Part shown: positions 1 through 64,000 of the stretch, in pieces | Position numbering within the stretch: the first letter of the stretch is position 1 | How the letters are laid out: each line of letters opens with the position of its first letter | DNA from: Paramoeba atlantica | Lineage: Eukaryota > Protista > Discosea | Assembly: GCA_977017575.1 (NCBI GenBank) | Contig: CDRNVI010000140.1 | Span: forward strand, 248,001 to 312,000 | Reading direction: 5' to 3' | Length of the DNA stretch: 64,000 bases | Notes under the pieces: generated by a model | Seen by the model: the letters and a program-made list of their open reading frames with translations, nothing else | Told to the model about the DNA's origin: nothing | Database searches by the model: none | Program-made: the position numbers and the translations under genes

Positions 1-432
1 CTATTTTTCTCTTTTTGCTGGTTTGAGATTTGTTTGTGAATTGTCATTAAAGAATTTATCCATTATTGGAGCAAACTGTTCGTCAGGCCCAGCCCCAAAC
101 TCCCAAACACATCCTCTTTCTTTCAATCTCAACCTTTTCACCATTTCCTCTTTCAACTCTCCATCACTTTCATCAACCCAAACATACAGAACCACCCCTT
201 CAATCCCACCAAGACGAGAGATATCTTCCTCGAAAAGATCAATTGCTTCTTCAAGAGAACCTCCTTCAGAAAAGGCTAGTGGTGGGTAGAAAAGAATCCC
301 TTGACAATCTTTGAAATCAGAAGACGAATTCGAATACACAAAACTCAATCCATCTTGTTTGTTCAACCAGCTATGAATGTACTCGTCACCAAGCACCAAA
401 ACTTTTGGTTTTGATTCACTTTCATCCGCCAT
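1..432 (-). CDS. Small intronless hypothetical protein (143 aa), possibly a highly degenerate small-GTPase-like alpha/beta fold
   Basis: ATG at 432 (MADESESKPKVLVLGD...) to TAG at 1-3, within ORF 1..501. Normal amino-acid composition, unlike the flanking low-complexity DNA. No confident family motif. Confidence 0.55.
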   Translation of the reverse strand: MADESESKPKVLVLGDEYIHSWLNKQDGLSFVYSNSSSDFKDCQGILFYPPLAFSEGGSLEEAIDLFEEDISRLGGIEGVVLYVWVDESDGELKEEMVKRLRLKERGCVWEFGAGPDEQFAPIMDKFFNDNSQTNLKPAKREK

Positions 433-716
433 TTGTTGAAAAACCCCAACCTTCCAAAACCAAAAACTATTTCTCCACCAAAAGAAAAACTCAAAAATCA
501 AATTTTCTCTCTTGCTAAAATTTGCGTGTAATTTTTGGCAGTGGAAAATTCATTTCTTGGAACAATTCAGAGAAAAATTAGTTCTAAAAGCAAGAAAAAA
601 GGAGAGAGAGGAGAGAGAGAGAGAAAGGTTCTGTTTATTGTTACTCTCAAAATTTTTCTATCATGTCAATTTAGAGAAAATGTTTGGGGAGAGAGAGAGG
701 AGGAAGAAAAAATGAT

Positions 717-2358
717 TTAATGTTCTTGTTCCAAGAGAATTTGAGGGGTTACACTTTTCAGTTCTTCTTTTCTCATTTCTCCTTGGATTGTCACCTGTGG
801 AAAAACGAAGGAAGAGAGAGAGAGAGAAAGTTTGAATTCCAAGATAATTCAAAATAAACAAAGAAAAAGAAAAAGAAAAATAAACCTCAATTAAAGAATC
901 AAGTCTCTCTTCTCTCTTCTCTTGTCCCTTCTTCTCTTCCTCCCAAACAACAAGAGGAACAGCATCTCGAATTTTGGGGTTGAGAGTTACACCACTCCCT
1001 CGAAATTTCTTTGGCATGATTAAAAGAGAGGGAGAAGAAGAGAGAGAGGGAGAAGAAGAAGAAGAAGAGAGGGAGGGAGAAGAGGACGATTGGGGAGGAG
1101 AATCAGAAACTTTTCTTTTCTTTCTGGGTTGTTCTGTGGAAGAGAGAGCTGCTGAAGAAGAAGAAGAAAGAGAAGAAGAAGAGAAATTTGGTAAATAATA
1201 CCGAATATTTCCACTCAAAATATCCCAATTATCAAAAGTCATTTTTTTCTTTTTTTCTCTCTCTCCATTTTTGTCTTCTTCTCTCTTTCCTTTCCCTCCA
1301 TCCCATTTCCTTTCTCGAAACACAAATCTTTCCTGGTCTGTCTCTTCTTCTTCTTTCTCTTCCTCCTCTTCTTTCTCTTTCTCTTTCTCTTTTTCACTCT
1401 CAACAATTCGACATTTAACACGCCATAATCCTCGAAAATGATATTCTTTTCCAATTTCTATTTCTTGACCAATCTCAATTCTCTCCAATTCTCCTTTTCC
1501 CATCTCTTCTCTTTCTTCCTCTCCCTTTTCTTGCTCTTTTTCTCCCTTTTCTTCTTTCCCTTTCTTTTCATTCTGAAAATATGGAGGATGAAAGAAAATG
1601 AGTTTTGTTCCAATTAAAAAAGATTGCATATCTTTTCTCAAAGCAACAAATGTTGAATCCCTTAATCTACAACAAATACAGTGAAAAAGTGAGCCAAAAG
1701 AAAGAGAAAGGAGAGAAAGAAGAAAAAAAACGAAGAAAAAAAGAAAAGAGAAAAAAACGAAGAAAAAAAAGAAAAGAAGAGAAAGAAGAAAAAGGAAAAG
1801 AAAAGAAAAAAAAACTTTTTGGTAGACGAATTTGATTGTAATCTCGGAATCAAAATAGTTCTGATGCTCTTTTCTCTGATTAATCCAACACCAAGACATC
1901 TTTTTTTAAAAACCAATTATTATTATAATAGAACAACAAATTATTATTATTATTACAATAAAATAACACGTCATTATCGAAATAAAATAACAAATTAATT
2001 CGAATCATAGAAGAATAATAAATTATTAGATAAGAAAACAACAAATTATTATAACAATCAATTAATAGAAAAATGATCGAAAATAGTTTTTCTCATTTCT
2101 TCTTTTCCCCTTTTTTCTCGTCTTTATTCTCTCTCTCTTTCTTTTACACTCTCATTACCTATGACAAATATTTCGGAGAACTTCTTCAAAAAAAAGAGGG
2201 GGTAAATTTAAATGATTCTCAAAATCCATCCAAGCAGCCACGGGACTAATAAGAGATTGGTCAGAGAAAAGAGAACAAGAAAAGAAAAAGAGAGAGAGAG
2301 AAGAAAGAAAAAAAAATGAAAAAAAAATAGAAAAATAAAAGAAAAATAAATAAAAAAA

Positions 2359-2390
<32 letters not shown>

Positions 2391-5300
2391 AAAAAAAAAA
2401 AATAACCTCAAAACAACAGTCCGATAAAAAGAGAAAAAAACAGTCTCATTCAAAATGTGATGTAACTGAAAACTCTCAGATCCAAGACCAGAAACATGAT
2501 TTAAAAACCCACTCCCATACATTTCAGTTAATAGAGGAACCAATTCATTTCTCATTTTTCCTATTTTTGACAATTTTAATATTTTAACATTTTATTTTAA
2601 AAAAAGATTTTGATTTTATGTTATTATTTATGATTTAAAAACCCACTCCCATACATTTCAGTTAATAGAGGAATCAATTCATTTCTCATTTTTCCTATTT
2701 TTGACAATTTTAATATTTTAATAGTTTTTCTTGATAAAAAGATTTTGATTTTTTTATTATAATATTTGATGTTGATGATTAAAATCCCACTCTCCACCCA
2801 TTTTTGGTTAATAGAGGAATTAATTCATCTTTCCTAAGAAATATTTATTGCTGTTTTTCTTTTCTAAATTTCTTGAAAAGAAGTCAATTATTTAAGAGTT
2901 TTCGAAATATTTTAAATATTATTTAATTCATTTTAAAAAACAAACAAAAAATCTCAAAATGAAATAAAGAACCTCGTGTACTCCATTTCGGAGTTGTATC
3001 TAAGAAAGAAAGAAAAGAGAGAGATGAGAGAAGAAGAGAGGAAGAGAAGAAGAGGGAAAAAAACCTTTGAAATAAGGAATTCCATATTTATGAGCAAAAT
3101 TAAAAATATCTGATTTTGGGTGTGACAACATTGGTCTCCATACCTTTTGTTATTTTTATTATTAATTTATTTATTTATTTATTATTTATTATTTTTTTTA
3201 ATTTCTTATTCTCATTCTCATTATTCTTAATTCTTTTCCTTTTCAATCTCTTTTTTTAATTGATCTCTTTTGAAAAATATTTACTTTCACCACATCTCAA
3301 TCTCTCTCCTCTCTTTCTTCCCCGACTTCTCTTTCTTGCATTTCAAAAAGAAAAAAATATTTACCCTGACACCATTGACAGTGGAAGATTGTGACATTCC
3401 TGACAACTCCAAAAGAGACCCTCCTTTCAGTAAATTTGAAATTACATTTTCTTGTAAATCTCCCTTTCAAAATAGAAATTCAATATTAAGAAAGAAAAGA
3501 AAAGAAAAGAAAAGAAAAGAGAAGAAAAGAAAAGAGAAGAAAATAAGAAAAATAGCTGTACCTGATGATGGCCAAACATTAAAGAACCACAATCTTTTCC
3601 CAATTCCTTTAAAACTTTCTTATAAAAATCAAATCGAATTGTTCTTGCAACCTGTGAAGAAGAGAGAAAATGTGAGAAAGAGACAGAGAGAAGAAAGAAG
3701 AAAGAGAGAGAGAGAGAAAGAGAAAGAAAACTTTTTCATATTCTTCTCGTTGCGTGACCCCACGCGTTACCTAATAATTGAGTCAATAAAATTAATAAAT
3801 TAAATAATTTTTAAATCAAAACCAAAAAAAAACAAAATAATCAATTCAAATAAATATTATTAATATTCAATTTTAAAAAAAATTCACTTCATCAATTCAT
3901 GAATAATAAATATTAATTAAATATAAATAATATTTTAAATTAAAAAAAAAATTACTTCATCAATTCATGAATATTAAATATTAATAAAATATAAATGATA
4001 TTTTAAATTTAAAAAATTACTTCATCAATTCTTCTCATCTTACAATCTAGACCGTGTCTTTTGCTCCAATCAACAACAAATGCTGCTTCCGCTCCTAATA
4101 AATAAAATTAAATAATGAATAAAAATGAATTTTTTTTTAGAATTTTTTTATTATTATTTAAAGTATTCAAAGAAAAGAAAGAAAGAGAGAGAATTAATAC
4201 CACTTTCAGGGCGATTTCCATAATCAATGTGGACTGAATAAGTTTCATACCTAATAAATAAAAAGAAAAAGAAATCAATTGAATCATAAAGAGAAAAAAA
4301 AAATAAAATAAAATAAAATAAAATAAAACAAAACAATAAAACAAAACAAACTTATATTTTTTTCCCAAAGCACAAACAACTTGAGCCAAAACCATAGAAT
4401 CCACTCCACCAGATAAAGAAATCACCATTGCTTTATATGGATGAATCTGCATTGATAAGAAAGAGAAGAGAGAGGGAGAAGAGAGAGAAGAAGAGAAAGG
4501 AAAGAAGAGATAAAGAGAAAGAAGAGAGAGAGGAAGAGAAAGGAAAGAATGAGGAAGAGGAGGAAGGGAGGAAGAAGAGAGGAGGAAGAGAGAAAGAAGA
4601 GAGAAAGAAGAGAGAAAGAAGAATAAGAGAAAGAAGGGGAAAGAGAAAGAGAAAGAAGAGAAAAGAAGAACCGCCATTTGTTTTTTGACAAAAGTTTCGA
4701 TTGTTTGGAAGAGTTTCTCTTTAAACATATTTCTATTTTTTTTATTATCAAAATTAAAATAATTGGAGGAAAAGAGAGAGAAAGAGAAAAGAGAGTAAAG
4801 AGAGAGAAGAAAGAGAGAAAGGAAAGAGAAAAGAGAGAAAAGAGAGAAAAGAGAGAAAAGAGAGAAAAGAGAAAGAAAAGGGAGAAAAGAGAGAAAAGAG
4901 AGAAAAGAGAAAGAAAAGGGAGAAAAGAAGAGAACGAAGTATCAAGATGTTGTTCTTCTCGTTCAAACAAATCCTGAAATTGTCCACTCCATCTTTCTTT
5001 ACTCTCCAAATCTATTAATTTTTTTTTTAATTCAAAATCTTATTTTGAATTTTCTTTCTCTTTTTTTTTTCTGTTTTTGTTTCTTTCTTTCTCTTTTTTT
5101 TCATTCTCTCCTCTTTCTTCTCTCTCTCTTCTGTTTTCTCCCTTTCACTCAATTTCTCTCTTTCTTTCCTTTTTTTCTAGTCTTTCCAACAAACCAAGAT
5201 ATCTGTGAAGAGTAATTTTTTTAAATCGATCCAAAATTGTATGTGTCTCTTCTCCATGATTTTCTCTGGTAAATGAGAGATTTTTAGGAGAATCGAAGAG

Positions 5301-8174
5301 AATGGTGAGAGCCAACTCTGTTTGATTCCCAAAGTCGAGAATATCCCCCGCCCTGACCAATTTCGACCAATCAGTGTTACCAATTCAGATTATCGGATTG
5401 TGATGAGATATTGGGCAAAATGGCTGATGGAGATTGCAAGTGGAGTAATTTCTAAAGAACAGCATGCGATGTTTAAGGGGAGGTCAATTGACGAAGCAGT
5501 GGAATCAGTGTATGACTCTTTCTACGAAGCTCTGGCAGAAGGGAAAGACGTGACCCTCCTCCAAACAGACTTTTGCAAGGCATATGATTATGTGAATCGT
5601 GATGCACTTCTTCATATTCTCAAAGGTTTGAATGCCCCCCCTCAAGCGATCTATGTTGTTGAGAAGGTGCTTCGAGAATCTGTAACCTGGCTGCCGAATA
5701 TTGGTGGATCCAAGAGGGGAGGCAACAATGATTCAATCCAAAGTCGAACTGGTGTTAGACAAGGATGCCCGATCTCCCCCCTCCTGTTTGTAATCGTGTT
5801 TGACATCCTCCTGGTGAGCTTGAAGAAGGAATACAACCCCCAAGACCTATCAGGCTTTATGGATGACTTGGGGATGGTGATTCAGAAAGCTGAAACCATC
5901 AATTCTCTCACTCCAACCTTCAAGAAATATGAAGAAGCGACTGGAGCTAAACTGAATTTTAATAAGTGCTTTGTCCTCTCAACTGAGTCTTTCAAACCTG
6001 TAGGCCCCTGGGCTGAGATGGCAAGATCCAATTACTGTGGTGATGAAACTGTATACCTGGGAGTGAGGTTGAGTAAACGGTTATCTCCTCTTAAGGATTG
6101 GGAGAAAGTGATCCTAAAGATGAAGAAAGTTGGAGCAGCAATCAAAAAAAGGGGTGGCAATTTTCGCTCGAGAGTAAGGATGGTCAATACCTATCTAACT
6201 CCATGCATGGGATATTTAGCGAGATTCAAACTGATTCCAAAATCTGTCGCCTCCTTGATGTGGAAGTCCATCCGCTCAGCTCTGGGTGCCTATGCCAACA
6301 CAAAAACCTCCATTCTTACCTCATGCTATCCTCCCTTGGACTCAAACCCCCAACTGCGCCATCCAATTGTTTTTAACTGGGCCCTCCTCACTTCTCGTCC
6401 ACCAATGAGGAGCGATTATCGGAGTCCTCTTTCCATTGGAGCCATGCGAAAGGATGCCCTTTTTGCAGCCCAAAGCCTCTCTACCAAAGTTGTGTTTGGC
6501 CAGGCCACTCGAGTTGCTTATTCCAATATGTCTCGAGTGATCCCCATTGAAATCAAAGATCTGTATGTGGGTGAAGGAAGAGCTGAGTGTGTGGTGTACA
6601 ACTTGGCACATGCAATTAGGCCCCAACTTAAGAGGAATTTGATTAAGTTCCTAATAAGAGGGCTGCCTACAAGAGACAAGTTGGCTCACTTCACAAACCA
6701 AAACTCAAGTTGCCGACTCTGCCACCGTGAAAAGGAGTCACGATCTCATCTTCTGGAGGAATGTTCTGTGGCTGAGGGCCTCCTCCAAGCAATGGGAAGG
6801 AAATGTATTTTGTTGAATGTACCCAGCTGGCAAGAAACTAAGAATGTGTGTGGCCTTGTCTCAAATTTTCTCACCAGACAAGAAACCTCTGTGGTGAGTG
6901 TTGCCCTGTTGAGTTTGTGGCTCACAGTGTGTGCGGAAGGATCGAAATCACCCCAGTATGCTACTGAAATTTTCGAAAAAATCTTGAGAAAGAACAAAAT
7001 CCTCCCTCGGCCCCCAAGAACCCAAACAAAGAAAGGAACCAAAGAGAAGGAAAGTTTTAAATTTAAAGGCTTTCAAGTGTTTTATGACGGTTCAGGCCGT
7101 ACAGATCCTCATCTGGGGGGTGCAGGCTTTGCAGTTTTCAGGGAAGGGAAAGAGATTTGTGGTGGGTTTGAAACCATCCCTCTTGGGTCCAACAATATTG
7201 GTGAATTTACAGGCTGTTTGAAAGGAATGCAATGTGCCAGATCAATGACAAATGAGATTGAAGTTGTCGGGGATTGTATGATTCTCACCAAGGCTGCACC
7301 CAAAACCCATGCCATCAAAAACTATGCCTTGAATGAACTACTTTGTGAAATCCGTAAGTTAGCAATGTGCTTTGACGAGATAGAATTCATCCATGTACCC
7401 CGAGAACTTAACAAGCGAGCTGATGCAATTGCAACTGCTGCAAGTTGGTCTAAAGAGGATGGAACATGTGCTGTGAATGATCATCATTGGGATCCAAGAT
7501 CACAACATGTTGCAGAAACCAGTGAAGAGTGGATTATTTTGAATTCAACCCTGTGGAACTGGATCAATTCCCCCCTCACCCGTGACTGGACTTTCCCCAT
7601 CCCCCCAGGGAATTTTGTAAGGAAATTCCAAGGAAACACGGTGACAACCCCCCATGTTTTGTTTCCGACCCAAACTGCTCTTGAGAATGCTCTAATTCTC
7701 CCTGTAATAATTACTAAAGATATCCAAGGATGGTTCCATCAGTCCCAAGAGAGCAATCTGGTGAGGAGCTTTATCGAGGAAGATTTTCGAAGGAATGTAA
7801 TTAACTTCATAGAAACCTCCAAACCGAATTCACTCCCTGGTTTTAGAAGGCGAACAATCAAACGCAGACCCCTTAGTGAGAACTAAAGTTGGTAAAGAAA
7901 CTCCAATGCATCCCATGCTGAAGAGATCTTTGGATCTAACTCTTAATTTATCTTCCCTCCCCCCCCCCTTTCTTCCCCCCTCTTTTCCATCCTAGAGATG
8001 GTTTTTAACTCTAATAAATGGCACCTGGTGTCTGATAGGAGAATCGAAGAGAAAGAAAGAGAAAGAGAAAGAGAAAAAGAGAAAGAGAAAAAGAAAAGAA
8101 AAGAATAAATCTAATCGCATGACAAGTTTAAATCTCTCGAGAGTGGGAGAAAAGAAAGAGAGAGACAAAGATAC

Positions 8175-8205
<31 letters not shown>

Positions 8206-11182
8206 AACCTCATTTCGATATGGTGGATTACAAGTTTCAATCTCTCAGGAGTGGGAGAATGACGAAGTGGCATCAATAAAAATATGTGTTCTTCACATGT
8301 TAATTGTCTTAATGGATCCCATTCTAGAAGGGAAGAAAGAAGAGAGAGAGAGAGAGAGAGAGAGAAAGGAGAAAAAGAGAAAGGAGAGAAGGAGAGAAGG
8401 AGAAAAGATAAGACGACAAAAAAATTAAAAGAATGAAAGGAAAAAAAAAGACCTTTATTTTCGAGAAAAGAGTAACTTATTTCAAGCGCTTTTACATCAT
8501 TTTGGAGAATTGATTCTCTTCCTTCTCTAATTTGCAAAATTTAAGATATTAAAAAAAAAATAAAAATAATAAAATAATAAAAAAAATAAAAATAAATAAA
8601 TAAAAATAAATAAATAATCTCAAAAAAGAAGACAAAAACAAAAACAAAAACAAAAGAAAAAAATCTTAACTGATTCCGATAAATATGTCTCGAAAATTGG
8701 TCCAAAACAATAACAAGAGCAACACAACTTTTCGGTTCTTCTTTCCAATGATTTAAAACACCATTTTCAGCTTTTTTTAACAAATTGGAGAATTTTTCTG
8801 TGATAATTTTGTCTATTTTTTCCTTTTGAAAAAGCATATGAGTTTTTAATTTTATAATATTTTTTGATTTTTCATTTGATTCAAAAATTTGGCCAAAATT
8901 GAATCGATTTTGGCTCTTGTTTATATTTTGGGGGAGGGACAAAAAAGTTGAACCCGGGTTCCAATCGGGATGTCACAGAAGACGTGGCATCCATCGATTG
9001 GCCGAGAGTCACATACCGAAACTAAAGGTGATAATACAAGGACAAAAGGTGTTTCGCAAACACCTTCTCTGTCAAGTTGAATAAAACTTGTTCTTTTTCT
9101 TTCTTAAGAACCAATTTTCTCTCTTCTCTCTCGTCTCTTGTCTCTTGTTCCTCCAGTTTTTGTGTGTGGGGCACTGTGTTTCGATACTCGAAAGCCTCGA
9201 CTTTTTTTCGTCTTTCGAGCATTGAACTCTGAACCAAGTATATTTGAGCGCATTTCGTTTGGCTACATTCCTTTTTTTTGGTTGATTGTTTTTGTGGTTC
9301 TCGCACTCCTCCATCTTCTTCGCCTATTGCCTTCGCTCTTGGGTTTTGAGGAAGATGTCGAGACCGGCATTCAGATTTCCGATGGCCAGACCTCCCACAA
9401 TGGAAACAGTTGTATGGAAATCTTCTCGATGCACGGCGAGCAATCTCCTCTTCTCTCGACTCTTGGGTTGGATCAACCAGAGGTTGGTATGAATGTTCAA
9501 GCACCAGGGAAGATTGCAAGACTGAATCAACATTCAGAAGAGATTTCCTCAATTCGCTTTTCGGCTGGTTCGGAGTAGTCATAGAAGTCGAGATCGTTGC
9601 TCTGTAATCTTTATGTCGGAGAAACGTCGCTTGAATCTTGTGTACTATCGTTGAGTTTTCAATCACACCACCGTGTTTTTGGACTTGGATTAAAATTGAA
9701 TCTATTTTGTCGATAAAATCGGTGGCACTCATACCCGGTTCATAACGGAGAGAATTGAACTTTACGATCCACAACTCAGCTTCAGCAGCAGCTCAGTTGT
9801 GGATCGTAAAGTTCAATTCTCTCCGTTATGAACCGGGTATGAGTGCCACAACTCAGCTTCAGCAGCAGCTTCGTGTTCATATTTCGTTTTCAGAGCAGTC
9901 CACGCCTTTTTGGGATCACTTTGAACATTCTTTTTGTCGTCAACAACAGAGAAGGCGTTTCCTTCAGTTGAGTTTAGAATAAACCCATAGACACATTTTC
10001 TATTTCTTTTAACCTCTTCGTCCGCACCTGGTCAAAGTCTTAACAAGACAAAGCTCCGAATTCATCGATCCTTTGTTCCATTTTTGATTGCCAGACTTTG
10101 AATACTTCATCCTTCTTTCCGGAGAAGGTCCACTGGGGTTTCAACTTTCCCACAAGAGAATCAGCCATAGAGAGCTCACTAGACTTTTAATCCAAACGAA
10201 TCCGTGAACAACACAGCCACACAACACAATACGATAACTGGTTGTCCCATATTACCGCAATCTCGCATCTTGTCGCAAGACAAAACGACACAATTCATTC
10301 TTCTGATCTTCAACCAGCAAACCTTCTTCGGCCTTCTGAAGGGGCAGGAAGGTGATGAGGAAAATTTCGGGGAGAATGAACATCACAATCACAATTATTT
10401 TGGATAAAATCTTCGGTTTAAGGATAAACTGAAGACTCGAAAAGTTAAGAAGGAGGATCGTCCCTTGCCATGCATGATCAAACAGAATGGTACAGAGAAG
10501 AAGATTGGGAATCTAGCTCGTCGAATGAAACTGTGTCTGGATGCGCTTCAAATTAGCTTGGATGCGAGTGAGGCAAACGAAGATTGTATCACCCCCCGAA
10601 CTCTTATGTTTGCAACAATTTTGGGAAAGAAAGGCCACTACATTCGGGATTGTCCTGAGAAAAAGAAAGGTTCTTCATCTCAGGACAATTGCCGAATGTC
10701 AACCTCGTTGACACCCCCGTGACACCCCCAATTGGGTTGTGGAAAAAGGTCTTTTTTTTCAATGGAAAATCCGCTCAAAAAAAAAGACCTTTTTCCCAAA
10801 CTCAAATGATGAATTTCGGGATTAGGTTGTTCTTCTCTTTTTCGGGATGATGTGTTTGTTCTCAGTAAAAATTTTGATTTGAAAGGTTTATTCTTTTTCA
10901 TTTATTCTCTCATTGTATTTTTATGGATTTGATTGCTTAAAGGAAGAAAAAGAAAAAGAAACAAGAAAAAAAAAGACAAAGAGAAAGAAAGAAAAAGAGA
11001 ATCAACCTGATTTTGTTTTGTGGGAAACCATTTTTCATGAGCACATTTGGAAAGTTCAGGTCCAAACCAAAAGGAAAGAACTTCTTCTTTTCCTTCTCTT
11101 TTCGGTTCTGCTGAAAACTTTTTGGAATTTGAAAAGGGAGAGAAAGAAAAATGAGAAAGAAAAAAAAACCTTCTTCCGCCAT
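717..11182 (-). CDS. Multi-exon (about 20 exons) DUF924-like N-terminal domain fused to a TilS/tRNA(Ile)-lysidine-synthase-like PP-loop ATPase
   Basis: Exons join in phase at GT-AG junctions: MAEE(11182-11170) / AEPKREGKEEVLSFWFG...KWF(11110-11007) / EKIDKIITEKF...ALVIVLDQFSRHIYR / ...EEHIFLLMPLRHS (DUF924 motifs), then VISLSGGVDSMV (PP-loop), HIDYGNRPES, RTIRFDFY, FGHHQGDLQENV, VWRPML, DTTPKWSTRGKMRNELVPLL (TilS-like motifs). Stop TAA at 719-717. Confidence 0.85.
2496..2835. repeat. Three tandem copies (spacing ~134 and ~145 bp) of an acceptor site plus exon start; two lie in the intron
   Basis: atgatttaaaaacccactcccatacatttcagttaatagaggaa recurs at 2496 and 2630, with a diverged copy at ~2775. 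Confidence 0.85.
3886..4036. repeat. Three tandem ~66-bp copies containing an exon-end/splice-donor motif
   Basis: acttcatcaattc at 3886, 3954 and 4019; on the minus strand this reads GAATTGATGAAgt. Confidence 0.8.
5303..8035 (+). mobile_element. 5'-truncated non-LTR retrotransposon (L1/Tx1-like) with RT, CCHC zinc motif and C-terminal RNase H, inserted antisense in a host intron
   Basis: Uninterrupted ORF 5322..7886: LIPK..FRPISV, TDFCKAYD, GVRQGCPISPLLF, FMDDL (RT); CRLC..ESRSHLLEEC (zinc motif); FYDGSG..NNIGEF..VGDC..HVPRELNKRADAIA (RNase H). Flanked by the identical 18-mer taggagaatcgaagagaa at 5285-5302 and 8036-8053 (TSD). Confidence 0.93.
9022..10168 (-). mobile_element. Decayed Ty1/copia-like gag remnant inside host intron 2
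   Basis: ATG at 10168: MADSLVGKLKPQWTFSGKKDEVFKVWQSKME. After a stop/frameshift it continues AWTALKTKYE..ELW and KFNSLRYEPGMSATDFIDKIDSI (UBN2-type gag), with zinc knuckle CFHCGRSGHRKSEC. No integrase or RT seen. Confidence 0.8.
9722..9849. repeat. Perfect 55-bp inverted repeat with an 18-nt spacer
   Basis: 9722-9776 is the exact reverse complement of 9795-9849. The 23-mer acaactcagcttcagcagcagct is directly repeated at 9771 and 9848. Confidence 0.95.
10261..10722 (+). mobile_element. Second, more decayed retroelement gag remnant, head-to-head with the first
   Basis: YVCNN followed, after a 1-nt frameshift, by GKKGHYIRDCPEKKK: a broken CX2CX4HX4C knuckle. Upstream frames carry multiple stops. 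Confidence 0.55.
10741..10796. repeat. 19-bp perfect inverted repeat (hairpin) at the edge of the retroelement debris
   Basis: ggaaaaaggtctttttttt (10741-10759) pairs with aaaaaaaagacctttttcc (10778-10796). Confidence 0.7.
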
Positions 11183-11361
11183 TGAAAAAAAGGAAAACAA
11201 GAAAAAGAAAAAAAAAAAGGCTAAATTTAGAGAACTAAAATCAAATTGTTCTTCAAAACATCAATTGACATCAAATTCTGTTTTTCGTTTGTCCTTCTTC
11301 TTCTCTCTCTGTCCCTTCTCTTCTCTTCTCCCCTCTCTCTCTTTCCCTTTCTCTTCTTTTG
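11183..11361. promoter_or_regulatory. Compact bidirectional promoter region (179 bp)
   Basis: Divergent ATGs at 11182 (-) and 11362 (+); no specific motif identified. Confidence 0.4.
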
Positions 11362-12958
11362 ATGTTTCAAAACAAGAAATTGTTGGGGTTGGTGGTGATT
11401 TGTCATTTTGTTGTGTTGTCGAGTTGTGTCAATGATTTGAAAATTGAGTTTGTAACAAAAATTGTCAATTTTATTGAAGAGTTTTTTTATTTCTTTCATT
11501 TTTCTTTTTCTTTTTTCATTTTTCTTTTTCTTTTTCATTTTTTTAAAATTTTTGAATAGAACACAATTTTTTGAATTTGTAAACAAAGATAGGTTGATCT
11601 TTCTCTTTCTTTTCTCTTCTTTCAACTCTTTCATCTCTTTCTTCTTTCTCTCTTCATCTCTTCTCTTTCTCTTTCTTCTCTCTCTCATCTCTCTTCTATT
11701 TTCAAGATGGCTTCTTTTATTTTATATGCCAACAAACACTCATTCAGCGCCAATGATGAAACTTTTTCTTGAGGTTTAATTATCTTGTTTTATTTGTTTT
11801 TTTGTTTTTTTTTGTTTTTGTTTTTTGTTTTTGTTTTTTGTTTTTGTTTTTTGTTTTTGTTTTTTGTTTTTGTTTTTGTTTTTGTTTTTGGTTTTTGATT
11901 TTTGGTTTTTTTTTTTGAAAAAATATTCGATTTATTTATCAATTATTATTATCCAATTAACAATAATAATATTTTTGAAAAAAGGCAAAACAATTAATAA
12001 AAGATGAACCACTTCGTCTCGCTGGGATTGATGTTTCGAAAGCCAAATCTCTTAAAAAATATTTTCATTTAAGGTTTATTTTTTGTTTTGTTTTGTTTTG
12101 TTTTTATTTTGTTTTATTTTTGTTTTATTTTTATTTTATTATCTCTTCTTTTGATTTTATTTTCTTTTTATCCTTTCACAATATTAAATTTATTTATTTA
12201 TTTTACAAAATGAAGTACTTTCCCATCTCTCATTTATTACCGAGAAGGAGTGTATGAGACATTTTATGGCCGAACAATTGAAAGTATTCTTGATCTTCAA
12301 ACTCGGTTGAGAGGACCAGGTTGTCATTTTTAATATTTTCTTTTTTTTATTTATTATTATTCTTCTTTTAAATTATTCTTTTTTTTGTTCTTTTTCAAAT
12401 TAAATAAATAAATAAAGAATGAAAATAGAATAACTCTTAAAATGAATAATTTAAAAAATGGATATTTTTCAAAATGGTTTTTAAAAATGGAAAAATGACA
12501 GAATTTAAAATGGCAATGGATATGTCCTCTCTTGAAGAAGCAGAAGAAAAGGTTCTTCTTCTTTCTCTCTCCCTCTCTTTCTCAATCTCTCCTCCCTTCT
12601 CTTTTCTCTCTCTTTCTCTTCTCTCTCTCTCTTCTCTCTTCTCTTTTTCTCATCCCTTTTCCAAAAAGGCAAATCCTCTTCATCCAGCAGGAGAGAGCAG
12701 TTTCTTTTACATTCCAAATTCGCGTGACACAGAAGTGTCACACATTTCAAATTCTCTCTCTTTTCAAGAATTTGCAAGAATGGTTTTGTTTTGTTTGTTT
12801 TTTTTTGTTTTGTTTTTTTGAGTTTTTTTTTGAATGATTTTTGGGGTGTTTTTGTTGTTCTATTTTTGTTATTGATTGATTTATTGTTTTATTTATTTAT
12901 AATTTATTAATAATTTCTTTTATTTTATTTTATTTTATTTTATTTTATTTTAGTTATT

Positions 12959-12994
<36 letters not shown>

Positions 12995-15900
12995 TTATTA
13001 TTTAGGCTTCAATTTGGGGACATAGTTCAATTTTTTATGTTTGTTTGGATGGTGATCTTTCGAATTATTTGCGAAAATATTCTATTCCAGTTTTCTTCTT
13101 TCCTTTTTCGTTTTCTTCTTCTTTTCTCTCTCTCTCTTCTCTCTTCTCTCTTTTTTTTTCTCTCTTTCTCTTCTTCTTCTCTCTTTGATACTTTTTTTTA
13201 GAGCAAGACTTCTCTCTCTCATTCTCCTCTTTCTTCTTCTTCTTCTCTTCTTGTCTCGGTGAGAGGAAATAAGACTTATTATTCTTTTCCAATTGGAAAA
13301 TTGTTTTCTGAAGAGGAAAAAGAAAGAGAAGAAAGAGAGGAGAGAGAGGAGAGAGAGGAGAGAGAGGAGAGAGAGGAGAAAGAGGAGAGAGAGGAGAGAG
13401 AGGAAAGAGAGGAGAAGGAGAGAGAAGGAGAGAGAGAAGATTGTGAAAGAGGAGAAAAAAGAAGTTATGAGAGAGTTTTGAAAGAGAGAGAAGAAGAGAA
13501 TGAGAGGATGAAGAAGAGGGGTGAGGAAGAGAGAGAGAGAAAGAGAGAGAGGAAAGAGAAAAGAGATGAAATGAATGAATGGGTTTCTGTTCATCGATTT
13601 CGAAAAGGTTTTTTTTTTTGGCTTTGAGAGAAGAAGAGAAGAAGAGAAGAGAAGAGAAGAGAAGAGAAGAGAAGAGAAGAGAAGAGAAAAGAAGTAAAAG
13701 AAAAGATAATTTATTGTTAAAAATTTAATATTAAATATTTTAAATTTTATTTTTTATTGTAATATTTTTTATTTTTCAGTGGATTTTCTGACCAAGGGAA
13801 AGATCCAGACCCATTTGTCTGGACATTTCTCTGTTTTAACTTTTTTTGGTTTTTTATTTTTTTATTTTATTTTTTCTTTTCTTTTTTGTTTTTCTCTCTT
13901 GTTGGATGGAAAGAGAGAAAAGAAGAGGGGGGTTTCTTTGTTTTTATAAAAATTAATAATGATTTTTTCTATTTTGGAAAATTGATTTTTTGGGGGTTTT
14001 TTTTCTTTTTTTTTCTCTAAATTATTTTTTTTTTCAGAAAATTTTGTTCAGATGAAAAAAAGCGATCAAATTTTCCACGTTTCTTTTTTTTATTTGTTTA
14101 TTTTATTTTATTTATTTTTATTTTATTTTATTTATTTTTATTTATTTTTATTTATTTTTATTTATTTTTATTTATTTTTATTTATTTATTGAGATTTTTT
14201 ATTTTTATTTTGGTTATTGTTTGTTTGTTTTAATTTGTTGTTTGTTTGTTATTTTGTTGTTTATTTGAATTTTGTTTATTCATTTTATTTGTTTATTTAT
14301 TAAAATAGAAAATGGAAAAAATTGCGAAAAAATTTGAAAATGAATTTATTTTCATTTATACTCAAATTTCTGATTTTCCATCACTGGTTTTTTCTCTTCT
14401 CTTTCTCTTTCTCTTTCTCTCTTCTCTATCTCTTTCTCTTTTTCTCTTCCTCTTTCTCTTTTCTCTTTCTTCTCTCTCACCCAATCTCAATATTTCCTTC
14501 TCTCTTTTCTCTCTCTCTTTTCTCAGGCTGAAAAATTAGGAATCAAGAAAAATTCTCTTCCTTCGACAATTGTTTTTGATTATGCAAGTTCTTTTTCTTT
14601 CTTCTCTTTCTTCTCTTTCTCTTTCTTCTTTCTTTCTCTTTCTTCTCTCTTTCTCTCTTCTCTTTCTTTTCTTTCTTTTTTTATGTTTCAATCCCACTTT
14701 TTTTTTGTTTTTTGTTTCTTTTCTTTTTCTTTCTATTTCTTTTTAACCTTTTTTTAATAGATGCGTTATATTATGAATGTCCGTTTGAAGAGTTTGTTTC
14801 TTCTTTTCTCTTTTCTCTCTTTCTCTTTTCTCTTTTAAAAATTTCTTCAAATAATAATAATAATAATAATAAATGATAATCAATAATAAAATTAATAAAT
14901 AATTAAATAATTAAAACAAAAAATAGAGAAGAAGAAGAAATTGAAAATATTTTAAATGGTTTATTGAACAAGTCAATTTCTTTCAAAAGTGCTATTTCTT
15001 CATATTCTGGTTCTTTTTTTTATTCTTATTTTTATTCTTATTTTTATTCTTTTTTTTTCTTCTTTTTTTTTCTTCTTTTTTTCCTTTTCTTTTTTTCCTT
15101 TTCTTTTTCTTGATTTTCTTTTCTTTCTTTTCTTTCTTTTCTTTCTTTTTTTTCTTTCTTTTTTTCTGATCATCTTCACTTTCCCTTCTCTCTTTCGTTC
15201 TTCTCCTCCGTTTTCTTTCTTTTCTTTTTTGACAGATTTTTTTCTGTTCTATTTACTTCAGTTTGATTTTATTTCTTCAAAAGAAAAGAAAAGAAAAGAA
15301 GAAAAGAAAGAAAAGAAAGGAAAAGAAAAGAAAAAAAAGAGAAAAAAGTGTTTGGAAAAGAAATTCTTTTTAATCATAAAATCTTTTTCTCTTCTCTTCT
15401 CTTCTCTTATCTCTTCTCTTTCTCTCTCTTTTCTCTCTTCTCTCTTCTCTCTCTTCTCTCTTTCTTTTCTCTTTCTCTTTTCAAAAGAATCAAATCTCAC
15501 ATGATGAACCCCTCTCCTACTTCGATTGTTATTCTTTTGGTCTGTGCAATGACAGCAGGTTTTTTCTTCTTCTCTCTTTTCTCTTTCCTTCTTCTTCTCT
15601 CTTTTCTCTTTTCTTCTCTCTTCTCTCTTCTCTCTTCTCTCTTCTCTTCTTTCTTTCTTTCTTTTTCTTTCTTTTTTTGTTTTTTTTCTCTCTTTCTTTT
15701 TGTCTATCTCTCTCTTCCTCTTCTTCTTTCTTCTGTTCTTTTTTATTTTCTAATTTTTTCTTTCCAAAAAAAAAATAAAGGCTTTCTTTTATTTCGATTT
15801 CCTGAAGATGTAAAAGCAAGAGAGAAAATTGTTATGAGAAGAATGATCCAGGAAAGAGAGGAAGAAGAGAGAAGAAAAGCAAGAGAGGTTAAAGAGATGA

Positions 15901-16316
15901 TAGAAGAGGAAGAGAGAAAGCTGAGGAGCGTAATGAATGAAATGAAAAAGGAGAAGAGAGAAAGAGAAGGAGAAGGAGAGAGGAGAGGAGAGAGGGAAGG
16001 AGAGGGAGAGAGGAGGGGAGAAGAAGAGAAGGTGGAGAGAGGGGGGAATGTTGTTGTGGAACTGGAGAGACTCATTTCGATGAAAGAAAAGGTTCTTTTT
16101 TCTTTTTCTTTTTTCTTTTTTCTTTTTTCTTTTTTCTTTTTTCTTTGTTTTGCTCTTTTTATTTTCCTTTATTTCTCTTTCTCTTTTTGATTTCTCTTTT
16201 TTATCTCCTTTAAATATTTCTTTATTATTTCTCATTTTAATATTTTCATGTCATTTTATTGTCAGGGTTACTTGAGTGAAGAAGAATTTGCAAAAGCAAA
16301 AAAATCACTTCTTTAA
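11362..16316 (+). CDS. Multi-exon secretory-pathway protein: signal peptide, redox-inactive thioredoxin/PDI-like domains, TM helix, coiled coil and C-terminal SHOCT-like motif (gene model uncertain; may be two genes)
   Basis: Hydrophobic N-terminus MFQNKKLLGLVVICHFVVLSS. Exons FPSLIYYREG, EKIAKKFENEFIFIYT and AEKLGIKKNSLPSTIVFD are PDI b/b'-like. TM segment SIVILLVCAMTAGFLLF, then an E/R-rich helix. Ends ELERLISMKEK/GYLSEEEFAKAKKSLL* (stop 16314-16316). Confidence 0.55.
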
Positions 16317-16503
16317 ATAATACAATGAACAAAAAAAAATCATAATCGAGAAATTTTGTCTATTTATTTTTCAATTATTCTTCCTCTTAACTGGAGGATT
16401 CTTCTATTTCAAGAATCATCCTCTCAAACACCTCTCAATCTCCTCTCTCTATCTCCTCTCTCTCTCTCCTCTCTCTCTCCTCTCTCTCCTCTCTCTCCGC
16501 TCC

Positions 16504-16780
16504 CTCAAAACAAACCAGTCAAGTCAACCCTCCAAGCATCAGGCAAATTATAAACAGAACCAAGATACCCCATAACATAAACAGAAAACTGACCACTCCC
16601 AGACAAACTCCCCTCCCAAGCTCCTCTCTCTTCTCTCTTCTATCTCCTCTCTCTCTCTCTCTCCTCTCTCTCCTCTCTCCCTCAAAACAAACCAGTCAAA
16701 TCAACCCTCCAAGCATCAGGCAAATTATAAACAGAACCAAGATACCCCCCCATAACATAAACAGAAAACTGACCACTGCC
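16504..16780. repeat. ~100-bp tandem duplication (period 177 bp) of the last coding segment of the kelch gene into its 3' flank
   Basis: ctcaaaacaaaccagtcaa...ataacataaacagaaaactgaccact at 16504 and 16681; the distal copy lacks 2 C's. Confidence 0.85.
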
Positions 16781-18463
16781 ACCCAAACCAGTCTGATCAA
16801 GATATAAATAAGGCATCTTTCTTCCAAGAGGATAGTTTTCTGTGAGATGGGCGTTTGTTTCGTTTGTGAGTTGGAGAAAGGTTGGAGTTTGCGCGCTCAT
16901 GTCTAGAAACCAGAGGGCATTGTAATCTGTTTCGGTTGGGAAACGGTCTTGGTTGGTTCCTCCGAATCCAAAGATGGCGATATTATCAACTGTGAATTGA
17001 TATTTTTAATTCAATATCAAATGATTGAAAAAAGAAATCAAAAAAAAAGAAGAAAGAGAAAGAGAAAGAGAAAGAGAAAGAGAAAGAGAAGAGAAGAGAA
17101 GAGAAGAGAGACCATAAGCAGCTTGCAAATAACGACGAGGTTCAGGAATCAAATTATACCTCTCCCAAACTCCAACAGAAAAACGAGCCAAACTAAATCG
17201 ATAAAAATAAGGAGTATCTATTTTTTTTCACTCTTTCAACAAAAATCATTCAATTTTAAATGAAACATAAAAAAAATGAAACCAGAAATCCAATAGAAAA
17301 TCTTTGTCCCATAATTTGATGTTGCTGAAGCTCCTTGTTGAACAGGAAAAGGAAAAGAAGGATCAAATGTGATATTCACCCAAAAAGATCCTGATAAATC
17401 CCATCTCCACACATCATTATTTCGAAGATTCGCCCCCTTTTCACCAAAATATATTAGAGAAAAAAAAGATCTGAAATAAAAGAGAAAAACACAAAAAAGA
17501 GCACAGAAAAGAAAGAAAGAAAGAAACTTGGCCAATATTTCCACCAAAGAGCATCAATGAAGGTCCTAAAAAAGATCAAATAGTATCAAAATTTGGACTT
17601 ACGAAAAAAGAAAAAGCCACAATTGAAAAGAGAAAGAGAAAAGAGAGAGAGGTACCTGCAGTCCCATCAATTGAACCAGCAATTGACTGAATATTGGCTG
17701 CCCATCTTTCCTGTCAAAAAATGAACAACATCATTTAAATTGCTTTCATAAGAGAAAATAGAAAGAAATGAAAGAAAGATAAAAGATAAAAGATAAAAGA
17801 TAAAAGATAAAGATAATAAAAGCTAAAAAGATAAAAAGACAAAAAAAACGACAAAAAAAAAACCCTGGGCCCCAGAGAAGAAAGAGCAGAATCATAAAGA
17901 AGAGTCCACTGGGCAGAAAGCAAAGACTCCTGATCAAAAACAGGACCAAAACTCCACAAATCACCCAAAACATCTTGATCATTTTGACCACCAAAAAGAA
18001 AGAGATAATTCCCCCAAACTGTTGCTGTTTGCCCCCAATTTCGAGGGGGGGGGAGATTGTTCTTTGGATCTGCGATTGGGTGCCATGATTGGTCTGTTGT
18101 GTTCCAGAATTGGAGCACTCCTGTTGAGAGACCTGTGTGTGTTGTTTTTTTTTTTCAGTTTTTCTTATTTTCTTTTTGAAATTAAATGAAAAGTTTGGTG
18201 ATGAAGATTTGAGAAGAGAGAGTGAGAGAGAGAACCTGTGTAGCCAAGATAACCACCAAGGTTTGGAAATGAACCACCAACACAACAAGAACAAACCCCA
18301 GTTGCTGAGATCCTTTCGATTGGAATCACTTCTTTCCAACTCGAAGCCTTTTTATGTTCAAAATGAATACTTCTTTCTTTCTTTTTGTTTGAGAAAAATG
18401 AACCTGGGGGTCAGAGAAAACCACACAAAACCACAAACACAAAAGAACAAAGACACCTTTCAT
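16682..18463 (-). CDS. Secreted kelch-repeat (beta-propeller) protein
   Basis: Signal peptide MKGVFVLLCLWFCVVFSDPQ (ATG 18463). Kelch-like units PPRNWGQTATVWGNYLFLFGG..DLW, LMLFGG..NNDVWRWD, and VYVMGGY..DAWRVDL. GT-AG exons in phase; stop at 16682-16684. Confidence 0.75.
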
Positions 18464-18996
18464 CTCAAAAAAAGAGAACAAGAGAGACCCAAAAAGAAAA
18501 ATCAGAAAGAGAACGGGTGAGGGAGAAAAAAAAATGATCGAATTTTGGGGACGAATTACTTTGCTGATCTGTCATTGTCTGATTGGTTGAAAAAAAGAAT
18601 TGCGAATTCTTTCTTTTTTTTCGCTTCTCTTTTCTCCGACCCTTCGTCACTTTTTCGTTTTTCCTTCAGCCCTTTGTTTTTTGAGAATGAGAAACCAAAA
18701 AAAAAAGAAAAGATTGATCTCTCAATTTTTTGCCACCAAACATCAAGGGAAAGTATCTTTTTTAAAAGAACAAAAATTTGTGAAACGATCACGAGTACAA
18801 GATTTGTTCTCTTTCGAGTTTGAGAGTGATGGATCCATTTCAAAACATTTTTCATTGTGAGTCAACAAGTCCAAGATAAGAACAGAGAAAAAAACTATCA
18901 AGAAAATGGAGCTCTAAATTTAGCGTCAGGCCTGATTTTTGGCCACGTGTTTCTTCTTTTTCTTTGTCGCCATTTTTTTTGAGCTGGAACGTCAGG

Positions 18997-20166
18997 ATGT
19001 TGAACAAGTTCTTCCTTTTGTCCCTTTTGGTTCTTGGGATGGTGATGGGCCAGTACGACGACTTTGATTACGATACTTATGCTGCTCGTGGACTTCCTGA
19101 ATTCCACGATCCTGAAAATTTTGGCGGGTATGATGATTATGATTATGATGGCGATTATGGAGATTATGGTGATTATGGTGATTATGGTGATGGTGATGAT
19201 GCTTCTGATCCCAAGGTTCTTTCTTCTTCTTCTTCATTCAAAGAAAAGATTTCAAATTTTGGGTCGTTGTTACTGAACCTCCAATGGGCAGATTCCTGGA
19301 TTGTTGGAGCTGGATCAAATTTCATTCCGCAAGATTGTTGCGACAGGAAGTGTTGTTGTTGTTGATTTTGTTCAGGAATCCTGGACTTCCGTTTCAGTGG
19401 TTTTAATTTCTTTTGATCAAAAACAAAAACTCTTTTTTGATTTTGCAAGCAGGGATTGAACGAAATTGCCTCGAAGTTTGAAGATAATGATAACCTTTTA
19501 CTCGGAAAACTTGTCGTCAGCTCAAACCCCGAGATCCTGGTTTGTGAGAATGAAAAACAAAACAAAAACTTTGAATAACTTTCTTAATTTTTACTCCTAA
19601 AGGAACATTATTCAATTGATCTTGAAGAAGAACAAGAACAAATCTTCCTTTTCCAAGGATCAGATTCTCCAGTTCGGTTCTCATCTCTCTTTATCTTTCT
19701 GATCTCTTTCCCTTTCCTTTATTCGCTCACATTTCTTTTTTAGTGTTCCAGGGGATGTTGAAGAAGCTACTGGCTTCATCTCGTTTTTCCTTGACGAAAA
19801 GGTTCTTTTTCTTTTGGTTTCTATTTTGGATTTTTTCCCCCAGATCTGGAATGAGCCTTTCTCTCGGATATCTAGGTGAGGGAGATTTCGAAACTCATTG
19901 CAGGAATTCTCGAGAAAGATAGCGAGTCTCAAAATAATATGTTGAAAAAGATTGAAGACATTGTCTCAAAAGATTCTTCAGACCTTTCCCAGAAAATTGC
20001 CAAATTTTTGAAGGTAACATGGAGGAGATCTGGAGGGGATCGTGCAAAAATTGAACAAGAACAAGCTCGGCTTGTTAAATTGCTTGACGAGAACTCAGAA
20101 AATATCTCATCAGAGAAAGTGACAGAATTTCGAGTTCGTTTGCAAGTTTTGAAAGTCCTCCAATAA
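18997..20166 (+). CDS. ERP29: ERp29-like ER protein (non-catalytic thioredoxin domain plus helical ERp29 C-terminal domain) with a Tyr/Asp-rich N-terminal insert
   Basis: Signal peptide; IPGLLELDQISFRKIV resembles the ERp29 N-domain start; C-terminal IEQEQARLVKLL..SSEKVTEFRVRLQVLK matches the ERp29-C pattern; six exons in phase. Confidence 0.65.
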
Positions 20167-20270
20167 CACCAAAAAAGATCAAGAGACACCCAAAATCAAA
20201 TTAAATAATAGATAAAAAACCTTTTTTTTAAATTACAATTATTATCTTTCACAATATTGAAAGACCTCTT

Positions 20271-20959
20271 TCAATCAGCAATGGTTCCAATGGCGTACCG
20301 TTTAATTTCGTGATGAACAAAAGAGGGATGTTGTGAACCATAAAATCCTTTTGTGTTATCCAAACCAGCTCTTCGAAGGATTGCATCCCCTCCTGTTTGT
20401 TTGTTTGAAAAAAAATTAAGGGAACAAGAGGAGAGAGAGAAGAAATTGATTTCTCTCTTCCTTTCTTTTTTTTTAGGATCGAAAATTGGATTCTTTACCT
20501 GGGTGATCTTCAACATATGGTGTAACATCATAAACTGTACGATCAATTATCAACCAACAATCAGTTCTTGTATTATGTCTTGCAATCTCTGAAAGATAAA
20601 AAAAAAAGATCAGACGCATCGAAACTAAATCATTCATAAACCAACCAAACCTGCACTTGAAAACTTTGGACCATGGATCCTAAACATCAGAAGAATAAAA
20701 AATCAAAAAACAGAAAAAGAAAAAAAAATCACAATGGCAAAAAACTTGGTTTCTTGAAGAGTGATGTCTCGTTTGATTTCCTGGGTTCTCATGAGAAAAA
20801 AGATCGACAAAACAAGAAGAACAAAGGTCCCCAACAAAAGAAAACCAACTACCCGATTGTCCTTCCCCAAGATTATCATTCAAAAACGATTAAGAGAAAG
20901 AAGAAGAAAAGAGAGGAAAAACAGACCCCTTTCTTTTTCTCTTTCTCTTCTGATGACAT
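20271..20959 (-). CDS. Cytochrome b5-like heme/steroid-binding domain protein
   Basis: EIARHNTRTDCWLIIDRTVYDVTPYVEDHPG/GDAILRRAGLDNTKGFYGSQH (HPGG motif and second His). The 5' exons are less certain. Confidence 0.85.
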
Positions 20960-21088
20960 GGTTGTTGATTTGAGAAAACCAACCTCCCCCCCCCCAAAAA
21001 AAAACGACAAACAAAAAAACCGCAAAACACAGCCAAAAAAGACAAAACAAAATAAGATTTTGTTTGATTGATTTTTTTATTTTTTGGA

Positions 21089-23346
21089 TTAATCTCTTTC
21101 TTCATAAGCTCCTTCCATTCCAAGTCCACTTCCAACACCAGGTGGTCCAGCCCCTCCTTTCTTTCCTGAGCCAGAAACAATCTTGTCCACCCGAAGCAAC
21201 AAAATGGCTGATTCAATCGCAGTTTTAAGGGACTGAGATTTCACAACAATTGGTTCGTAAAGATTTAAAGTTTTCATATCAGCAATTGCTCCAGTTAAAC
21301 CATCAATTCCATAGCAAGAATTCTCTTTGGGGCTTTGAGCATGTTTAGCACGAAGTTGTGTCAAAACACGAATTGGTTTGACCCCACAGTTGCTCGCCAA
21401 AACTCGTGGAATGACCTCAAGTGCATCAGCAACAGCAGCATAAGCAAGTTGTTCTCGGCCTGAGATCGATTTTGCTTTTGTTCTCAAATGGTGAGACATC
21501 GACATTTCACAGGCACCCCCACCCAAAACGAGAGTAGGGTCGAGGAAGATATTTTTTGCTGCCATCATCGCATCTTGAAGGTTCCTTTCGACCTCGTTCA
21601 GTAAATCTTTACTTGACCCTCGAAGAAGGACCGTGCAAGCTCCAGGATTCTCACAGTTGGTCAAAAAAGAAAAGTATTCATCTCCAATCTTACAAGAAAA
21701 ATAGGAGAAAGAAAAAATTAGAAAGAGACTCTCACATCAAACAAATGAACACCACAACACAGAGCAAAACTCTCTCTCCTTCTCATCTTCTCCCTCTCAT
21801 CACGATCTTCGAAAAAAAAAAACCTTTTTCACTTCAAAGAGACCACACTTTGTTCCAACAAAAGATTCTTGAAGATCTTCGGGTCTATTCACAATTGTCG
21901 CTCCACAAGCTCTCGCAATTCGATTGTTGTCTGTCTTCTTAAATCTCCTCAAAGCTGTAACACCATTTTTCACAAAGAAATGTTGAGCAAGATCCGAACA
22001 CCCTTTCTCAGTAATCACTAAATCAGGTTTGAACTTTAAAATATCATAACACATTCGTTTAATATATTCTTCCTCAATTTCGAGGAGCCTCTCAAAATCC
22101 CCTTGTCGTTCCAATTGAACTTCTAAAGCACTCTCTCCTTTTTTGTATTCGAGGGTACAATCAAGACAAATGATTCGCGGATTCTCGATCTTCCTTTTCA
22201 TTCCAGTATGTGTCACATCTAAAATTGGATGAATTTTGTGTAAGATAAGAAAACAAAAAAAGCGAACAAGTGAAAAAAACAGAAGATGATCATCAATCTC
22301 TCTTTTTTGTTTCAACAGAGAAAAAATAAAAGAAAAATTGCATCGAAAACAATAAAATGAAAAAAAAAAATGAATGAAAACCTTTGTTAATCACAACACC
22401 AGCAATAACTTCACTGTCCTCAAGAAAACCACCAGGAATTTTCTCGACTTTCACATATCTTTTAATGTCAATATCTTTTCTTCCATCAACTTCTCGAATG
22501 ACTGACTGAACCGCATCAATTGACATATTACAAAATAAGTCAAGATGTGTTCGAATAAATTTTGTTCCCAAAGTACTTCGAAGAAGACGAATGAGATTTT
22601 CTCTGTCTTGCAAATCAATCTTAAATGATAACGACTTAAGATGTTCCAAAGCATCCTCTAAGGCAAGATTCAAAGCTGAAACAATGAAATTTGGGTGAAG
22701 ATTTTTCATGAGAAGGGGTTGGACAGAGTGAAGAATTTCTCCAGCTGGGAAAAAATTGAAAATTAGGAGAAAGAAAACTTTTTAAAATAAAATCTCATCG
22801 CCCATCCATTCTCTCTTTCTCTCTTTTCCATCTTCATCCAAATTGAAAAATTGTCTCAAAGAAATTGACTCGAAAAAAAAAGTGGAAAAAAAAACCAAGA
22901 ATAATCACGCTGGTGGTACCATCACCAACTTCTTCGTCCTGGGCACGAGAAAGTTCCACGATACTCTTTGCGGCAGGGTGAACAACTTCCAACTCTCTCA
23001 GGATCGCATTTCCATCATTTGTAATCACAAGACCGTGGGAACTATTTGGTTGAAGGGTCAAATTCTTCTTTCTTCAAAAGAGAGGGAGAGAAGAGAGGAG
23101 CTCCCTCCTCTTTCTCTTTTTCGTTTTTTTTTTCTTTCCCTCTTTCTGATTTCTCTTTGATTTCTTTTTTTCTCTTTTTTTTTTGAACCTGAGGATCATC
23201 TTTAACATTGCTCGTGGTCCTAAACAACTTCGAATCACATCAGCAACTGTTTTAGCAGCATCAATGTTGGTGATCTGTGTCTCCCTTGCGCTTTCTGTCT
23301 TTGGTGTGGTATTCACAACCATTACTGGCATACGAGGTTGTGCCAT
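21089..23346 (-). CDS. CCT3: T-complex protein 1 subunit gamma (chaperonin CCT3), multi-exon
   Basis: [60 protein letters not shown]-like segment, LRAKHA. Confidence 0.95.
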
Positions 23347-23811
23347 TTTTTTGTGGAAATTTTTGTTCCTGGAGAGAAGGACCGTTCACAAAAGAAGAAA
23401 AAGAATGAAAGGGGGGGGAGGGGAAAAAAAGGGGGAGAAAGAAAGGGTTGTTGGGTTGAAATGAAAACCTGAAAAAAGAATGAAAGAAAAACTTTTTCGC
23501 CGCTCCAACCCCTCTCGACGAGCACTCCCTTCTCTCCCAAAGTCTTTTTGCAATCTCGATTACCAAAAAAGGACATATTTTTTTTGACTTAACGAAAGGG
23601 GTTATTTTTCGATTGTATAAAATTTAAAAAGACCGTTAGAGTCAAAGGAGTGCTCGCACAAAAGTCGTGACGGTGAAAAAGTTTGCTCTTTCGCTGCAAA
23701 AAGCTTTCTTTTTCCTATTTTTTTTGTTTTTTCACTTTTTTGGTGGGTGTGTCTCTTTGTTGTTCAACACAGGCTTTCCTCAAAAAACTTCCACCCCCCC
23801 CACCTTTCACA
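23347..23811. promoter_or_regulatory. Bidirectional promoter region between CCT3 and importin alpha
   Basis: Divergent start codons at 23346 (-) and 23812 (+). Confidence 0.4.
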
Positions 23812-25395
23812 ATGGCTTCTCGGACAAACCAAGAGAATTTAGGAAAAGCTTTTGATCGGAAAAAAGAATTTAAGAAAGGGATTGATGTTTCCGAATCTCG
23901 TCGAAGAAGGGTTGATCAGTCCGTTTCAATTCGAAAGAACAAACGGCAAGAAATGGTCGCAAAGAAACGTCAGTTACGGTTGGATGATGAACCCTCCAAT
24001 ACCTATGAACCAACTGATGGAGAATTGTTAGAATTGATTCGAAATATTCACAACCAAGACGCTAACATCCGGCTTGAATCGGTTATTCAAATTCGAAAGT
24101 TGCTCTCCTCAGAACACAGTCCCCCAATCGCCGAAGTCATTCACACAGGAAGTTTGCCGGTTTTTATTCAATTTCTCGAGAAACACGACGATCCAAAACT
24201 TCAATTTGAATCTGCCTGGGTTTTAACAAATATTGCTTCCGGAACATCAGATCAAACCGAACTTGTTGTCAACTCTGGAGCCATCCCTGCTTTTGTATCT
24301 TTGCTTGGTTCCCAAAATGATGATCTCCGCGAACAAGCTGCGTGGGCTCTTGGAAATATTGCTGGAGATTCGCCTCATTTTCGTGATCGTGTTCTCCAAG
24401 CTGGAGCTTTGCAACCGTTACTCCATTGTTTAACTACTTCTTCTAAAATTGGGATGTTGCGAAACTGCAGTTGGACCCTTTCCAACTTTTGTCGTGGAAA
24501 GCCTCCCCCTCCTTTTCAATATCTTCAACCAGCCATCTCTGTCCTTAATGCTCTCCTTAATGCTCCTGATGACGAAATTTTGACAGACGTTTGCTGGGCG
24601 TTGTCTTATTTAACCGATGGAACCAATGATCGAATTCAAGCAGTTGTGAATGAGAGAGATATTGTTCCTCGTGTTGTGGAACTTTTAGATCATGATACTC
24701 CATCTGTCCAAACTCCTGCCCTTCGTGTGATTGGTAATATTGTGACAGGTGACGAGAGCCAAACACAAGCTGTGTTACATTGCCCCATGGCTTTGCCTCT
24801 CTTGAAGAAATTATTGTCTCATCCCAATAAGGCTGTTCGTAAGGAAGCGTGCTGGGGAATCTCGAATGTCACCGCTGGAACAGTCCCCCAGATCCAATGT
24901 GTTATGGAAGCTGGCTTAATCCCAATTATTGTTGATATGATGGCCTCTTCTGAATTTGAAATTCGAAAAGAAGCTGCTTGGACCCTTTCGAATGCTTCTT
25001 CTTGTGGAAACCCTGACCAGGTCCTTTATCTTGTCAACCAAAATGTCCTCCCCTTATTCTGTAGTTTGTTAAATTGCTATGACCAAGCAACAATTTCGAT
25101 TTGCCTCGATGGAGTCGAGAACATCCTTAAACTTGGAAAAGACACCTCTCGGTTTGGCACTCCCAATCCCTTTGTTCGAATGGTAGAAGAATGCGATGGG
25201 CTTTCGAAAATTCATGACCTGTCCAATCACCAAAATGCAGGCATCTTCGAGAAAGTTTCCGGGATCCTCGATTACTTCGATGATGAAGAGGGTGGAGATT
25301 ACAATGACCCATTTGAACCTCAGGTACAACAAGGTCAAGGACAATATGCTTTTGGGGCGGGTGTGAATAACTACAATGGAACTTTCAACTTTTGA
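23812..25395 (+). CDS. KPNA: Importin subunit alpha (IBB domain plus ARM repeats), intronless
   Basis: IBB RRRRVDQSVSIRKNKRQEMVAKKR; ARM motifs FESAWVLTNIASGT, AAWALGNIAGDS, WTLSNFCRGK, ALRVIGNIVTG, KEACWGISNVTAG; ends GTFNF. Confidence 0.97.
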   Translation: MASRTNQENLGKAFDRKKEFKKGIDVSESRRRRVDQSVSIRKNKRQEMVAKKRQLRLDDEPSNTYEPTDGELLELIRNIHNQDANIRLESVIQIRKLLSSEHSPPIAEVIHTGSLPVFIQFLEKHDDPKLQFESAWVLTNIASGTSDQTELVVNSGAIPAFVSLLGSQNDDLREQAAWALGNIAGDSPHFRDRVLQAGALQPLLHCLTTSSKIGMLRNCSWTLSNFCRGKPPPPFQYLQPAISVLNALLNAPDDEILTDVCWALSYLTDGTNDRIQAVVNERDIVPRVVELLDHDTPSVQTPALRVIGNIVTGDESQTQAVLHCPMALPLLKKLLSHPNKAVRKEACWGISNVTAGTVPQIQCVMEAGLIPIIVDMMASSEFEIRKEAAWTLSNASSCGNPDQVLYLVNQNVLPLFCSLLNCYDQATISICLDGVENILKLGKDTSRFGTPNPFVRMVEECDGLSKIHDLSNHQNAGIFEKVSGILDYFDDEEGGDYNDPFEPQVQQGQGQYAFGAGVNNYNGTFNF

Positions 25396-25977
25396 AGAAG
25401 GGACTGGATCCGCTTTTCTCTTCCCCCCCCCACCCTCCTCCTTCCTCCATTTTCCATTTCTACCTCTCTTTAAATTAAATTCCCCACCACCCACAAAAAA
25501 AAAATATGAAATTTTTAAATTGAACACATACAATTCTCCCCAAAAAATTAAAATAAATGAAAATGAAAATAACAACCACCCCAATCAATAATTCACACCC
25601 CAAAAAAGAAAAACCACAACACAACAAAAAAAAAAGAAAAGAAAACACTCAATCACCAAAAAATATTTATTCACCCCACCAATTATACAAATACACACAC
25701 ACTCACAAACTTTGATGAAATTTTGAAAAAGTCTGTGGTGGCTTTGTTCTTGGAAAAAAGAAAGAAATAAAGCACCTTTCTGCCAATCCCCTCTCTCTCT
25801 TTTTTTCAAAAAAAGAAAGAATCCCAAAAAAGAAAGACCTTTCTCCTTTTCCACTCTTTTGTTATCTAAATATAGAATAAAATGGTAGTTTTGTTCCACA
25901 CTTCAAAAAAGGGGGTCTTTTTGTTGAGTGTCTTTTTTTTTTTGTGTTCTTCTTTTGGCTGACTCACTTTTTTCTGA

Positions 25978-28900
25978 ATGGCTTCTCAACAAGGTCAATC
26001 CATCTTTTGGAAGGCAACAAACCCAAAAGATAACAAACGAGATGACCTTTCAATGTACAATGGTCGAAAGGTCGACTATAAGTCTGATCGGTTAGGTCCT
26101 GGAGTTTACGAGATTCAAGCGGAGGCTGTGGGGGCTGGGTTGATGGCGTTGAGACATGTTTCTCTCACTTTGAAGGTTTGGGAAAGTGGTCAAGTAATTC
26201 TTTCGGCTGTGGGTGAAGTAAGCCCAAAAGAGCGTGAGTGGAAACAAACTTTTAAAATTGAAAATCATGGGAAGATTGAGTATGATTGTGTTGGTGTGGC
26301 TGCTCACTCGTTGAAGAATTTGAAATTTAAAACAAGATTGATGCGAGCTGATTTGCCACTTGCTTCTACTGCAAATCTTGAAGCTGCACCTTCTGTGTTG
26401 TTGAAATCTTCCCAGGGTTTTGTTTCCATTTTATTTGCCTTTGCCTCTTTCTCTTGATGGCTCATTCATTTTTACTCACCACAACATTTCAGGTGAAGGA
26501 GGACCAGAAGTTGTCAGGACAATCTATCCCCCTGTTTTGCCAAATATTTGTTGGTCGAGACGATTGTCTGAAACATTCCCTTCTCATCAAGAGTTTTCTG
26601 TCACTCCTTATGAGGGGATGCGTCTCGCTGGGTTGGGTCTTCGTATGAAGCGTTATATCGGTCAGAATAATATCTTTTCTTTTTGCTATCTTTTCTTTTT
26701 AATATCTTTTCTTTTTAATATCTTTTTTCTGCTGTCTCACTCGCTTCCCCTCTCTCTCTCTCTTCCCCTTTTTTAGATGCGGAGACTGCACAAGGAAGAT
26801 TGCCTGTCATGAATCCTTTCAAAAAATCTCCTGCTGGTCCTCGTATGGTTCCTACTTCCCCCTTTTCCATATTTTTTTCTTATTTTTTTTTTTTTCGTTT
26901 CTCTGTTTATTTAACTTTTACTCTCATAAAATAGGGAGTTCCTCTTGGTGGTATTGGAGCTGGGACCATTGGTCGAGGATGGTTTGATTTTTTCACTTAT
27001 TTGTTGCACTTATTTTTTTTTGTGTTTTTGTTCTTTTTTTGCACCTCTTTTTTCTTTTTTTTTGTAACTAAAATTGTGATTAAGGCGGGGTGACTTTGGA
27101 CGATGGTCGATTCTCCCTGGGTTTCCTAACTACAACATCTTAGATGCTGGTTTCTTTTTCTTCTTCTTCTTCTTTCAAGGAAAAAAGAGTATTGGAATTA
27201 ATCATATCTTTGATCAGATAACTTTTCTGTGTATATTAAACGTGGGAAGAGAGATCCTGTTGCGACTGTTCTTCAACCAACCAAACCTTCTTCTCGAAAG
27301 TTGAAGAAAGCTTGGAATTTTGACATCTCTGGAGAGAAATGTACTAATTACTCTCTTTATCCTCAGAGCTTTACTGAGTATAACGAACCAGATGGTTTTT
27401 TCCCTTTCTTTTAGTGATTTCCAACTTCTTTTCATTTATTGATATTCTTTTTTTTTAAAAAAAAAAAAGACCAAATCTCGCTTACTTGTCGACAAGTGTC
27501 CCCTTTCTTGCCTCACAACTACAAAGAAAGCAGTTATCCTGTTGGTGTGTTTGAATGGACAATCGAAAACAGATCAGATTACGAAGCTGAAGTTGCTTTG
27601 ATGTTCACTTTCCAAAATGGAATTGCTGAATCTTATGACAAGTTTTTTTTTAAAATCTTTATTTTTCAAGATAGATGATGTCTTGTTTGTTTGTTGTTCT
27701 TGTGTCTTGATTGGTGATTGTGGGGGAGAGAGGTGTTGTTCTTGTGATTGGGTCTGTTTTTGTTGTGTTTTGGTTTTTTTTTTTGTGGAAGTTTAGTTGG
27801 TTGTCTTAATTTTCTGGTTTGAAACATTTTTTTTTTGTCTAGTGATGGTGGACATCGAAATATCTCTTTCAAGAACAAGACCAAAGATGGCTCCGATGTG
27901 GTTGGAGTCGAGCTCAAGTATGCCATTTTTCTTTCTATCTTTCTTTGCTTTTTTTTTTTCTATTCTCTTTTTCCTTCTTTTTTGCTTAGAAATCTCTTTG
28001 CACAGATATAATTTGCCCACTCACGGGAGAATGAAAAAAGAAGTTTTGAAGAAAAAAGCCCAAAATGAAGCGAATTTAGCTGATCGTTTTCGAGAGTCGG
28101 TAATTTGAGTGCTTTTATTTTTTTTTTTGAATTTTTTTTTGAATTTTTTTTTGAATTTTTTTTGAATTTTTTGATTCGAGAAATCTTTTTTATTCTTTTT
28201 TGTTTTCTTTTTTCTCATTCTGATTATTTTTTATCCTTAGGGTCCAGGTCCTAATATTAGAGAGTCAGGAGGAGCAGCGGAGGGTGGTGCGTTTTCTGGA
28301 GATGGACTTCGAATCTCTTCCTTTAATGTGAAACTCGACGATGATGAAACTCAAGATCCAATGGCTTTCGCGATTTCTGTTCGCTTTTTACTTTTTTCAA
28401 TTCTTTTAAATGATACCATTATTATTTTAATAAAAAGAATATTAGAAGAGGGATTTATTTTATGGGATTAATTTTTTTGAATTAGGTTTCTTCTCCAGAT
28501 GCAGATGCAGAGTTAACACATCACTCAAAATTTTTGATTGAGGGAAAAACTGATACACATGCCTGGAAGGCTCGCACTCTCTGGAAACATTTTTCGGAAC
28601 ATGGAAAACTTTCTAATCAAGAATCTCTTTCTCCTTCTGATCCAGGTCTTTTCTTACTTTTTATTTCTTCCTTTGATCTTTCTTTGGCTCTTTGTCCTCC
28701 CCTTTTCTTTTTTGTTTTCTTTTTTGTTTTATTTTGCGCCTTCTGTTTTCTGTTTTCTTTTATTGAATTAACCCTATAAAAAAAAGGGCAAGTGATCGGA
28801 GCTGCGGTGTGTGGTAAAGTAAAGGTCCCACCTGGTAAAATCAGTCAAATTGTTTTTTCATTGGCTTGGGATGTTCCAATTGTTCGTTTTAATTCTGGCG

Positions 28901-31900
28901 CTGGGTTTTTATTTATTTATTTATTTATTATTTATTTTTTAATTTGTGATTCTTTCTCGTCTTTTTTCTTTTTTTCTTTTCATCTTTTTCTTATTGGTTT
29001 CCAAAATAGTTACTTCCGACGATACACAAACTTCTATGGAAGAACAGGACAAAATGCACCACTTATTGCGACCGATGGGTTGAGTGATTTTAGAGATTGG
29101 GTCAATCAAATTGAAAAATGGCAAACTCCAATTCTTCAGGATTCGAATTTGCCTGATTGGTATAAGCAGGTGAATATCTATTTTTTTCTTTTTTTTCTTT
29201 TTCAAATGGAAGTTGAGGAAGAGAGAAGAGAACGAGAACGAGAACGAAAGAACGAGATTGTTTCTTTCGATGTCTTTGTTGACCAAACGTTTGAATAGGC
29301 CTTATTCAATGAATTGTATTACATTGTTGAAGGAGGTTCGATTTGGATTGGAGAAAGAGTTTCTGATGATCTTGAGTTGCGAAAAAATCAAATGGTGGTC
29401 AAACCTGATCGAGTCGATCAAGAGACTTTTCGAACTGTTGGAAGATTTGGGTATATTTTTTTCCCTTCTTTTATTTGATTTTAAGAGAAGTGAGAATGAA
29501 GCAAATATTTTTTACTTTTCAAAAATAATATTTTATTTTTTCGATTAATTTTTCCTTTCCTTTTCTTCCTATTTCAGGTATCTTGAAAGTCTTGAATACA
29601 TCATGGTCAACACATACGATGTCCATTTCTATGGTTCTTGGGCTCTTATTATGTTGTTTCCTTTACTTGATCTGTCATTGCAAGCTGATTTTTGTAATTC
29701 GACTTTGATGACTCATGCAATTGAATGGAAAACTCTCCATTCTGGGTATTTTCTCTCTTTCTTTTCTCTCTTTCTTTTCTCTCTTTCTTTTCTCTCTTTC
29801 TTTTCTCTCTTTTCTCCTGATTCTCTTTTCTCTTTTTCCCTTTTTCACACAAATTCTCCTTGTACAATGTAGAGACAAAGCTATTCGAAAAGTTAAAGGT
29901 GCTGTTCCTCATGATCTTGGAAACCCTGGTGATGATCCTTGGACTATGGTCAATTCTTACTGTATCCAAGTATTTTTTTCTTTGTTTTTATCATTTTAAC
30001 TTTTCCCGTCTTCCTCTGCTCTCTTTTTTCTCTTTTCTCTTTTTTCTTGGCTAAAAAATTTCAATCTCCAGGAAATTAATTCATGGAAAGATTTGAACAG
30101 TAAACTTGTTCTTCAAGTCTACAGAGATTACCATGTGACACAAGATATTGAATTTTTGAAACAATGTTGGCCTGTTGTGCAAATTGCGGTTGATTATGTT
30201 TCGAAGTTTGATAAGGATGGTGATGGTTTGCTTGAGAATGAAGGATTTCCTGATCAGGTCTTTTTTCTTTCTTGGTCTTTTCTCTCTTTTTTTATTCTCT
30301 TGAATAAAAATTTTCTTTTTTTTTTCTTTTTAACAGACATATGATACTTGGTCTGCGACCGGTCCAAGTGCTTACTGTGGTGGTCTTTGGGTTTGCGCTA
30401 TGTCTGCTTGTGAGAAAATGGCAGGTTTATTATTATTTCTTTTTGACTGAAAAGACTCTTAGTGAGATTGTATTGTTTGTTGTGTTAGGTGTTTGTGAAA
30501 TTGAATAATTTATTATTTTTGTGAGTTTTTGAGCTTTCGGTTTTGTTCTTTTGCTTAATTCCTCTTTTTCAAAAACAGAGGTGTTGGGAGAACCTGTCAA
30601 AGCCAAAGTCTTCCACGAAAAATGGGAAAAAGCCAAAAAAGCCTATCACGACAAATTGTGGAGTGGAGATTATTACCTTTATGATACAAGTGATAGTGAT
30701 CATTTTGATTCAATTCAAGCTGATAGTATGTGTGGGCAATGGTGGGCACGTGCTTCGGGATTGCCTTGTATTTCTGAAGATTCTTGTGTTAAATCTTCTT
30801 TGAAGAAAATCTTTGAGTTTAATGTCAAGAAGTTTCAGTGTGGGCAAATTGGTCCTATTAATGGTATGAAACCTGATGGGAAGATTGATACGTCTTGTAT
30901 GCAGTCTGTCGAGGTATTTAAAATTATTATTTTTCATGATTATTTTGGAAAATAAGAGTGCTGTCTCTTTTGAATGGTTGAATTTTTCTTAATTTCTTCT
31001 CTTTGATTAGGTTTGGACTGGGACTGCATATGGGCTTGCCTCAGCAATGATGCAGGAAGGGTTAATCGAGGAAGCATTTTCGACTGCAAAAGGAATCGCC
31101 AGAGTCACATATGAGACGGTTGGTTATATGTTTCAGACACCCGAAGCTTGGGATACTAGCGGTAATTACCGTGCATTGGCTTATATGCGCCCACTTGCTA
31201 TTTGGGGAATGCAGTATGCCTGGGAGCATGGAGCTCAACAACTCAGGCCAAATCCTAATCAGTATCTTCTTTTTTTTTTTCTTTTGATTTCTTTTTCTCT
31301 TTTTTTCATCGAAGATTATTGCGCTTTCCTTTTTTTTTTTTAATATTTATTTTCAAAAGGGATCTTCTCGAGACAGAACTCGCTGCTGAAATTAAGGCAC
31401 TCAAATCATCTGGTGTGTTTGGCCTTGGGCTAGGATCAGGAGGATCAAAAGAGAAGAAGAAGGCTCTCCCAACGCTTCACGTTGTCTTTGTTGGCGAAAC
31501 AAAGACAAGTAATATTCATGACTTGTTCCTTGCTTGTTGGAAACGTCACCCTGTCGATGATTTCATTCGGGCTTCCGCTGAGGGCGAAATTGAAATTGCA
31601 GGAGAGGAAACTTTAAGTAGTGGTGGACCTGTGAAGTATAAGTTAATTCTCTGTGACACTCGCGAAACTGGAAAGATGATGATTCAATGCAAGCATGCGG
31701 CGGTGATTGTTTGTTCTTACAATGTGGCAAACAAGTCGTCTCGTGATTGGATGGAAAAGGTGTTTTTCCCTGAAGCTCGTGAGAATCTCCCACATACACC
31801 TCTATTGATGGTTGCCACTGGGATTGAAATTCGTCAATCTCCCCAACCTCCTCCAGAATATGTTTTGACATCGGAGGAAACAAAAGCTTATTCGATTGAA

Positions 31901-32107
31901 CTTCAAAAGTCTTGTCCAAATATTCGATCTCATGTTGAGTGTTCTCCTGTGACGTTTAAGGGTTTTAGAACTTTAGCGAATGCTGGTCTTTTGATTTGTT
32001 TGATTGGAAAGGTCAAAGAATCTGAAAAGTCCAATTTGCCAGAGGCAGGAGCTGCGGCCATGGAAAAAATGAAGCAAAAAGATGATCAAAATTGTCTCGT
32101 GATGTAA
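25978..32107 (+). CDS. GBA2: GH116 non-lysosomal glucosylceramidase (GBA2-like) with an N-terminal extension and an in-frame C-terminal degenerate Rho-like domain ending in a CAAX box (CLVM)
   Basis: [92 protein letters not shown]. Phase-2 intron 31262-31359 joins ..NPNQ to DLLETE.. (ORF to 32107). Confidence 0.9.
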
Positions 32108-32636
32108 GTTCAAAAACATGAACAAGTTAATCAAAACAAGAAGATTTTTATGAAGTGATTAGAAGATAAACTTTCTTTTTTTTTTAAAAAAAACTCTTCT
32201 TTCTTATCAGTTGATTCAAAAAACAATAATAACGTTCTGTCTGTTCTTTCAAAATGAGCTCCTCAAGAAAGCAATCATTTTGATGAATCCTGAATGACGA
32301 TAGTTGATTGGTTTGGGAACTACAGGAATTCTTTTCGTTGGTTTTTTCTGCAATCTTTGTGTCCTAATTGCGACCAGTCTGGTGGTTGAGGTTGGTTGGA
32401 GATCACAAAAAATAATTTGAAGAGAAATAAGAAATCAAATTAAATTATTGAACAACACCTCCTTGCTTGACGAACTTTTTAATGTTCCGTTGTTTTGGGA
32501 ACATTTCTAACAGTTTTTGGTATTGTTTTTTTGGGATAGTGGTTCAAAACGATTGTGTCAAATTGTGTTCTTTTGATTCGGTCGAGCACCAGGAACAAGA
32601 GCTCCTTTTCATCATCCTTTGTCTCTCTTGAGGAAA

Positions 32637-33570
32637 TTACTTTTTCAAGAGAGACAAGAATTCTTGGCGGCTCCTGTGGTCTTCGCGGAAGACTCCACAC
32701 ATAGCGCTGGTTGTTGTTGTAGAGCCTGGCTTCTGTGCTCCACGCATAACCATACACATGTGTCTGTTGAATAAAGAAGTTAATATCTCCAATTGTAATA
32801 ACAGGAAGAAAGAGAGAGAAGAGAGAGAGAAGACATACACGCACTCACAAACGACAGCGACACCAGTTGGTTCAACGGCTTCCATGATGGCGTTTGCGAT
32901 GTCTCGAGTAAGTCTTTCTTGGATCTAAAAAGAAAAAGATATCCTCCTGAGCTACTCGAGAGAAAAACGAAGTTTGAAAAGAAGAAAAAGATAAAAAACC
33001 TGAAGTCGTCGAGCAAACATCTCTGCGATCCGAGCCAACTTGCTCAACCCCAGAACCTAAACAAAAAGATAAGAAACCAAAAAACAAAAATGTTATTTTC
33101 TAAAAAAAAAATAGATCTAAAAAAACCTTATCTTTTGGAATATAAGCCATGTGTACTTTCCCAAAGAAAGGGACCATGTGGTGTTCACAAAGAGAGTAGA
33201 TTTCAATATCTTTCACAACAATCATATCATCATGTCCAGGATCCATTGTAAAAACAGCGCCATTGACAACATCTAAAAAAGAAAAATTTGAGAAAAAACA
33301 AAAAAAAAAGAAAATATCAAAAAAAAACAAAAAGAAAAAGAAAGAAGAAGAAAGGTCTTTCCGCAAACCTTTAAGTGTCTCATTGTATCCTTTCGTAAAG
33401 AATTGGAGGGCCTTTGCACACCTCTCAGGTGTTTTCTTCAACCCTTCTCTCTCTTTATCTTCCCCAACTATATCAATAATCTCCGCAAATGATTTTGCAA
33501 GGGCAACAGTTGTTTTATCTTCTTTGACTAAGTCCGAACCATAATCGTACTCATCCGCCATAGAACCCAT
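32637..33570 (-). CDS. GCH1: GTP cyclohydrolase I
   Basis: [49 protein letters not shown]; GT-AG exons. Confidence 0.95.
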
Positions 33571-33840
33571 AAGAGAAGAAAAGGAGACGAGTGAAAGCGA
33601 GAAAGGTGAGCGACAAAAGAGAAAGAAAAAGAGAATGATGACGAAACGAAAAGACGTCGATTGCTTAATTTAGAGCTCTAGAAAAGTTTTTCTCTTTCTG
33701 TCTTTTCGCACCCTTTTTTTTGCTCGGCTGTTTTTTTCTTGCCTCACTTTTATTGCTCCTTATTTTAGTTGCTCTCACTCGATCTTTGTTTTTTTGCTCG
33801 CTTTGATTCTTTTTTATTCAATTTTCCATTGGCTCTGGAT

Positions 33841-36049
33841 TTACAACAAGAGTTGTTCGTTGATATCAAAGGGTCTCAGAGTGGAGAGTTGGGGAACCTA
33901 AAATTTTCCACCAATCAGAAAAAATATTTCATTTTTTTTTCAAAAAAAAAAAGTGGAGAGTGGAACAGAGGAAACCTGTGTCAGCTTTCTGTGGATGATG
34001 AGTTTCCTAATCTTCATCACCAACTCCGCGTAAGAAATATCTCCACCTAAAATATTTTGTTCAGAAAATTCAAAAAGAAAGATCAAAACAGAGAAGAAAA
34101 GAAACCAGAAGCGTTAACGACTTGCAAAAATGCCCAAGTCATTGCTCCATATGATTCTCCTCCAAATTGGGAACCAATGGAGACGTCACTATCCTCACAG
34201 CCGCTGTGTTAAAAAGGAAAATAGATCAGAGGAAGAAGGAAGAATTTGGTTTGGAGGCTCAAAATACCTGATCAAAATCACATCCTTGGGACCACAATTG
34301 CCTGTTGGGATGTAGTAAATACAAATTCTGTGACTCAATAGAGCAGAAAGAAAAATTCAAAAATCAAACCACGCCCAATCTTATGAAATCCATGAACCTT
34401 TGCTCGTCGCCTACGTCCTCCAACCTTTGCAGGAGCCTGATGGCGAGCAATCTTTTTAATTTTTGTGTGCTTTTCTGTCTTTTCTTTTTCAGGTTCGGTG
34501 GTATAAATTCTCTCTGAATTCTCTCTGGGATAAAGCAAGAAATCAATATTTTCTTCAGCGAGGTTTTGAGTGAAAAGGGAAGATATTGTGAGAGAGAACC
34601 TAAATTCGCCATCTGAAGTTTCAAAAATGATTCGTTGGAATGGGAGATCCAAAATTGTACCAGAATGGCAACAATCCATCACACAAGTGACTCGAACACC
34701 GTCCGAAACTCGATCAACCAGAAGTTTTTTCAACTGATAAGAAGAGCTCAATTATTGAAGGTCATCAAACATACTCTCAGTTCAAAAGAAAAAGAGTGAA
34801 CCTCATCATCAATGATAACTCCAGCAGTGTCTTTGTCGCAAGGGCAAATCGCCTCATCCATGCCATCTTCTTCATCTTTATTTTTATCCTTAACTTGAGC
34901 TAAAAAACCAAAACTTAGTTCTATTTACAAGAATGAAAAAATATTAATTAGAGAAAAAAGGCGAACTTCCATGTCCACTGTAGTTGAACACAAGTGAATC
35001 TCCGGGAGAAGCGCCCTGAGTGAGCCAATGAATTCCCTCGAGAATATTTTTCTTGGTAGGCCAAGTACGTTTGTCCTTTTTAAAATTTATCAGTTTTTCC
35101 AAAAAAAACTTCGAATTTGTTTGAATTCTTCAAAAAAAAAAACACGAACAGGATTGCCTTCGTCGACAAGAAGTCGAATGTGCTCATCCTCAAACCCAAA
35201 ATGTGAAATCAAAGCTTCTCGAAAATGATGGGCATCGTTAACACACCCATCCAATCCTCCATCACCCTAAGAAAGAAGGAAATTAGAAAAATGATAAAAA
35301 GATATTATTTCAAGAACAAAAAAGAATATTTTTTTGAGATAGAGGAAGAAATTTCAACCTTAGGACTATCCAAATAATTGATACCAATGACAAGAGCTCT
35401 TTTGTGAGATTTTGGGTGGGGTTTCCATGTTGGGGTTGTGCTAATATAACTGAGGGAGATGGTGATTGTTGCCTCTCCAACAGGTTTTCCTTCATTGTCT
35501 TTTAGGGGGAGAGTTTCCTTGAAAGAAAAAAGTCAAAAAAAAAAGACAAGAGAAGGAAGAATCAATTTGGGAGATGAAAACCTTTTTTAATTTTTTCCCT
35601 GAATAATATTCATCCAAAGAGAAAGTAGCAGCTCCAATGAAATCATCTTTTCGGCATCGATCTTCATCCCAGACCTGAGAAGAAAATCAGACAGTCATCA
35701 CAGGATTAACAGGGAAAAAGAAGAAAAGGGAACCTGAAAGACAACTTCTGTGGGTCTTCCTTCAACAGGAACTGAATAATCTGAAACATAATCGAAGAAT
35801 TATCAAATCAAATTTTGTAAACAAAACTATTTCAAATCTAAAAACCAAACCTTTATTCCAAACAGGATCTTCACAGTCAGTGAAAGTGGTGGACCGTTCC
35901 TTTTCCACACCATCCACCAAAACAACAACATACGGGTCACTCTTTCCTCCCCCACTCGAAAAATACGAATCCATATCAGGAAGAGAACTAGCTTCATGGA
36001 GTGTGGCATACAAAACCCCTGTCTCTTCTCTCTTTTCCTCTTCAGCCAT
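33841..36049 (-). CDS. Metacaspase (C14 peptidase) with an N-terminal C2 domain
   Basis: C2 motifs [23 protein letters not shown]. Peptidase motifs [22 protein letters not shown] (His), [17 protein letters not shown] (Cys). Ends VPQLS..INEQLLL*. Confidence 0.9.
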
Positions 36050-36343
36050 CTTGTTGTTGTTGTTGATGGTGTTTGTTGGTGTTTCTTTCAAAGAAGAGCA
36101 AAAAAATGAAACTAATTTTTTGCGAGCGTGAATGGCTATTTTTAGGTTTCTTTTAATTTTCATATCTGAAAGAGATTTGTCGGACACCCAAATTTGGAAC
36201 ACATTTTCCTATTTTTGGATAATTTGGACCTGTTCCTTGTTTTGGTGAATTTGGTTTTTTGGTTGAGGTGACAGTTTTTTTTTGGTTTGGTTTTTTTTGG
36301 TTTTTTTGCGATTTTGGTTGGGATTCTGAAGGACGACAACACA

Positions 36344-38232
36344 ATGTACCTGTTGTGTCTCCTTCTGATGTATTCCTTCGACTGGACTTCTATTGGGGGC
36401 TTGGCTTTTTGTTCGGATTTCCCAACTCGTCCTCATTATCGTACTTCTCCTCCCACAAACGAAACATGTTTTGAATACGAACTCGAAAATGAATGTTCTT
36501 CTCTTTTGAACGATGTCAATGTAAACTCAACAATCCAACACATTTTGTTTGATTCAATCAGTTTGAATGTTTCTGATGTTCGATTGGTTCCATCGGGTTG
36601 TCGAAGACCATTTTTGTGGTTTGTTTGTGGATTGGTGTTTCCTCGTTGTCCTTCTGAAACAATAGAAGAACAACTTTGTCGACAAGTTGAAGGATGTCAT
36701 CAAGTCAACGAAATATGTGAACCATTTGGTCTTTCTTTTGATTGTTCTTTTCCTGCCTTTTTGGATGGGGATGAAGAAGATGAAGAATGTTCAACAAGAA
36801 TTTCAAAAGAAATTGAAGAAGCAACAGAAAATGGAATCAAAGTGGAAACATGTTTGGGAGAACAAAAAGAAACAATTGAATGTTGTCCAGATCCATTTAT
36901 TGTTGATTTTGAAGGAGAATGTGTTGTTGAATGCCCACAATATGCGTATGGGAAACGATATGAAACAAACGCTCAGATTGCTCTGTTTGTGTTGTTATGG
37001 GTTGGAGTTGTGAGTGTATTTATTGGACAGTTTCCTCTTTTTATGATGTCTTTGAATACAAGGTGAGTGTTTTTTATGTTTTTTAAATCTCAATTTTAGT
37101 GAAATCAACTGAAGACAATCAGAAAACTATTCTTTCCATCATTAACAATTGAAAATTAACTTGGTTTCTCTTTGAAAGGTATCCAGCTTATGTTTTGCTG
37201 TTTGCGATCATTGGAAGCCTTGTCTTTGAATTATTTTTTTCATTTGCAATGTTTGCTGGTTTGAATTTTTCTTTCCAACAATCTCATTTTTACAAATTTT
37301 AAATAAAATCCAAATTTTCAGGTGGATTTGAAGAATATTTATGTGGAAATGAAGAAAGTTATCTTGCTGCATTAAATCATTTTGGAAGATCTCGAGTTGC
37401 AGGAGTTCAAATGAGTTTTTGGATGTTGTTTACAAACATAACATTATCATTGTGGGCAGTCCAATCTTTTAATACCTTTTGTTTTATTGCAAGGTACTTT
37501 TTCTTTTCTTTTTTTATCTTTATTTTGAGATTTCTATTGATTTCTTTATTCAGGGTTAAGTGGAAGTTTTTTGAACGATTTGTTGATGGTTCAATTTCCA
37601 AATGGATTCAAATTTGTTTTGTTGTGCCATGTTTTTTCATCCCTTTTGCTCTCTTTCTCTTTTGTGTGATTTACTTTTTCACACACAACTCTTCTTCTGA
37701 CAAACTTATTCTTACTGTCGCATCATTTACTTTTGCTGCATTTCCCTTCAGAAATTCTCCTCTTAATAGTGTATTTCGAGTTTATGGTGCGATTTGCACA
37801 TGTATAGTCGCTCTGTTCGTTGTTTTATCAATCATATTAGTTTTGGGGATTAATTATCGAATTGCTTTCCTTCAATGGAGAGCAATGTTTATCCAATTTT
37901 ACTTCTTAATCGGTTGTGGGATTTATATTTGGTACTATCTGGGGAGTGATCCTGATAGAGTGATACAAAATTATATTAAGTGTGTTGGGTCTCATCCACG
38001 AATTGATCCACCTCCTTGTCAACGAAATCCAAGTGAAGGACGAATTTTGATTTTTTTTACCTATTTGGTAACCTTTTTGTTTCCAGTTCTAGTCAGCTTT
38101 GTTGTTACTTTTACGAATCCTCTTGTGTCTGATTGGTGGAAGGAACTCATTTTCAAACGTAAAATTGTTCGAAGTATGTCTTCCTTGGATACTTTAATGT
38201 CGGACCGATCACCTCGCTCACTTCGTGAATAA
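36344..38232 (+). CDS. Smoothened/Frizzled-like class F receptor, copy 1
   Basis: Signal peptide, 10-Cys CRD, CCPDPF..CVVECP linker, NTR/YPA after TM1, 7 hydrophobic segments, ECL3 YIKC..PPCQ; 4 exons in phase. Confidence 0.85.
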
Positions 38233-38405
38233 AAAAGGTGGGGGGGGGTGAGTGAACATAACTTATTCACACAAACTTGGGAGAATAATTATTTTATTCA
38301 AACAATCTTTCAAAAAGATGTTCTCAAACCCAACAGAGAGAATCAAAGAGGTATTGAATGCCTCACGATTTCCTCCATTACATCAATTATTTTAAATAAA
38401 CAAGC

Positions 38406-40303
38406 TCAACTCTCTATTTTCGCAGAGGATTGCTTCTGTGAATGAACAGAATCTAATTCTGCTGCACTTCGGATTGCCTTGTGCCGAAAAATCAACTCTT
38501 TCCACCACTCAAATACAAGTGGATTCGTCCAAAAAACAACAAAGCTGACTACAACTGGAAACAAAAATATTACCAAAAAGGATAAAAAAAGCAGAATTCG
38601 TCCTTCACTTAGATTTCGGTGGCAAGGAGGTGGATCAATTCGTGGATGAGACCCAACACACTCAATGTAATTGAACAAAGAATCATCGCCATGATCACCG
38701 ATTAGAAGGAACCAGATAAAAAACCCATAAACAATTAAGAAGTAAACTTGGATAAAAAGACCTCTCCATTGAAAGAGAGCGATTCGATAATTGATCTTCA
38801 AGAGGGTTACAATGGAGAGAAGAAAGAAAAGAACGACAACACTAACGCAAATGAAGCTGTAAATTCGAAACACATCACGGAAAGGATTCACCCCAAATGC
38901 TGCAAAAGTAAATGGTGCTGGTGCAAGATAAAGTTTGTCAGAAGAAGAGTTGTGTGTGAAAAAGAATATCACATTAAAGAGGAAAAACGCAAAAGGAATA
39001 AAAAAGCATGGCACAATAAAACAAATTTGAATCCAGGTAGAAACTGGCTCCTCCACAAATTGCCCAAAAAATTTCCACTTTGTTCTGATCACAATTTCGA
39101 AAATAAGAAAGAAGTCAATTCAAAAAAATTAATTATGAGTGAAATGAAAGAAAGTACCTTGCCAACACACAAAATGTATTGAAGGATTGAACAATCCAGA
39201 GTGACACTACAATTTGTATGAATAATGTATAAAAGCTTATTTGAACTCCTGCAACTCGAGATCTTCCAAAACGGGCAAGGGCAGTGAAATAATTTTCTTC
39301 ATTCCCACAGAAATATTCTTCAAATCCACCTGAAAAATGGAAAGGAATTATTCTCAAACTTTTAATTTCACAAAGAGATTGTAAAAATGGGATTGTTGGA
39401 AAGAAAAATACAAACCAGCAAATGTTGCAAAAGAGAGAAATAATTCGCCCATTAGGTTTGTGATGAGAGCAAGCAACAAAACATAAGCTGGATATCTTTC
39501 AAAGAAAATAAAAAAATAAACCAAGGTGATTTCATTAAAATTGATATTATTTAAAAACATAAAAAAAACACTCACCTTGTATTCAAAGACATCATAAAAA
39601 GAGGAAACTGTCCAATAAATACACTCACAACTCCAACCCATAACGATACAAACAAAGTAATCTGAACACTTGTTTCATATCGTTTCCCATACCAATATTG
39701 TGGACATTCAACAACACACTCTCCTTCAAAATCAACAATAAATGGATCTGGACAACATTCAATCGTTTCTTTTTGTTCTCCCAAACATGTTTCCACTTTG
39801 ATTCCATTTTCTGTTGCTTCTTCAATTTCTTTTGAAATTCTTGTTGAACATTCCTCATCTTCTTCTTCCTCAAAAGGTGGAAAAAGACAATCAATTGAAA
39901 GACCAAATGGTTCACATCTTTCATTGACTTGATGACATCCTTCAACTTGTCGACAAAATTGTTCTTCGATTGTTTCAGAAGGACAACGAGGAAATATCAA
40001 TCCACAAACAAACCACAACAATGGTCTTCGACAATCTGATGGAAACATTCGAATATCAGAAACATTCAAACTAATTACATCAAACAAAATATGTTGAATT
40101 GTTGAGTTGACATTGACATCGTTCAAAAGAGAAGAACATTCGTTTTCGAGTTTGTATTCAAAACATGTTTCGTTTGCGTTTGTGGGAGGAGAAGGGGATG
40201 GTGGTGATGGGATTGGAAGGTTTGGTTGTGGTTGTTTCAAAATTGAACAAAAACAAAAGGTTCCAAAGTTGAAAGAACACAACACAATAAACAACAACTG
40301 CAT
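38406..40303 (-). CDS. Smoothened/Frizzled-like receptor, copy 2
   Basis: Same 4-exon structure; MQLLFIVLCS N-terminus; ends ..QKQSSAKIES. Confidence 0.85.
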
Positions 40304-40866
40304 CCCCTTTCTCCAATGAACGCTCGAAAGAACAAACAGCGAGAGAGAACGCCAGAAAACAGGAGAACAACGAGGAAAAGAGGGAAAGTACAACCAGACA
40401 GTCTCTTTTCGGTGTCTGTAAGGCGGACAATGATTTTTCTTTTTGAGTGAGTTGGTTTGGGAGAGAGGAATTGCAGACACTGCCAAGAAAGAGTGACGAA
40501 CAACGAGAGAGAGAGAACGCCAGAGAACGAAGAACAAAAAAGGGTGCTGACGATGAGCGAGTTATCCTTTATTAAGGAGGTTGTCCGGCGAGGAAAGATG
40601 TCCCCTCATTTTAGGGACACCATCCTTTCTTCTTTTTTTTGGGTGGATGGGTTTGGAGAGAGAGGAAAGATTCTTGTTTTGAGTGTCAATTTCAAAAGTA
40701 AAATTGTTCGAAATATGTCAGACTCTCACCTCGCTCACTTCTTGATTCAAAAAGGTGGGGTGATAATTATTTTATTCAAACAATCAACAGACAACAGAGA
40801 GAATCAAAGAGGTATTGAATGCCTCATGATTTCCTCCATTGCATTAGTTATTTTAAATAAACAAGC

Positions 40867-42830
40867 TCAACTCTCTATTTTCGCAGAGGATTGCTTCTGT
40901 GAATGAACAAAATCTAATTCTGATGCACTTCGAATTGCCTTATGTCGAAAAATCAACTCTTTCCACCACCCAAATACAAGTGGATTCGTCCAAAAAACAA
41001 CAATACTGATTACAACTGGAAACAAAAATATTACCAAAAAGGTCAAAAAATACATAATTCGTCCTTCACTTGGATTTCGTTGACAAGGAGGTGGATCAAT
41101 TCGTGGATGAGACCCAACACACTCAATATAATTTGGCAAAGAATCATCGCCTTCAGTGATTAGAAAGAACCAGATAAAAAACCCATAAACAATTAAGTAG
41201 TAAACTTGGATAAAAAGACCTCTCCATTGAAGGAAAGCAATTCGATAGTTGATCTTCAAGAGGATTCCAATGGAAAAAAGAAAGAAAAGAACAATAAGAC
41301 TAAGACAAATGAAGGTGTAAATTCGAAACACATCTTTGAAAGGATTCACCCCAAATGCTGCAAAAGCAAATGGCACTGGTCCGAGATAAAGTTTGTCAGA
41401 AGAAGAGTTGTGAGTGAAAAAGAATATCACATTAAAGAGGAAAAACGCAAAAGGAATAAAAAAGCATGGCACAACAAAACAAATTTGAGTCCAGGTAGAA
41501 ACTGAATCCCCCACAAATTGCCCAAAAAATTTCCACTTTGTTCTGATCACAATTTCAAAAATAAGAAAGAAGTCAATTAAAAAAAATTAATTATGAATAA
41601 AATGAAAGAAAAAGTACCTTGCCAACATACAAAATGTATTGAAGGATTGAACAACCCAGAGTGACACTAAAATGTGGATGAATAATATATAAAAGCTTAG
41701 TTGAATTCCTGCAACTCGAGATCTTCCAAAATGGTCAAGTGCAGTGAAATAATTTTCTTCATTCCCACAGAAATATTCTTCAAATCCACCTGAAAAATGG
41801 AAAAGGATTATTCTCAAACTTTTAATTTCACAAAGAGATTGTTGGAAAGAAAAATACAAACCAGCAAACATTGCAAAAGAGAGAAAAAATTCGGTCATTA
41901 GGTTTGTGATGAGAGCAAGCAACAAAACATAAGCTGGATATCTTTCAAAGAAAATAAAAAATAAACCAAGTTAATTTTCAATTGTTAATGATGAGTGTAG
42001 AGGAGTGTGGAGGAGTGGTGAATAGTTTTAATGGATTGTCTGATTTCAAGTTGATTTGATTTCATTAAAATTGAGATTTAAAAACATAAAAAAAACACTC
42101 ACCTTGTATTCAAAGACATCATAAAAAGAGGAAACTGTCCAATAAATACACTCACAACTCCAACCCATAACAACACAAACAGAGCAATCTGAGCACTTGT
42201 TTCATATCGTTTCCCATACCAATATTGTGGGCATTCAACAACACATTCTCCTTCAAAATCAACAATAAATGGATCTGGACAACATTCAATCGTTTCTTTT
42301 TGTTCTCCCAAACATGTTTCCACTTTGATTCCGTTTTCTGTTGCTTCTTCAATTTCTTTTGAAATTCTTGTTGAACATTCCTCATCTTCTTCTTCCTCAA
42401 AAGGTGGAAAAAGACAATCAATCGAAAGACCAAATGGTTCACATCTTTCGTTGACTTGATGACATCCTTCAACTTGTCGACAAAATTGTTCTTCAATTGT
42501 TTCAGAAGGACAACGAGGAAACATCAATCCACAAACAAACCACAATAATGGTCTTCGACAATCTGATGGAATCATTCGAATATCAGAAACATTCAAACTA
42601 ATTACATCAAACAAAATGTGTTGAATTGTTGAGTTGACATTGACATCGTTCAAAAGAGAAGAACATTCGTTTTCGAGTTCGTATTCAAAACATGTTTCGT
42701 TTGCGTTTGTTGGAGGAGAAGGGGATGGTGGTGATGGGATTGGAAGGTTTGGTTGTGGTTGTTTCAAAATTGAACAAAAACAAAAGGTTCCAAAGTTGAA
42801 AGAACACAACACAATAAACAGCAACTGCAT
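40867..42830 (-). CDS. Smoothened/Frizzled-like receptor, copy 3
   Basis: ORFs 42099..43043 (CRD exon) and 40867..41550 (TM4-7 exon); splice sites conserved. Confidence 0.85.
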
Positions 42831-43462
42831 CCCCTTTCTCCAATGAACGCTCGAAAGAACGAGCAGTGAGAGAGAACGCCAGAAAGAAAGAAAGAACGAG
42901 CAGAAAACAGGGAAGGGAAAGAGGGAAAGCACGACCAGGCGGGTCTCTTTTTGATGTTTGCTTTTCGGTGTCTGTAAGGTGGACAATGATTCTTCTTCTT
43001 TGAGTGAGTTGGTTTGGGAGAGAGGAATTGGAAACACTGCCAAGAAAGAGGGACCAAACAGCGAGAGAGAGAACGCCAGAGAACGAAGAACAAAAAAGGG
43101 TGCTGAGGAGGGGTTATCCTTTAAGGAGGTTGTCCGGCGAGGAAAGATGTCCTTTTAGGGACACCATCCTTTCTTCTTTTTTTTGGGTGGATGGGTTTGG
43201 AGAGAGAGGAAAGATTCTTGTTTTGAGTGTCATTTTCAAAAGTAAAATTGTTTGAAATATGTCAGACTCTCTATTCTGGACCAATCACTTCGCTCACTTC
43301 ATGATTCAAAAAGGTGGGGGGGTGAGTGAACATAACTTAATCACACAAACTTGGGAGAATAATTATTTTATTCAAACAATCAACAGACAACAGAGAGAAT
43401 CAAAGAGGTATTGAATGCCTCATGATTTCCTCCATTGCATTAGTTATTTTAAATAAACAAGC

Positions 43463-45436
43463 TCAACTCTCTATTTTCGCAGAGGATTGCTTCTGTGAAT
43501 GAACAGAATCTAATTCTGATGCACTTCGAATTGCCTTATGTCGAAAAATCAACTCTTTCCACCACCCAAATACAAGTGGATTCGTCCAAAAAACAACAAT
43601 ACTGATCACAACTGGAAACAAAAATATTACCAAAAAGGATAAAAAATACATAATTCGTCCTTCACTTGGATTTCGTTGACAAGGAGGTGGATCAATTCGT
43701 GGATGAGACCCAACACACTCAATATAATTGAGCAAAGATTGATCGCCATCAGTATTCAGAAAGAACCAGACAAAAAACCCATAAACAATTAAGAAGTAAA
43801 CTTGGATAAAAAGACCTCTCCATTGAAGGAGAGCGATTCGATAATTGATCTTCAAAAGGATTCCAACAGAGAAAAGAAAGAAAAGAACAATAAGACTAAG
43901 ACAAATGAAGCTGTAAATTCGAAACACATCTTTGAAAGGATTCACCCCAAATGCTGCAAAAGCAAATGGCACTGGGACGAGATAAAGTTTGTCAGAAGAA
44001 GAGTTGTGAGTGAAAAAGAATATCACATTAAAGAGGAAAAACGCAAAAGGAATAAAAAAGCATGGCACAACAAAACAAATTTGAATCCATTTAGAAACTG
44101 AATCCCCCACAAATTGCCCAAAAAATTTCCACTTTGTTCTGATCACAATTTCGAAAATAAGAAAGAAGTCAAGCCAAAAAAATTAATTATGAATGAAATT
44201 AAAGAAAAAGTACCTTGCCAACACACAAAATGTATTGAAGGATTGAACAATCCAGAGCGACACTACAATGTGTACGAATAATGTATAAAAACTCATTTGA
44301 ATTCCTGCAACTTGAGATCTTCCAAAATGGTCAAGTGCAGTGAAATAATTTTCTTCATTCCCACAGAAATATTCTTCAAATCCACCTGAAAAATGGAAAA
44401 GAATTATTCTCAAACTTTTAATTTCACAAAGAGATTGTAAAAATGGGATTGTTGGAAAGAAAAATACAAACCAGCAAATGTTGCAAAAGGGAGAAATAAT
44501 TCAGCCATTAGGTTTGCGATGAGAGCAAGCAACAAAACATAAGCTGGATAACTTTCAAAGAAAATAAAAAATAAACCAAGTTAATTTTCAATTGTTAATG
44601 ATGAGTGTGGAGGAGTGTGGAGAAGTGGTGAATAGTTTTAATGGATTGTCTGATTTCAAGTTGATTTCATTAAAATTGATATTATTTAAAAACATAAAAA
44701 ACACTCACCTTGTATTCAAAGACATCATAAAAAGAGGAAACTGTCCAATAAATACACTCACAACTCCAACCCATAACAACACAAACAAAGTAATCTGAGC
44801 ACTTGTTTCATATTGTTCTCCATACGCATATTGTGGACATTCAACAACACACTCTCCTTCAAAATCAACAATAAATGGATCTGGACAACATTCAATTGTT
44901 TCTTTTTGTTCTCCCAAACATGTTTCCACTTTGATTCCGTTTTCTGTTGCTTCTTCAATTTCTTTTGAAATTCTTGTTGAACATTCCTCATCTTCTTCAT
45001 CCTCAAAAGATGGAAAAAGACAACCAATTGAAAGACCAAATGGTTCACATCTTTCGTTGACTTGATGACATCCTTCAACTTGTCGACAAAATTGTTCTTC
45101 TATTGTTTCAGAAGGACAACGAGGAAACACCAATCCACAAACAAACCACAATAATGGTCTTCGACAACCCGATGGAATCATTCGAACATCAGAAACATTC
45201 AAACTGATTGAATCAAACAAAATGTGTTGGATTGTTGAGTTTACACCGACATCGTTCAAAAGAGAAGAACATTCGTTTTCGAGTTTGTATTCAAAACATG
45301 TTTCGTTTGCGTTTGTTGGAGGAGAAGGGGATGGTGGTGATGGGATTGGAAGGTTTGGTTGTGGTTGTTTCAAAATTGAACAAAAACAAAAGGTTCCAAA
45401 GTTGAAAGAACACAACACAATAAACAACAATTGCAT
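43463..45436 (-). CDS. Smoothened/Frizzled-like receptor, copy 4
   Basis: ORFs 44705..45436 and 43463..44146; splice sites conserved. Confidence 0.85.
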
Positions 45437-45495
45437 CCCCTTTCTCCAACGAATGCTTCAAGAAAGAACAAACAGCGAGAGAGAACACCAGAAAA

Positions 45496-45750
45496 TGGAA
45501 CACTACTGTATGATGATCGATTGAGAAAAGACAGAAGTGGTCAGGGAAATAATATTCGAAAGAACGTTTGCCAAACGGTCCAAAAGTGTGAGACGTAATT
45601 GATGACGTCAGGAATCATTGTCTTTATTTGTAATAAATCGAGAAGGACGACTGGATCGGCTTTTCAGACGATCCGAAGTTGAGAGATAGAATCAGATCAA
45701 GAAGAGAGCAAGCCAAAGGTCTTTCGACTAGCGCTTCTTGCTCGTGGACA
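45496..45750. mobile_element. Solo LTR (255 bp) inserted 60 bp upstream of the copy-4 start codon
   Basis: Absent from the paralogous site (ccagaaaacaggag at 40352-40365). Begins TG and ends CA, flanked by AAAA on both sides (4-bp TSD), with AATAAA at 45632. Confidence 0.75.
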
Positions 45751-46312
45751 AAAACAGGAGAACAACGAGGAAAAGAGGGAAAGTACAACCAGACAGTCTC
45801 TTTTCGGTGTCTGTAAGGCGGACAATGATTTTTCTTTTTTGAGTGAGTTGGTTTGGGAGAGAGGAATTGCAGACACTGCCAAGAAAGAGTGACGAACAAC
45901 GAGAGAGAGAGAACGCCAGAGAACGAAGAACAAAAAAGGGTGCTGACGATGAGCGAGTTATCCTTTATTAAGGAGGTTGTCCGGCGAGGAAAGATGTCCC
46001 CTCATTTTAGGGACACCATCCTTTCTTCTTTTTTTTGGGTGGATGGGTTTGGAGAGAGAGGAAAGATTCTTGTTTTGAGTGTCAATTTCAAAAGTAAAAT
46101 TGTTCGAAATATGTCAGACTCTCTATTCTGGACCAATCACTTCGCTCACTTCATGATTAAAAAAGGTGGGGGGTGAGTGAACCTAACTTATTCACACAAA
46201 CTTGGGAGAATAATTATTTTATTCAAACAATCTTTCAAAGATGTTCTCAAACCAAACAGACAACAGAGAGAATCAAAGCTTCCATTGCATCAGTTATTTT
46301 AAATAAACAAGC

Positions 46313-48285
46313 TCAACTCTCTATTTTCGCGGATTGCTTCTGTGAATGAACAGAATCTAATTCTGATGCACTTCGAATTGCCTTATGTCGAAAAATCAAC
46401 TCTTTCCACCACTCAAATACAAGTGGATTCGTCCAAAAAACAACAATACTGATCACAACTGGAAACAAAAATATGATCAAAAAGGTCAAAAAATACATAA
46501 TTCGTCCTTCACTTGGATTTTGTTGGCAAGGAGGTGGATCAATTCGTGGATGAGACCCAACACACTCAATGTAATTGAGCAAAGATGGGTCCCCTTCATC
46601 ACCAATTAAAAGGAACCAGATAAAAAACCCAAAGGTAATTAAGTAGTAAACTTGGATAAAAAGACCTCTCCATTGAAGGAAAGCGATTCGATGATCAATC
46701 TTCAAGAGGGTTACAATGGAGAAAAAAACAAAAAGAACAACAACACTAACGCAAATGAAGGTGTAAATTCGAAACACATCACTGAAAGGATTCACCCCAA
46801 ATGCTGCAAAAGTAAATGGTGTTGATGCAAGATAAAGTTTGTCAGAAGAAGAGTTGTGTGTGAAAAAGAATATCACATTAAAGAGGAAAAATGCAAAAGG
46901 AATAAAAAAGCATGGCACAACAAAACAAATTTGAGTCCAGGTAGAAACTGAATCCCCCACAAATTGCCCAAAAAATTTCCACTTTGTCCTGATCACAATT
47001 TAAGAAGTCAATTAAAAAAATATTTTCCTGATAAATGAAAGAAAAAGTACCTTGCCAACACACAAAATGTATTGAAGGAATGAACAACCCAGAGTGACAC
47101 TAAAATGTGGATGAATAATGTATAAAAGCTTAGTTGAATTCCTGCAATTCGAGATCTTCCAAAATGGTCAAGTGCAGTGAAATAATTTTCTTCATTCCCA
47201 CAGAAATATTCTTCAAATCCACCTGAAAAATGGAAAGGAATTATTCTCAAACTTTTAATTTCACAAAGAGATTGTAAAAATGGGATTGTTGGAAAGAAAA
47301 TTACAAACCAGCAAATGTTGCAAAAGAGACAAAAAATTCGGTCATTAGGTTTGTGATGAGAGCAAGCAACAAAACATAAGCTGGATAACTTTCAAAGAAA
47401 ATAAAAAATAAACCAAGTTAATTTTCAATTGTTAATGATGAGTGTAGAGGAGTGTGGAGGAGTGTGGAGGAGTGGTGAATAGTTTTAATGGATTGTCTGA
47501 TTTCAAGTTGATTTGATTTCATTAAAATTGATATTATTTAAAAACATAAAAAACACTCACCTTGTATTCAAAGACATCATAAAAAGAGGAAACTGTCCAA
47601 TAAATACACTCACAACTCCAACCCATAACAACACAAACAAAGTAATCTGAGCACTTGTTTCATATCGTTTCCCATACCAATATTGTGGGCATTCAACAAC
47701 ACACTCTCCTTCAAAATCAACAATAAATGGATCTGGACAACATTCAATTGTTTCTTTTTGTTCTCCCAAACATGTTTCCACTTTGATTCCATTTTCTGTT
47801 GCTTCTTCAATTTCTTTTGAAATTCTTGTTGAACATTCTTCATCTTCTTCTTCCTCAAAAGATGGAAAAAGACAATCAATTGAAACATCGAATGGTTCAC
47901 ATCTTTCATTGACTTGGTGACATCCTTCAACTTGTCGACAAAATTGTTCTTCGATTGTTTCAGAAGGACAACGAGGAAATATCAATCCACAAACAAACCA
48001 CAATAATGGTCTTCGACAATCTGATGGAACCAATCGAATATCAGAAACATTCAAACTGATTACATCAAACAAAATGTGTTGAATTGTTGAGTTGACATTG
48101 ACATCGTTCAAAAGAGAAGAACATTCGTTTTCGAGTTTGTATTCAAAACATGTTTCGTTTGCGTTTGTTGGAGGAGAAGGGGATGGTGGTGATGGGATTG
48201 GAAGGTTTGGTTGTGGTTGTTTCAAAATTGAACACAAACAAAAGGTTCCAAAGTTTAAAGAACACAACACAAACAACAATTGCAT
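46313..48285 (-). CDS. Smoothened/Frizzled-like receptor, copy 5
   Basis: ORFs 47557..48480 and 46313..46996. Confidence 0.85.
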
Positions 48286-48879
48286 CCCTTTCTCCAACGA
48301 ATGCTCGAAAGAACGAGCAGTGAGAGAACGCCAGAAAACAGGAGAACAACGAGGAAAAGAGGGAAAGTACAACCAGACGGTCTCTTTTCGGTGTCTGTAA
48401 GGTGGACAATGATTCTTCTTCTTTGAGTGAGTTGGTTTGGGAGAGAGGAATTGGAAACACTGCCAAGAAAGAGGGACCAAACAGCGAGAGAGAGACGAAC
48501 AGAGAGAGAACGCCAGAGAACGAAGAACAAAAAAGAGTGCTGACGAGGGACGAGTTATCCTTTATTAAGGAGGTTGTCCGGCGAGGAAAGATGTCCCCTC
48601 ATTTTAGGGACTCCACCCTTTCTTCTTTTTTTTGGGTGGATGGGTTTGGAGAGAGAGGAAAGATTCTTGTTTTGAGTGTCATTTTCAAAAGTAAAATTGT
48701 TTGAAATATGTCAGACTCTCACCTCGCTCACTTCATGATTAAAAAAGGTGGGGGGGGTTGAGTGAACCTAACTTATTCACACAAACTTGGGAGAATAATT
48801 ATTTTATTCAAACAATCTTTCAAAAAGATGTTCTGAGAGAATCAAAGCTCCATTGCATCAGTTATTTAAATAAACAAGC

Positions 48880-50838
48880 TCAACTCTCTATTTTCGCAGA
48901 GGATTGCTTCTGTGAATGAACAGAATCTAATTCTGATGCACCTTGAATTGCCTTATGTCGAAAAATCAACTCTTTCCACCACTCAAATACAAGTGGATTC
49001 GTCCAAAAAATAACAATACTGATCACAACTGGAAACAAAAATATGATCAAAAAGGATAAAAAATACATAATTCGTCCTTCACTTGGATTTTGTTGGCAAG
49101 GAGGTGGATCAATTTGTGGATGAGACCCAACACACTCAATGTAATTGAGCAAAGATGGGTCCCCTTCATCACCAATTAAAAGGAACCAGATAAAAAACCC
49201 AAAGGTAATTAAGTAGTAAACTTGGATAAAAAGACCTCTCCATTGAAGGAAAGCGATTCGATGATCAATCTTCAAGAGGGTTACAATGGAGAAAAAAACA
49301 AAAAGAACAACAACACTAACGCAAATGAAGGTGTAAATTCGAAACACGTCACTGAAAGGATTTACCCCAAATGCTGTAAAAGTAAATGGTGTTGGTGCAA
49401 GATAAAGTTTGTCAGAAGAAGAGTTGTGTGTGAAAAAGAATATCACATTAAAGAGGAAAAATGCAAAAGGAATAAAAAAGCATGGCACAACAAAACAAAT
49501 TTGAGTCCAGGTAGAAACTGAATCCCCCACAAATTGCCCAAAAAATTTCCACTTTGTTCTGATTACAATTTAAGAAGTCAATTAAAAAAATATTTTCCTG
49601 ATAAATGAAAGAAAAAGTACCTTGCCAACACACAAAATGTATTGAAGGAATGAACAACCCAGAGCGACACTACAATGTGGTTGGATAATGTATAAAAACT
49701 CATTTGAATTCCTGCAACTCGAGATCTTCCAAAATGGTCAAGTGCAGTGAAATAATTTTCTTCATTTCCACAGAAATATTCTTCAAATCCACCTGAAAAA
49801 TGGAAAGGAATTATTCTCAAACTTTTAATTTCACAAAGAGATTGCTGGAAAGAAAAATACAAACCAGCAAACATTGCAAAAGAGAGAAATAATTCAGTGA
49901 TTAGGGTTGTGATGAGAGCAAGCAACAAAACATAAGCTGGATATCTTTCAAAGAAAATAAAAAATAAACCAAGTTAATTTTCAATTGTTAATGATGAGTG
50001 TAGAGGAGTGTGGAGAAGTGGTGAATAGTTTTAATGGATTGTCTGATTTCAAGTTGATTTCATTAAAATTGATATTATTTAAAAACATAAAAAACACTCA
50101 CCTTGTATTCAAAGACATCATAAAAAGAGGAAACTGTCCAATAAATACACTCACAACTCCAACCCATAACAACACAAACAAAGTAATCTGAGCACTTGTT
50201 TCATATCGTTTCCCATACCAATATTGTGGACATTCAACAACACACTCTCCTTCAAAATCAACAATAAATGGATCTGGACAACATTCAATTGTTTCTTTTT
50301 GTTCTCCCAAACATGTTTCCACTTTGATTCCGTTTTCTGTTGCTTCTTCAATTTCTTTTGAAATTCTTGTTGAACATTCCTCATCTTCTTCTTCCTCAAA
50401 AGATGGAAAAAGACAATCAATTGAAAGACCAAATGGTTCACATCTTTCGTTGACTTGATGACATCCTTCAACTTGTCGACAAAATTGTTCTTCTATTGTT
50501 TCAGAAGGACAACGAGGAAACACCAATCCACAAACAAACCACAACAATGGTCTTCGACAATCTGATGGAATCATTCGAACATCAGAAACATTCAAACTAA
50601 TTACATCAAACAAAATGTGTTGGATTGTTGAGTTTACATGAACGCTGTTCAAAAGAGAAGAACATTCGTTTTCGAGTTTGTATTCAAAACATGTTTCGTT
50701 TGCGTTTGTGGGAGGAGAAGGGGATGGTGGTGATGGGGTTGGAAGGTTTGGGATGGGCTTTCTGAGGTTTGTTGTGGTAATAAAGTTGAGGTTGAAGAAG
50801 AGGAGGACAACCAACTCAAACAACAAACGAACAGACAT
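48880..50838 (-). CDS. Smoothened/Frizzled-like receptor, copy 6 (chimeric N-terminus)
   Basis: ORFs 50098..51021 and 48880..49530; MSVRLLFELV signal peptide on a KAI..SAKIES-type TM exon. Confidence 0.85.
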
Positions 50839-51382
50839 CACTTGCCTTGCCGGAAAACAGGAGAACAACGAGGGAAAGAGGGAAAGTACAACCAGGCGGT
50901 CTCTTTTCGGTGTCTGTAAGGCGGACAATGATTCTTCTTTTTTGAGTGAGTTGGTTTGGGAGAGAGGAATTGGAAACACTGCCAAGAAAGAGGGACCAAA
51001 CAGCGAGAGAGAGAACGCCAAAGAACGAAGAACAAAAAAGGGTGCTGAGGAGGGGTTATCCTTTATTAAGGAGGTTGTCCGGCGAGGAAAGATGTCCTTT
51101 TAGGGACACCATCCTTTCTTCTTTTTTTGGGGTGGGTTTGGAGAGAGAGGAAAGATTCTTGTTTTGAGTGTCATTTTCAAAAAAACTTTGGACAGATCTG
51201 ACCCATTTTCTTTTCATTCATTCACAGTTTTCTCTTTCTTTTCTCCATTTATGTTTGGAAACTCTGACCAATTCTTGGGGTGTTTGAACAAGAGTTCCAT
51301 GTTGCCAATCTGGAAGATTAATTTTAATCAGGTTCAAATTGATTTCTCTAAAAGATTGGTCAAATTGAAAAAATAAATATGT

Positions 51383-53356
51383 TCATTGTATCCCTTCCTT
51401 TTCTTTCGAAACAGAATTTGAGGTTCCAGTCTCCAAGTCTGACATATTTCGAACAATTTTACGTTTGAAAATCAATTCTTTCCACCACCCAGACACAAGC
51501 GGATTCGTCCAAGAAACAACAAAGCTGATTGCAACTGGAAACAAAAATAGGATCAAAAAGGTTAAAAAAACCAAAACTCGTCCTTCACTTGGATTTCGTT
51601 GACAAGGAGGTGGATCAATTCGTGGATGAGACCCAACACACTCAATGTAATTTTGTATTACTCTCTCAGATTCACTCCCCAGATAGAACCAGAGCAAAAC
51701 CCCACAAGCAATTAAGAAGTAAAATTGGAGAATCATTGCTCTCCATTGAAGGAAAATAATTCGATAATTAATCCCCAAAAGTAGTATGATTGATAAAACA
51801 ACAAACAGAGCGACTGTACATGTGCAAATCGCTCCATAAACTCGAGGAACGTCATCAATAGGAGAATTCTCGAAGGGAAAAGCTGAAAATATAAATGGTG
51901 ATAAATAAAGAAGAAGTTTGTCAGAAGAAGAGTTGTGTGTGAAAAAGTAAATCACACAAAAGAGAAAGAGAGCAAAAGGGACGAAAAAGCATGGCACAAC
52001 AAAACAAATTTGAATCCATTTAGAAACTGAACCATCTACGAATCGTTCAAAAAACTTCCACTTTACCCTGAATAAAGAAATCAAAAGAAATCTCAAAAGA
52101 AAGAGAGGAACAAATCAAGAGATAAAAAAGAAAAGAAAAAGTACCTTGCAATAAAACAAAATGTATTAAAGGAGAGAACTGCCCACAATGATAATGTTGT
52201 GTTTGAGAGCAACACCCAAAAACTCATTTGAATTCCTGCAACTCGAGATCTCCCAAAACGATTTAATGCAATAAAATAATTTTCTTCATTTCCACATAAA
52301 TATTCTTCAAATCCACCTGAAATTTGGATTTTATTTAAAATTTGTAAAAATGAGATTGTTGGAAAGAAAAATACAAACCAGCAAACATTGCAAATGAAAA
52401 AAATATTTCTTGGAGAAGAACTACAATGAGAGCAAGCAACAAAACATAAGCTGGATATCTTTCAAAGAAAATAAAAAAATAAACCAAGTTAATTTTCAAT
52501 TGTTAATGATGAGTGTAGAGGAGTGTGGAGGAGTGTGGAGAAGTGGTGAATAGTTTTAATGGATTGTCTGATTTCAAGTTGATTTCATTAAAATTGATAT
52601 TATTTAAAAACATAAAAAAAACACTCACCTTGTATTCAAAGACATCATAAAAAGAGGAAACTGTCCAATAAATACACTCACAACTCCAACCCATAACAAT
52701 ACAAACAAAGTAATCTGAACACTTGTTTCATATCGTTTCCCATACCAATATTGTGGACATTCAACAACACATTCTCCTTCAAAATCAACAATAAATGGAT
52801 CTGGACAACATTCAATTGTTTCTTTTTGTTCTCCCAAACACGTTTCCACTTTGATTCCATTTTCTGTTGCTTCTTCAATTTCTTTTGAAATTCTTGTTGA
52901 ACATTCTTCATCTTCTTCATCCTCAAAAGGTGGAAAAAGACAATCAATTGAAAGACCAAATGGTTCACATATTTCGTTAACTTGATAACATCCTTCAACT
53001 TGTCGACAAAATTGTTCTTCTATTGTTTCAGAAGGACAACGAGGAAACACCAATCCACAAACAAACCACAATAATGGTCTTCGACAATCTGATGGAATCA
53101 TTCGAATATCAGAAACATTCAAACTAATTACATCAAACAAAATGTGTTGAATTGTTGAGTTGACATTGACATCGTTCAAAAGAGAAGAACATTCGTTTTC
53201 GAGTTCGTATTCAAAACATGTTTCGTTTGCGTTTGTTGGAGGAGAAGGGGATGGTGGTGATGGGATTGGAAGGTTTGGTTGTGGTTGTTTCAAAATTGAA
53301 CAAAAACAAAAGGTTCCAAAGTTGAAAGAACACAACACAATAAACAGCAACTGCAT
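51383..53356 (-). CDS. Smoothened/Frizzled-like receptor, copy 7
   Basis: ORFs 52625..53584 and 51383..52096; C-terminus SVSKEKEGIQ shared with copy 9. Confidence 0.85.
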
Positions 53357-53873
53357 CCCCTTTCTCCAATGAACGCTCGAAAGAACGAGCAGTGAGAGAG
53401 AACGCCAGAAAACAGGAGAACAACGAGAGAAAGAGGGAAAGCACAACCAGACGGTCTCTTTTCGGTGTCTGAAAAGCGATTTTTCTTTTTTGAGTGAGTT
53501 GGTTTGGGAGAGAGGAATTGGAAACACTGCCAAGAAAGAGGGACCGAACAGCGAGAGAGAGAAATGCCAGAGAACGAAGAACAAAAAAGGGTGCTGACGA
53601 TAAAAAGGGTGACCGTTTGCGGTGGTCGCTTCTTTTGGGTTTTCCGGAAAAAAAGCGCTATTTATTTAGAGGCTAAAAAACCGCCCGGCCATTATTTGAG
53701 TGCCCGAAAAAAAACCTTCACTTTCCTTTTCGTTGTTTCGTTGTGCCACGCCCAACCCTTCTCTCAACTGTTCAACTTTAGCGCAGAGGTACGCCTGAAG
53801 CTTCGAAGAACGACGATCAGTGCTTCACTTTTTGTCTTCTGGTTTTGAGAAGAGGGGATTCACCTTGGTGAGT

Positions 53874-55834
53874 ATGTCTGTTCGTTTGTTGTTTGAGTTG
53901 GTTGTTGTCCTTCTCTTCTTCAACCTCAACTTTATTACCACAACAAACCTCAGAAAACCCATCCCAAACCTTCCAATCCCATCACCACCATCCCCTTCTC
54001 CTCCAACAAACACAAACGAAACATGTTTTGAATACAAACTCGAAAACGAATGTTCTTCTCTTTTGAACGATGTCAATGTCAACTCAACAATCCAACACAT
54101 TTTGTTTGATTCAATTAGTTTGAATGTTTCTGATATTCGAATGATTTCATCAGATTGTCGAAGACCATTATTGTGGTTTGTTTGTGGATTGATGTTTCCT
54201 CGTTGTCCTTCTGAAACAATCGAAGAACAATTTTGTCGACAAGTTGAAGGATGTTATCAAGTCAACGAAAGATGTGAACCATTTGGTCTTTCAATTGATT
54301 GTCTTTTTCCATCTTTTGAGGAAGAAGAAGATGAAGAATGTTCAACAAGAATTTCAAAAGAAATTGAAGAAGCAACAGAAAATGGAATCAAAGTGGAAAC
54401 ATGTTTGGGAGAACAAAAAGAAACAATTGAATGTTGTCCAGATCCATTTATTGTTGATTTTGAAGGAGAATGTGTTGTTGAATGTCCACAATATTGGTAT
54501 GGGAAACGATACGAAACAAGTGTTCAGATTACTTTGTTTGTATTGTTATGGGTTGGAGTTGTGAGTGTATTTATTGGACAGTTTCCTCTTTTTATGATGT
54601 CTTTGAATACAAGGTGAGTGTTTTTTATGTTTTTAAATAATATCAATTTTAATGAAATCAAATGAAATCAGACAATTCATTAAAACTATTCACCACTCCT
54701 CCACACTCCTATCCTCATCATTAACAATTGAAAATTAACTTGGTTTATTTTTTATTTTCTTTGAAAGATATCCAGCTTCTGTTCTGTTACTCACGCTCAC
54801 CGCAACCCTAATGACCGAATTTTTTCTCTCTTTTGTGGTGTTTGCTGGTTTGTAATTTTCTTTCCAACAATCTCATTTTTACAAATTTTAAATAAAATCC
54901 AAATATCAGGTGGAACTGAAGAATATTTATGTGGAAATGAAGAAAGTTATCTTGTTGCATTAAATCGTTTTGGGAGATCTCGAGTTGCAGGAATTCAAAT
55001 GAGTTTTTGGATAATGTTTATAAACATAACATTATCATTGTGGGCAGTCCAATCTTTTAATACCTTTTGTTTTATTGCAAGGTACTTTTTCTTTTCTTTT
55101 TTATCTCTTGATTTGTTCCTCTCTTTCTTTTGAGATTTCTTTTGATTTCTTTATTCAGGGTAAAGTGGAAGTTTTTTGAACGATTCATAGATGGTTCAGT
55201 TTCCAAATGGATTCAAATTTGTTTTGTTGTGCCATGCTTTTTCGTCCCTTTTGCTCTCTTTCTCTTTTGTGTGATTTACTTTTTCACACACAACTCTTCT
55301 TCTGACAAACTTCTTGTTGTGCCTTCGCCCTTTCTGGTGGTACCATTTCCCTTCCGTCGAGATACTTCTCTTGATGACATATTTCGAGTTTATGGGACGA
55401 TTTGCATATGTACAGTCACCCTGTTCATTGTTTTATCAATCATATTAGTTTTTGGGATTAGTTATCAAATTGCTTTCCTTCAATGGAGAGCAATGTTTAT
55501 CCAATTTTACTTCTTAATTACTTGTGGAATTTTTTTCTGGTACTATGTGGGGAGTGATCCTGATAGAGTGATACCAAATTACATTGAGTGTGTTGGGTCT
55601 CATCCACGAATTGATCCACCTCCTTGTCAACGAAATCCAACTGGCGGACGAATTATGAATTTGTTAACCTATTTGGCAACCTTTTTATTTCCAGTTATAA
55701 TCAGCTTTGTTGTTACTTTTACGAATCCTCTTGTGTCTGGGTGGTGGAAAGAACTCATTTTCAAACGTAAAATTGTTCGAAGTATGTCTACCTTGGAGCC
55801 TGGAACCTCAATGAAAGATAAGGGGGAAACATAA
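53874..55834 (+). CDS. Smoothened/Frizzled-like receptor, copy 8
   Basis: ORFs 53820..54617 and 55130..55834; 4 exons in phase. Confidence 0.85.
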
Positions 55835-55885
55835 CTCGTTTACAAATTTATTTTTATGATTAGATAAAAAATTGATAAAAAAACA

Positions 55886-56008
55886 TCAGTGTTCATGGAC
55901 TAATTCAGTCAATCCAACCTGAGGAGTTTGTTCGAAAGGATTTCTTTAGCGGAACTGGAGCAGAAGATGAGATTTTTACTCCAGACAAATCACTCTTTGA
56001 ATCCTCCA
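55886..56008 (-). pseudogene. Captured copy of the last ~40 codons of the Sec7-PH gene
   Basis: Near-identical to 62745-62866 (tcagtgttcatggactaattcagtcaatcc...cactcttt), with a 1-nt insertion. Confidence 0.85.
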
Positions 56009-56281
56009 TTTTAGCTCCACAACAGGCAAATATTGCAAACATAAATTGACAAAAGAAAGAAAACTGTGATTGAATGAAAAGAAAATGGGTCAGAACTGTC
56101 GAAAGTGTTGGACATCAAAATATCAATGTCTCAACCAAAGAGACGGTGCTAATTTTAGGCGACTAAATCGCTAACTTCCTATTTTTGCTTGTTTTGTTGT
56201 GGGAAAAAGAAACTCTTTCTCTTTGCTGCTTCGCTTTGTTTTTGTCCCATTTGTCTCCAGGGCGAGAACCTTTGGCAAGTG

Positions 56282-58256
56282 ATGTCTGTTTGTTTGTTGT
56301 TTGAGTTTGTTGTTGTCCTCCTCTTCTTCAACCTCAACTTTATTACCACAACAAACCTCAGAAAACCCATCCCAAACCTTCCAATCCCATCACCACCATC
56401 CCCTTCTCCTCCCACAAACGCAAACGAAACATGTTTTGAATACAAACTCGAAAACGAATGTTCTTCTCTTTTGGGTGATATCGATATGAACTCAACAACC
56501 CAATACATTTTGTTTGATTCAATCAGTTTGAATGTTTCTGATATTCGATTGGTTCCATCAGATTGTCGAAGACCATTATTGTGGTTTGTTTGTGGATTGG
56601 TGTTTCCTCGTTGTCCTTCTGAAACAATAGAAGAACAACTTTGCCGACAAGTTGAAGGATGTTATCAAGTTAACGAAATATGTGAATCATTTGGTCTTTC
56701 AATTGATTGTCTTTTTCCACCCTTTGAGGAAGAAGAAGATGAAGAATGTTCAACAAGAATTTCAAAAGAAATTGAAGAAGCAACAGAAAATGGAATCAAA
56801 GTGGAAACATGTTTGGGAGAACAAAAAGAAACAATTGAATGTTGTCCAGATCCATTTATTGTTGATTTTGAAGGAGAATGTGTTGTTGAATGTCCACAAT
56901 ATTGGTATGGAGAACGATATGAAACAAGTGTTCAGATCACTTTGTTTGTATTGTTATGGGTTGGAGTTGTGAGTGTGTTTATTGGACAGTTTCCTCTTTT
57001 TATGATGTCTTTGAATACAAGGTGAGTGTTTTTTTATGTTTTTAAATAATATCAATTTTAATGAAATCAACTTGAAATCAGACAATCCATTAAAACTACT
57101 CACCACTTCTCCATACTCCTCCACACTCATCATTAACAATTGAAAATTAACTTGGTTTAATTTTTTATTTTCTTTGAAAGATATCCAGCTTGTGTTTTGG
57201 TCATTAATAGCATTACAATCCTTCTCCAAGAAATATTTTTTTCATTTGCAATGTTTGCTGGTTTGTAATTTTCTTTCCAACAATCTCATTTTTACAAATT
57301 TTAAATAAAATCCAAATATCAGGTGGAACTGAAGAATATTTCTGTGGGAATGAAGAAAATTATCTTGTTGCATTAAATCATTTTGGAAGATCTCGAGTTG
57401 CAGGAATTCAAATGAGTTTTTGGATATTGTTTACAAACATAACATTATCACTGTGGATAGTTCTCTCCTTTAATACATTTTGTTTTATTGCAAGGTACTT
57501 TTTCTTTTCTTTTTTATCTCTTGATTTGTTCCTCTCTTTCTTTTGAGATTTCTTTTGATTTCTTTATTCAGGGTAAAGTGGAAGTTTTTTGAACGATTCG
57601 TAGATGGTTCAGTTTCTAAATGGATTCAAATTTGTTTTGTTGTGCCATGCTTTTTCGTCCCTTTTGCTCTCTTTCTCTTTTGTGTGATTTATTTTTTCAC
57701 ACACAACTCTTCTTCTGACAAACTTCTTCTCTCTCCATCACCATTTCTATTTGCAGCTTTTCCTTTTTATATTCCTCCTCTTGATGACATACTTCGAGTT
57801 TATGGAGCGATTTGCACATGTATAGTCGCTCTGTTCGTTATTTTATCAATCATGTTCGTTTTTGGGATTAATTATCGAATTATTTTCCTTCAATGGAGAG
57901 CAATTTTTATCCAATTTTACTTTTTATTTACTTGTGGGATTTTTCTTTGGTTCTATCTGGGGAGTGAATCTGATAAAGTAATACAAAATTACATTGAGTG
58001 TGTTGGGTCTCATCCACGAATTGATCCACCTCCTTGTCAACGAAATCCAAGTGAAGGACGAATTATGTTTTTGTTAACCTTTTTGATCATATTTTTGTTT
58101 CCAGTTGTAATCAGCATTGTTGTTACTTTTACAAATCCTCTTGTGTCTGGGTGGTGGAAAGAATTGATTTTCAAACGTAAAATTGTTCGAAATATGTCAG
58201 ACTTGGATTCTGGAACCTCAAATTCTGTTTCGAAAGAAAAGGAAGGGATACAATGA
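56282..58256 (+). CDS. Smoothened/Frizzled-like receptor, copy 9
   Basis: ORFs 56189..57025 and 57543..58256. Confidence 0.85.
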
Positions 58257-58591
58257 ACATATTTATTTTTTCAATTTGACCAATCTTTTAGAGAAATCAA
58301 TTTGAACCTGGTTAAATTTTAGCTCCACAACAGGCAAATATTGCAAACATAAATTGACAAAAGAAAGAGAAAACTATGATTGAATGAAAAGAAAATGGGT
58401 CAGAACTGTCGAAAGTGTTGGACATCAAAATATCAATGTCTCAACCAAAGAGACGGTGCTAATTTTAGGCGACTAAATCGTTCACTTCCTATTTTTGCTT
58501 GTTTTGTTGTGGGAAAAAGAAACTCTTTCTCTTTGTTGCTTCGCTTTGTTTTTGTCCCATTTGTCTCCAGGGCGAGAACCTTTGGCAAGTG

Positions 58592-60430
58592 ATGTCTGTT
58601 TGTTTGTTGTTTGAGTTTGTTGTTGTCCTCCTCTTCTTCAACCTCAACTTTATTACCACAACAAACCTCAGAAAACCCATCCCAAACCTTCCAATCCCAT
58701 CACCACCATCCCCTTCTCCTCCAACAAACGCAAACGAAACATGTTTTGAATACAAACTCGAAAACGAATGTTCTTCTCTTTTGAACGATGTCAATGTCAA
58801 CTCAACAATTCAACACATTTTGTTTGATTCAATCAGTTTGAATGTTTCTGATATTCGATTGGTTCCATCGGGTTGTCGAAGACCATTATTGTGGTTTGTT
58901 TGTGGATTGGTGTTTCCTCGTTGTCCTTCTGAAACAATTGAAGAACAATTTTGTCGACAAGTTGAAGGATGTCATCAAGTCAACGAAAGATGTGAACCAT
59001 TCGATGTTTCTTTTGATTGTCTTTTTCCACCTTTTGAAGAAGAAGAAGATGAAGAATGTTCAACAAGAATTTCAAAAGAAATTGAAGAAGCAACAGAAAA
59101 CGGAATCAAAGTGGAAACGTGTTTGGGAGAACAAAAAGAAACAATTGAATGTTGTCCAGATCCATTTATTGTTGATTTTGAAGGAGAGTGTGTTGTTGAA
59201 TGTCCACAATATTGGTATGGGGAACGATATGAAAGAGCGATTCGAATCACTTTGTTTATCTTGCTTTGGATTGGTTTTGTCCTCTTTTTTGTTGGACAAA
59301 TTCCTCTCTTTGCAGTCTCAATTACTCAAAGGTTTGTCATTTGAACTCTTTTTTTAGTTTCATTCTTTAAAAGTTTGTTGGAAAAAAAAAGGTATCCGAA
59401 TTATGTGTTGCCTCTCTCCGTTTTGTCCAATCTCATGCTTGAAGTGTTTTTCTGTTTTTCAGTTTTTGCTGGTAAGTTACTTTTTTTTCTCTTTTTCTGA
59501 TTTCAAATTTAAAGAATGGGATTTTTTTGATTTCTCTTTTCATTTTTCTTTTAGGAGGACCAGAAGAGTATGTTTGTGGAAATGATGAAAATTACTTTTC
59601 TGCTTTGGATTCTTTTGGAAGATCACGAGTGGCTGGAATTCAAATGAGCTTTTTTGTCTTCTTTTTAGCTTTGACGTATTCTTTATGGGTCATCAATTCT
59701 TTCTCAACTTTTTGTTTTATTGCCAAGTTCTTTTCTTTTTTTTTTTAAATTCTGTAATCCAACATCTCATTTTTGAAATGGAAGGGTAAAATATAATCTC
59801 TTTGGGAGATTTGTAACTCATCCAGTTCCCCGCATCTTTGAATACGGCCTTTTGGCAACCTCCTTCATTTTTTCTCTGACAATGTTTCTTTTTTTTGTTA
59901 TTTACTTTTTCACTTCTGAGACACATGTAATTCCGGTTTCGATTGTTTTTGCTGCACTGCCATTGACGAATCCTCTTTTCAATGTTTATCAATCTTTTAT
60001 CACGATTTGTATTGGTTTAATTGCAATATTTTCGTTTGGTACAGACATCCTAATCGCCAAAATTAATTATCGACTTCTTTATTTTCAATGGAGGGGTGTG
60101 TTTGTCCAGTGTTTTCTTGTCGTCCTTGTTGCATTTACTATTTGGATTCTTTTCTTTCAGGAACAAGAGTCAATTATTGAAGAGTATATTTATTGTGTAT
60201 CCTCTCACCCTCAAAGTGATCCACCTCCTTGTGAAAAGTCCTTCCGATCAGATCAAGTGATAACAACCTTGGCTCTATTTCTGGTTTTCCTCTTTCCGGT
60301 GGTTGTGAGTCTGATCGTGTACTTTTCCAAAGTACATGTGATTGCATGGTGGAAGGAACTCATTTTCAATCATCGTGTAGTCCAGGATCTTTCAAGTTTG
60401 GAGTCTCTTCTTTCTGCCACCACCTCGTGA
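58592..60430 (+). CDS. Smoothened/Frizzled-like receptor, copy 10 (divergent 7TM, array-type CRD)
   Basis: ORFs 58499..59344 and 59852..60430; the same four-exon layout splices in phase (R/YPNY.., G/GPEEYVCGND.., K/VKYNLF..). Confidence 0.8.
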
Positions 60431-60838
60431 GAGTGACTGTTGGAGATAGAAGTTGGAAGTTTTGATGATCTGGGAGGGACAAATATCTAAATCTGAACAG
60501 CAAAAGAATTTACATTGAAAAAATTTTGTTTGGGAGAGGACTCTTTGTGAGAGGATCTCTAATGATGATAGGTTATGATGGAACTCTTGTTCAAATTTGT
60601 ATTTGTCAAGTTTGAAAAACTTAAATGGAGAAAGAGAAAATAACTCTTGAATTGTAAAAAGAAATAGCCAAAACTTCCTCGTTTTTGTTTAAAGTCCTGT
60701 TCTCCATCTCGGCTCAATGTTCTCATTTCAGTCATCAAAGAGACTGGAGCTTATTTTAGGTTTCTAAATTCTTTCCTTTCTTTGTTCGTCTTTTGGGAAG
60801 AGGGGGCTCACCTTTCTTGAAGCGTTCATTGGTGAGTT

Positions 60839-62692
60839 ATGTCTGTTCGTTTGTTGTTTGAGTTGGTTGTTGTCTTCTTCTTCTTCAACCTCAACTTTAT
60901 TACCACAACAAACCTCAGAAAACCCACCCCAAACCTTCCAATCCCATCACCACCCCCTTTTCCTCCATGTTTTGAATACGAACTCGAAAACGAATGTTCT
61001 TCTCTTTTGAACGATGTCAATGTAAACTCAACAATTCAACACATTTTGTTTGATGTAATCAGTTTGAATGTTTCTGATATTCGATTGGTTCCATCAGATT
61101 GTCGAAGACCATTCTTGTGGTTTGTTTGTGGATTGGTGTTTCCTCGTTGTCCTTCTGAAACAATAGAAGAACAATTTTGTCGACAAGTTGAAGGATGTCA
61201 TCAAGTCAACGAAAGATGTGAACCATTTGGTCTTTCAATTGATTGTCTTTTTCCATCTTTTGAGGATGAAGAAGATGAGGAATGTTCGACAAGAATTTCA
61301 AAAGAAATTGAAGAAGCAACAGAAAATGGAATCAAAGTGGAAACATGTTTGGGAGAACAAAAAGAAACAATTGAATGTTGTCCAGATCCATTTATTGTTG
61401 ATTTTGAAGGAGAATGTGTTGTTGAATGTCCACAATATTCGTATGGGAAACGATATGAAACAAGTGTTCAGATTACTTTGTTTGTGTTGTTATGGGTTGG
61501 AGTTGTGAGTGTATTTATTGGACAGTTCCCACTTTTTATGATGTCTTTGAATACAAGGTGAGTGTTTTTATGTTTTTAAATATCAATGAAAATCACCTTG
61601 GTTTATTTTTTATTTTTTTTGAAAGATATCCAGCTTCTGTTTTGTTGCTTGCTCTCATCGCAAACCTAATGACCGAATTTTTTCTCTCTTTTGTGGTGTT
61701 TGCTGGTTTGTATTTTTCTTTCCAACAATCTCATTTTTACAAATTTTAAATAAAATCCAAATTTTCAGGTGGAACTGAAGAATATTTATGTGGAAATGAA
61801 GAAAATTATCTTGTTGCATTAAATCATTTTGGAAGATCTCGAGTTGCAGGAATTCAAATGAGTTTTTGGATATTGTTTACAAACATAACATTATCATTGT
61901 GGGCAGTCCAATCTTTTAATACCTTTTGTTTTATTGCAAGGTACTTTTTCTTTTCTTTTTTATCTCTTGATTTGTTCCTCTCTTTCTTTTGAGATTTCTT
62001 TATTCAGGGCAAAGTGGAAGTTTTTTGAACGATTTGTACATGGTTCAGTTTCTAAATGGATTCAAATTTGTTTTGTTGTGCCATGCTTTTTCGTCCCTTT
62101 TGCTCTCTTTCTCTTTTGTGTGATTTATTTTTTCACACACAACTCTTCTTCTGACAAACTTCTTGTTGTGCCTTCGCCCTTTCTGGTGATACCATTTCCC
62201 TTCCATCGAGATACTTCTCTTGATGACATATTTCGAGTTTATGGGACGATTTGCATATGTACAGTCGCTCTGTTCATTGTTTTATCAATCATATTAGTTT
62301 TGGGGATTAATTATCGAATTGCTTTCCTTCAATGGAGAGCAATTTTTGTCCAATTTTACTTCTTAATTGCTTGTGGAATTTTTTTCTGGTACTATCTGGG
62401 GAGTGAACCTGAGAGAGCGATACCAAATTACATTGAGTGTGTTGGGTCTCATCCACGAATTGATCCACCTCCTTGTCAACGAAATCCAAGTGAAGGACGA
62501 GTTTTGGTTTTTTTAACCTATTTGGCAACCTTTTTGTTTCCGGTTGTAATCAGCTTTGTTGTTACTTTTACGAATCCTCTTGTGTCTGGGTGGTGGAAAG
62601 AATTCATTTTCAAACGGAAAATTGTTCGAAATATGTCAGACTTGGAGACTGGAACCTCAAATTCTGCATCGAAAGAAAAGGGGGAAACATAA
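60839..62692 (+). CDS. Smoothened/Frizzled-like receptor, copy 11
   Basis: ORFs 60839..61561 and 61934..62692; shortened Pro-rich stalk. Confidence 0.85.
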
Positions 62693-62744
62693 CTAGTTTA
62701 CAGATTTATTTTTTATGATTAGATAAAAAATTGATAAAAAAACA

Positions 62745-64000
62745 TCAGTGTTCATGGACTAATTCAGTCAATCCACCTGAGGAGTTTGTTCGAAAGGATT
62801 TCTTTAGCGAAACTGGAGCAGAAGATGAGATTTTTGCTCCGCATAAATCACTCTTTGGATCATCCAAATCTCGAGAATCTCGAGAATCTCGAGAAGGAGG
62901 ATTCAAAGTCGTTCCACTCTTCTTTCTAGTTATCCTTTCACTTAAGTCATATCTTTCACTTTTTTCACTTAAATCATAATAATACGAATCTTCATTTTCA
63001 TCGTTTGTAAGATGAAGTTGACTCTCACTTTGATGCACACGACTTGGACGAAAGGCCAGAGCAGGAGATCTTTGGCTCGCAATCCCAGGTTTGGCTCCAC
63101 CACCATAAGTGGTTCTCTTTTTCAAGTGGCGATGTCCAATAATGAATTGATGCCATTCCTGAAAAAAAAATAATCCTTATTTTTAGGGGAAAAAAAGGTG
63201 AGAAAATGGAGAAAGTTACCTTCCAATCTTGGGTCAATTCTGTTTCGATCTTCAAAGGAAAGTTCCCTGAAGCTAATTGAGCTTTATCTTTTGTTTGAAT
63301 TACAATCCGATTTCTTTTTGGGTTTTCGGAGATTCGAATCCCTTTTAGAGAGATCACCTGTTTTTTTTTCACATAAGAAAATATCCTTTCTTCCACAAGA
63401 ATAACGTCTTACATCTATGTTCTCTTCTACTCCGCCCCCCAAAAATAGATCAAGAAGAAATATACCATGGAAGCTTCAGTATCGGCCTCTGATTTAAAGA
63501 TATGGAGACAACGATCATTGAGCACAACCCATCTTCTTGAAAAAAGTACCCAAGAATGTGCTTTGATCTTTTTTTGGTGGAAGTTTTAGTCAAAATAAAA
63601 AATGTAAAAGAGAAAGGAGCAAGAAACAAAAAAAAAAAAAAGATTACATTGACCCAACCCCTCTTAAGCGCTTTTGGGAAGACAGAGTTTTTCTTCATTT
63701 TGATTTCATTTTCCACAATGTCATCGTACATTGATTCAAGGAGCTCACTAAAAGGGAGAGTGGAGAGAGAGAGAGAGAGAGAGTGGGCAATGAGTAAAGA
63801 AAGGAATGAAAGAAAATGAAATGAAAAAATACCTTGGAAGATCTTCACCTTCATTTATTCCGCGATTATTCTTCAAAAATTGGTCTTTCTTCATTTTATG
63901 TTTGACCTAATAAAAGAACAAATTGAAAACAATCCACAAAAGAAAAATAGAAATCATCAGAGTTCAAAAGAGAGAGTACCTGTGGGTTGTGTGCGTCTGT
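62745..64000 (-). CDS. 3' part of a Sec7 + PH domain ARF guanine-nucleotide exchange factor (cytohesin-like); the 5' end lies beyond the window
   Basis: TDAHNPQ / VKHKMKKDQFLKNNRGINEGEDLP / ELLESMYDDIVENEIKM (Sec7 end); KRGWV / LKLPP..TFSRRWVVLNDRCLHIFKSE (PH); low-complexity tail to the stop at 62745. Confidence 0.85.

Follow-up and report, generated by a model that had tools for sequence, protein, structure and literature searches.

A GBA2-type glucosylceramidase gene of Paramoeba atlantica that runs into a predicted Rho-derived domain with degenerate nucleotide-binding motifs and a CaaX box

Mammalian GBA2 stays on membranes although it has neither a transmembrane segment nor a known lipid anchor, and to our knowledge the way in which it does so is an unsolved question. 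The locus described here raises a related one: does a gene for an enzyme of this type really continue into a Rho-like domain with a prenylation signal, and if so, what would such a tail do for the enzyme? The locus lies in a stretch of 64,000 nucleotides from Paramoeba atlantica, which we refer to as the window; the assembly to which it belongs measures 45.7 Mb.

The gene has about 15 or more exons (Table 1). Its extent was determined from the placement by tblastn of the N-terminal ORF of a relative (L005) and of the ORF P0007, from a TARA metagenome scaffold, onto the window, together with PF04685 matches on the exons, and its start peptide is homologous to the start of a relative, MASASSGVLIWKVTNPKD. 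The original prediction had placed the start at 31047, but the ATG there is one within the last GH116 exon. Single exons and the natural ORFs of relatives served as queries throughout.

Table 1. Features of the fusion gene in the window. A slash marks an exon boundary.
Feature	Position	Strand	Basis or remarks
Whole fusion gene	25978..32107	+	predicted GH116 N-terminal domain, then catalytic domain, linker, pseudo-Rho domain and CaaX box
Exon 1 (from conserved ATG) and GH116 N-terminal-domain exons	25978..28905	+	tblastn blocks; boundaries approximate
N-terminal-domain blocks	25978-26388, 26537-26659, 26770-26982, 27086-27148, 27214-27639, 28004-28096, 28486-28905	+	tblastn
GH116 catalytic-domain exons	29110..31261	+	PF04685 matches and tblastn
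Exact last GH116 exons	29578-29745, 29873-29969, 30072-30257, 30337-30424, 30579-30913, 31011-31261	+	
Catalytic nucleophile Glu codon	29585..29587	+	motif GYLESLEY; YLE at 29579-29587 aligns to P0007 E79
Catalytic acid/base Asp codon	30343..30345	+	motif FPDQ/TYDTW; TYD at 30337-30345 aligns to P0007 D229
Junction intron	31262..31359	+	98 nt, GT-AG, phase 2, T-rich; if retained, in-frame stop at 31341-31343
Terminal exon	31360..32107	+	1 base finishing the Gln codon, 248 codons, stop
Linker (tail residues 1-37)	31361..31471	+	conserved DLLETELxxEI helix, then Gly/Lys-rich low-confidence stretch; alignment A1
Pseudo-Rho G domain (tail residues 38-219)	31472..32017	+	AF2, Foldseek, PDB phmmer
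Degenerate P-loop position G45-E-T-K-T-S-N-I-H53	31493..31519	+	alignments A1, A3
G4-equivalent TGIE	31817..31828	+	Cdc42 equivalent is TQID
Family signature block (b6-a5)	31931..32017	+	most conserved part of the tail; alignments A1, A2
CaaX box CLVM and TAA stop	32093..32107	+	read from the sequence

The enzyme part belongs to family GH116. The exon at 30581-30913 matches positions 186-294 of the 361 in the PF04685 profile and that at 31011-31259 matches positions 295-361 (E 2.6e-24), leaving the catalytic domain complete through its C-terminal end; a genome scan recovered more PF04685 exons. The N-terminal exons align by tblastn to the N-terminal ORF of a relative, and PF12215 was detected on the relatives' ORF; Pfam searches of exon 1 and of a paralogue's C-terminal exon gave no match. 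The catalytic domain of P0007 matches PDB entry 9wiz (E 9e-131), and its residues E79 and D229 align with chain indices 426 and 578 of 5bvu. With an offset of 15 in both cases these are E441 and D593 of TxGH116, the catalytic residues in the published numbering (PMC10167657). Since the window retains both the catalytic Glu and the Asp, the best reading is that the enzyme part is active. A genome search with the GlcCer synthase model PF13506 found no match, a weak negative, and the natural substrate may therefore be another beta-glucoside, for example a steryl glucoside.

The join between the enzyme and the tail agrees with the splice sites originally proposed. The donor side reads CCT AAT CA/gtatcttc (31260-31263, gt at 31262) and the acceptor side ttttcaaaag/G (31358-31360, ag ending at 31359), and the joined reading N-P-N-Q-D-L-L-E-T-E, with Gln encoded by CA+G, is in phase. 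Likewise, the terminal exon has no start Met of its own, the first in-frame ATG falling at codons 106-107 (MMIQCK), already inside the folded domain. In four diverged environmental relatives (L001-L004) an intron interrupts the same codon, likewise in phase 2, right after [ND]PN; their introns range from 64 to about 310 nt and are mutually unrelated in sequence, and in each of them the GH116 exons lie directly 5' of the tail, in the same orientation. The acceptor site is exactly where the conserved peptide D[LM]LE begins. In P0007 and P0153 the catalytic domain and the tail form one unbroken genomic ORF that lacks the junction intron and reads PHPN-R-DQLAFEME and NPN-Q-DMLEV, respectively, across the join (in P0007, PF04685 spans positions 73-433 and the tail 452-696). 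The recurrence of site and phase among relatives argues that the junction is no chance match. We take the GH116-tail fusion to be confirmed as real from these sequence comparisons, and because at least seven diverged sequences share it, it appears to be old. Since the case for splicing rests on the comparison of relatives, we infer that 31262-31359 is removed in this organism too.

A sequencing run guessed to be RNA (X1) contains 0.74 of the sampled words against an estimated exonic share of the stretch of about 0.77, which is suggestive at most and was given no weight as evidence.

It is very improbable that two separate genes are present, a GBA2 gene ending where the unspliced GH116 frame meets TAA and a Rho-like ORF expressed alone. 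This reading would fit the behavior of prokaryote-style ORF callers, which split the two parts (P0001), and the in-frame ATG near the exon start in L002 and L003. However, no ATG precedes the G domain in the window, L001 or L004, the two parts are just 98 nt apart with conserved coding starting at the acceptor AG, the intron phase is kept in five species, and P0007 and P0153 are continuous ORFs. We therefore rejected the separate-gene reading. A short isoform that keeps the intron, or a start within the gene, may also occur. The suggestion that the intronless terminal exon arose by retroposition was also rejected. It is not supported because relatives carry introns inside the Rho-like region (three in L004, one in L001); in addition, the canonical Rac genes of the window's genome are themselves intronless, and the fusion is old.

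The tail shows the order b1-a1-b2-b3-a2-b4-a3-b5-a4-b6-a5 that is found in small GTPases. An AF2 model of the tail, built from an alignment of only five sequences, has a pLDDT of about 80 in the core, below 50 over residues 1-35, and low confidence past residue 195. In a Foldseek search of the PDB the best matches were Cdc42, Rac and ROP (E on the order of 1e-10 at best, with a range of 3.5e-10 to 5e-9, and TMt 0.65-0.78, about 0.7), and the best 25 matches all belonged to the Rho family. A phmmer search of PDB sequences aligned residues 115-215 with Cdc42 (E 2.9e-6), the best matches all being Cdc42, TC10, Rac or ROP, and hhalign of the tail against the genome's own Rac gave a probability of 94.6%. 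Sequence and structure searches thus agree with the Rho layout that had been proposed, and place this small-GTPase fold nearest to Cdc42, Rac and ROP. Pfam gave zero matches on the tail, Ras included, even at E <= 1; because Pfam is blind to this domain, a search by domain architecture would overlook the fusion. The Rho-insert position between b5 and a4 is occupied by a Pro-rich loop, shorter in the window (QSPQPPPEY) and longer in L003 and P0153; in this loop the model is of low confidence.

The nucleotide-binding motifs have fared differently from the fold. As first noticed in the window, the tail lacks GxxxxGKT, DTAGQ and TKxD (G1, G3 and G4), and the corresponding positions vary across orthologues (alignments A1 and A3). 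At the place of the Rho P-loop GDGAVGKT, neither a Lys nor a Thr is conserved in the tail family: the sequences in the orthologues are KELHSGIR, EDQTSNAR, GESSGIR, EEQTSFAK, HDKGCRD and DEGSGSR, with N, G, F, R or S at the position of the Lys. The DxxGQ of G3 is absent, the window reading CDTRETGK in an unconserved stretch, and the switch II region is unalignable (CDTRETG, LSSDDES, VPSNDIS, ESTEGVE, SSKDQDS). The Asp of G4 that specifies guanine is replaced by Glu in the window (TGIE) and by Ala in L004, and in place of SA[KL] at G5 the window reads CSP. The canonical Racs of the same genome retain GDGAVGKT, DTAGQE and TKxD. With the P-loop Lys and Thr, the DxxGQ of switch II and the Asp of NKxD all gone, nucleotide binding has most likely been lost. 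A GTPase fold with lost nucleotide-binding motifs is the sequence criterion for class I pseudoGTPases, and the G domain is most likely one of these.

Some atypical GTPases bind nucleotide despite altered motifs, and the tail might accordingly be a nucleotide-regulated switch that uses non-canonical phosphate contacts to control the glucosidase or its localisation. The entire G-domain fold is predicted, six of seven orthologues keep a Ser in the P-loop region, and TGIE is similar to G4 and ECSP to G5. We nevertheless consider such a switch unlikely, given that the residue at the P-loop Lys position differs between orthologues, that switch II is variable beyond alignment, that the G4 Asp has become Glu or Ala, and that the Pfam Ras model fails even at E <= 1.

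In contrast to the nucleotide-binding motifs, the b6-a5 block and the C-x-[VL]-M with which the tail ends are kept in all complete C-termini. The CLVM box that had been reported is present directly before the stop, the other complete orthologues end in CAVM, CSVM, CCLM, CVVM and CLVM (the last in P0007), and the same ending is found in the fragments P0009, P0010 and P0017; the boxes compared were CLVM, CAVM, CSVM, CCLM, CVVM, CLVM, CVVM, CLVM and CRVM. The stretch ahead of the CaaX Cys is not polybasic. The genome encodes prenyltransferase alpha repeats (PF01239) and a beta subunit (PF00432, E 2e-71), matches that do not distinguish farnesyltransferase from geranylgeranyltransferase type, whereas the ICMT and RhoGDI Pfam models found no match in an exon-wise genome search, both weak negatives. 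The motif itself suggests that the tail is prenylated.

It is most improbable that the tail is a mere relic, a Rac gene once captured and now decaying without a function. The GTPase motifs are gone, and the tail does diverge faster than the catalytic exon (44% against 86% identity to P0007 by tblastn). However, every relative has kept an open frame, long blocks and the CaaX box are invariant across sequences that are only 42-71% identical, and homologous modules are borne by other enzymes; the relic reading is strongly disfavoured and was rejected.

These homologous modules close RhoGAP proteins (P0012, P0015 and P0033) and an ankyrin-kinase protein (P0022) from other assemblies, and were found by profile search at E 2e-13 to 4e-9. 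They share with the tail the motif VxFVG..(D/E)LF.AC..[RK].PV, and the RhoGAP-fused proteins also the core KGFRTLAN. Their terminal boxes are CRVM and CIVM in the RhoGAP-fused proteins and CAIS in the kinase-fused one. They differ from the tail in the enzyme that precedes the module, and in P0012, P0015 and P0033 a long Pro/Cys-rich insert splits it. We found no RhoGAP- or kinase-linked copy in the window's genome, and a metagenome-contig search with alignment A2 gave 40 pattern matches, none of them confirmed. A search of the literature found no paper on a GH116-Rho fusion or on assemblies GCA_041443065/025. Tentatively, and with somewhat less than even confidence, we suggest that the tail belongs to a module family so far overlooked, derived from Rho, devoid of the P-loop and equipped with a farnesyl box (CxVM). 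A heterotrophic, partly marine protist lineage would have put this module at the C-terminal end of three or more unrelated enzymes (GH116 glucosylceramidase, RhoGAP and ankyrin-kinase), and it may serve as a portable device for membrane targeting, possibly under the control of a chaperone. A genome search found no LHC genes, and the organism is therefore probably heterotrophic.

Known pseudoGTPase domains serve as interaction modules (PMC5593906, PMC12490416). The tail might thus act mainly in protein-protein interaction or autoregulation, docking on GH116 or on a Rho effector or regulator, with its CaaX-like end left unprenylated. The b6-a5 surface block, the most conserved of all and present in the RhoGAP-fused relatives as well, speaks for such a role. 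We regard this as quite unlikely as the whole explanation: a Cys at exactly the fourth position before the stop, with x-[VL]-M after it, in all complete orthologues, together with CRVM, CIVM and CAIS in the other proteins, is hard to explain without CaaX processing. Interaction and anchoring are not mutually exclusive.

We consider it likely that the locus is one gene, encoding a GBA2-type GH116 beta-glucosidase or glucosylceramidase that is extended at its C-terminus by a short helix, then a flexible linker rich in Gly and Lys, the G domain derived from Rho and finally the CaaX box, and that its product is a cytosolic enzyme held on membranes by a farnesylated, nucleotide-independent pseudo-Rho module. 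The terminal Cys, with Met as X, would be farnesylated, and the farnesyl group would tether the enzyme to endomembranes or to the plasma membrane, on the cytosolic leaflet, where its glycolipid substrate would lie. The rigid pseudo-Rho domain would set the orientation of the enzyme on the membrane, and the invariant b6-a5 surface may bind a partner common to the other proteins that bear the module. The proposal that a dead Rho domain supplies a membrane anchor or an interaction module is the most economical one. The parallel originally drawn with Rho and actin biology in mammalian GBA2 is an analogy only: accumulation of GlcCer has cytoskeletal effects, yet the same study gives no physical link between GBA2 and Rho (PMC4372435).

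If the predicted anchor is real, nature has run an experiment in these fusions by giving a GBA2-type enzyme an explicit prenyl anchor, and a lipid anchor would be one evolutionary solution to the membrane-association problem of GBA2. Such a fusion would support the view that placement at the cytosolic leaflet is key for GH116 glycolipid hydrolases. With it, the few pseudoGTPase domains would also gain a member that derives from Rho, and the C-terminal targeting apparatus of Rho, the G-domain scaffold and CaaX, would be seen to have found a new use once the switch was gone. For annotation the locus is a warning: the gene is cut in two by ORF callers, and in one source a relative's tail bears the label 'GTPase SAR1 family protein'.

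Compared with GBA2 (human GBA2, TxGH116, PDB 9wiz and 5bvu), the fusion has the GH116 catalytic domain, probably also the N-terminal one, and the same nucleophile Glu and acid/base Asp, and likewise appears cytosolic, with no signal peptide or transmembrane segment evident; it adds a C-terminal pseudo-Rho domain of about 250 residues with its CaaX box. The GBA2s known to us stop shortly past the catalytic domain, and we know of no lipid anchor in them. With the Rho GTPases (Cdc42, Rac and plant ROP) the tail shares the G-domain fold, to which its best sequence and structure matches belong, and a CaaX box that follows a Lys-containing hypervariable stretch. It differs from them in lacking GxxxxGK[ST], DTAGQE and the Asp of [NT]KxD, in having a Pro-rich loop of variable length at the Rho-insert position, and in being the C-terminal module of an enzyme of about 1150 residues rather than a free 21-kDa switch. 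Its CaaX box has Met as X, the farnesyl type, while Leu is the last residue of several Racs of this genome. RhoBTB and Miro also have a Rho-type domain fused to other domains, but their GTPase is N-terminal, usually binds nucleotide and is without a CaaX box, whereas the G domain of the tail is C-terminal, degenerate and CaaX-ended. In pG1 and pG2 of p190RhoGAP and in other class I pseudoGTPases, a GTPase fold likewise sits inside a larger protein with its G motifs gone and a scaffold role presumed to be nucleotide-free (PMC5593906, PMC12490416). The tail differs from these in being clearly Rho-derived and C-terminal, in keeping its prenylation box and in being joined to a glycosidase, with its loss of nucleotide binding a prediction from sequence.

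The window DNA is eukaryotic in character, with a G+C content of about 36% and short, T-rich GT-AG introns. The last GH116 exon ends in CA|gt at 31261/31262, and the next AG, at 31358-31359, is followed by G GAT CTT CTC GAG ACA GAA, which after splicing would give an in-frame Q-DLLETE. Left unspliced, the GH116 frame reaches a stop at 31341-31343. The original prediction described a GBA2-type gene that continues through this junction into a Rho-like terminal exon without a start methionine of its own; the quoted strings and the junction were all found in the window sequence, and the terminal exon (31360-32107), hereafter the tail, has its first in-frame ATG only at codons 106-107. The 262-aa "ORF" of prokaryotic gene callers (P0001) starts at a TTG within the intron.

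Using the terminal exon as the query, a word search identified five relatives with 42-77% identity. In all four whose contigs were examined (L001-L004), the tail comes straight after GH116 exons that share its strand. In their DNA the donor GT follows immediately after [ND]PN codons and two bases, and the acceptor AG is followed by one codon-completing base, after which the peptide resumes with D[LM]LE[TF]EL (HLL in L002). The four introns (64 nt in L001, ~86 nt in L004, ~280 nt in L002, and ~310 nt in L003) share position and phase, and their sequences are unrelated. The L003 intron (L003:770-1079) is nearly all microsatellite, first (GTTGTG)n and then (TTTCTTTTTG)n, with position and phase kept. 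A tail profile searched against 1.84 billion representative proteins retrieved P0007, a 696-aa protein encoded on a metagenomic DNA scaffold of TARA Oceans, with a complete GH116 catalytic domain at 73-433 (Pfam, E 9e-153) that continues without interruption into a tail at 452-696 (...PHPN-R-DQLAFEMEDEIKALK...CLVM). A second uninterrupted case is P0153 from NCBI assembly GCA_041443065.1 (...RPNPN-Q-DMLEV...). Two relatives thus carry in their genomic DNA, without an intron, the junction that splicing is predicted to create in the window. Together with the matching intron position and phase in four relatives, these uninterrupted reading frames make it very probable that the window gene is a true fusion; that the GH116 part and the tail are separate genes is highly improbable.

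Features of the fusion gene, in window positions
Feature	Position	Strand	Remarks
Fusion gene, conserved initiator region, ~15 exons	25978-32107	+	tblastn of relatives' ORFs, 29748-29814 masked; exon boundaries upstream of 29578 approximate only
Catalytic nucleophile Glu codon, motif YLE	29585-29587	+	same as in P0007
Catalytic acid/base Asp codon, motif TYD	30343-30345	+	same as in P0007

The masked low-complexity stretch sits inside an intron (29746-29872). Directly upstream of the fusion gene is an importin-alpha (ARM-repeat) protein in one long open frame (23677-25392, +), and downstream are a GTP cyclohydrolase I-like gene (~33100-33570, -) and a metacaspase-like gene (~34335-35100, -), the latter speaking against an animal as the source. 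Relatives occur in marine and other metagenomes; no LHC genes were found in the 45.7-Mb genome assembly.

The last position of PF04685 is reached within 31011-31259. Among solved structures, the P0007 catalytic domain is matched by non-lysosomal glucosylceramidases (9wiz, E 9e-131) and by TxGH116 (5bvu, E 1e-121). P0007 residues E79 and D229 align to 5bvu chain indices 426 and 578; an offset of 15 takes both to the residues published as nucleophile (E441) and acid/base (D593) of TxGH116 (PMC10167657). With both catalytic positions matched in the window, the enzyme looks active. The Pfam model for GlcCer synthase found no match in the genome, and we therefore hold the natural substrate to be uncertain.

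The tail has no Pfam match. In a phmmer search against PDB sequences, residues 115-215 match Cdc42 residues 77-178 (E 2.9e-6), and 60/60 of the matches listed are Cdc42, TC10, Rac or ROP. An AlphaFold2 model from an alignment of five sequences has a core (residues 36-195, pLDDT ~80) with the strand-helix order of small GTPases. The Foldseek search against the PDB, named beforehand as a check, returned Cdc42, Rac and ROP (E 3.5e-10 and above, probability 1.00, target TM 0.65-0.78). ESM-Atlas features also indicate the Ras family, and hhalign pairs the tail with one of this genome's canonical Racs at 94.6% probability.

The nucleotide-binding motifs, all retained in the canonical Racs of the same genome, are absent from the tail. 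Across orthologues the Rho P-loop position GDGAVGKT is degenerate (e.g., DEGSGSR), the DTAGQE position is variable and cannot be aligned, TQID/TKxD is replaced by TGIE (TGIA in L004), and SAL by SP[VI]. This is the class I pseudoGTPase pattern as judged from sequence, and it supports the dead Rho domain proposed originally. That the tail is an atypical switch, still regulated by nucleotide, seems unlikely. Intronless canonical Rac/Cdc42-like genes stand in tandem arrays (L008 on C188, L009 on C168, L010 on C164), with endings CIVL, CIIL or CILM; in one L008 copy switch II is disrupted (WDTACPAVSGY), and the L009 copies end in ...NVKGAKR, with no CaaX box.

Conservation in the tail is highest in the family signature block (b6-a5); the conserved motifs are DLFLACWxRxPVxD, SRDWMExxFLPE and VATGIExR. 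That such a tail is a relic is extremely improbable. The proposed prenylation signal likewise holds up: orthologues end in CLVM, CAVM, CSVM, CCLM, CVVM and CLVM (P0007), and tail fragments in CVVM, CLVM and CRVM. Farnesyltransferase classically recognises such an ending, with a cysteine at -4 and Met as X. Both the alpha and the beta prenyltransferase subunits are encoded in the genome; their loci each occur twice with near-identical scores (contigs C15/C53 and C103/C37) and may be haplotigs or a recent duplication in the assembly; the fusion gene is found only once. In an exon-wise genome scan the Pfam models for ICMT and RhoGDI had no match, both weak negatives. An interaction or autoregulatory module that is not prenylated is a rather remote alternative.

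Only ~12 representatives of the tail were found by the profile search among the 1.84 billion proteins. The profile also picks up three proteins from other assemblies (e.g., NCBI GCA_041443025.1), P0012, P0015 and P0033 (E 2e-13 to 5e-7), which combine a RhoGAP domain with the same P-loop-less Rho module as their C-terminal part; in them a long Pro/Cys-rich (zinc-finger-like) insert interrupts the module, a VNIAFVGEDNLGKMELFWACATKKPV stretch is present, and the last residues are CRVM or CIVM. The profile also matches P0022 (961 aa), in which ankyrin repeats and a Ser/Thr kinase domain precede a more divergent copy and a CaaX box, CAIS. The P-loop-less Rho module with its CaaX box has thus been employed more than once as a C-terminal extension. 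In the window's genome the tail is present as one copy. A second GH116/GBA2 paralogue (L011, G000:C179:3500-13000, minus strand ~8140-1628) is without it and ends in two or three short exons and a 67-aa terminal exon (DVTKWLITELKVSEEIADEY...KKQLLAWVSSHRP), which has no Pfam match and by eye looks SAM-like. The retroposed origin once read from the intronless terminal exon is not supported: relatives have introns inside the domain (three in L004, one in L001), Rac genes of the same genome are intronless anyway, and the fusion was in place before at least seven sequences diverged.

We consider it probable that the gene encodes an active cytosolic GH116 enzyme with a farnesyl-tethered C-terminus and a nucleotide-independent, Rho-derived scaffold. 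The farnesylated C-terminus would tether the enzyme to the cytosolic membrane face, and the Rho-derived domain would act as a spacer or orienting scaffold, possibly also as a partner-binding surface. Of this picture, the analysis shows the architecture, the fold, the loss of motifs, the conservation and a genome that encodes prenylation machinery, whereas splicing in this organism, lipidation, lost nucleotide binding, localisation to membranes and the substrate are inferred. GH116 and Rho are both known families, and in the literature searched we found no paper describing their combination. Mammalian GBA2 (Korschen 2013, cited in PMC4372435) is membrane-associated, yet not integral; an explicit anchor would therefore be a sensible evolutionary variant.

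Follow-up and report, generated by a model that had tools for sequence, protein, structure and literature searches.

What kind of receptor is encoded by a run of paralogous genes in the amoebozoan Paramoeba atlantica, and how did the copies come to be so alike in one part and so different in another? The genes lie in a 64,000-nucleotide stretch of contig CDRNVI010000140.1 (assembly GCA_977017575.1, positions 248,001 to 312,000), here called the window. An earlier note, made from the letters of this stretch, had read them as eleven intact Smoothened-like class F receptors that arose by a recent, lineage-specific expansion outside canonical Hedgehog and Wnt signaling. We therefore followed the genes from their structure and expression to their predicted fold, their evolutionary history and their relation to known receptor systems.

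Eleven receptor genes in one array

A tblastn search with the exon peptides of the first copy returned eleven collinear copies, and no more, between positions 36344 and 62692, with one gene on the plus strand followed by six on the minus strand and four on the plus strand (Table 1). All 44 exons of these four-exon copies are open, and each of the 33 introns (58-172 nt; G+C 19-28%) runs from GT to AG. The intron phases are common to all copies, with exons 1, 2 and 3 ending in phases 2, 1 and 2, respectively. The description of eleven intact four-exon paralogues in this strand order is borne out by these features. The array genes have a dN/dS of about 0.4, and sliding-window dN/dS does not point robustly to positive selection, as its peaks of about 1.2-1.4 fall within 7TM class B of the array and rest on few changes. 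The 64-kb window also harbors an importin-alpha open reading frame.

Table 1. Positions and features of the eleven receptor genes in the window.
Gene	Positions	Strand	Feature	Exons or exon joints
g1	36344..38232	+	4-exon receptor gene, 7TM class B	exons 36344-37062, 37179-37258, 37322-37493, 37554-38232
g2	38406..40303	-	receptor gene, 7TM class A	exon joints 39576/39495, 39416/39329, 39158/39084
g3	40867..42830	-	receptor gene, class A	
g4	43463..45436	-	receptor gene, class A, NTSYPA variant	
g5	46313..48285	-	receptor gene, class A, NTSYPA variant	
g6	48880..50838	-	7TM class A with MSVRLLFE-type signal peptide as in g8-g11 (mosaic)	
g7	51383..53356	-	mosaic receptor gene: A-type 5' end, B-type remainder	
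g8	53874..55834	+	receptor gene, class B	
g9	56282..58256	+	receptor gene, class B	
g10	58592..60430	+	array-type ectodomain joined to very divergent 7TM	
g11	60839..62692	+	receptor gene, class B	

Members of the family are expressed and spliced. Two intronless JGI transcript contigs of 1.7 kb (L004 and L005) encode the proteins P0076 and P0079 (559 residues each), which read across the predicted joints as SLNT-R-YPAS, VVFA-G-GTEEY and FIA-R-VKWKFF, and the blastn blocks of both contigs stop at the predicted exon ends. Exon 3 of g8 is 100% identical and exon 4 of g11 97.8% identical to L004, with L004 and L005 as a whole being mosaics relative to the window copies. Further, in run X5 a contig of 237 nt has exons 1, 2 and 3 joined at the predicted places, and this exon joint was not found in the DNA runs X1-X3.

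These data also bear on whether the array might be an artefact of assembly or consist of decaying copies that are not expressed. Such a reading could draw on the short-read contigs of runs X1-X3, which fragment inside the array, on the one RNA-like run, in which only two contigs fall at the array and stem from paralogues or another strain, and on the mosaic transcript contigs, which could be chimeric assemblies. It is opposed by a second public assembly that reproduces copies 1-10 at 99.0-99.7% identity, its contig ctg3518l (ENA assembly ERZ24900291) being collinear with window positions 26320-47059 (99.0%) and 48601-59882 (99.7%), and by the distance between the copies, the closest array units still being at least 5-6% apart. 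Contigs of three DNA runs cover 30 of 30, 30 of 30 and 29 of 30 bins of positions 36300-42299. Together with the open exons, the conserved splice sites, the dN/dS value and the spliced family transcripts, the collinear second assembly led us to reject the artefact or pseudogene reading as highly improbable.

Predicted fold and receptor class

The predicted proteins, of about 550 residues, consist of a signal peptide, a Pro/Ser-rich N-terminal stretch, a Frizzled (Fz)-type CRD, an acidic spacer, a five-Cys linker, seven helices and helix 8, beyond which a tail of only about 20-30 residues follows. The copies carry the motifs CCPDPFIVDFEGECVVECPQY, NT(R/S)YPA, Y(L/F/V)CGN(E/D)E and YI(E/K/Y)C..HP..DPPPC. 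The motifs first quoted for the array are present overall, but NTRYPA is not universal, as the junction codon specifies Ser in g4 and g5 (NTSYPA) and g10 reads ITQRYPN. Similarly, the reported Pro-rich stalk exists as a Pro/Ser-rich stretch but follows the signal peptide and precedes the CRD, instead of standing between the CRD and the membrane, and the ten cysteines ascribed to the CRD hold for the window type but shrink to seven or eight conserved positions in the wider family. Kept throughout the family are the five linker cysteines, one Cys in ECL1, the Cys pair in ECL3, the Arg with which helix 6 begins and a WW in helix 8; the TM3-ECL2 cysteine pair is lacking in the window type.

The family is rare, with 62 representatives among 1.84 billion proteins. 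Window exons match the relative P0075 with E values of 6e-19 (exon 1) and 5e-12 (exon 4), and the window-type protein P0076 aligns with P0075 from end to end (E 2e-40, 26% identity) and also matches P0091 (E 4e-34). The latter comes from Paramoeba aestuarina (Amoebozoa, Discosea) and is named "Frizzled/Smoothened transmembrane domain-containing protein" by UniRef, a name whose basis was not reproduced by our Pfam scan. A member in P. aestuarina and the small number of representatives agree with the proposal of a lineage-specific expansion outside Wnt and Hedgehog signaling, which fits the host. A literature search on Paramoeba and Frizzled returned nothing relevant.

Profile searches reached the CRD and stopped there. 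Exon 1 of g1 scored 26.6 bits against the Pfam Fz model (PF01392; cut-off 32.1), and 21 of the 29 exon-1-type family sequences matched Fz at E<=0.01 with no other family appearing, none of these matches exceeding 30.3 bits and all thus lying under the Pfam gathering score of 32.1. At E values up to 1-10, the Frizzled/Smoothened 7TM model PF01534 was not found in a scan of the exon 1 and exon 4 pieces of the window, nor in the full-length relatives P0036, P0053, P0054, P0059, P0072-P0076, P0079 and P0091. The HMM check that had been suggested for the array therefore yielded sub-threshold matches for the CRD and no match for the 7TM. Likewise, HMMER searches of PDB sequences with an exon-4 profile, P0053 and a full-length family profile did not find SMO or FZD, the matches being limited to the CRDs of ROR2 (E 1.4e-3) and MuSK (E ~1e-3), plus ADGRF1 at E = 1.

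Structure prediction gave a different picture. The full-length fold was assessed on P0075, a 26%-identical relative and not a window gene, whose model has a pLDDT of 78, a pTM of 0.72 and values above 90 in the 7TM. The best 30 PDB matches of this model in VIA-align are all SMO (Z 24-25) or FZD (Z 20-23) and the best non-class-F GPCR follows at Z 19.6, so that class F stands apart from other GPCRs along a gradient (Z 25, 22, 19.6) and not by a sharp gap. Between 313 and 416 residues are aligned with SMO, model residues 26..570 lying on SMO 68..553 including the CRD; in the 7TM comparison, residues 198/214..568 align with SMO 190/192..551, a span that takes in the hinge/linker and the extended helix 6/ECL3. 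Foldseek ranks 1-15 are likewise all SMO (E 2.5e-6). SMO heads the matches in the kind of AlphaFold and Foldseek comparison that the earlier note had suggested, with the alignment spanning CRD, linker and 7TM. The class F part of the label "Smoothened-like class F" stands by fold, but the choice of "Smoothened-like" over "Frizzled-like" is insecure because SMO leads FZD by just 1-3 Z units and because SMO dominated the class F 7TM structures on which AlphaFold2 was trained, so that the model may be biased in favor of SMO.

The model of g1 exon 1 (pLDDT 78.7) has an Fz CRD fold. In an exhaustive VIA-align search of 48,161 chains with this window model, Fz CRDs occupy ranks 1-11 (Z 7.3-5.1), the next chain scoring 4.3, and Foldseek gave no match at E<=0.001 although CRDs top its list. 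By language model, the three nearest neighbors of P0075 are PF01534 clusters (cosine 0.94, 0.92 and 0.91), the one at 0.91 consisting mostly of Discosea, and an ESM-Atlas shape search listed unspecific GPCR folds, Frizzled-4 coming no higher than row 3. The predicted class F architecture, comprising an Fz-type CRD, a Cys-rich linker, 7TM and helix 8, is supported by fold and not by sequence.

Individual marker residues are partly retained. A switch residue found class-wide in class F is the basic R/K6.32 at the foot of TM6, R451 in SMO (PMC6368630). An Arg in the array motif QWR is invariant in all 11 copies and in 12 of 12 full-length relatives; in P0075 it is R472, in the first turn of the modeled helix 471-495, and alignment offsets of 17-22 residues suggest that it is the equivalent of SMO R451. 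A second marker, W7.55 at the lower end of TM7, is kept in all animal class F members (PMC6368630). This residue is not conserved in the family, as SMO W535 falls on P0075 Y552 by an offset that is uncertain by about one residue, and the window copies have T, F or S at this position and F or W one residue later. The conserved WW in helix 8 lies, by offset, near SMO residue 545. The KTxxxW motif, which follows TM7 and binds Dishevelled in the Frizzled subfamily, is absent in all copies, the corresponding stretch reading TNPLVxxWWKE(L/F)IF or, in g10, SKVHVIAWWKELIF. Membership of the Smoothened subfamily is not indicated either, given the short tail, the amoebozoan host and the narrow lead of SMO over FZD. 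With fold, layout and markers considered jointly, the array likely encodes cell-surface seven-helix class F receptors of a very divergent amoebozoan branch.

Two other origins of the seven-helix core were weighed. If the core were an adhesion/secretin (class B GPCR) domain that acquired an Fz-type CRD, one could understand why P0072 and P0073 touch PF00002 (20.6-22 bits against a cut-off of 20.6), why ADGRF1 is the sole 7TM match of the family profile in PDB sequences, why ADGRG2 is the best non-class-F Foldseek match (E 1.6e-4) and why Methuselah-like and 7tm_2 clusters occur among the language-model neighbors (0.90-0.91). However, the PF00002 matches extend over TM1-3 only, window-type proteins do not match this model, and a GAIN/HRM domain is absent. 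Class B/adhesion structures also reach only Z <= ~19 with 242-303 residues aligned to the P0075 model, below the values for SMO, and the SMO hinge domain and ECL3 align with the linker and its five Cys, the Cys of ECL1 and the long ECL3 with its putative disulfide. With PF01534 in the three best language-model neighbors and the UniRef name of the Paramoeba relative also pointing to class F, we consider a class B core unlikely. A cAMP-receptor-like core (Dicty_CAR/Crl, class E) fused to a CRD would be in keeping with the cross-matching of the Pfam Dicty_CAR and Frizzled models in amoebozoan receptors (PMC10445921) and with PF05462 in 11-17% of members of Atlas clusters near P0075, yet PF05462 matched no scanned sequence, the share of PF01534 in the neighboring clusters is 78-100% and the extracellular layout is that of class F, leaving this origin with hardly any probability.

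Mosaic evolution and a proposed mechanism

The history of the array differs between its modules. Homogenization among the copies extends over exon 1 and into the beginning of intron 1 (dS 0.1-0.3), whereas exons 3-4 form three old classes separated by dS values of 0.6-0.7 and >1.5. The expansion can be called recent with respect to exon 1 and the within-class duplicates; for the 7TM classes, the same dS values led us to reject a uniformly recent expansion. Single genes display this mosaicism directly. The 5' end of g7 is 100% identical to g3 and its remainder, including the 3' flank, is g9-like, as g7 duplicates the g9 unit in inverted orientation, at 93.7% identity over 1.96 kb. It stands head to head with g8, 518 bp separating the two start codons. 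From its 5' flank into the TM1 coding region g10 is 97-100% identical to g9, and its 7TM shares 36% amino acid identity with that of g1 (dS >1.5).

We propose that tandem and inverted duplications built up the array and that repeated gene conversion has kept exon 1, which encodes the ectodomain and helix 1, near-identical in all copies, the membrane cores persisting as three old classes. A shared ectodomain on divergent cores suggests that the copies probably share a ligand class and differ in coupling or in a site within the membrane core. In this proposal the CRD, seated on the linker and the disulfide-locked third extracellular loop, would bind the ligand, with lipids, sterol-like molecules and lipid-modified proteins as the most plausible candidates, and the signal would pass via helix 6 to the cytoplasmic face, where the invariant Arg at the helix 6 base and the aromatic WW of helix 8 may act as a class-F-like switch. 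The output would probably be heterotrimeric G proteins and probably not Dishevelled, as KTxxxW is absent.

More tentatively, and with considerable doubt, the array might be a "constant head, variable core" repertoire in which one cue or co-receptor leads to several intracellular outputs. Directed gene conversion would then maintain one ectodomain (CRD, linker and TM1), possibly together with the ECL3 loop contacting it, and selection would preserve the old, divergent 7TM cores. Alternatively, the 7TM cores might be diversified small-molecule sensors, like the sterol/drug pocket of SMO, with the CRD as a common gate. In receptor families it is usually the ligand-binding part that diversifies, and a constant head on a variable core, if true, would reverse this pattern. 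Irrespective of that possibility, the array amounts to a natural experiment, with a homogenized ectodomain and intron 1 start placed on long-diverged 7TM cores, so that one can test which of the modules determines the choice of ligand and which the coupling.

Relation to known receptor systems

The best structural match is animal Smoothened (PDB 4JKV, 4QIN, 5L7D, 5V56, 6O3C), the alignment taking in the CRD, the hinge/linker, the 7TM and also helix 8. The two share a long helix 6 that extends into a structured ECL3 with a Cys pair, and a basic residue at the helix 6 base; the array ICL1 motif N-x-R-Y-P-A presumably resembles that of SMO (NRYPA), and the ECL3 motif presumably that of SMO (YVLC..DCE..RPS), as proposed in the earlier note. 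In contrast, SMO has only 13-16% identity to the model and is not detectable by HMMER, and the array is without the conserved W7.55, the long cytoplasmic tail, the TM3-ECL2 Cys pair (window type) and the Hedgehog/Patched context, its linker having five Cys. Animal Frizzled 1-10 (PDB 6BD4, 9EPO, 8J9O and others) match the fold at Z 20-23 with 9-12% identity, and the CRDs of FZD2, FZD4 and FZD7 match the exon-1 model at Z 5.1-5.7. Although PF01534 clusters are nearest by language model, the array has neither KTxxxW nor a PF01534 match. The top structural matches of the exon-1 model, the CRDs of MuSK, ROR2, sFRP3 and Sizzled (Z 7.3-5.8), belong to kinases or secreted proteins, whereas the array CRD precedes a 7TM core.

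To our knowledge, almost nothing is known about the role of a Frizzled-type receptor without Wnt or Hedgehog. As this family shows, entire branches of amoebozoan receptors escape HMM surveys that depend on PF01534 or IPR000539 and are visible only to structure prediction, and protist class F diversity is therefore under-counted. Amoebae were already known to have receptors of this type and expansions of them, and the array leaves the overall picture of expanded Frizzled/Smoothened-like repertoires in these organisms unchanged; its mosaic evolution is the less ordinary part.

Frizzled-type receptors are thought to go back to the ancestor that amoebozoans shared with opisthokonts (PMC12716839), and expansions of Fsl/Fsc receptors have been described in Dictyostelium, Acanthamoeba and Physarum, the published Fsl proteins having been gathered by InterPro IPR000539, a Frizzled 7TM signature, and BLASTp (PMC10445921). 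The array resembles these amoebozoan receptors in its host supergroup, its CRD-plus-7TM layout, independent lineage-specific amplification and the usual absence of KTxxxW (PMC10445921), and here too no Wnt or Hedgehog context is expected. It differs from them in that PF01534 is unmatched and the family has 62 representatives only. Finally, dictyostelid Fsl proteins have often lost the CRD (PMC10445921), whereas the array carries a CRD in every copy and actively homogenizes it.

Gene models and surroundings of the receptor array

A tblastn search with the four exon peptides of g1 identified exactly 11 collinear copies, g1 to g11 from left to right, arranged as one gene on the plus strand, six on the minus strand and four on the plus strand. 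After the units had been aligned as DNA and walked codon by codon, 44/44 exons were open and 33/33 introns were GT..AG (58-172 nt; G+C 19-28%), with intron phases identical across all 11 copies, which bears out the earlier note's claim of eleven intact paralogous 4-exon genes. The motifs quoted there were also found, with small variants: in g4 and g5 the codon spanning the junction of exons 1 and 2 encodes Ser in place of Arg, g1 carries YIKC, and the motifs of g10 are divergent. The tail-to-tail pair g1/g2 has 173 bp between its stop codons, while 518 bp separate the start codons of the head-to-head pair g7/g8, a stretch that may serve as a shared bidirectional promoter.

Collinearity of the window with contig ctg3518l of ENA assembly ERZ24900291, including the flanking GH116 glucosylceramidase, GTP cyclohydrolase I and C2-domain ORF, indicates that copies 1 to 10 are reproduced with order and orientation kept in a second assembly, possibly built from the same reads. 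The closest array units are 5-6% apart, and almost every bin of the stretch listed in the table is represented in contigs from three DNA runs.

Features of the window, by position
Feature	Position	Strand	Remarks
Non-LTR-type retroelement ORF	5322-7886	+	854 aa; RVT_1, zf-RVT, RNase H / RVT_3 domains
Importin-alpha gene, nearly intronless	23683-25395	+	570-aa ORF; IBB domain, Arm repeats, Arm_3
Collinear with ctg3518l	26320-47059		99.0%
GH116 (GBA2-type) glucosylceramidase, multi-exon; GTP cyclohydrolase I; C2-domain ORF	~28800-36200		Gene calls; upstream of array
C2-domain ORF	35762-36202	-	Gene calls; upstream of array
Stretch covered by DNA-run contigs	36300-42299		Nearly all bins
Receptor array, g1 to g11	36344-62692
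X5 contig match, g1 exon 1	36963-37059
g1 exon 3	37322-37493		TM3-ECL2 cysteine site
X5 contig match, g1 exon 3	37324-37378
Start of g1 exon 4	37554-37800		TM3-ECL2 cysteine site
Low-divergence ECL3/TM7 patch, g1	37960-38080		Homologous places in other copies
X5 contig match, g3 exon 2	41860-41944
Collinear with ctg3518l	48601-59882		99.7%
g7/g8 intergenic stretch	53356-53874

Class assignment from sequence and predicted structure

The expected Fz match of the cysteine-rich domain (CRD) was borne out in part, as Fz was the sole Pfam family matched by exon-1-type sequences (21/29), but exon 1 of g1 stayed sub-threshold (26.6 bits versus a cut-off of 32.1). For the membrane core (7TM) the Pfam test failed, with PF01534 matched by neither exon 4 nor any full-length relative scanned; two relatives reach PF00002 right at its cut-off. 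HMMER against PDB sequences found neither SMO nor FZD, the matches being limited to the ROR2 and MuSK CRDs and to ADGRF1 at E = 1. The receptor family is rare: an exon-4 profile recovered 62 representatives among 1.84 billion proteins, mainly exon-sized ORFs from a small number of assemblies in ENA, JGI and Logan. As to the identity of the proteins, sequence alone gives a weak answer.

The predicted structures point clearly to class F, the Frizzled/Smoothened GPCRs. The full-length model is that of P0075, a 595-aa intronless family member, rather than of a window gene (alignment of 85 rows; pLDDT 78, pTM 0.72, 7TM above 90); P0075 is collinear with the window-type protein P0076 throughout its length (E 2e-40), and window exons match it at E 6e-19 and 5e-12. 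Smoothened fills Foldseek ranks 1-15 with E from 2.5e-6, versus 1.6e-4 for the best non-class-F match, and class F fills VIA-align ranks 1-30, where SMO reaches Z 24-25 over 313-416 residues, with model 26..570 laid on SMO 68..553 so that the CRD and the hinge are also aligned, FZD Z 20-23, and the best GPCR outside class F Z 19.6 over about 270 residues. The model of window exon 1 (pLDDT 78.7) placed Fz-type CRDs at ranks 1-11 of 48,161 chains (MuSK 7.3, Ror2 7.0 and SMO CRD 5.3, with Sizzled, sFRP3 and FZD2/4/7 also among the eleven) before a drop to 4.3 at rank 12. The linker-plus-7TM region of P0075 has PF01534 clusters as language-model neighbours (0.94, 0.92, 0.91), and one of these three is mostly Discosea. 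The proposed comparison with SMO structures thus upheld class F; since the HMM test of the 7TM fails, the assignment is based on fold and architecture. SMO is dominant among the class F cores in the AlphaFold2 training set and scored only slightly above FZD; we therefore term the proteins class-F-like, the earlier choice of Smoothened-like over Frizzled-like being no better supported.

P0074, a family member reached via exon 1, belongs at the 90% level to one cluster with UniRef100_A0A7S4NJY3 of Paramoeba aestuarina (Amoebozoa, Discosea, Dactylopodida), which is named 'Frizzled/Smoothened transmembrane domain-containing protein' and is 25% identical to P0076 end to end (E 4e-34). The kind of receptor is already known, since Frizzled/Smoothened-like receptors were amplified independently in Dictyostelia, Acanthamoeba and Physarum (PMC10445921) and the family is thought to be older than the opisthokont/amoebozoan split (PMC12716839). 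The array's branch is new and is invisible to HMM surveys; the array is a new, very divergent version of the known kind of amoebozoan receptor expansion. On ERZ24900291 contig ctg3891l (L003:5226-11788), three tandem genes of 602 aa, 421 aa (P0036) and 595 aa (P0075) form a second subfamily of these receptors, which has no introns and shows about 26% identity to the window type, so that the amoeba carries both intron-bearing and intronless branches.

Transcripts and evolution of the array

Two 1.7-kb contigs without introns from JGI sample 3300017035 (L004, L005) encode P0076 and P0079, 559 aa each, which share a 90% cluster with exon-1 ORFs of the window and are continuous over all three predicted exon joints; their blastn blocks against the window stop precisely where the exons are predicted to end, with identities of 100% to g8 in exon 3 and 97.8% to g11 in exon 4. 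Run X5, probably of RNA, contains a contig of 237 nt that fuses exons 1, 2 and 3 at the predicted sites, a joint not found in the DNA runs. This contig matches g1 best in exons 1 and 3 and g3 in exon 2, with 3-4 mismatches to these copies, and derives from another paralogue or strain, which illustrates the ease of cross-mapping within the family. Relative to the window copies the transcripts are mosaics, stemming from a paralogue, from a different strain or from chimeric assembly, and they prove splicing and expression at the level of the family rather than copy by copy.

Exons 3 and 4 sort the copies into classes A (g2-g6), B (g1, g7, g8, g9, g11) and C (g10). In these exons dS is 0.03-0.26 within a class and 0.5-0.8 between A and B, and for class C versus the rest it is 1.0 or more in exon 3 and above 1.5 in exon 4, while the same pairs of genes give only 0.07-0.38 in exon 1. 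The pattern of the array is a constant ectodomain with a variable core, and an expansion previously described as recent is so for the ectodomain exon only and not for the 7TM classes. Across all pairs, sliding identity is 88-99% from ~100 nt inside the coding region to the start of intron 1 and 55-80% thereafter; because high identity extends into intron 1, the pattern is one of concerted evolution and goes beyond protein constraint. Three genes are mosaics: g7 equals g3 (100%) at the 5' end but resembles g9 from CRD to 3' flank, g10 is 97-100% g9-like from 5' flank to the TM1 coding region and then about 55%, and g6 is an A-type gene with a B-type signal peptide. Between A and B, ECL3 and the top of TM7 form a second low-divergence patch (synonymous divergence 0.12-0.17 versus 0.34-0.59 in neighbouring exon-4 windows), which may be a second conversion tract over the loop predicted to touch the CRD. 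As ECL3 props up the CRD in SMO (PMC5442369), the two contacting parts were possibly co-homogenised. The array was built by large duplications, two of them direct (g3/g4, g5/g6) and one inverted (g7/g9). Overall dN/dS is about 0.4, and neither this value nor sliding windows gave a robust signal of positive selection in the array genes.

Diagnostic residues compared with known class F receptors

The residues that are invariant in the family fit the class F plan (PMC6368630, PMC5442369). They comprise six cysteines, five in the linker and one in ECL1, a further cysteine pair in ECL3, which follows an extended helix 6, an Arg in the first turn of that helix, and the aromatic WW of helix 8. Window-type proteins lack both TM3-ECL2 cysteines, at the same sites in all copies; nearly all relatives keep the pair (C329 and C427 in P0075), the distant P0054 being the only one also without both, and the joint loss in the window type suggests that the two are disulfide-bonded in relatives. 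W7.55 of class F is not conserved in the receptor family, and KTxxxW of Frizzled is absent from it. By alignment offset, the invariant Arg falls on the place of class F R/K6.32 at the base of helix 6.

Follow-up and report, generated by a model that had tools for sequence, protein, structure and literature searches.

A tandem array of putative class-F-like receptor genes in Paramoeba atlantica with an ectodomain homogenised by gene conversion, old 7TM cores and signs of selection for loop change

Frizzled-type receptors are older than animals; in animal Frizzleds the CRD binds the ligand, and in Smoothened the extracellular face of the 7TM bundle helps to line a small-molecule site. Wnt and Hedgehog are not known from Amoebozoa. 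The closest described systems are the Fsl receptors, the expansions of which in amoebae have been covered previously (PMC10445921; PMC12716839). These receptors, represented by FslA-Q/Fsc in Dictyostelium and by expansions in Acanthamoeba and Physarum, carry an N-terminal Fz-type CRD and a 7TM core, as do the products of the array described here, and both groups arose by lineage-specific gene amplification; the likeness is one of architecture and amplification. In both, Pfam/SMART Frizzled domains often remain below threshold and KTxxxW is mostly absent, as it is from most Dictyostelium Fsl proteins (PMC10445921). The array clade differs from Fsl in that the TM3-ECL2 cysteine pair is missing. 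It should be added that ‘tandem’ and ‘positive selection’ do not occur in the main text of PMC10445921, and that a full-text literature search found no paper on Frizzled-type receptors treating gene conversion or loop selection.

SMO and FZD are the best structural matches of the model of P0073, a homologue of the array proteins (SMO, Z 26.8; FZD7, Z 25.2), at an identity of approximately 10-12%, and have in common with it a long extracellular TM6 helix, an ECL2 hairpin and a disulfide-bearing ECL3. Unlike in SMO/FZD, PF01534 was undetected, TNPLVxxWW stands in place of KTxxxW and ECL2 of the array copies is devoid of cysteine. Moreover, animal class F paralogues differ in the CRD, their main ligand site, whereas in the array the CRD belongs to the constant part.

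A further comparison is offered by families with region-restricted gene conversion, of which the clustered protocadherins are reportedly an example (ascribed to Noonan et al. 2004). In these systems, as in the array, one part of the gene evolves in concert and others stay divergent, which is read as selection against conversion, and mosaic copies occur together with a tree depth that is uneven along the gene. Interlocus conversion of this kind, with divergence islands in tandem families, has been treated theoretically (PMC3924837), and examples were described for GOT1 paralogues (PMC3728101) and V1R clusters (PMC2644715). Unlike in those systems, what is homogenised in the array is the ectodomain, presumed to bind ligand, of a class-F-type receptor, and the 7TM core with its extracellular loops is what stays protected; in addition, the pattern arises twice in one protist genome.

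Within the window, the 64,000-nucleotide stretch of Paramoeba atlantica DNA analysed here, the interval 36.3-62.7 kb was occupied by 11 Frizzled/Smoothened-like paralogues of 545-558 aa, all intact. With a probability of roughly 60%, we read them as a tandem array of class-F-like receptors with a conversion-homogenised ectodomain, old 7TM cores and selection for loop change. C1 (36344..38232, 549 aa; exons 36344-37062, 37179-37258, 37322-37493 and 37554-38232) is located on the plus strand. It is followed on the minus strand by C2 (38406..40303, 552 aa; exons 40303-39576, 39495-39416, 39329-39158 and 39084-38406), C3 (40867..42830, 551 aa; exons 42830-42103, 41941-41862, 41789-41618 and 41542-40867), C4 (43463..45436, 551 aa), C5 (46313..48285, 550 aa), C6 (48880..50838, 555 aa) and C7 (51383..53356, 554 aa). 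The latter stands head-to-head with C8 (53874..55834, 555 aa), which is on the plus strand together with C9 (56282..58256, 558 aa), C10 (58592..60430, 545 aa) and C11 (60839..62692, 551 aa). All gene models consist of four exons, with GT..AG borders in 33/33 introns and no broken ORF, and a pseudogene array was therefore ruled out. An assembly artefact is also unlikely, because the 3' half is unique to each copy and the stretch is also spanned by DNA contigs from an independent run. At least one array copy appears to be transcribed. The C3 intron 1 joint 42103|41941 was present in an RNA-like contig, which stems from a single copy and continues into exon 3; its source, run X1, is RNA by our guess. 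The joint was missing from the DNA run, in which the stretch is covered by contigs.

The proteins begin with a signal peptide, followed by an Fz-type CRD with 10 cysteines and a linker rich in cysteine; after these come the seven TM helices, of which TM6 has a long extension, and helix 8. When the array copies were compared with 12 paralogues, the 10 CRD cysteines proved invariant or nearly so (>=90% of rows). Pfam Fz (PF01392) matched with 20.8 bits (E 6e-4), below its gathering score (GA 32.1), in a match that we judged to be real, and with 21-25 bits in three full-length homologues. PF01534, the Frizzled 7TM profile, gave no match with the exon pieces (E limit 0.1) or, with the limit relaxed to 10, with four full-length homologues, and profile HMMs of exons 4 and 1 retrieved only chance matches, with no FZD or SMO, from PDB sequences. 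A word-index search with exon 1 returned 13 ENA ORF fragments and nothing else, the same search with full-length P0073 retrieved P0073 only, and an exhaustive profile search gave 63 matches.

Folded alone, exon 1 yielded a poor model (pLDDT 62.7, linker <50), the top Foldseek matches of which were almost all Fz-type CRDs, albeit weak ones (E 0.1-5). P0073, a protein from an MMETSP transcript, aligns collinearly with spliced C3 (residues 48-534, E 3e-41, 26% identity). Its AF2 model, which is that of a homologue and not of an array copy, reached pLDDT 82.6 and pTM 0.77, with the TM6 helix at residues 404-447. All of ranks 1-26 in Foldseek and of ranks 1-33 in VIA-align (Z 26.8-20.6) were SMO/FZD, the first other GPCR scoring Z 20.4 in VIA-align; against full-length SMO, 437 residues were aligned, from residue 28 across the CRD, linker and 7TM. 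Judged on this collinear homologue 26% identical to C3, the array receptors are class-F-like in predicted fold. The Frizzled/SMO-type assignment made in the first-pass annotation thus holds for the predicted fold, but is not supported by the 7TM sequence signatures: PF01534 found no match in any search, and KTxxxW does not follow TM7, where the copies read TNPLV(S/F)xWWKE (SKVHVIAWWKE in C10), with no Lys-Thr and with a different spacing.

By their 7TM part, the copies fall into type A (C2-C6), type B (C1, C7, C8, C9 and C11, the latter with an A-like exon 2) and the outlier C10. The ectodomain is a different matter. The linker block STRISKEIEE...VVECPQY (51 residues, alignment columns 160-210) was the same in 11/11 copies, as had been noticed at first reading; it is encoded at 36791-36943 (C1), 39695-39847 (C2), 42222-42374 (C3), 44828-44980 (C4), 47680-47832 (C5), 50221-50373 (C6), 52748-52900 (C7), 54342-54494 (C8), 56750-56902 (C9), 59060-59212 (C10) and 61286-61438 (C11). 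Variable columns numbered 0/51 in the linker vs 28/110 (25%) in the adjoining CRD, the chance of no linker change at the CRD rate being ~3e-7 by our own arithmetic, and six linker codons showed synonymous-only variation. The linker, itself inside the homogenised block, is additionally under strong purifying selection. The original statement that CRD and linker are homogenised was accordingly right for the invariant linker and at the DNA level, in synonymous sites and intron 1, but too broad for the CRD protein.

Between types A and B, pS was 0.099 in exon 1 and 0.443 in exons 2-4 (Fisher p=6.5e-11). The corresponding dS was 0.11 in the CRD, 0.09 in the linker and 0.10 in TM1, vs 0.67 in exon 3, 1.15 in TM5 and 1.9 in H8, and synonymous divergence of exon 1 was overall 4-10x below that of exons 2-4. 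The uniformity of intron 1 (p-distance 0.03-0.055, vs 0.2-0.39 in introns 2-3) matches that of exon 1. The exon 1 tree was star-like with mosaic informative-site patterns, and the trees of exons 3-4 split A|B with 94-100% support. In AU tests each of the 5' and 3' regions rejected the tree of the other (p 2e-8 and 0.0015); the A|B split alone was not rejected by the 5' data (p=0.12), so that tree depth and the rejected full 3' topology carry the argument.

These data bear on the explanation that purifying selection on the protein alone, after an ancient duplication and with no homogenisation, produced the identical ectodomains. As such constraint would predict, paralogues of only 40% identity and remote homologues indeed retain the 10 CRD cysteines and the linker motif VETC..CCP..F...ECVV.CPQY. 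The low exon 1 synonymous divergence, the equally uniform intron 1 and the conflict of the star-like exon 1 tree with the 3' tree speak against it, as does C10, in which the ectodomain is of array type and the 7TM is closest to that of P0014, a protein with a far less array-like ectodomain. As the sole cause, purifying selection is contradicted by dS and intron 1 and is highly improbable; homogenisation therefore acted at the DNA level and not through protein constraint only. A block of ~830 bp, which codes for the mature ectodomain and TM1 and includes intron 1, is held near-identical by interlocus gene conversion. Both of its flanks have diverged, with two or three promoter/signal-peptide types upstream and two deep 7TM types and one outlier downstream. 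The tract thus combines low synonymous and intron divergence with trees incongruent with its flanks, as in concerted evolution. Two short exon 4 islands, HNSSSDKL and NYIECVGSHPRIDPPPCQRNPSEGR, are likewise homogenised; dS between types A and B dropped to 0.07 in both ECL2a and ECL3b (41059-41133 in C3), the latter differing from its flanks at p ~0.015.

Outside these islands, the remaining 7TM sequence is old. C6, with an A-type 7TM and a B-type signal peptide, and C7, with the reverse combination, are therefore mosaics. The C10 ectodomain is array-type until just before TM1, beyond which the 7TM is deeply divergent (dS 0.8 to >2 vs other copies) and 65% identical to P0014, a paralogue located on a different contig. 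The genome contains a second array (L002), which displayed the same mosaic of a tract of low synonymous and intron divergence with tree incongruence.

The highest variability of all regions was found in ECL2b (20/22 columns) and ECL3a (9/10). ECL2b and ECL3a are located, respectively, at 37708-37770 and 37942-37968 in C1, 38874-38930 and 38673-38702 in C2, 41332-41388 and 41134-41160 in C3, 43928-43984 and 43730-43756 in C4, 46778-46834 and 46577-46606 in C5, and 49348-49404 and 49147-49176 in C6. In C7 they occupy 51851-51913 and 51653-51679, in C8 55313-55378 and 55550-55576, in C9 57726-57788 and 57960-57986, in C10 59927-59983 and 60155-60181, and in C11 62162-62227 and 62399-62425. The first-pass annotation had described a loop after SSSDKL that differs in every copy, and all ECL2 strings quoted there were found as written, as was the lack of SSSDKL in copy 10; the impression that every copy differs is partly owed to the deep A and B subtypes and the outlier C10. 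The junction of TM6 and ECL3 varies as described (GSDPDRV, IGDHGDDS, ITEGDDS, NTDGDQS, IGDEGDPS, GSESERV, QEQESI), with one indel column. Calling the two loops hypervariable is apt insofar as they are the most variable regions, but variation extends to the C-tail (78% of columns), TM6 (74%), TM5 (73%), TM7 (65%) and TM2 (58%), and the signal peptide is also highly variable among copies.

Codon site models, run in our own implementation and checked by 24 null simulations alone, gave signs of positive selection in exon 4, mostly at the ECL2 hairpin and the extracellular TM6 extension. M2a was favoured over M1a with LRT 30.3 for 11 sequences and 33.8 without C10, M8 over M7 with 37.7 and over M8a with 32.5, and an omega ~4 class covered 10-14% of codons. 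Nine of the 14 M8 sites fell within the 32 loop codons of ECL2 and the TM6 extension and five within the other 175 (OR 13, p=2e-5), the exposed position of the selected sites being deduced solely from topology. The flagged columns were 388, 389, 390, 393, 401, 406, 413, 430, 455, 468, 471, 474, 502 and 529, together with 263, 266 and 274 in TM2. Flagged positions thus lie in TM2, TM5, TM6, TM7 and H8 as well, a few of which (430, 529) are cytoplasmic, and site 401 adjoins an indel. The dN/dS check proposed beforehand hence had a divided outcome: the site models placed most selected sites in ECL2 and the TM6 extension, but the region average was below 1 in ECL2b (0.6-0.7) and ~1 in ECL3a, on few sites.

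Such averages would also be expected if conversion had been accompanied by neutral drift, with weakly constrained loops and lipid-facing positions drifting and gaining indels after old duplications, conversion stopping at low identity and positive selection playing no part. Indels in both loops and the high variability across TM5-TM7, tail and signal peptide agree with that explanation. Recombination, furthermore, inflates site-model LRTs and is rife in the array, tree partitioning lowering this risk without removing it. Drift nevertheless leaves unexplained the omega ~4 class fitted by M2a and M8, the 13-fold enrichment of flagged sites in two extracellular stretches, and a signal that was kept under segment-specific trees (ECL2b-TM5, p=0.001; TM6-ECL3a, p=0.02). 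In the 24 M1a simulations, run with fixed branch-length proportions, LRT reached 8.3 at most vs 33.4 for the real data treated alike. Since conversion reaches short exon 4 islands lying between stretches with 40% synonymous divergence, low identity by itself is no barrier to it. We therefore regard drift as an unlikely account of the loops.

Under the reading favoured here, of conversion combined with selection for loop change, conversion would work along the entire gene, and converted tracts would persist only where functionally distinct segments are not erased. The outcome would be a receptor repertoire with one common ectodomain ‘handle’ for a shared ligand class, lipid or partner, its members differing at the extracellular mouth of the 7TM bundle and in its core, which would determine specificity or signalling. 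In the first-pass annotation, the variable residues had been assigned to a putative 7TM pocket of a chemoreceptor-like system. The canonical TM3-ECL2 disulfide pair has been lost from the array clade, and with this loss ECL2 would be free to vary. The variable face might instead be driven by antagonistic or recognition interactions, either with viruses or with bacterial effectors or toxins that exploit the receptor, or in self/non-self discrimination of amoebae, in place of small-molecule sensing. The same pattern of exposed-loop positive selection, tandem expansion and mosaic recombination among copies would follow, but selected or variable sites inside the bundle (TM2 263/266, TM6 455/460) suit a pocket better than a surface epitope, and we consider such interactions improbable as the driver.

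More tentatively, and at odds we would put at well below even, the array may exemplify a repertoire with a constant ectodomain and a variable 7TM, in which one CRD-linker module, common to many class-F-type receptors of two or more arrays, is kept by conversion, the 7TM mouth with its disulfide-free ECL2 hairpin and TM6 extension is diversified by selection, and specificity resides in a Smoothened-like 7TM site and not in the CRD. Class F receptors would then have a mode of use that predates the Metazoa, and the arrays would be an analogue, based on conversion, of variable/constant receptor clusters. The ligand-binding domain of animal Frizzleds is here the constant part, and the extracellular 7TM face the diversifying one; if this is true, one ectodomain with many 7TM variants would constitute a natural receptor panel for locating the class F specificity determinant, which could also probe ancestral class F ligands. 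For the evolution of gene families, the locus offers a clean, twice-replicated case in which conversion and selection would divide one gene between segments that are homogenised and others that are protected.

It should also be added that conserved 106-aa alternative-frame ORFs occur in exon 1, which were judged a by-product of GAA/AAG-rich codons in the homogenised DNA.

The window was shown to hold an intact class-F-like array with conversion-homogenised ectodomains and old 7TM lineages. Eleven paralogous genes, numbered C1 to C11 along the window, occupy 36.3-62.7 kb in three orientation blocks (one copy on the plus, six on the minus and four on the plus strand), which implies inversions. 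C1 and C2 are arranged tail-to-tail (38232-38406, 173 bp from stop codon to stop codon), and C7 and C8 head-to-head (53356-53874, 517 bp between them). It should be added that an 854-aa ORF is located upstream of the array (5322-7886, plus strand) amid low-complexity sequence; its translation, judged by eye, resembles a reverse transcriptase whose end is RNase H-like, and it is perhaps a non-LTR retroelement.

Each copy consists of four exons separated by introns of 58-172 nt, GT..AG being kept at 33 of 33 introns in the DNA alignment of the units, and the reading frame is unbroken in 11 of 11 copies (545-558 aa). Exon 1 covers the signal peptide, a region rich in proline, a domain with 10 cysteines, the cysteine-rich linker and TM1. 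TM2 falls in exon 2, ECL1 and TM3 in exon 3, and TM4 through TM7, together with helix 8 and the tail, in exon 4. Two independent observations support these gene models. Over residues 48-534, P0073, a 548-aa homologue from a public transcriptome, is collinear with the spliced model of C3 (26% identity, E 3e-41). Furthermore, the joint 42103|41941, with precisely intron 1 (161 nt) left out, occurs in a contig from a run of this organism that is probably RNA, and the contig runs on into exon 3 of a C8/C11-like copy; this joint was not found in a DNA run. Spliced exons were used for alignment and codon analysis only, while searches and folds took exon references or database proteins.

The sole sequence-model match was to the Fz CRD and sub-threshold (20.8 bits, with the cut-off at 32.1); the Frizzled 7TM model gave no match, full-length homologues included, and profile searches of the PDB found nothing. 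An exhaustive search using an exon 4 profile recovered 63 relatives, including full-length proteins of like architecture. The AlphaFold model of P0073 (pLDDT 82.6, pTM 0.77) shows, besides CRD and linker, seven helices with a hairpin at ECL2 and a TM6 of 44 residues. With this model, Foldseek returned Smoothened or Frizzled at all ranks 1-26 and VIA-align class F at all ranks 1-33 (Z 26.8-20.6; first other GPCR, 20.4), full-length Smoothened being aligned by the latter over 437 residues, from the CRD through helix 8. Mapping of the array on the model places ECL3a and ECL2b, the most variable loop stretches, in the extracellular extension of TM6 and in the hairpin, respectively.

The array has TNPLVxxWW in place of KTxxxW. 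Amoebozoan Frizzled/Smoothened-like receptors were reported to have CRDs, lineage-specific amplification and sub-threshold Pfam matches and to miss KTxxxW (PMC10445921; PMC12716839); the array matches this published description. The cysteines at the top of TM3 and in ECL2 are both missing in all copies (e.g. C3, exon 3 at 41618-41789 and ECL2 at 41332-41388, minus strand) and in the close paralogues P0014-P0018, and both retained in ten more remote homologues. This amounts to a loss, in the array clade, of the canonical GPCR TM3-ECL2 disulfide, the tether of ECL2.

Among the 10 array-type copies, variable columns made up 91% of ECL2b, 90% of ECL3a, 78% of the C-tail, 74% of TM6, 73% of TM5, 65% of TM7, 58% of TM2, 28% of TM4, 25% of the CRD and 0% of the linker. 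The first-pass annotation had proposed a homogenised CRD and linker with hypervariable ECL2 and ECL3. The protein alignment confirmed the 51-residue linker block as identical in 11 of 11 copies, the strings quoted after SSSDKL in ECL2 and at TM6/ECL3, indels included, were present, and C10 indeed lacks SSSDKL. The broader claims stood in part: both loops top the variability, but the C-tail, TM2 and TM5-TM7 vary too, and the CRD is alike between copies but not invariant.

In their 3' halves, the copies fall into type A (C2-C6), type B (C1, C7, C8, C9 and C11) and the outlier C10. By the Nei-Gojobori method, types A and B are separated by a dS of 0.09-0.11 over CRD, linker and TM1; the value rises to 0.37 for exon 2 and 0.67 for exon 3, and is 0.6 to >1.5 in most of exon 4. 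Averaged counts gave a pS of 0.099 for exon 1 vs 0.443 for exons 2-4 (Fisher p=6.5e-11). Intron 1 matches exon 1 in its uniformity (p-distance 0.03-0.055), and introns 2 and 3 range over 0.2-0.39. The exon 1 tree is star-like and the A/B split is absent from it, while exon 3 and exon 4 trees have the split with 94-100% support; in AU tests the 5' and 3' halves rejected each other's topology (p 2e-8 and 0.0015). Informative sites of exon 1 are mosaic, with patterns independent of 7TM type. Upstream promoter/signal-peptide sequences fall into unrelated groups that cut across the 7TM types (C6 combines an A-type body with a B-type signal peptide, C7 the reverse), and the homogeneous tract is thus bounded on both sides. 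The dS, intron 1, tree, mosaic-site and two-sided boundary pattern indicates that this ~830 bp tract was shaped by interlocus gene conversion. Protein-level constraint alone, as the cause of ectodomain uniformity, and simple unequal crossing-over, as the cause of the homogeneous tract, are both ruled out by the dS, intron, tree and boundary pattern.

Within the homogenised tract, the linker shows no amino-acid change and six codons with synonymous-only variation, and its motif is kept in paralogues of only 40% identity and in remote homologues; purifying selection acts on it additionally. Intron 1 of C3-C9 (e.g. 41942-42102) contains a short CACTCCTCCA-type repeat of varying copy number, and C2, C10 and C11 have large intron 1 deletions. 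Moreover, exon 1 of each copy harbours a lysine-rich ORF of 106-114 aa in an alternative frame of the same strand (39625-39945 and 42152-42496, minus; 54244-54564, plus; equivalents in other copies), probably a by-product of GAA/AAG-rich codons held alike by homogenisation.

Exon 4 contains two stretches with dS of 0.07, FTHNSSSDKL and NYIECVGSHPRIDPPPCQRNPSEGR, the latter against a pS of 0.42 in either flank (p ~0.015). Since these islands are homogenised, conversion enters the 3' half, lasting in some segments only. C10 retains the NYIECVGSHPRIDPPPCQRNPSEGR motif on diverged DNA, and therefore the protein does not require the nucleotide identity of the other ten copies. The C10 ectodomain is array-type until just ahead of TM1, with dS of 0.8 to >2 downstream; its 7TM is 65% identical to P0014, from another contig, vs 37-40% to other array copies. 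The P0014 ectodomain is only ~60-70% like that of the array, which agrees with a C10 ectodomain converted by neighbouring copies.

Goldman-Yang codon site models (M0, M1a, M2a, M7, M8, M8a; F3x4; ML trees) were run with the author's own code. For exon 4 (207 codons), M2a vs M1a gave LRTs, which recombination can inflate, of 30.3 for all 11 sequences and 33.8 once C10 was dropped; omega2 was ~4.4 at ~10-12% of codons. M8 was likewise favoured over M7 (37.7) and M8a (32.5). Across 24 data sets simulated under M1a the top LRT was 8.3 vs 33.4 for the data run alike. When each of four segments was given its own tree, the signal persisted in ECL2b-TM5 (13.9, p=0.001), TM6-ECL3a (7.8, p=0.02) and ECL3b-TM7-H8 (7.8, p=0.02) and was gone from ICL2-TM4. 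M8 flagged alignment columns 388, 389, 390, 393, 401 (adjoining an indel) and 406 in ECL2, 413 and 430 in TM5, 455 in TM6, 468, 471 and 474 in the TM6 extension, 502 in TM7 and 529 in H8; the 32 codons of ECL2b and ECL3a hold 9 of these 14 sites (odds ratio 13, p=2e-5). The site-model signal is thereby shown to be concentrated on the extracellular face. The elevated dN/dS anticipated for ECL2 and ECL3 was recovered by the site models but not by region-average omega (0.6-0.7 in ECL2b, ~1 in ECL3a). In exons 2-3 the signal was weaker and fell in TM2 (LRT 10.1); for exon 1 it was marginal (6.0).

Selection may shield functionally distinct 7TM segments from conversion, and the outcome would be receptors sharing one ectodomain and differing in 7TM specificity, for a partner that may be a small molecule, lipid, protein or pathogen. 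Islands of divergence under gene conversion are a known general phenomenon (PMC3924837, PMC3728101). Full-text literature searches returned no paper on Frizzled-type receptors dealing with either gene conversion or loop selection, and 'tandem' and 'positive selection' are both absent from the main text of PMC10445921.

A second tandem array in the same assembly (L002:1087-12028; ENA ERZ24900291 ctg2963l) lies on another contig and has six copies on a single strand, five of them complete and one partial. It is ~40% identical to the window array and carries one more intron, located between ICL3 and TM6. Its ectodomains differ by p-distances of 0.025-0.08 and the sequence from TM1 onwards by 0.2-0.35, ECL2 and the TM6 extension being likewise indel-rich, which shows a replication of the mosaic of the window array. 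Two more paralogues are located on L001 (ctg3569l; 3973-6043 and 6415-8239). The former has a C10-like 7TM (P0014) and an exon 1 in two frames (P0006), due to a frameshift or else an error in the sequence. Some 6-8 kb from these Frizzled-like paralogues, the gene at L001:14286-15164 matches Pfam WLS-like_TM (PF06664, Wntless-like), a closeness that is possibly coincidental.
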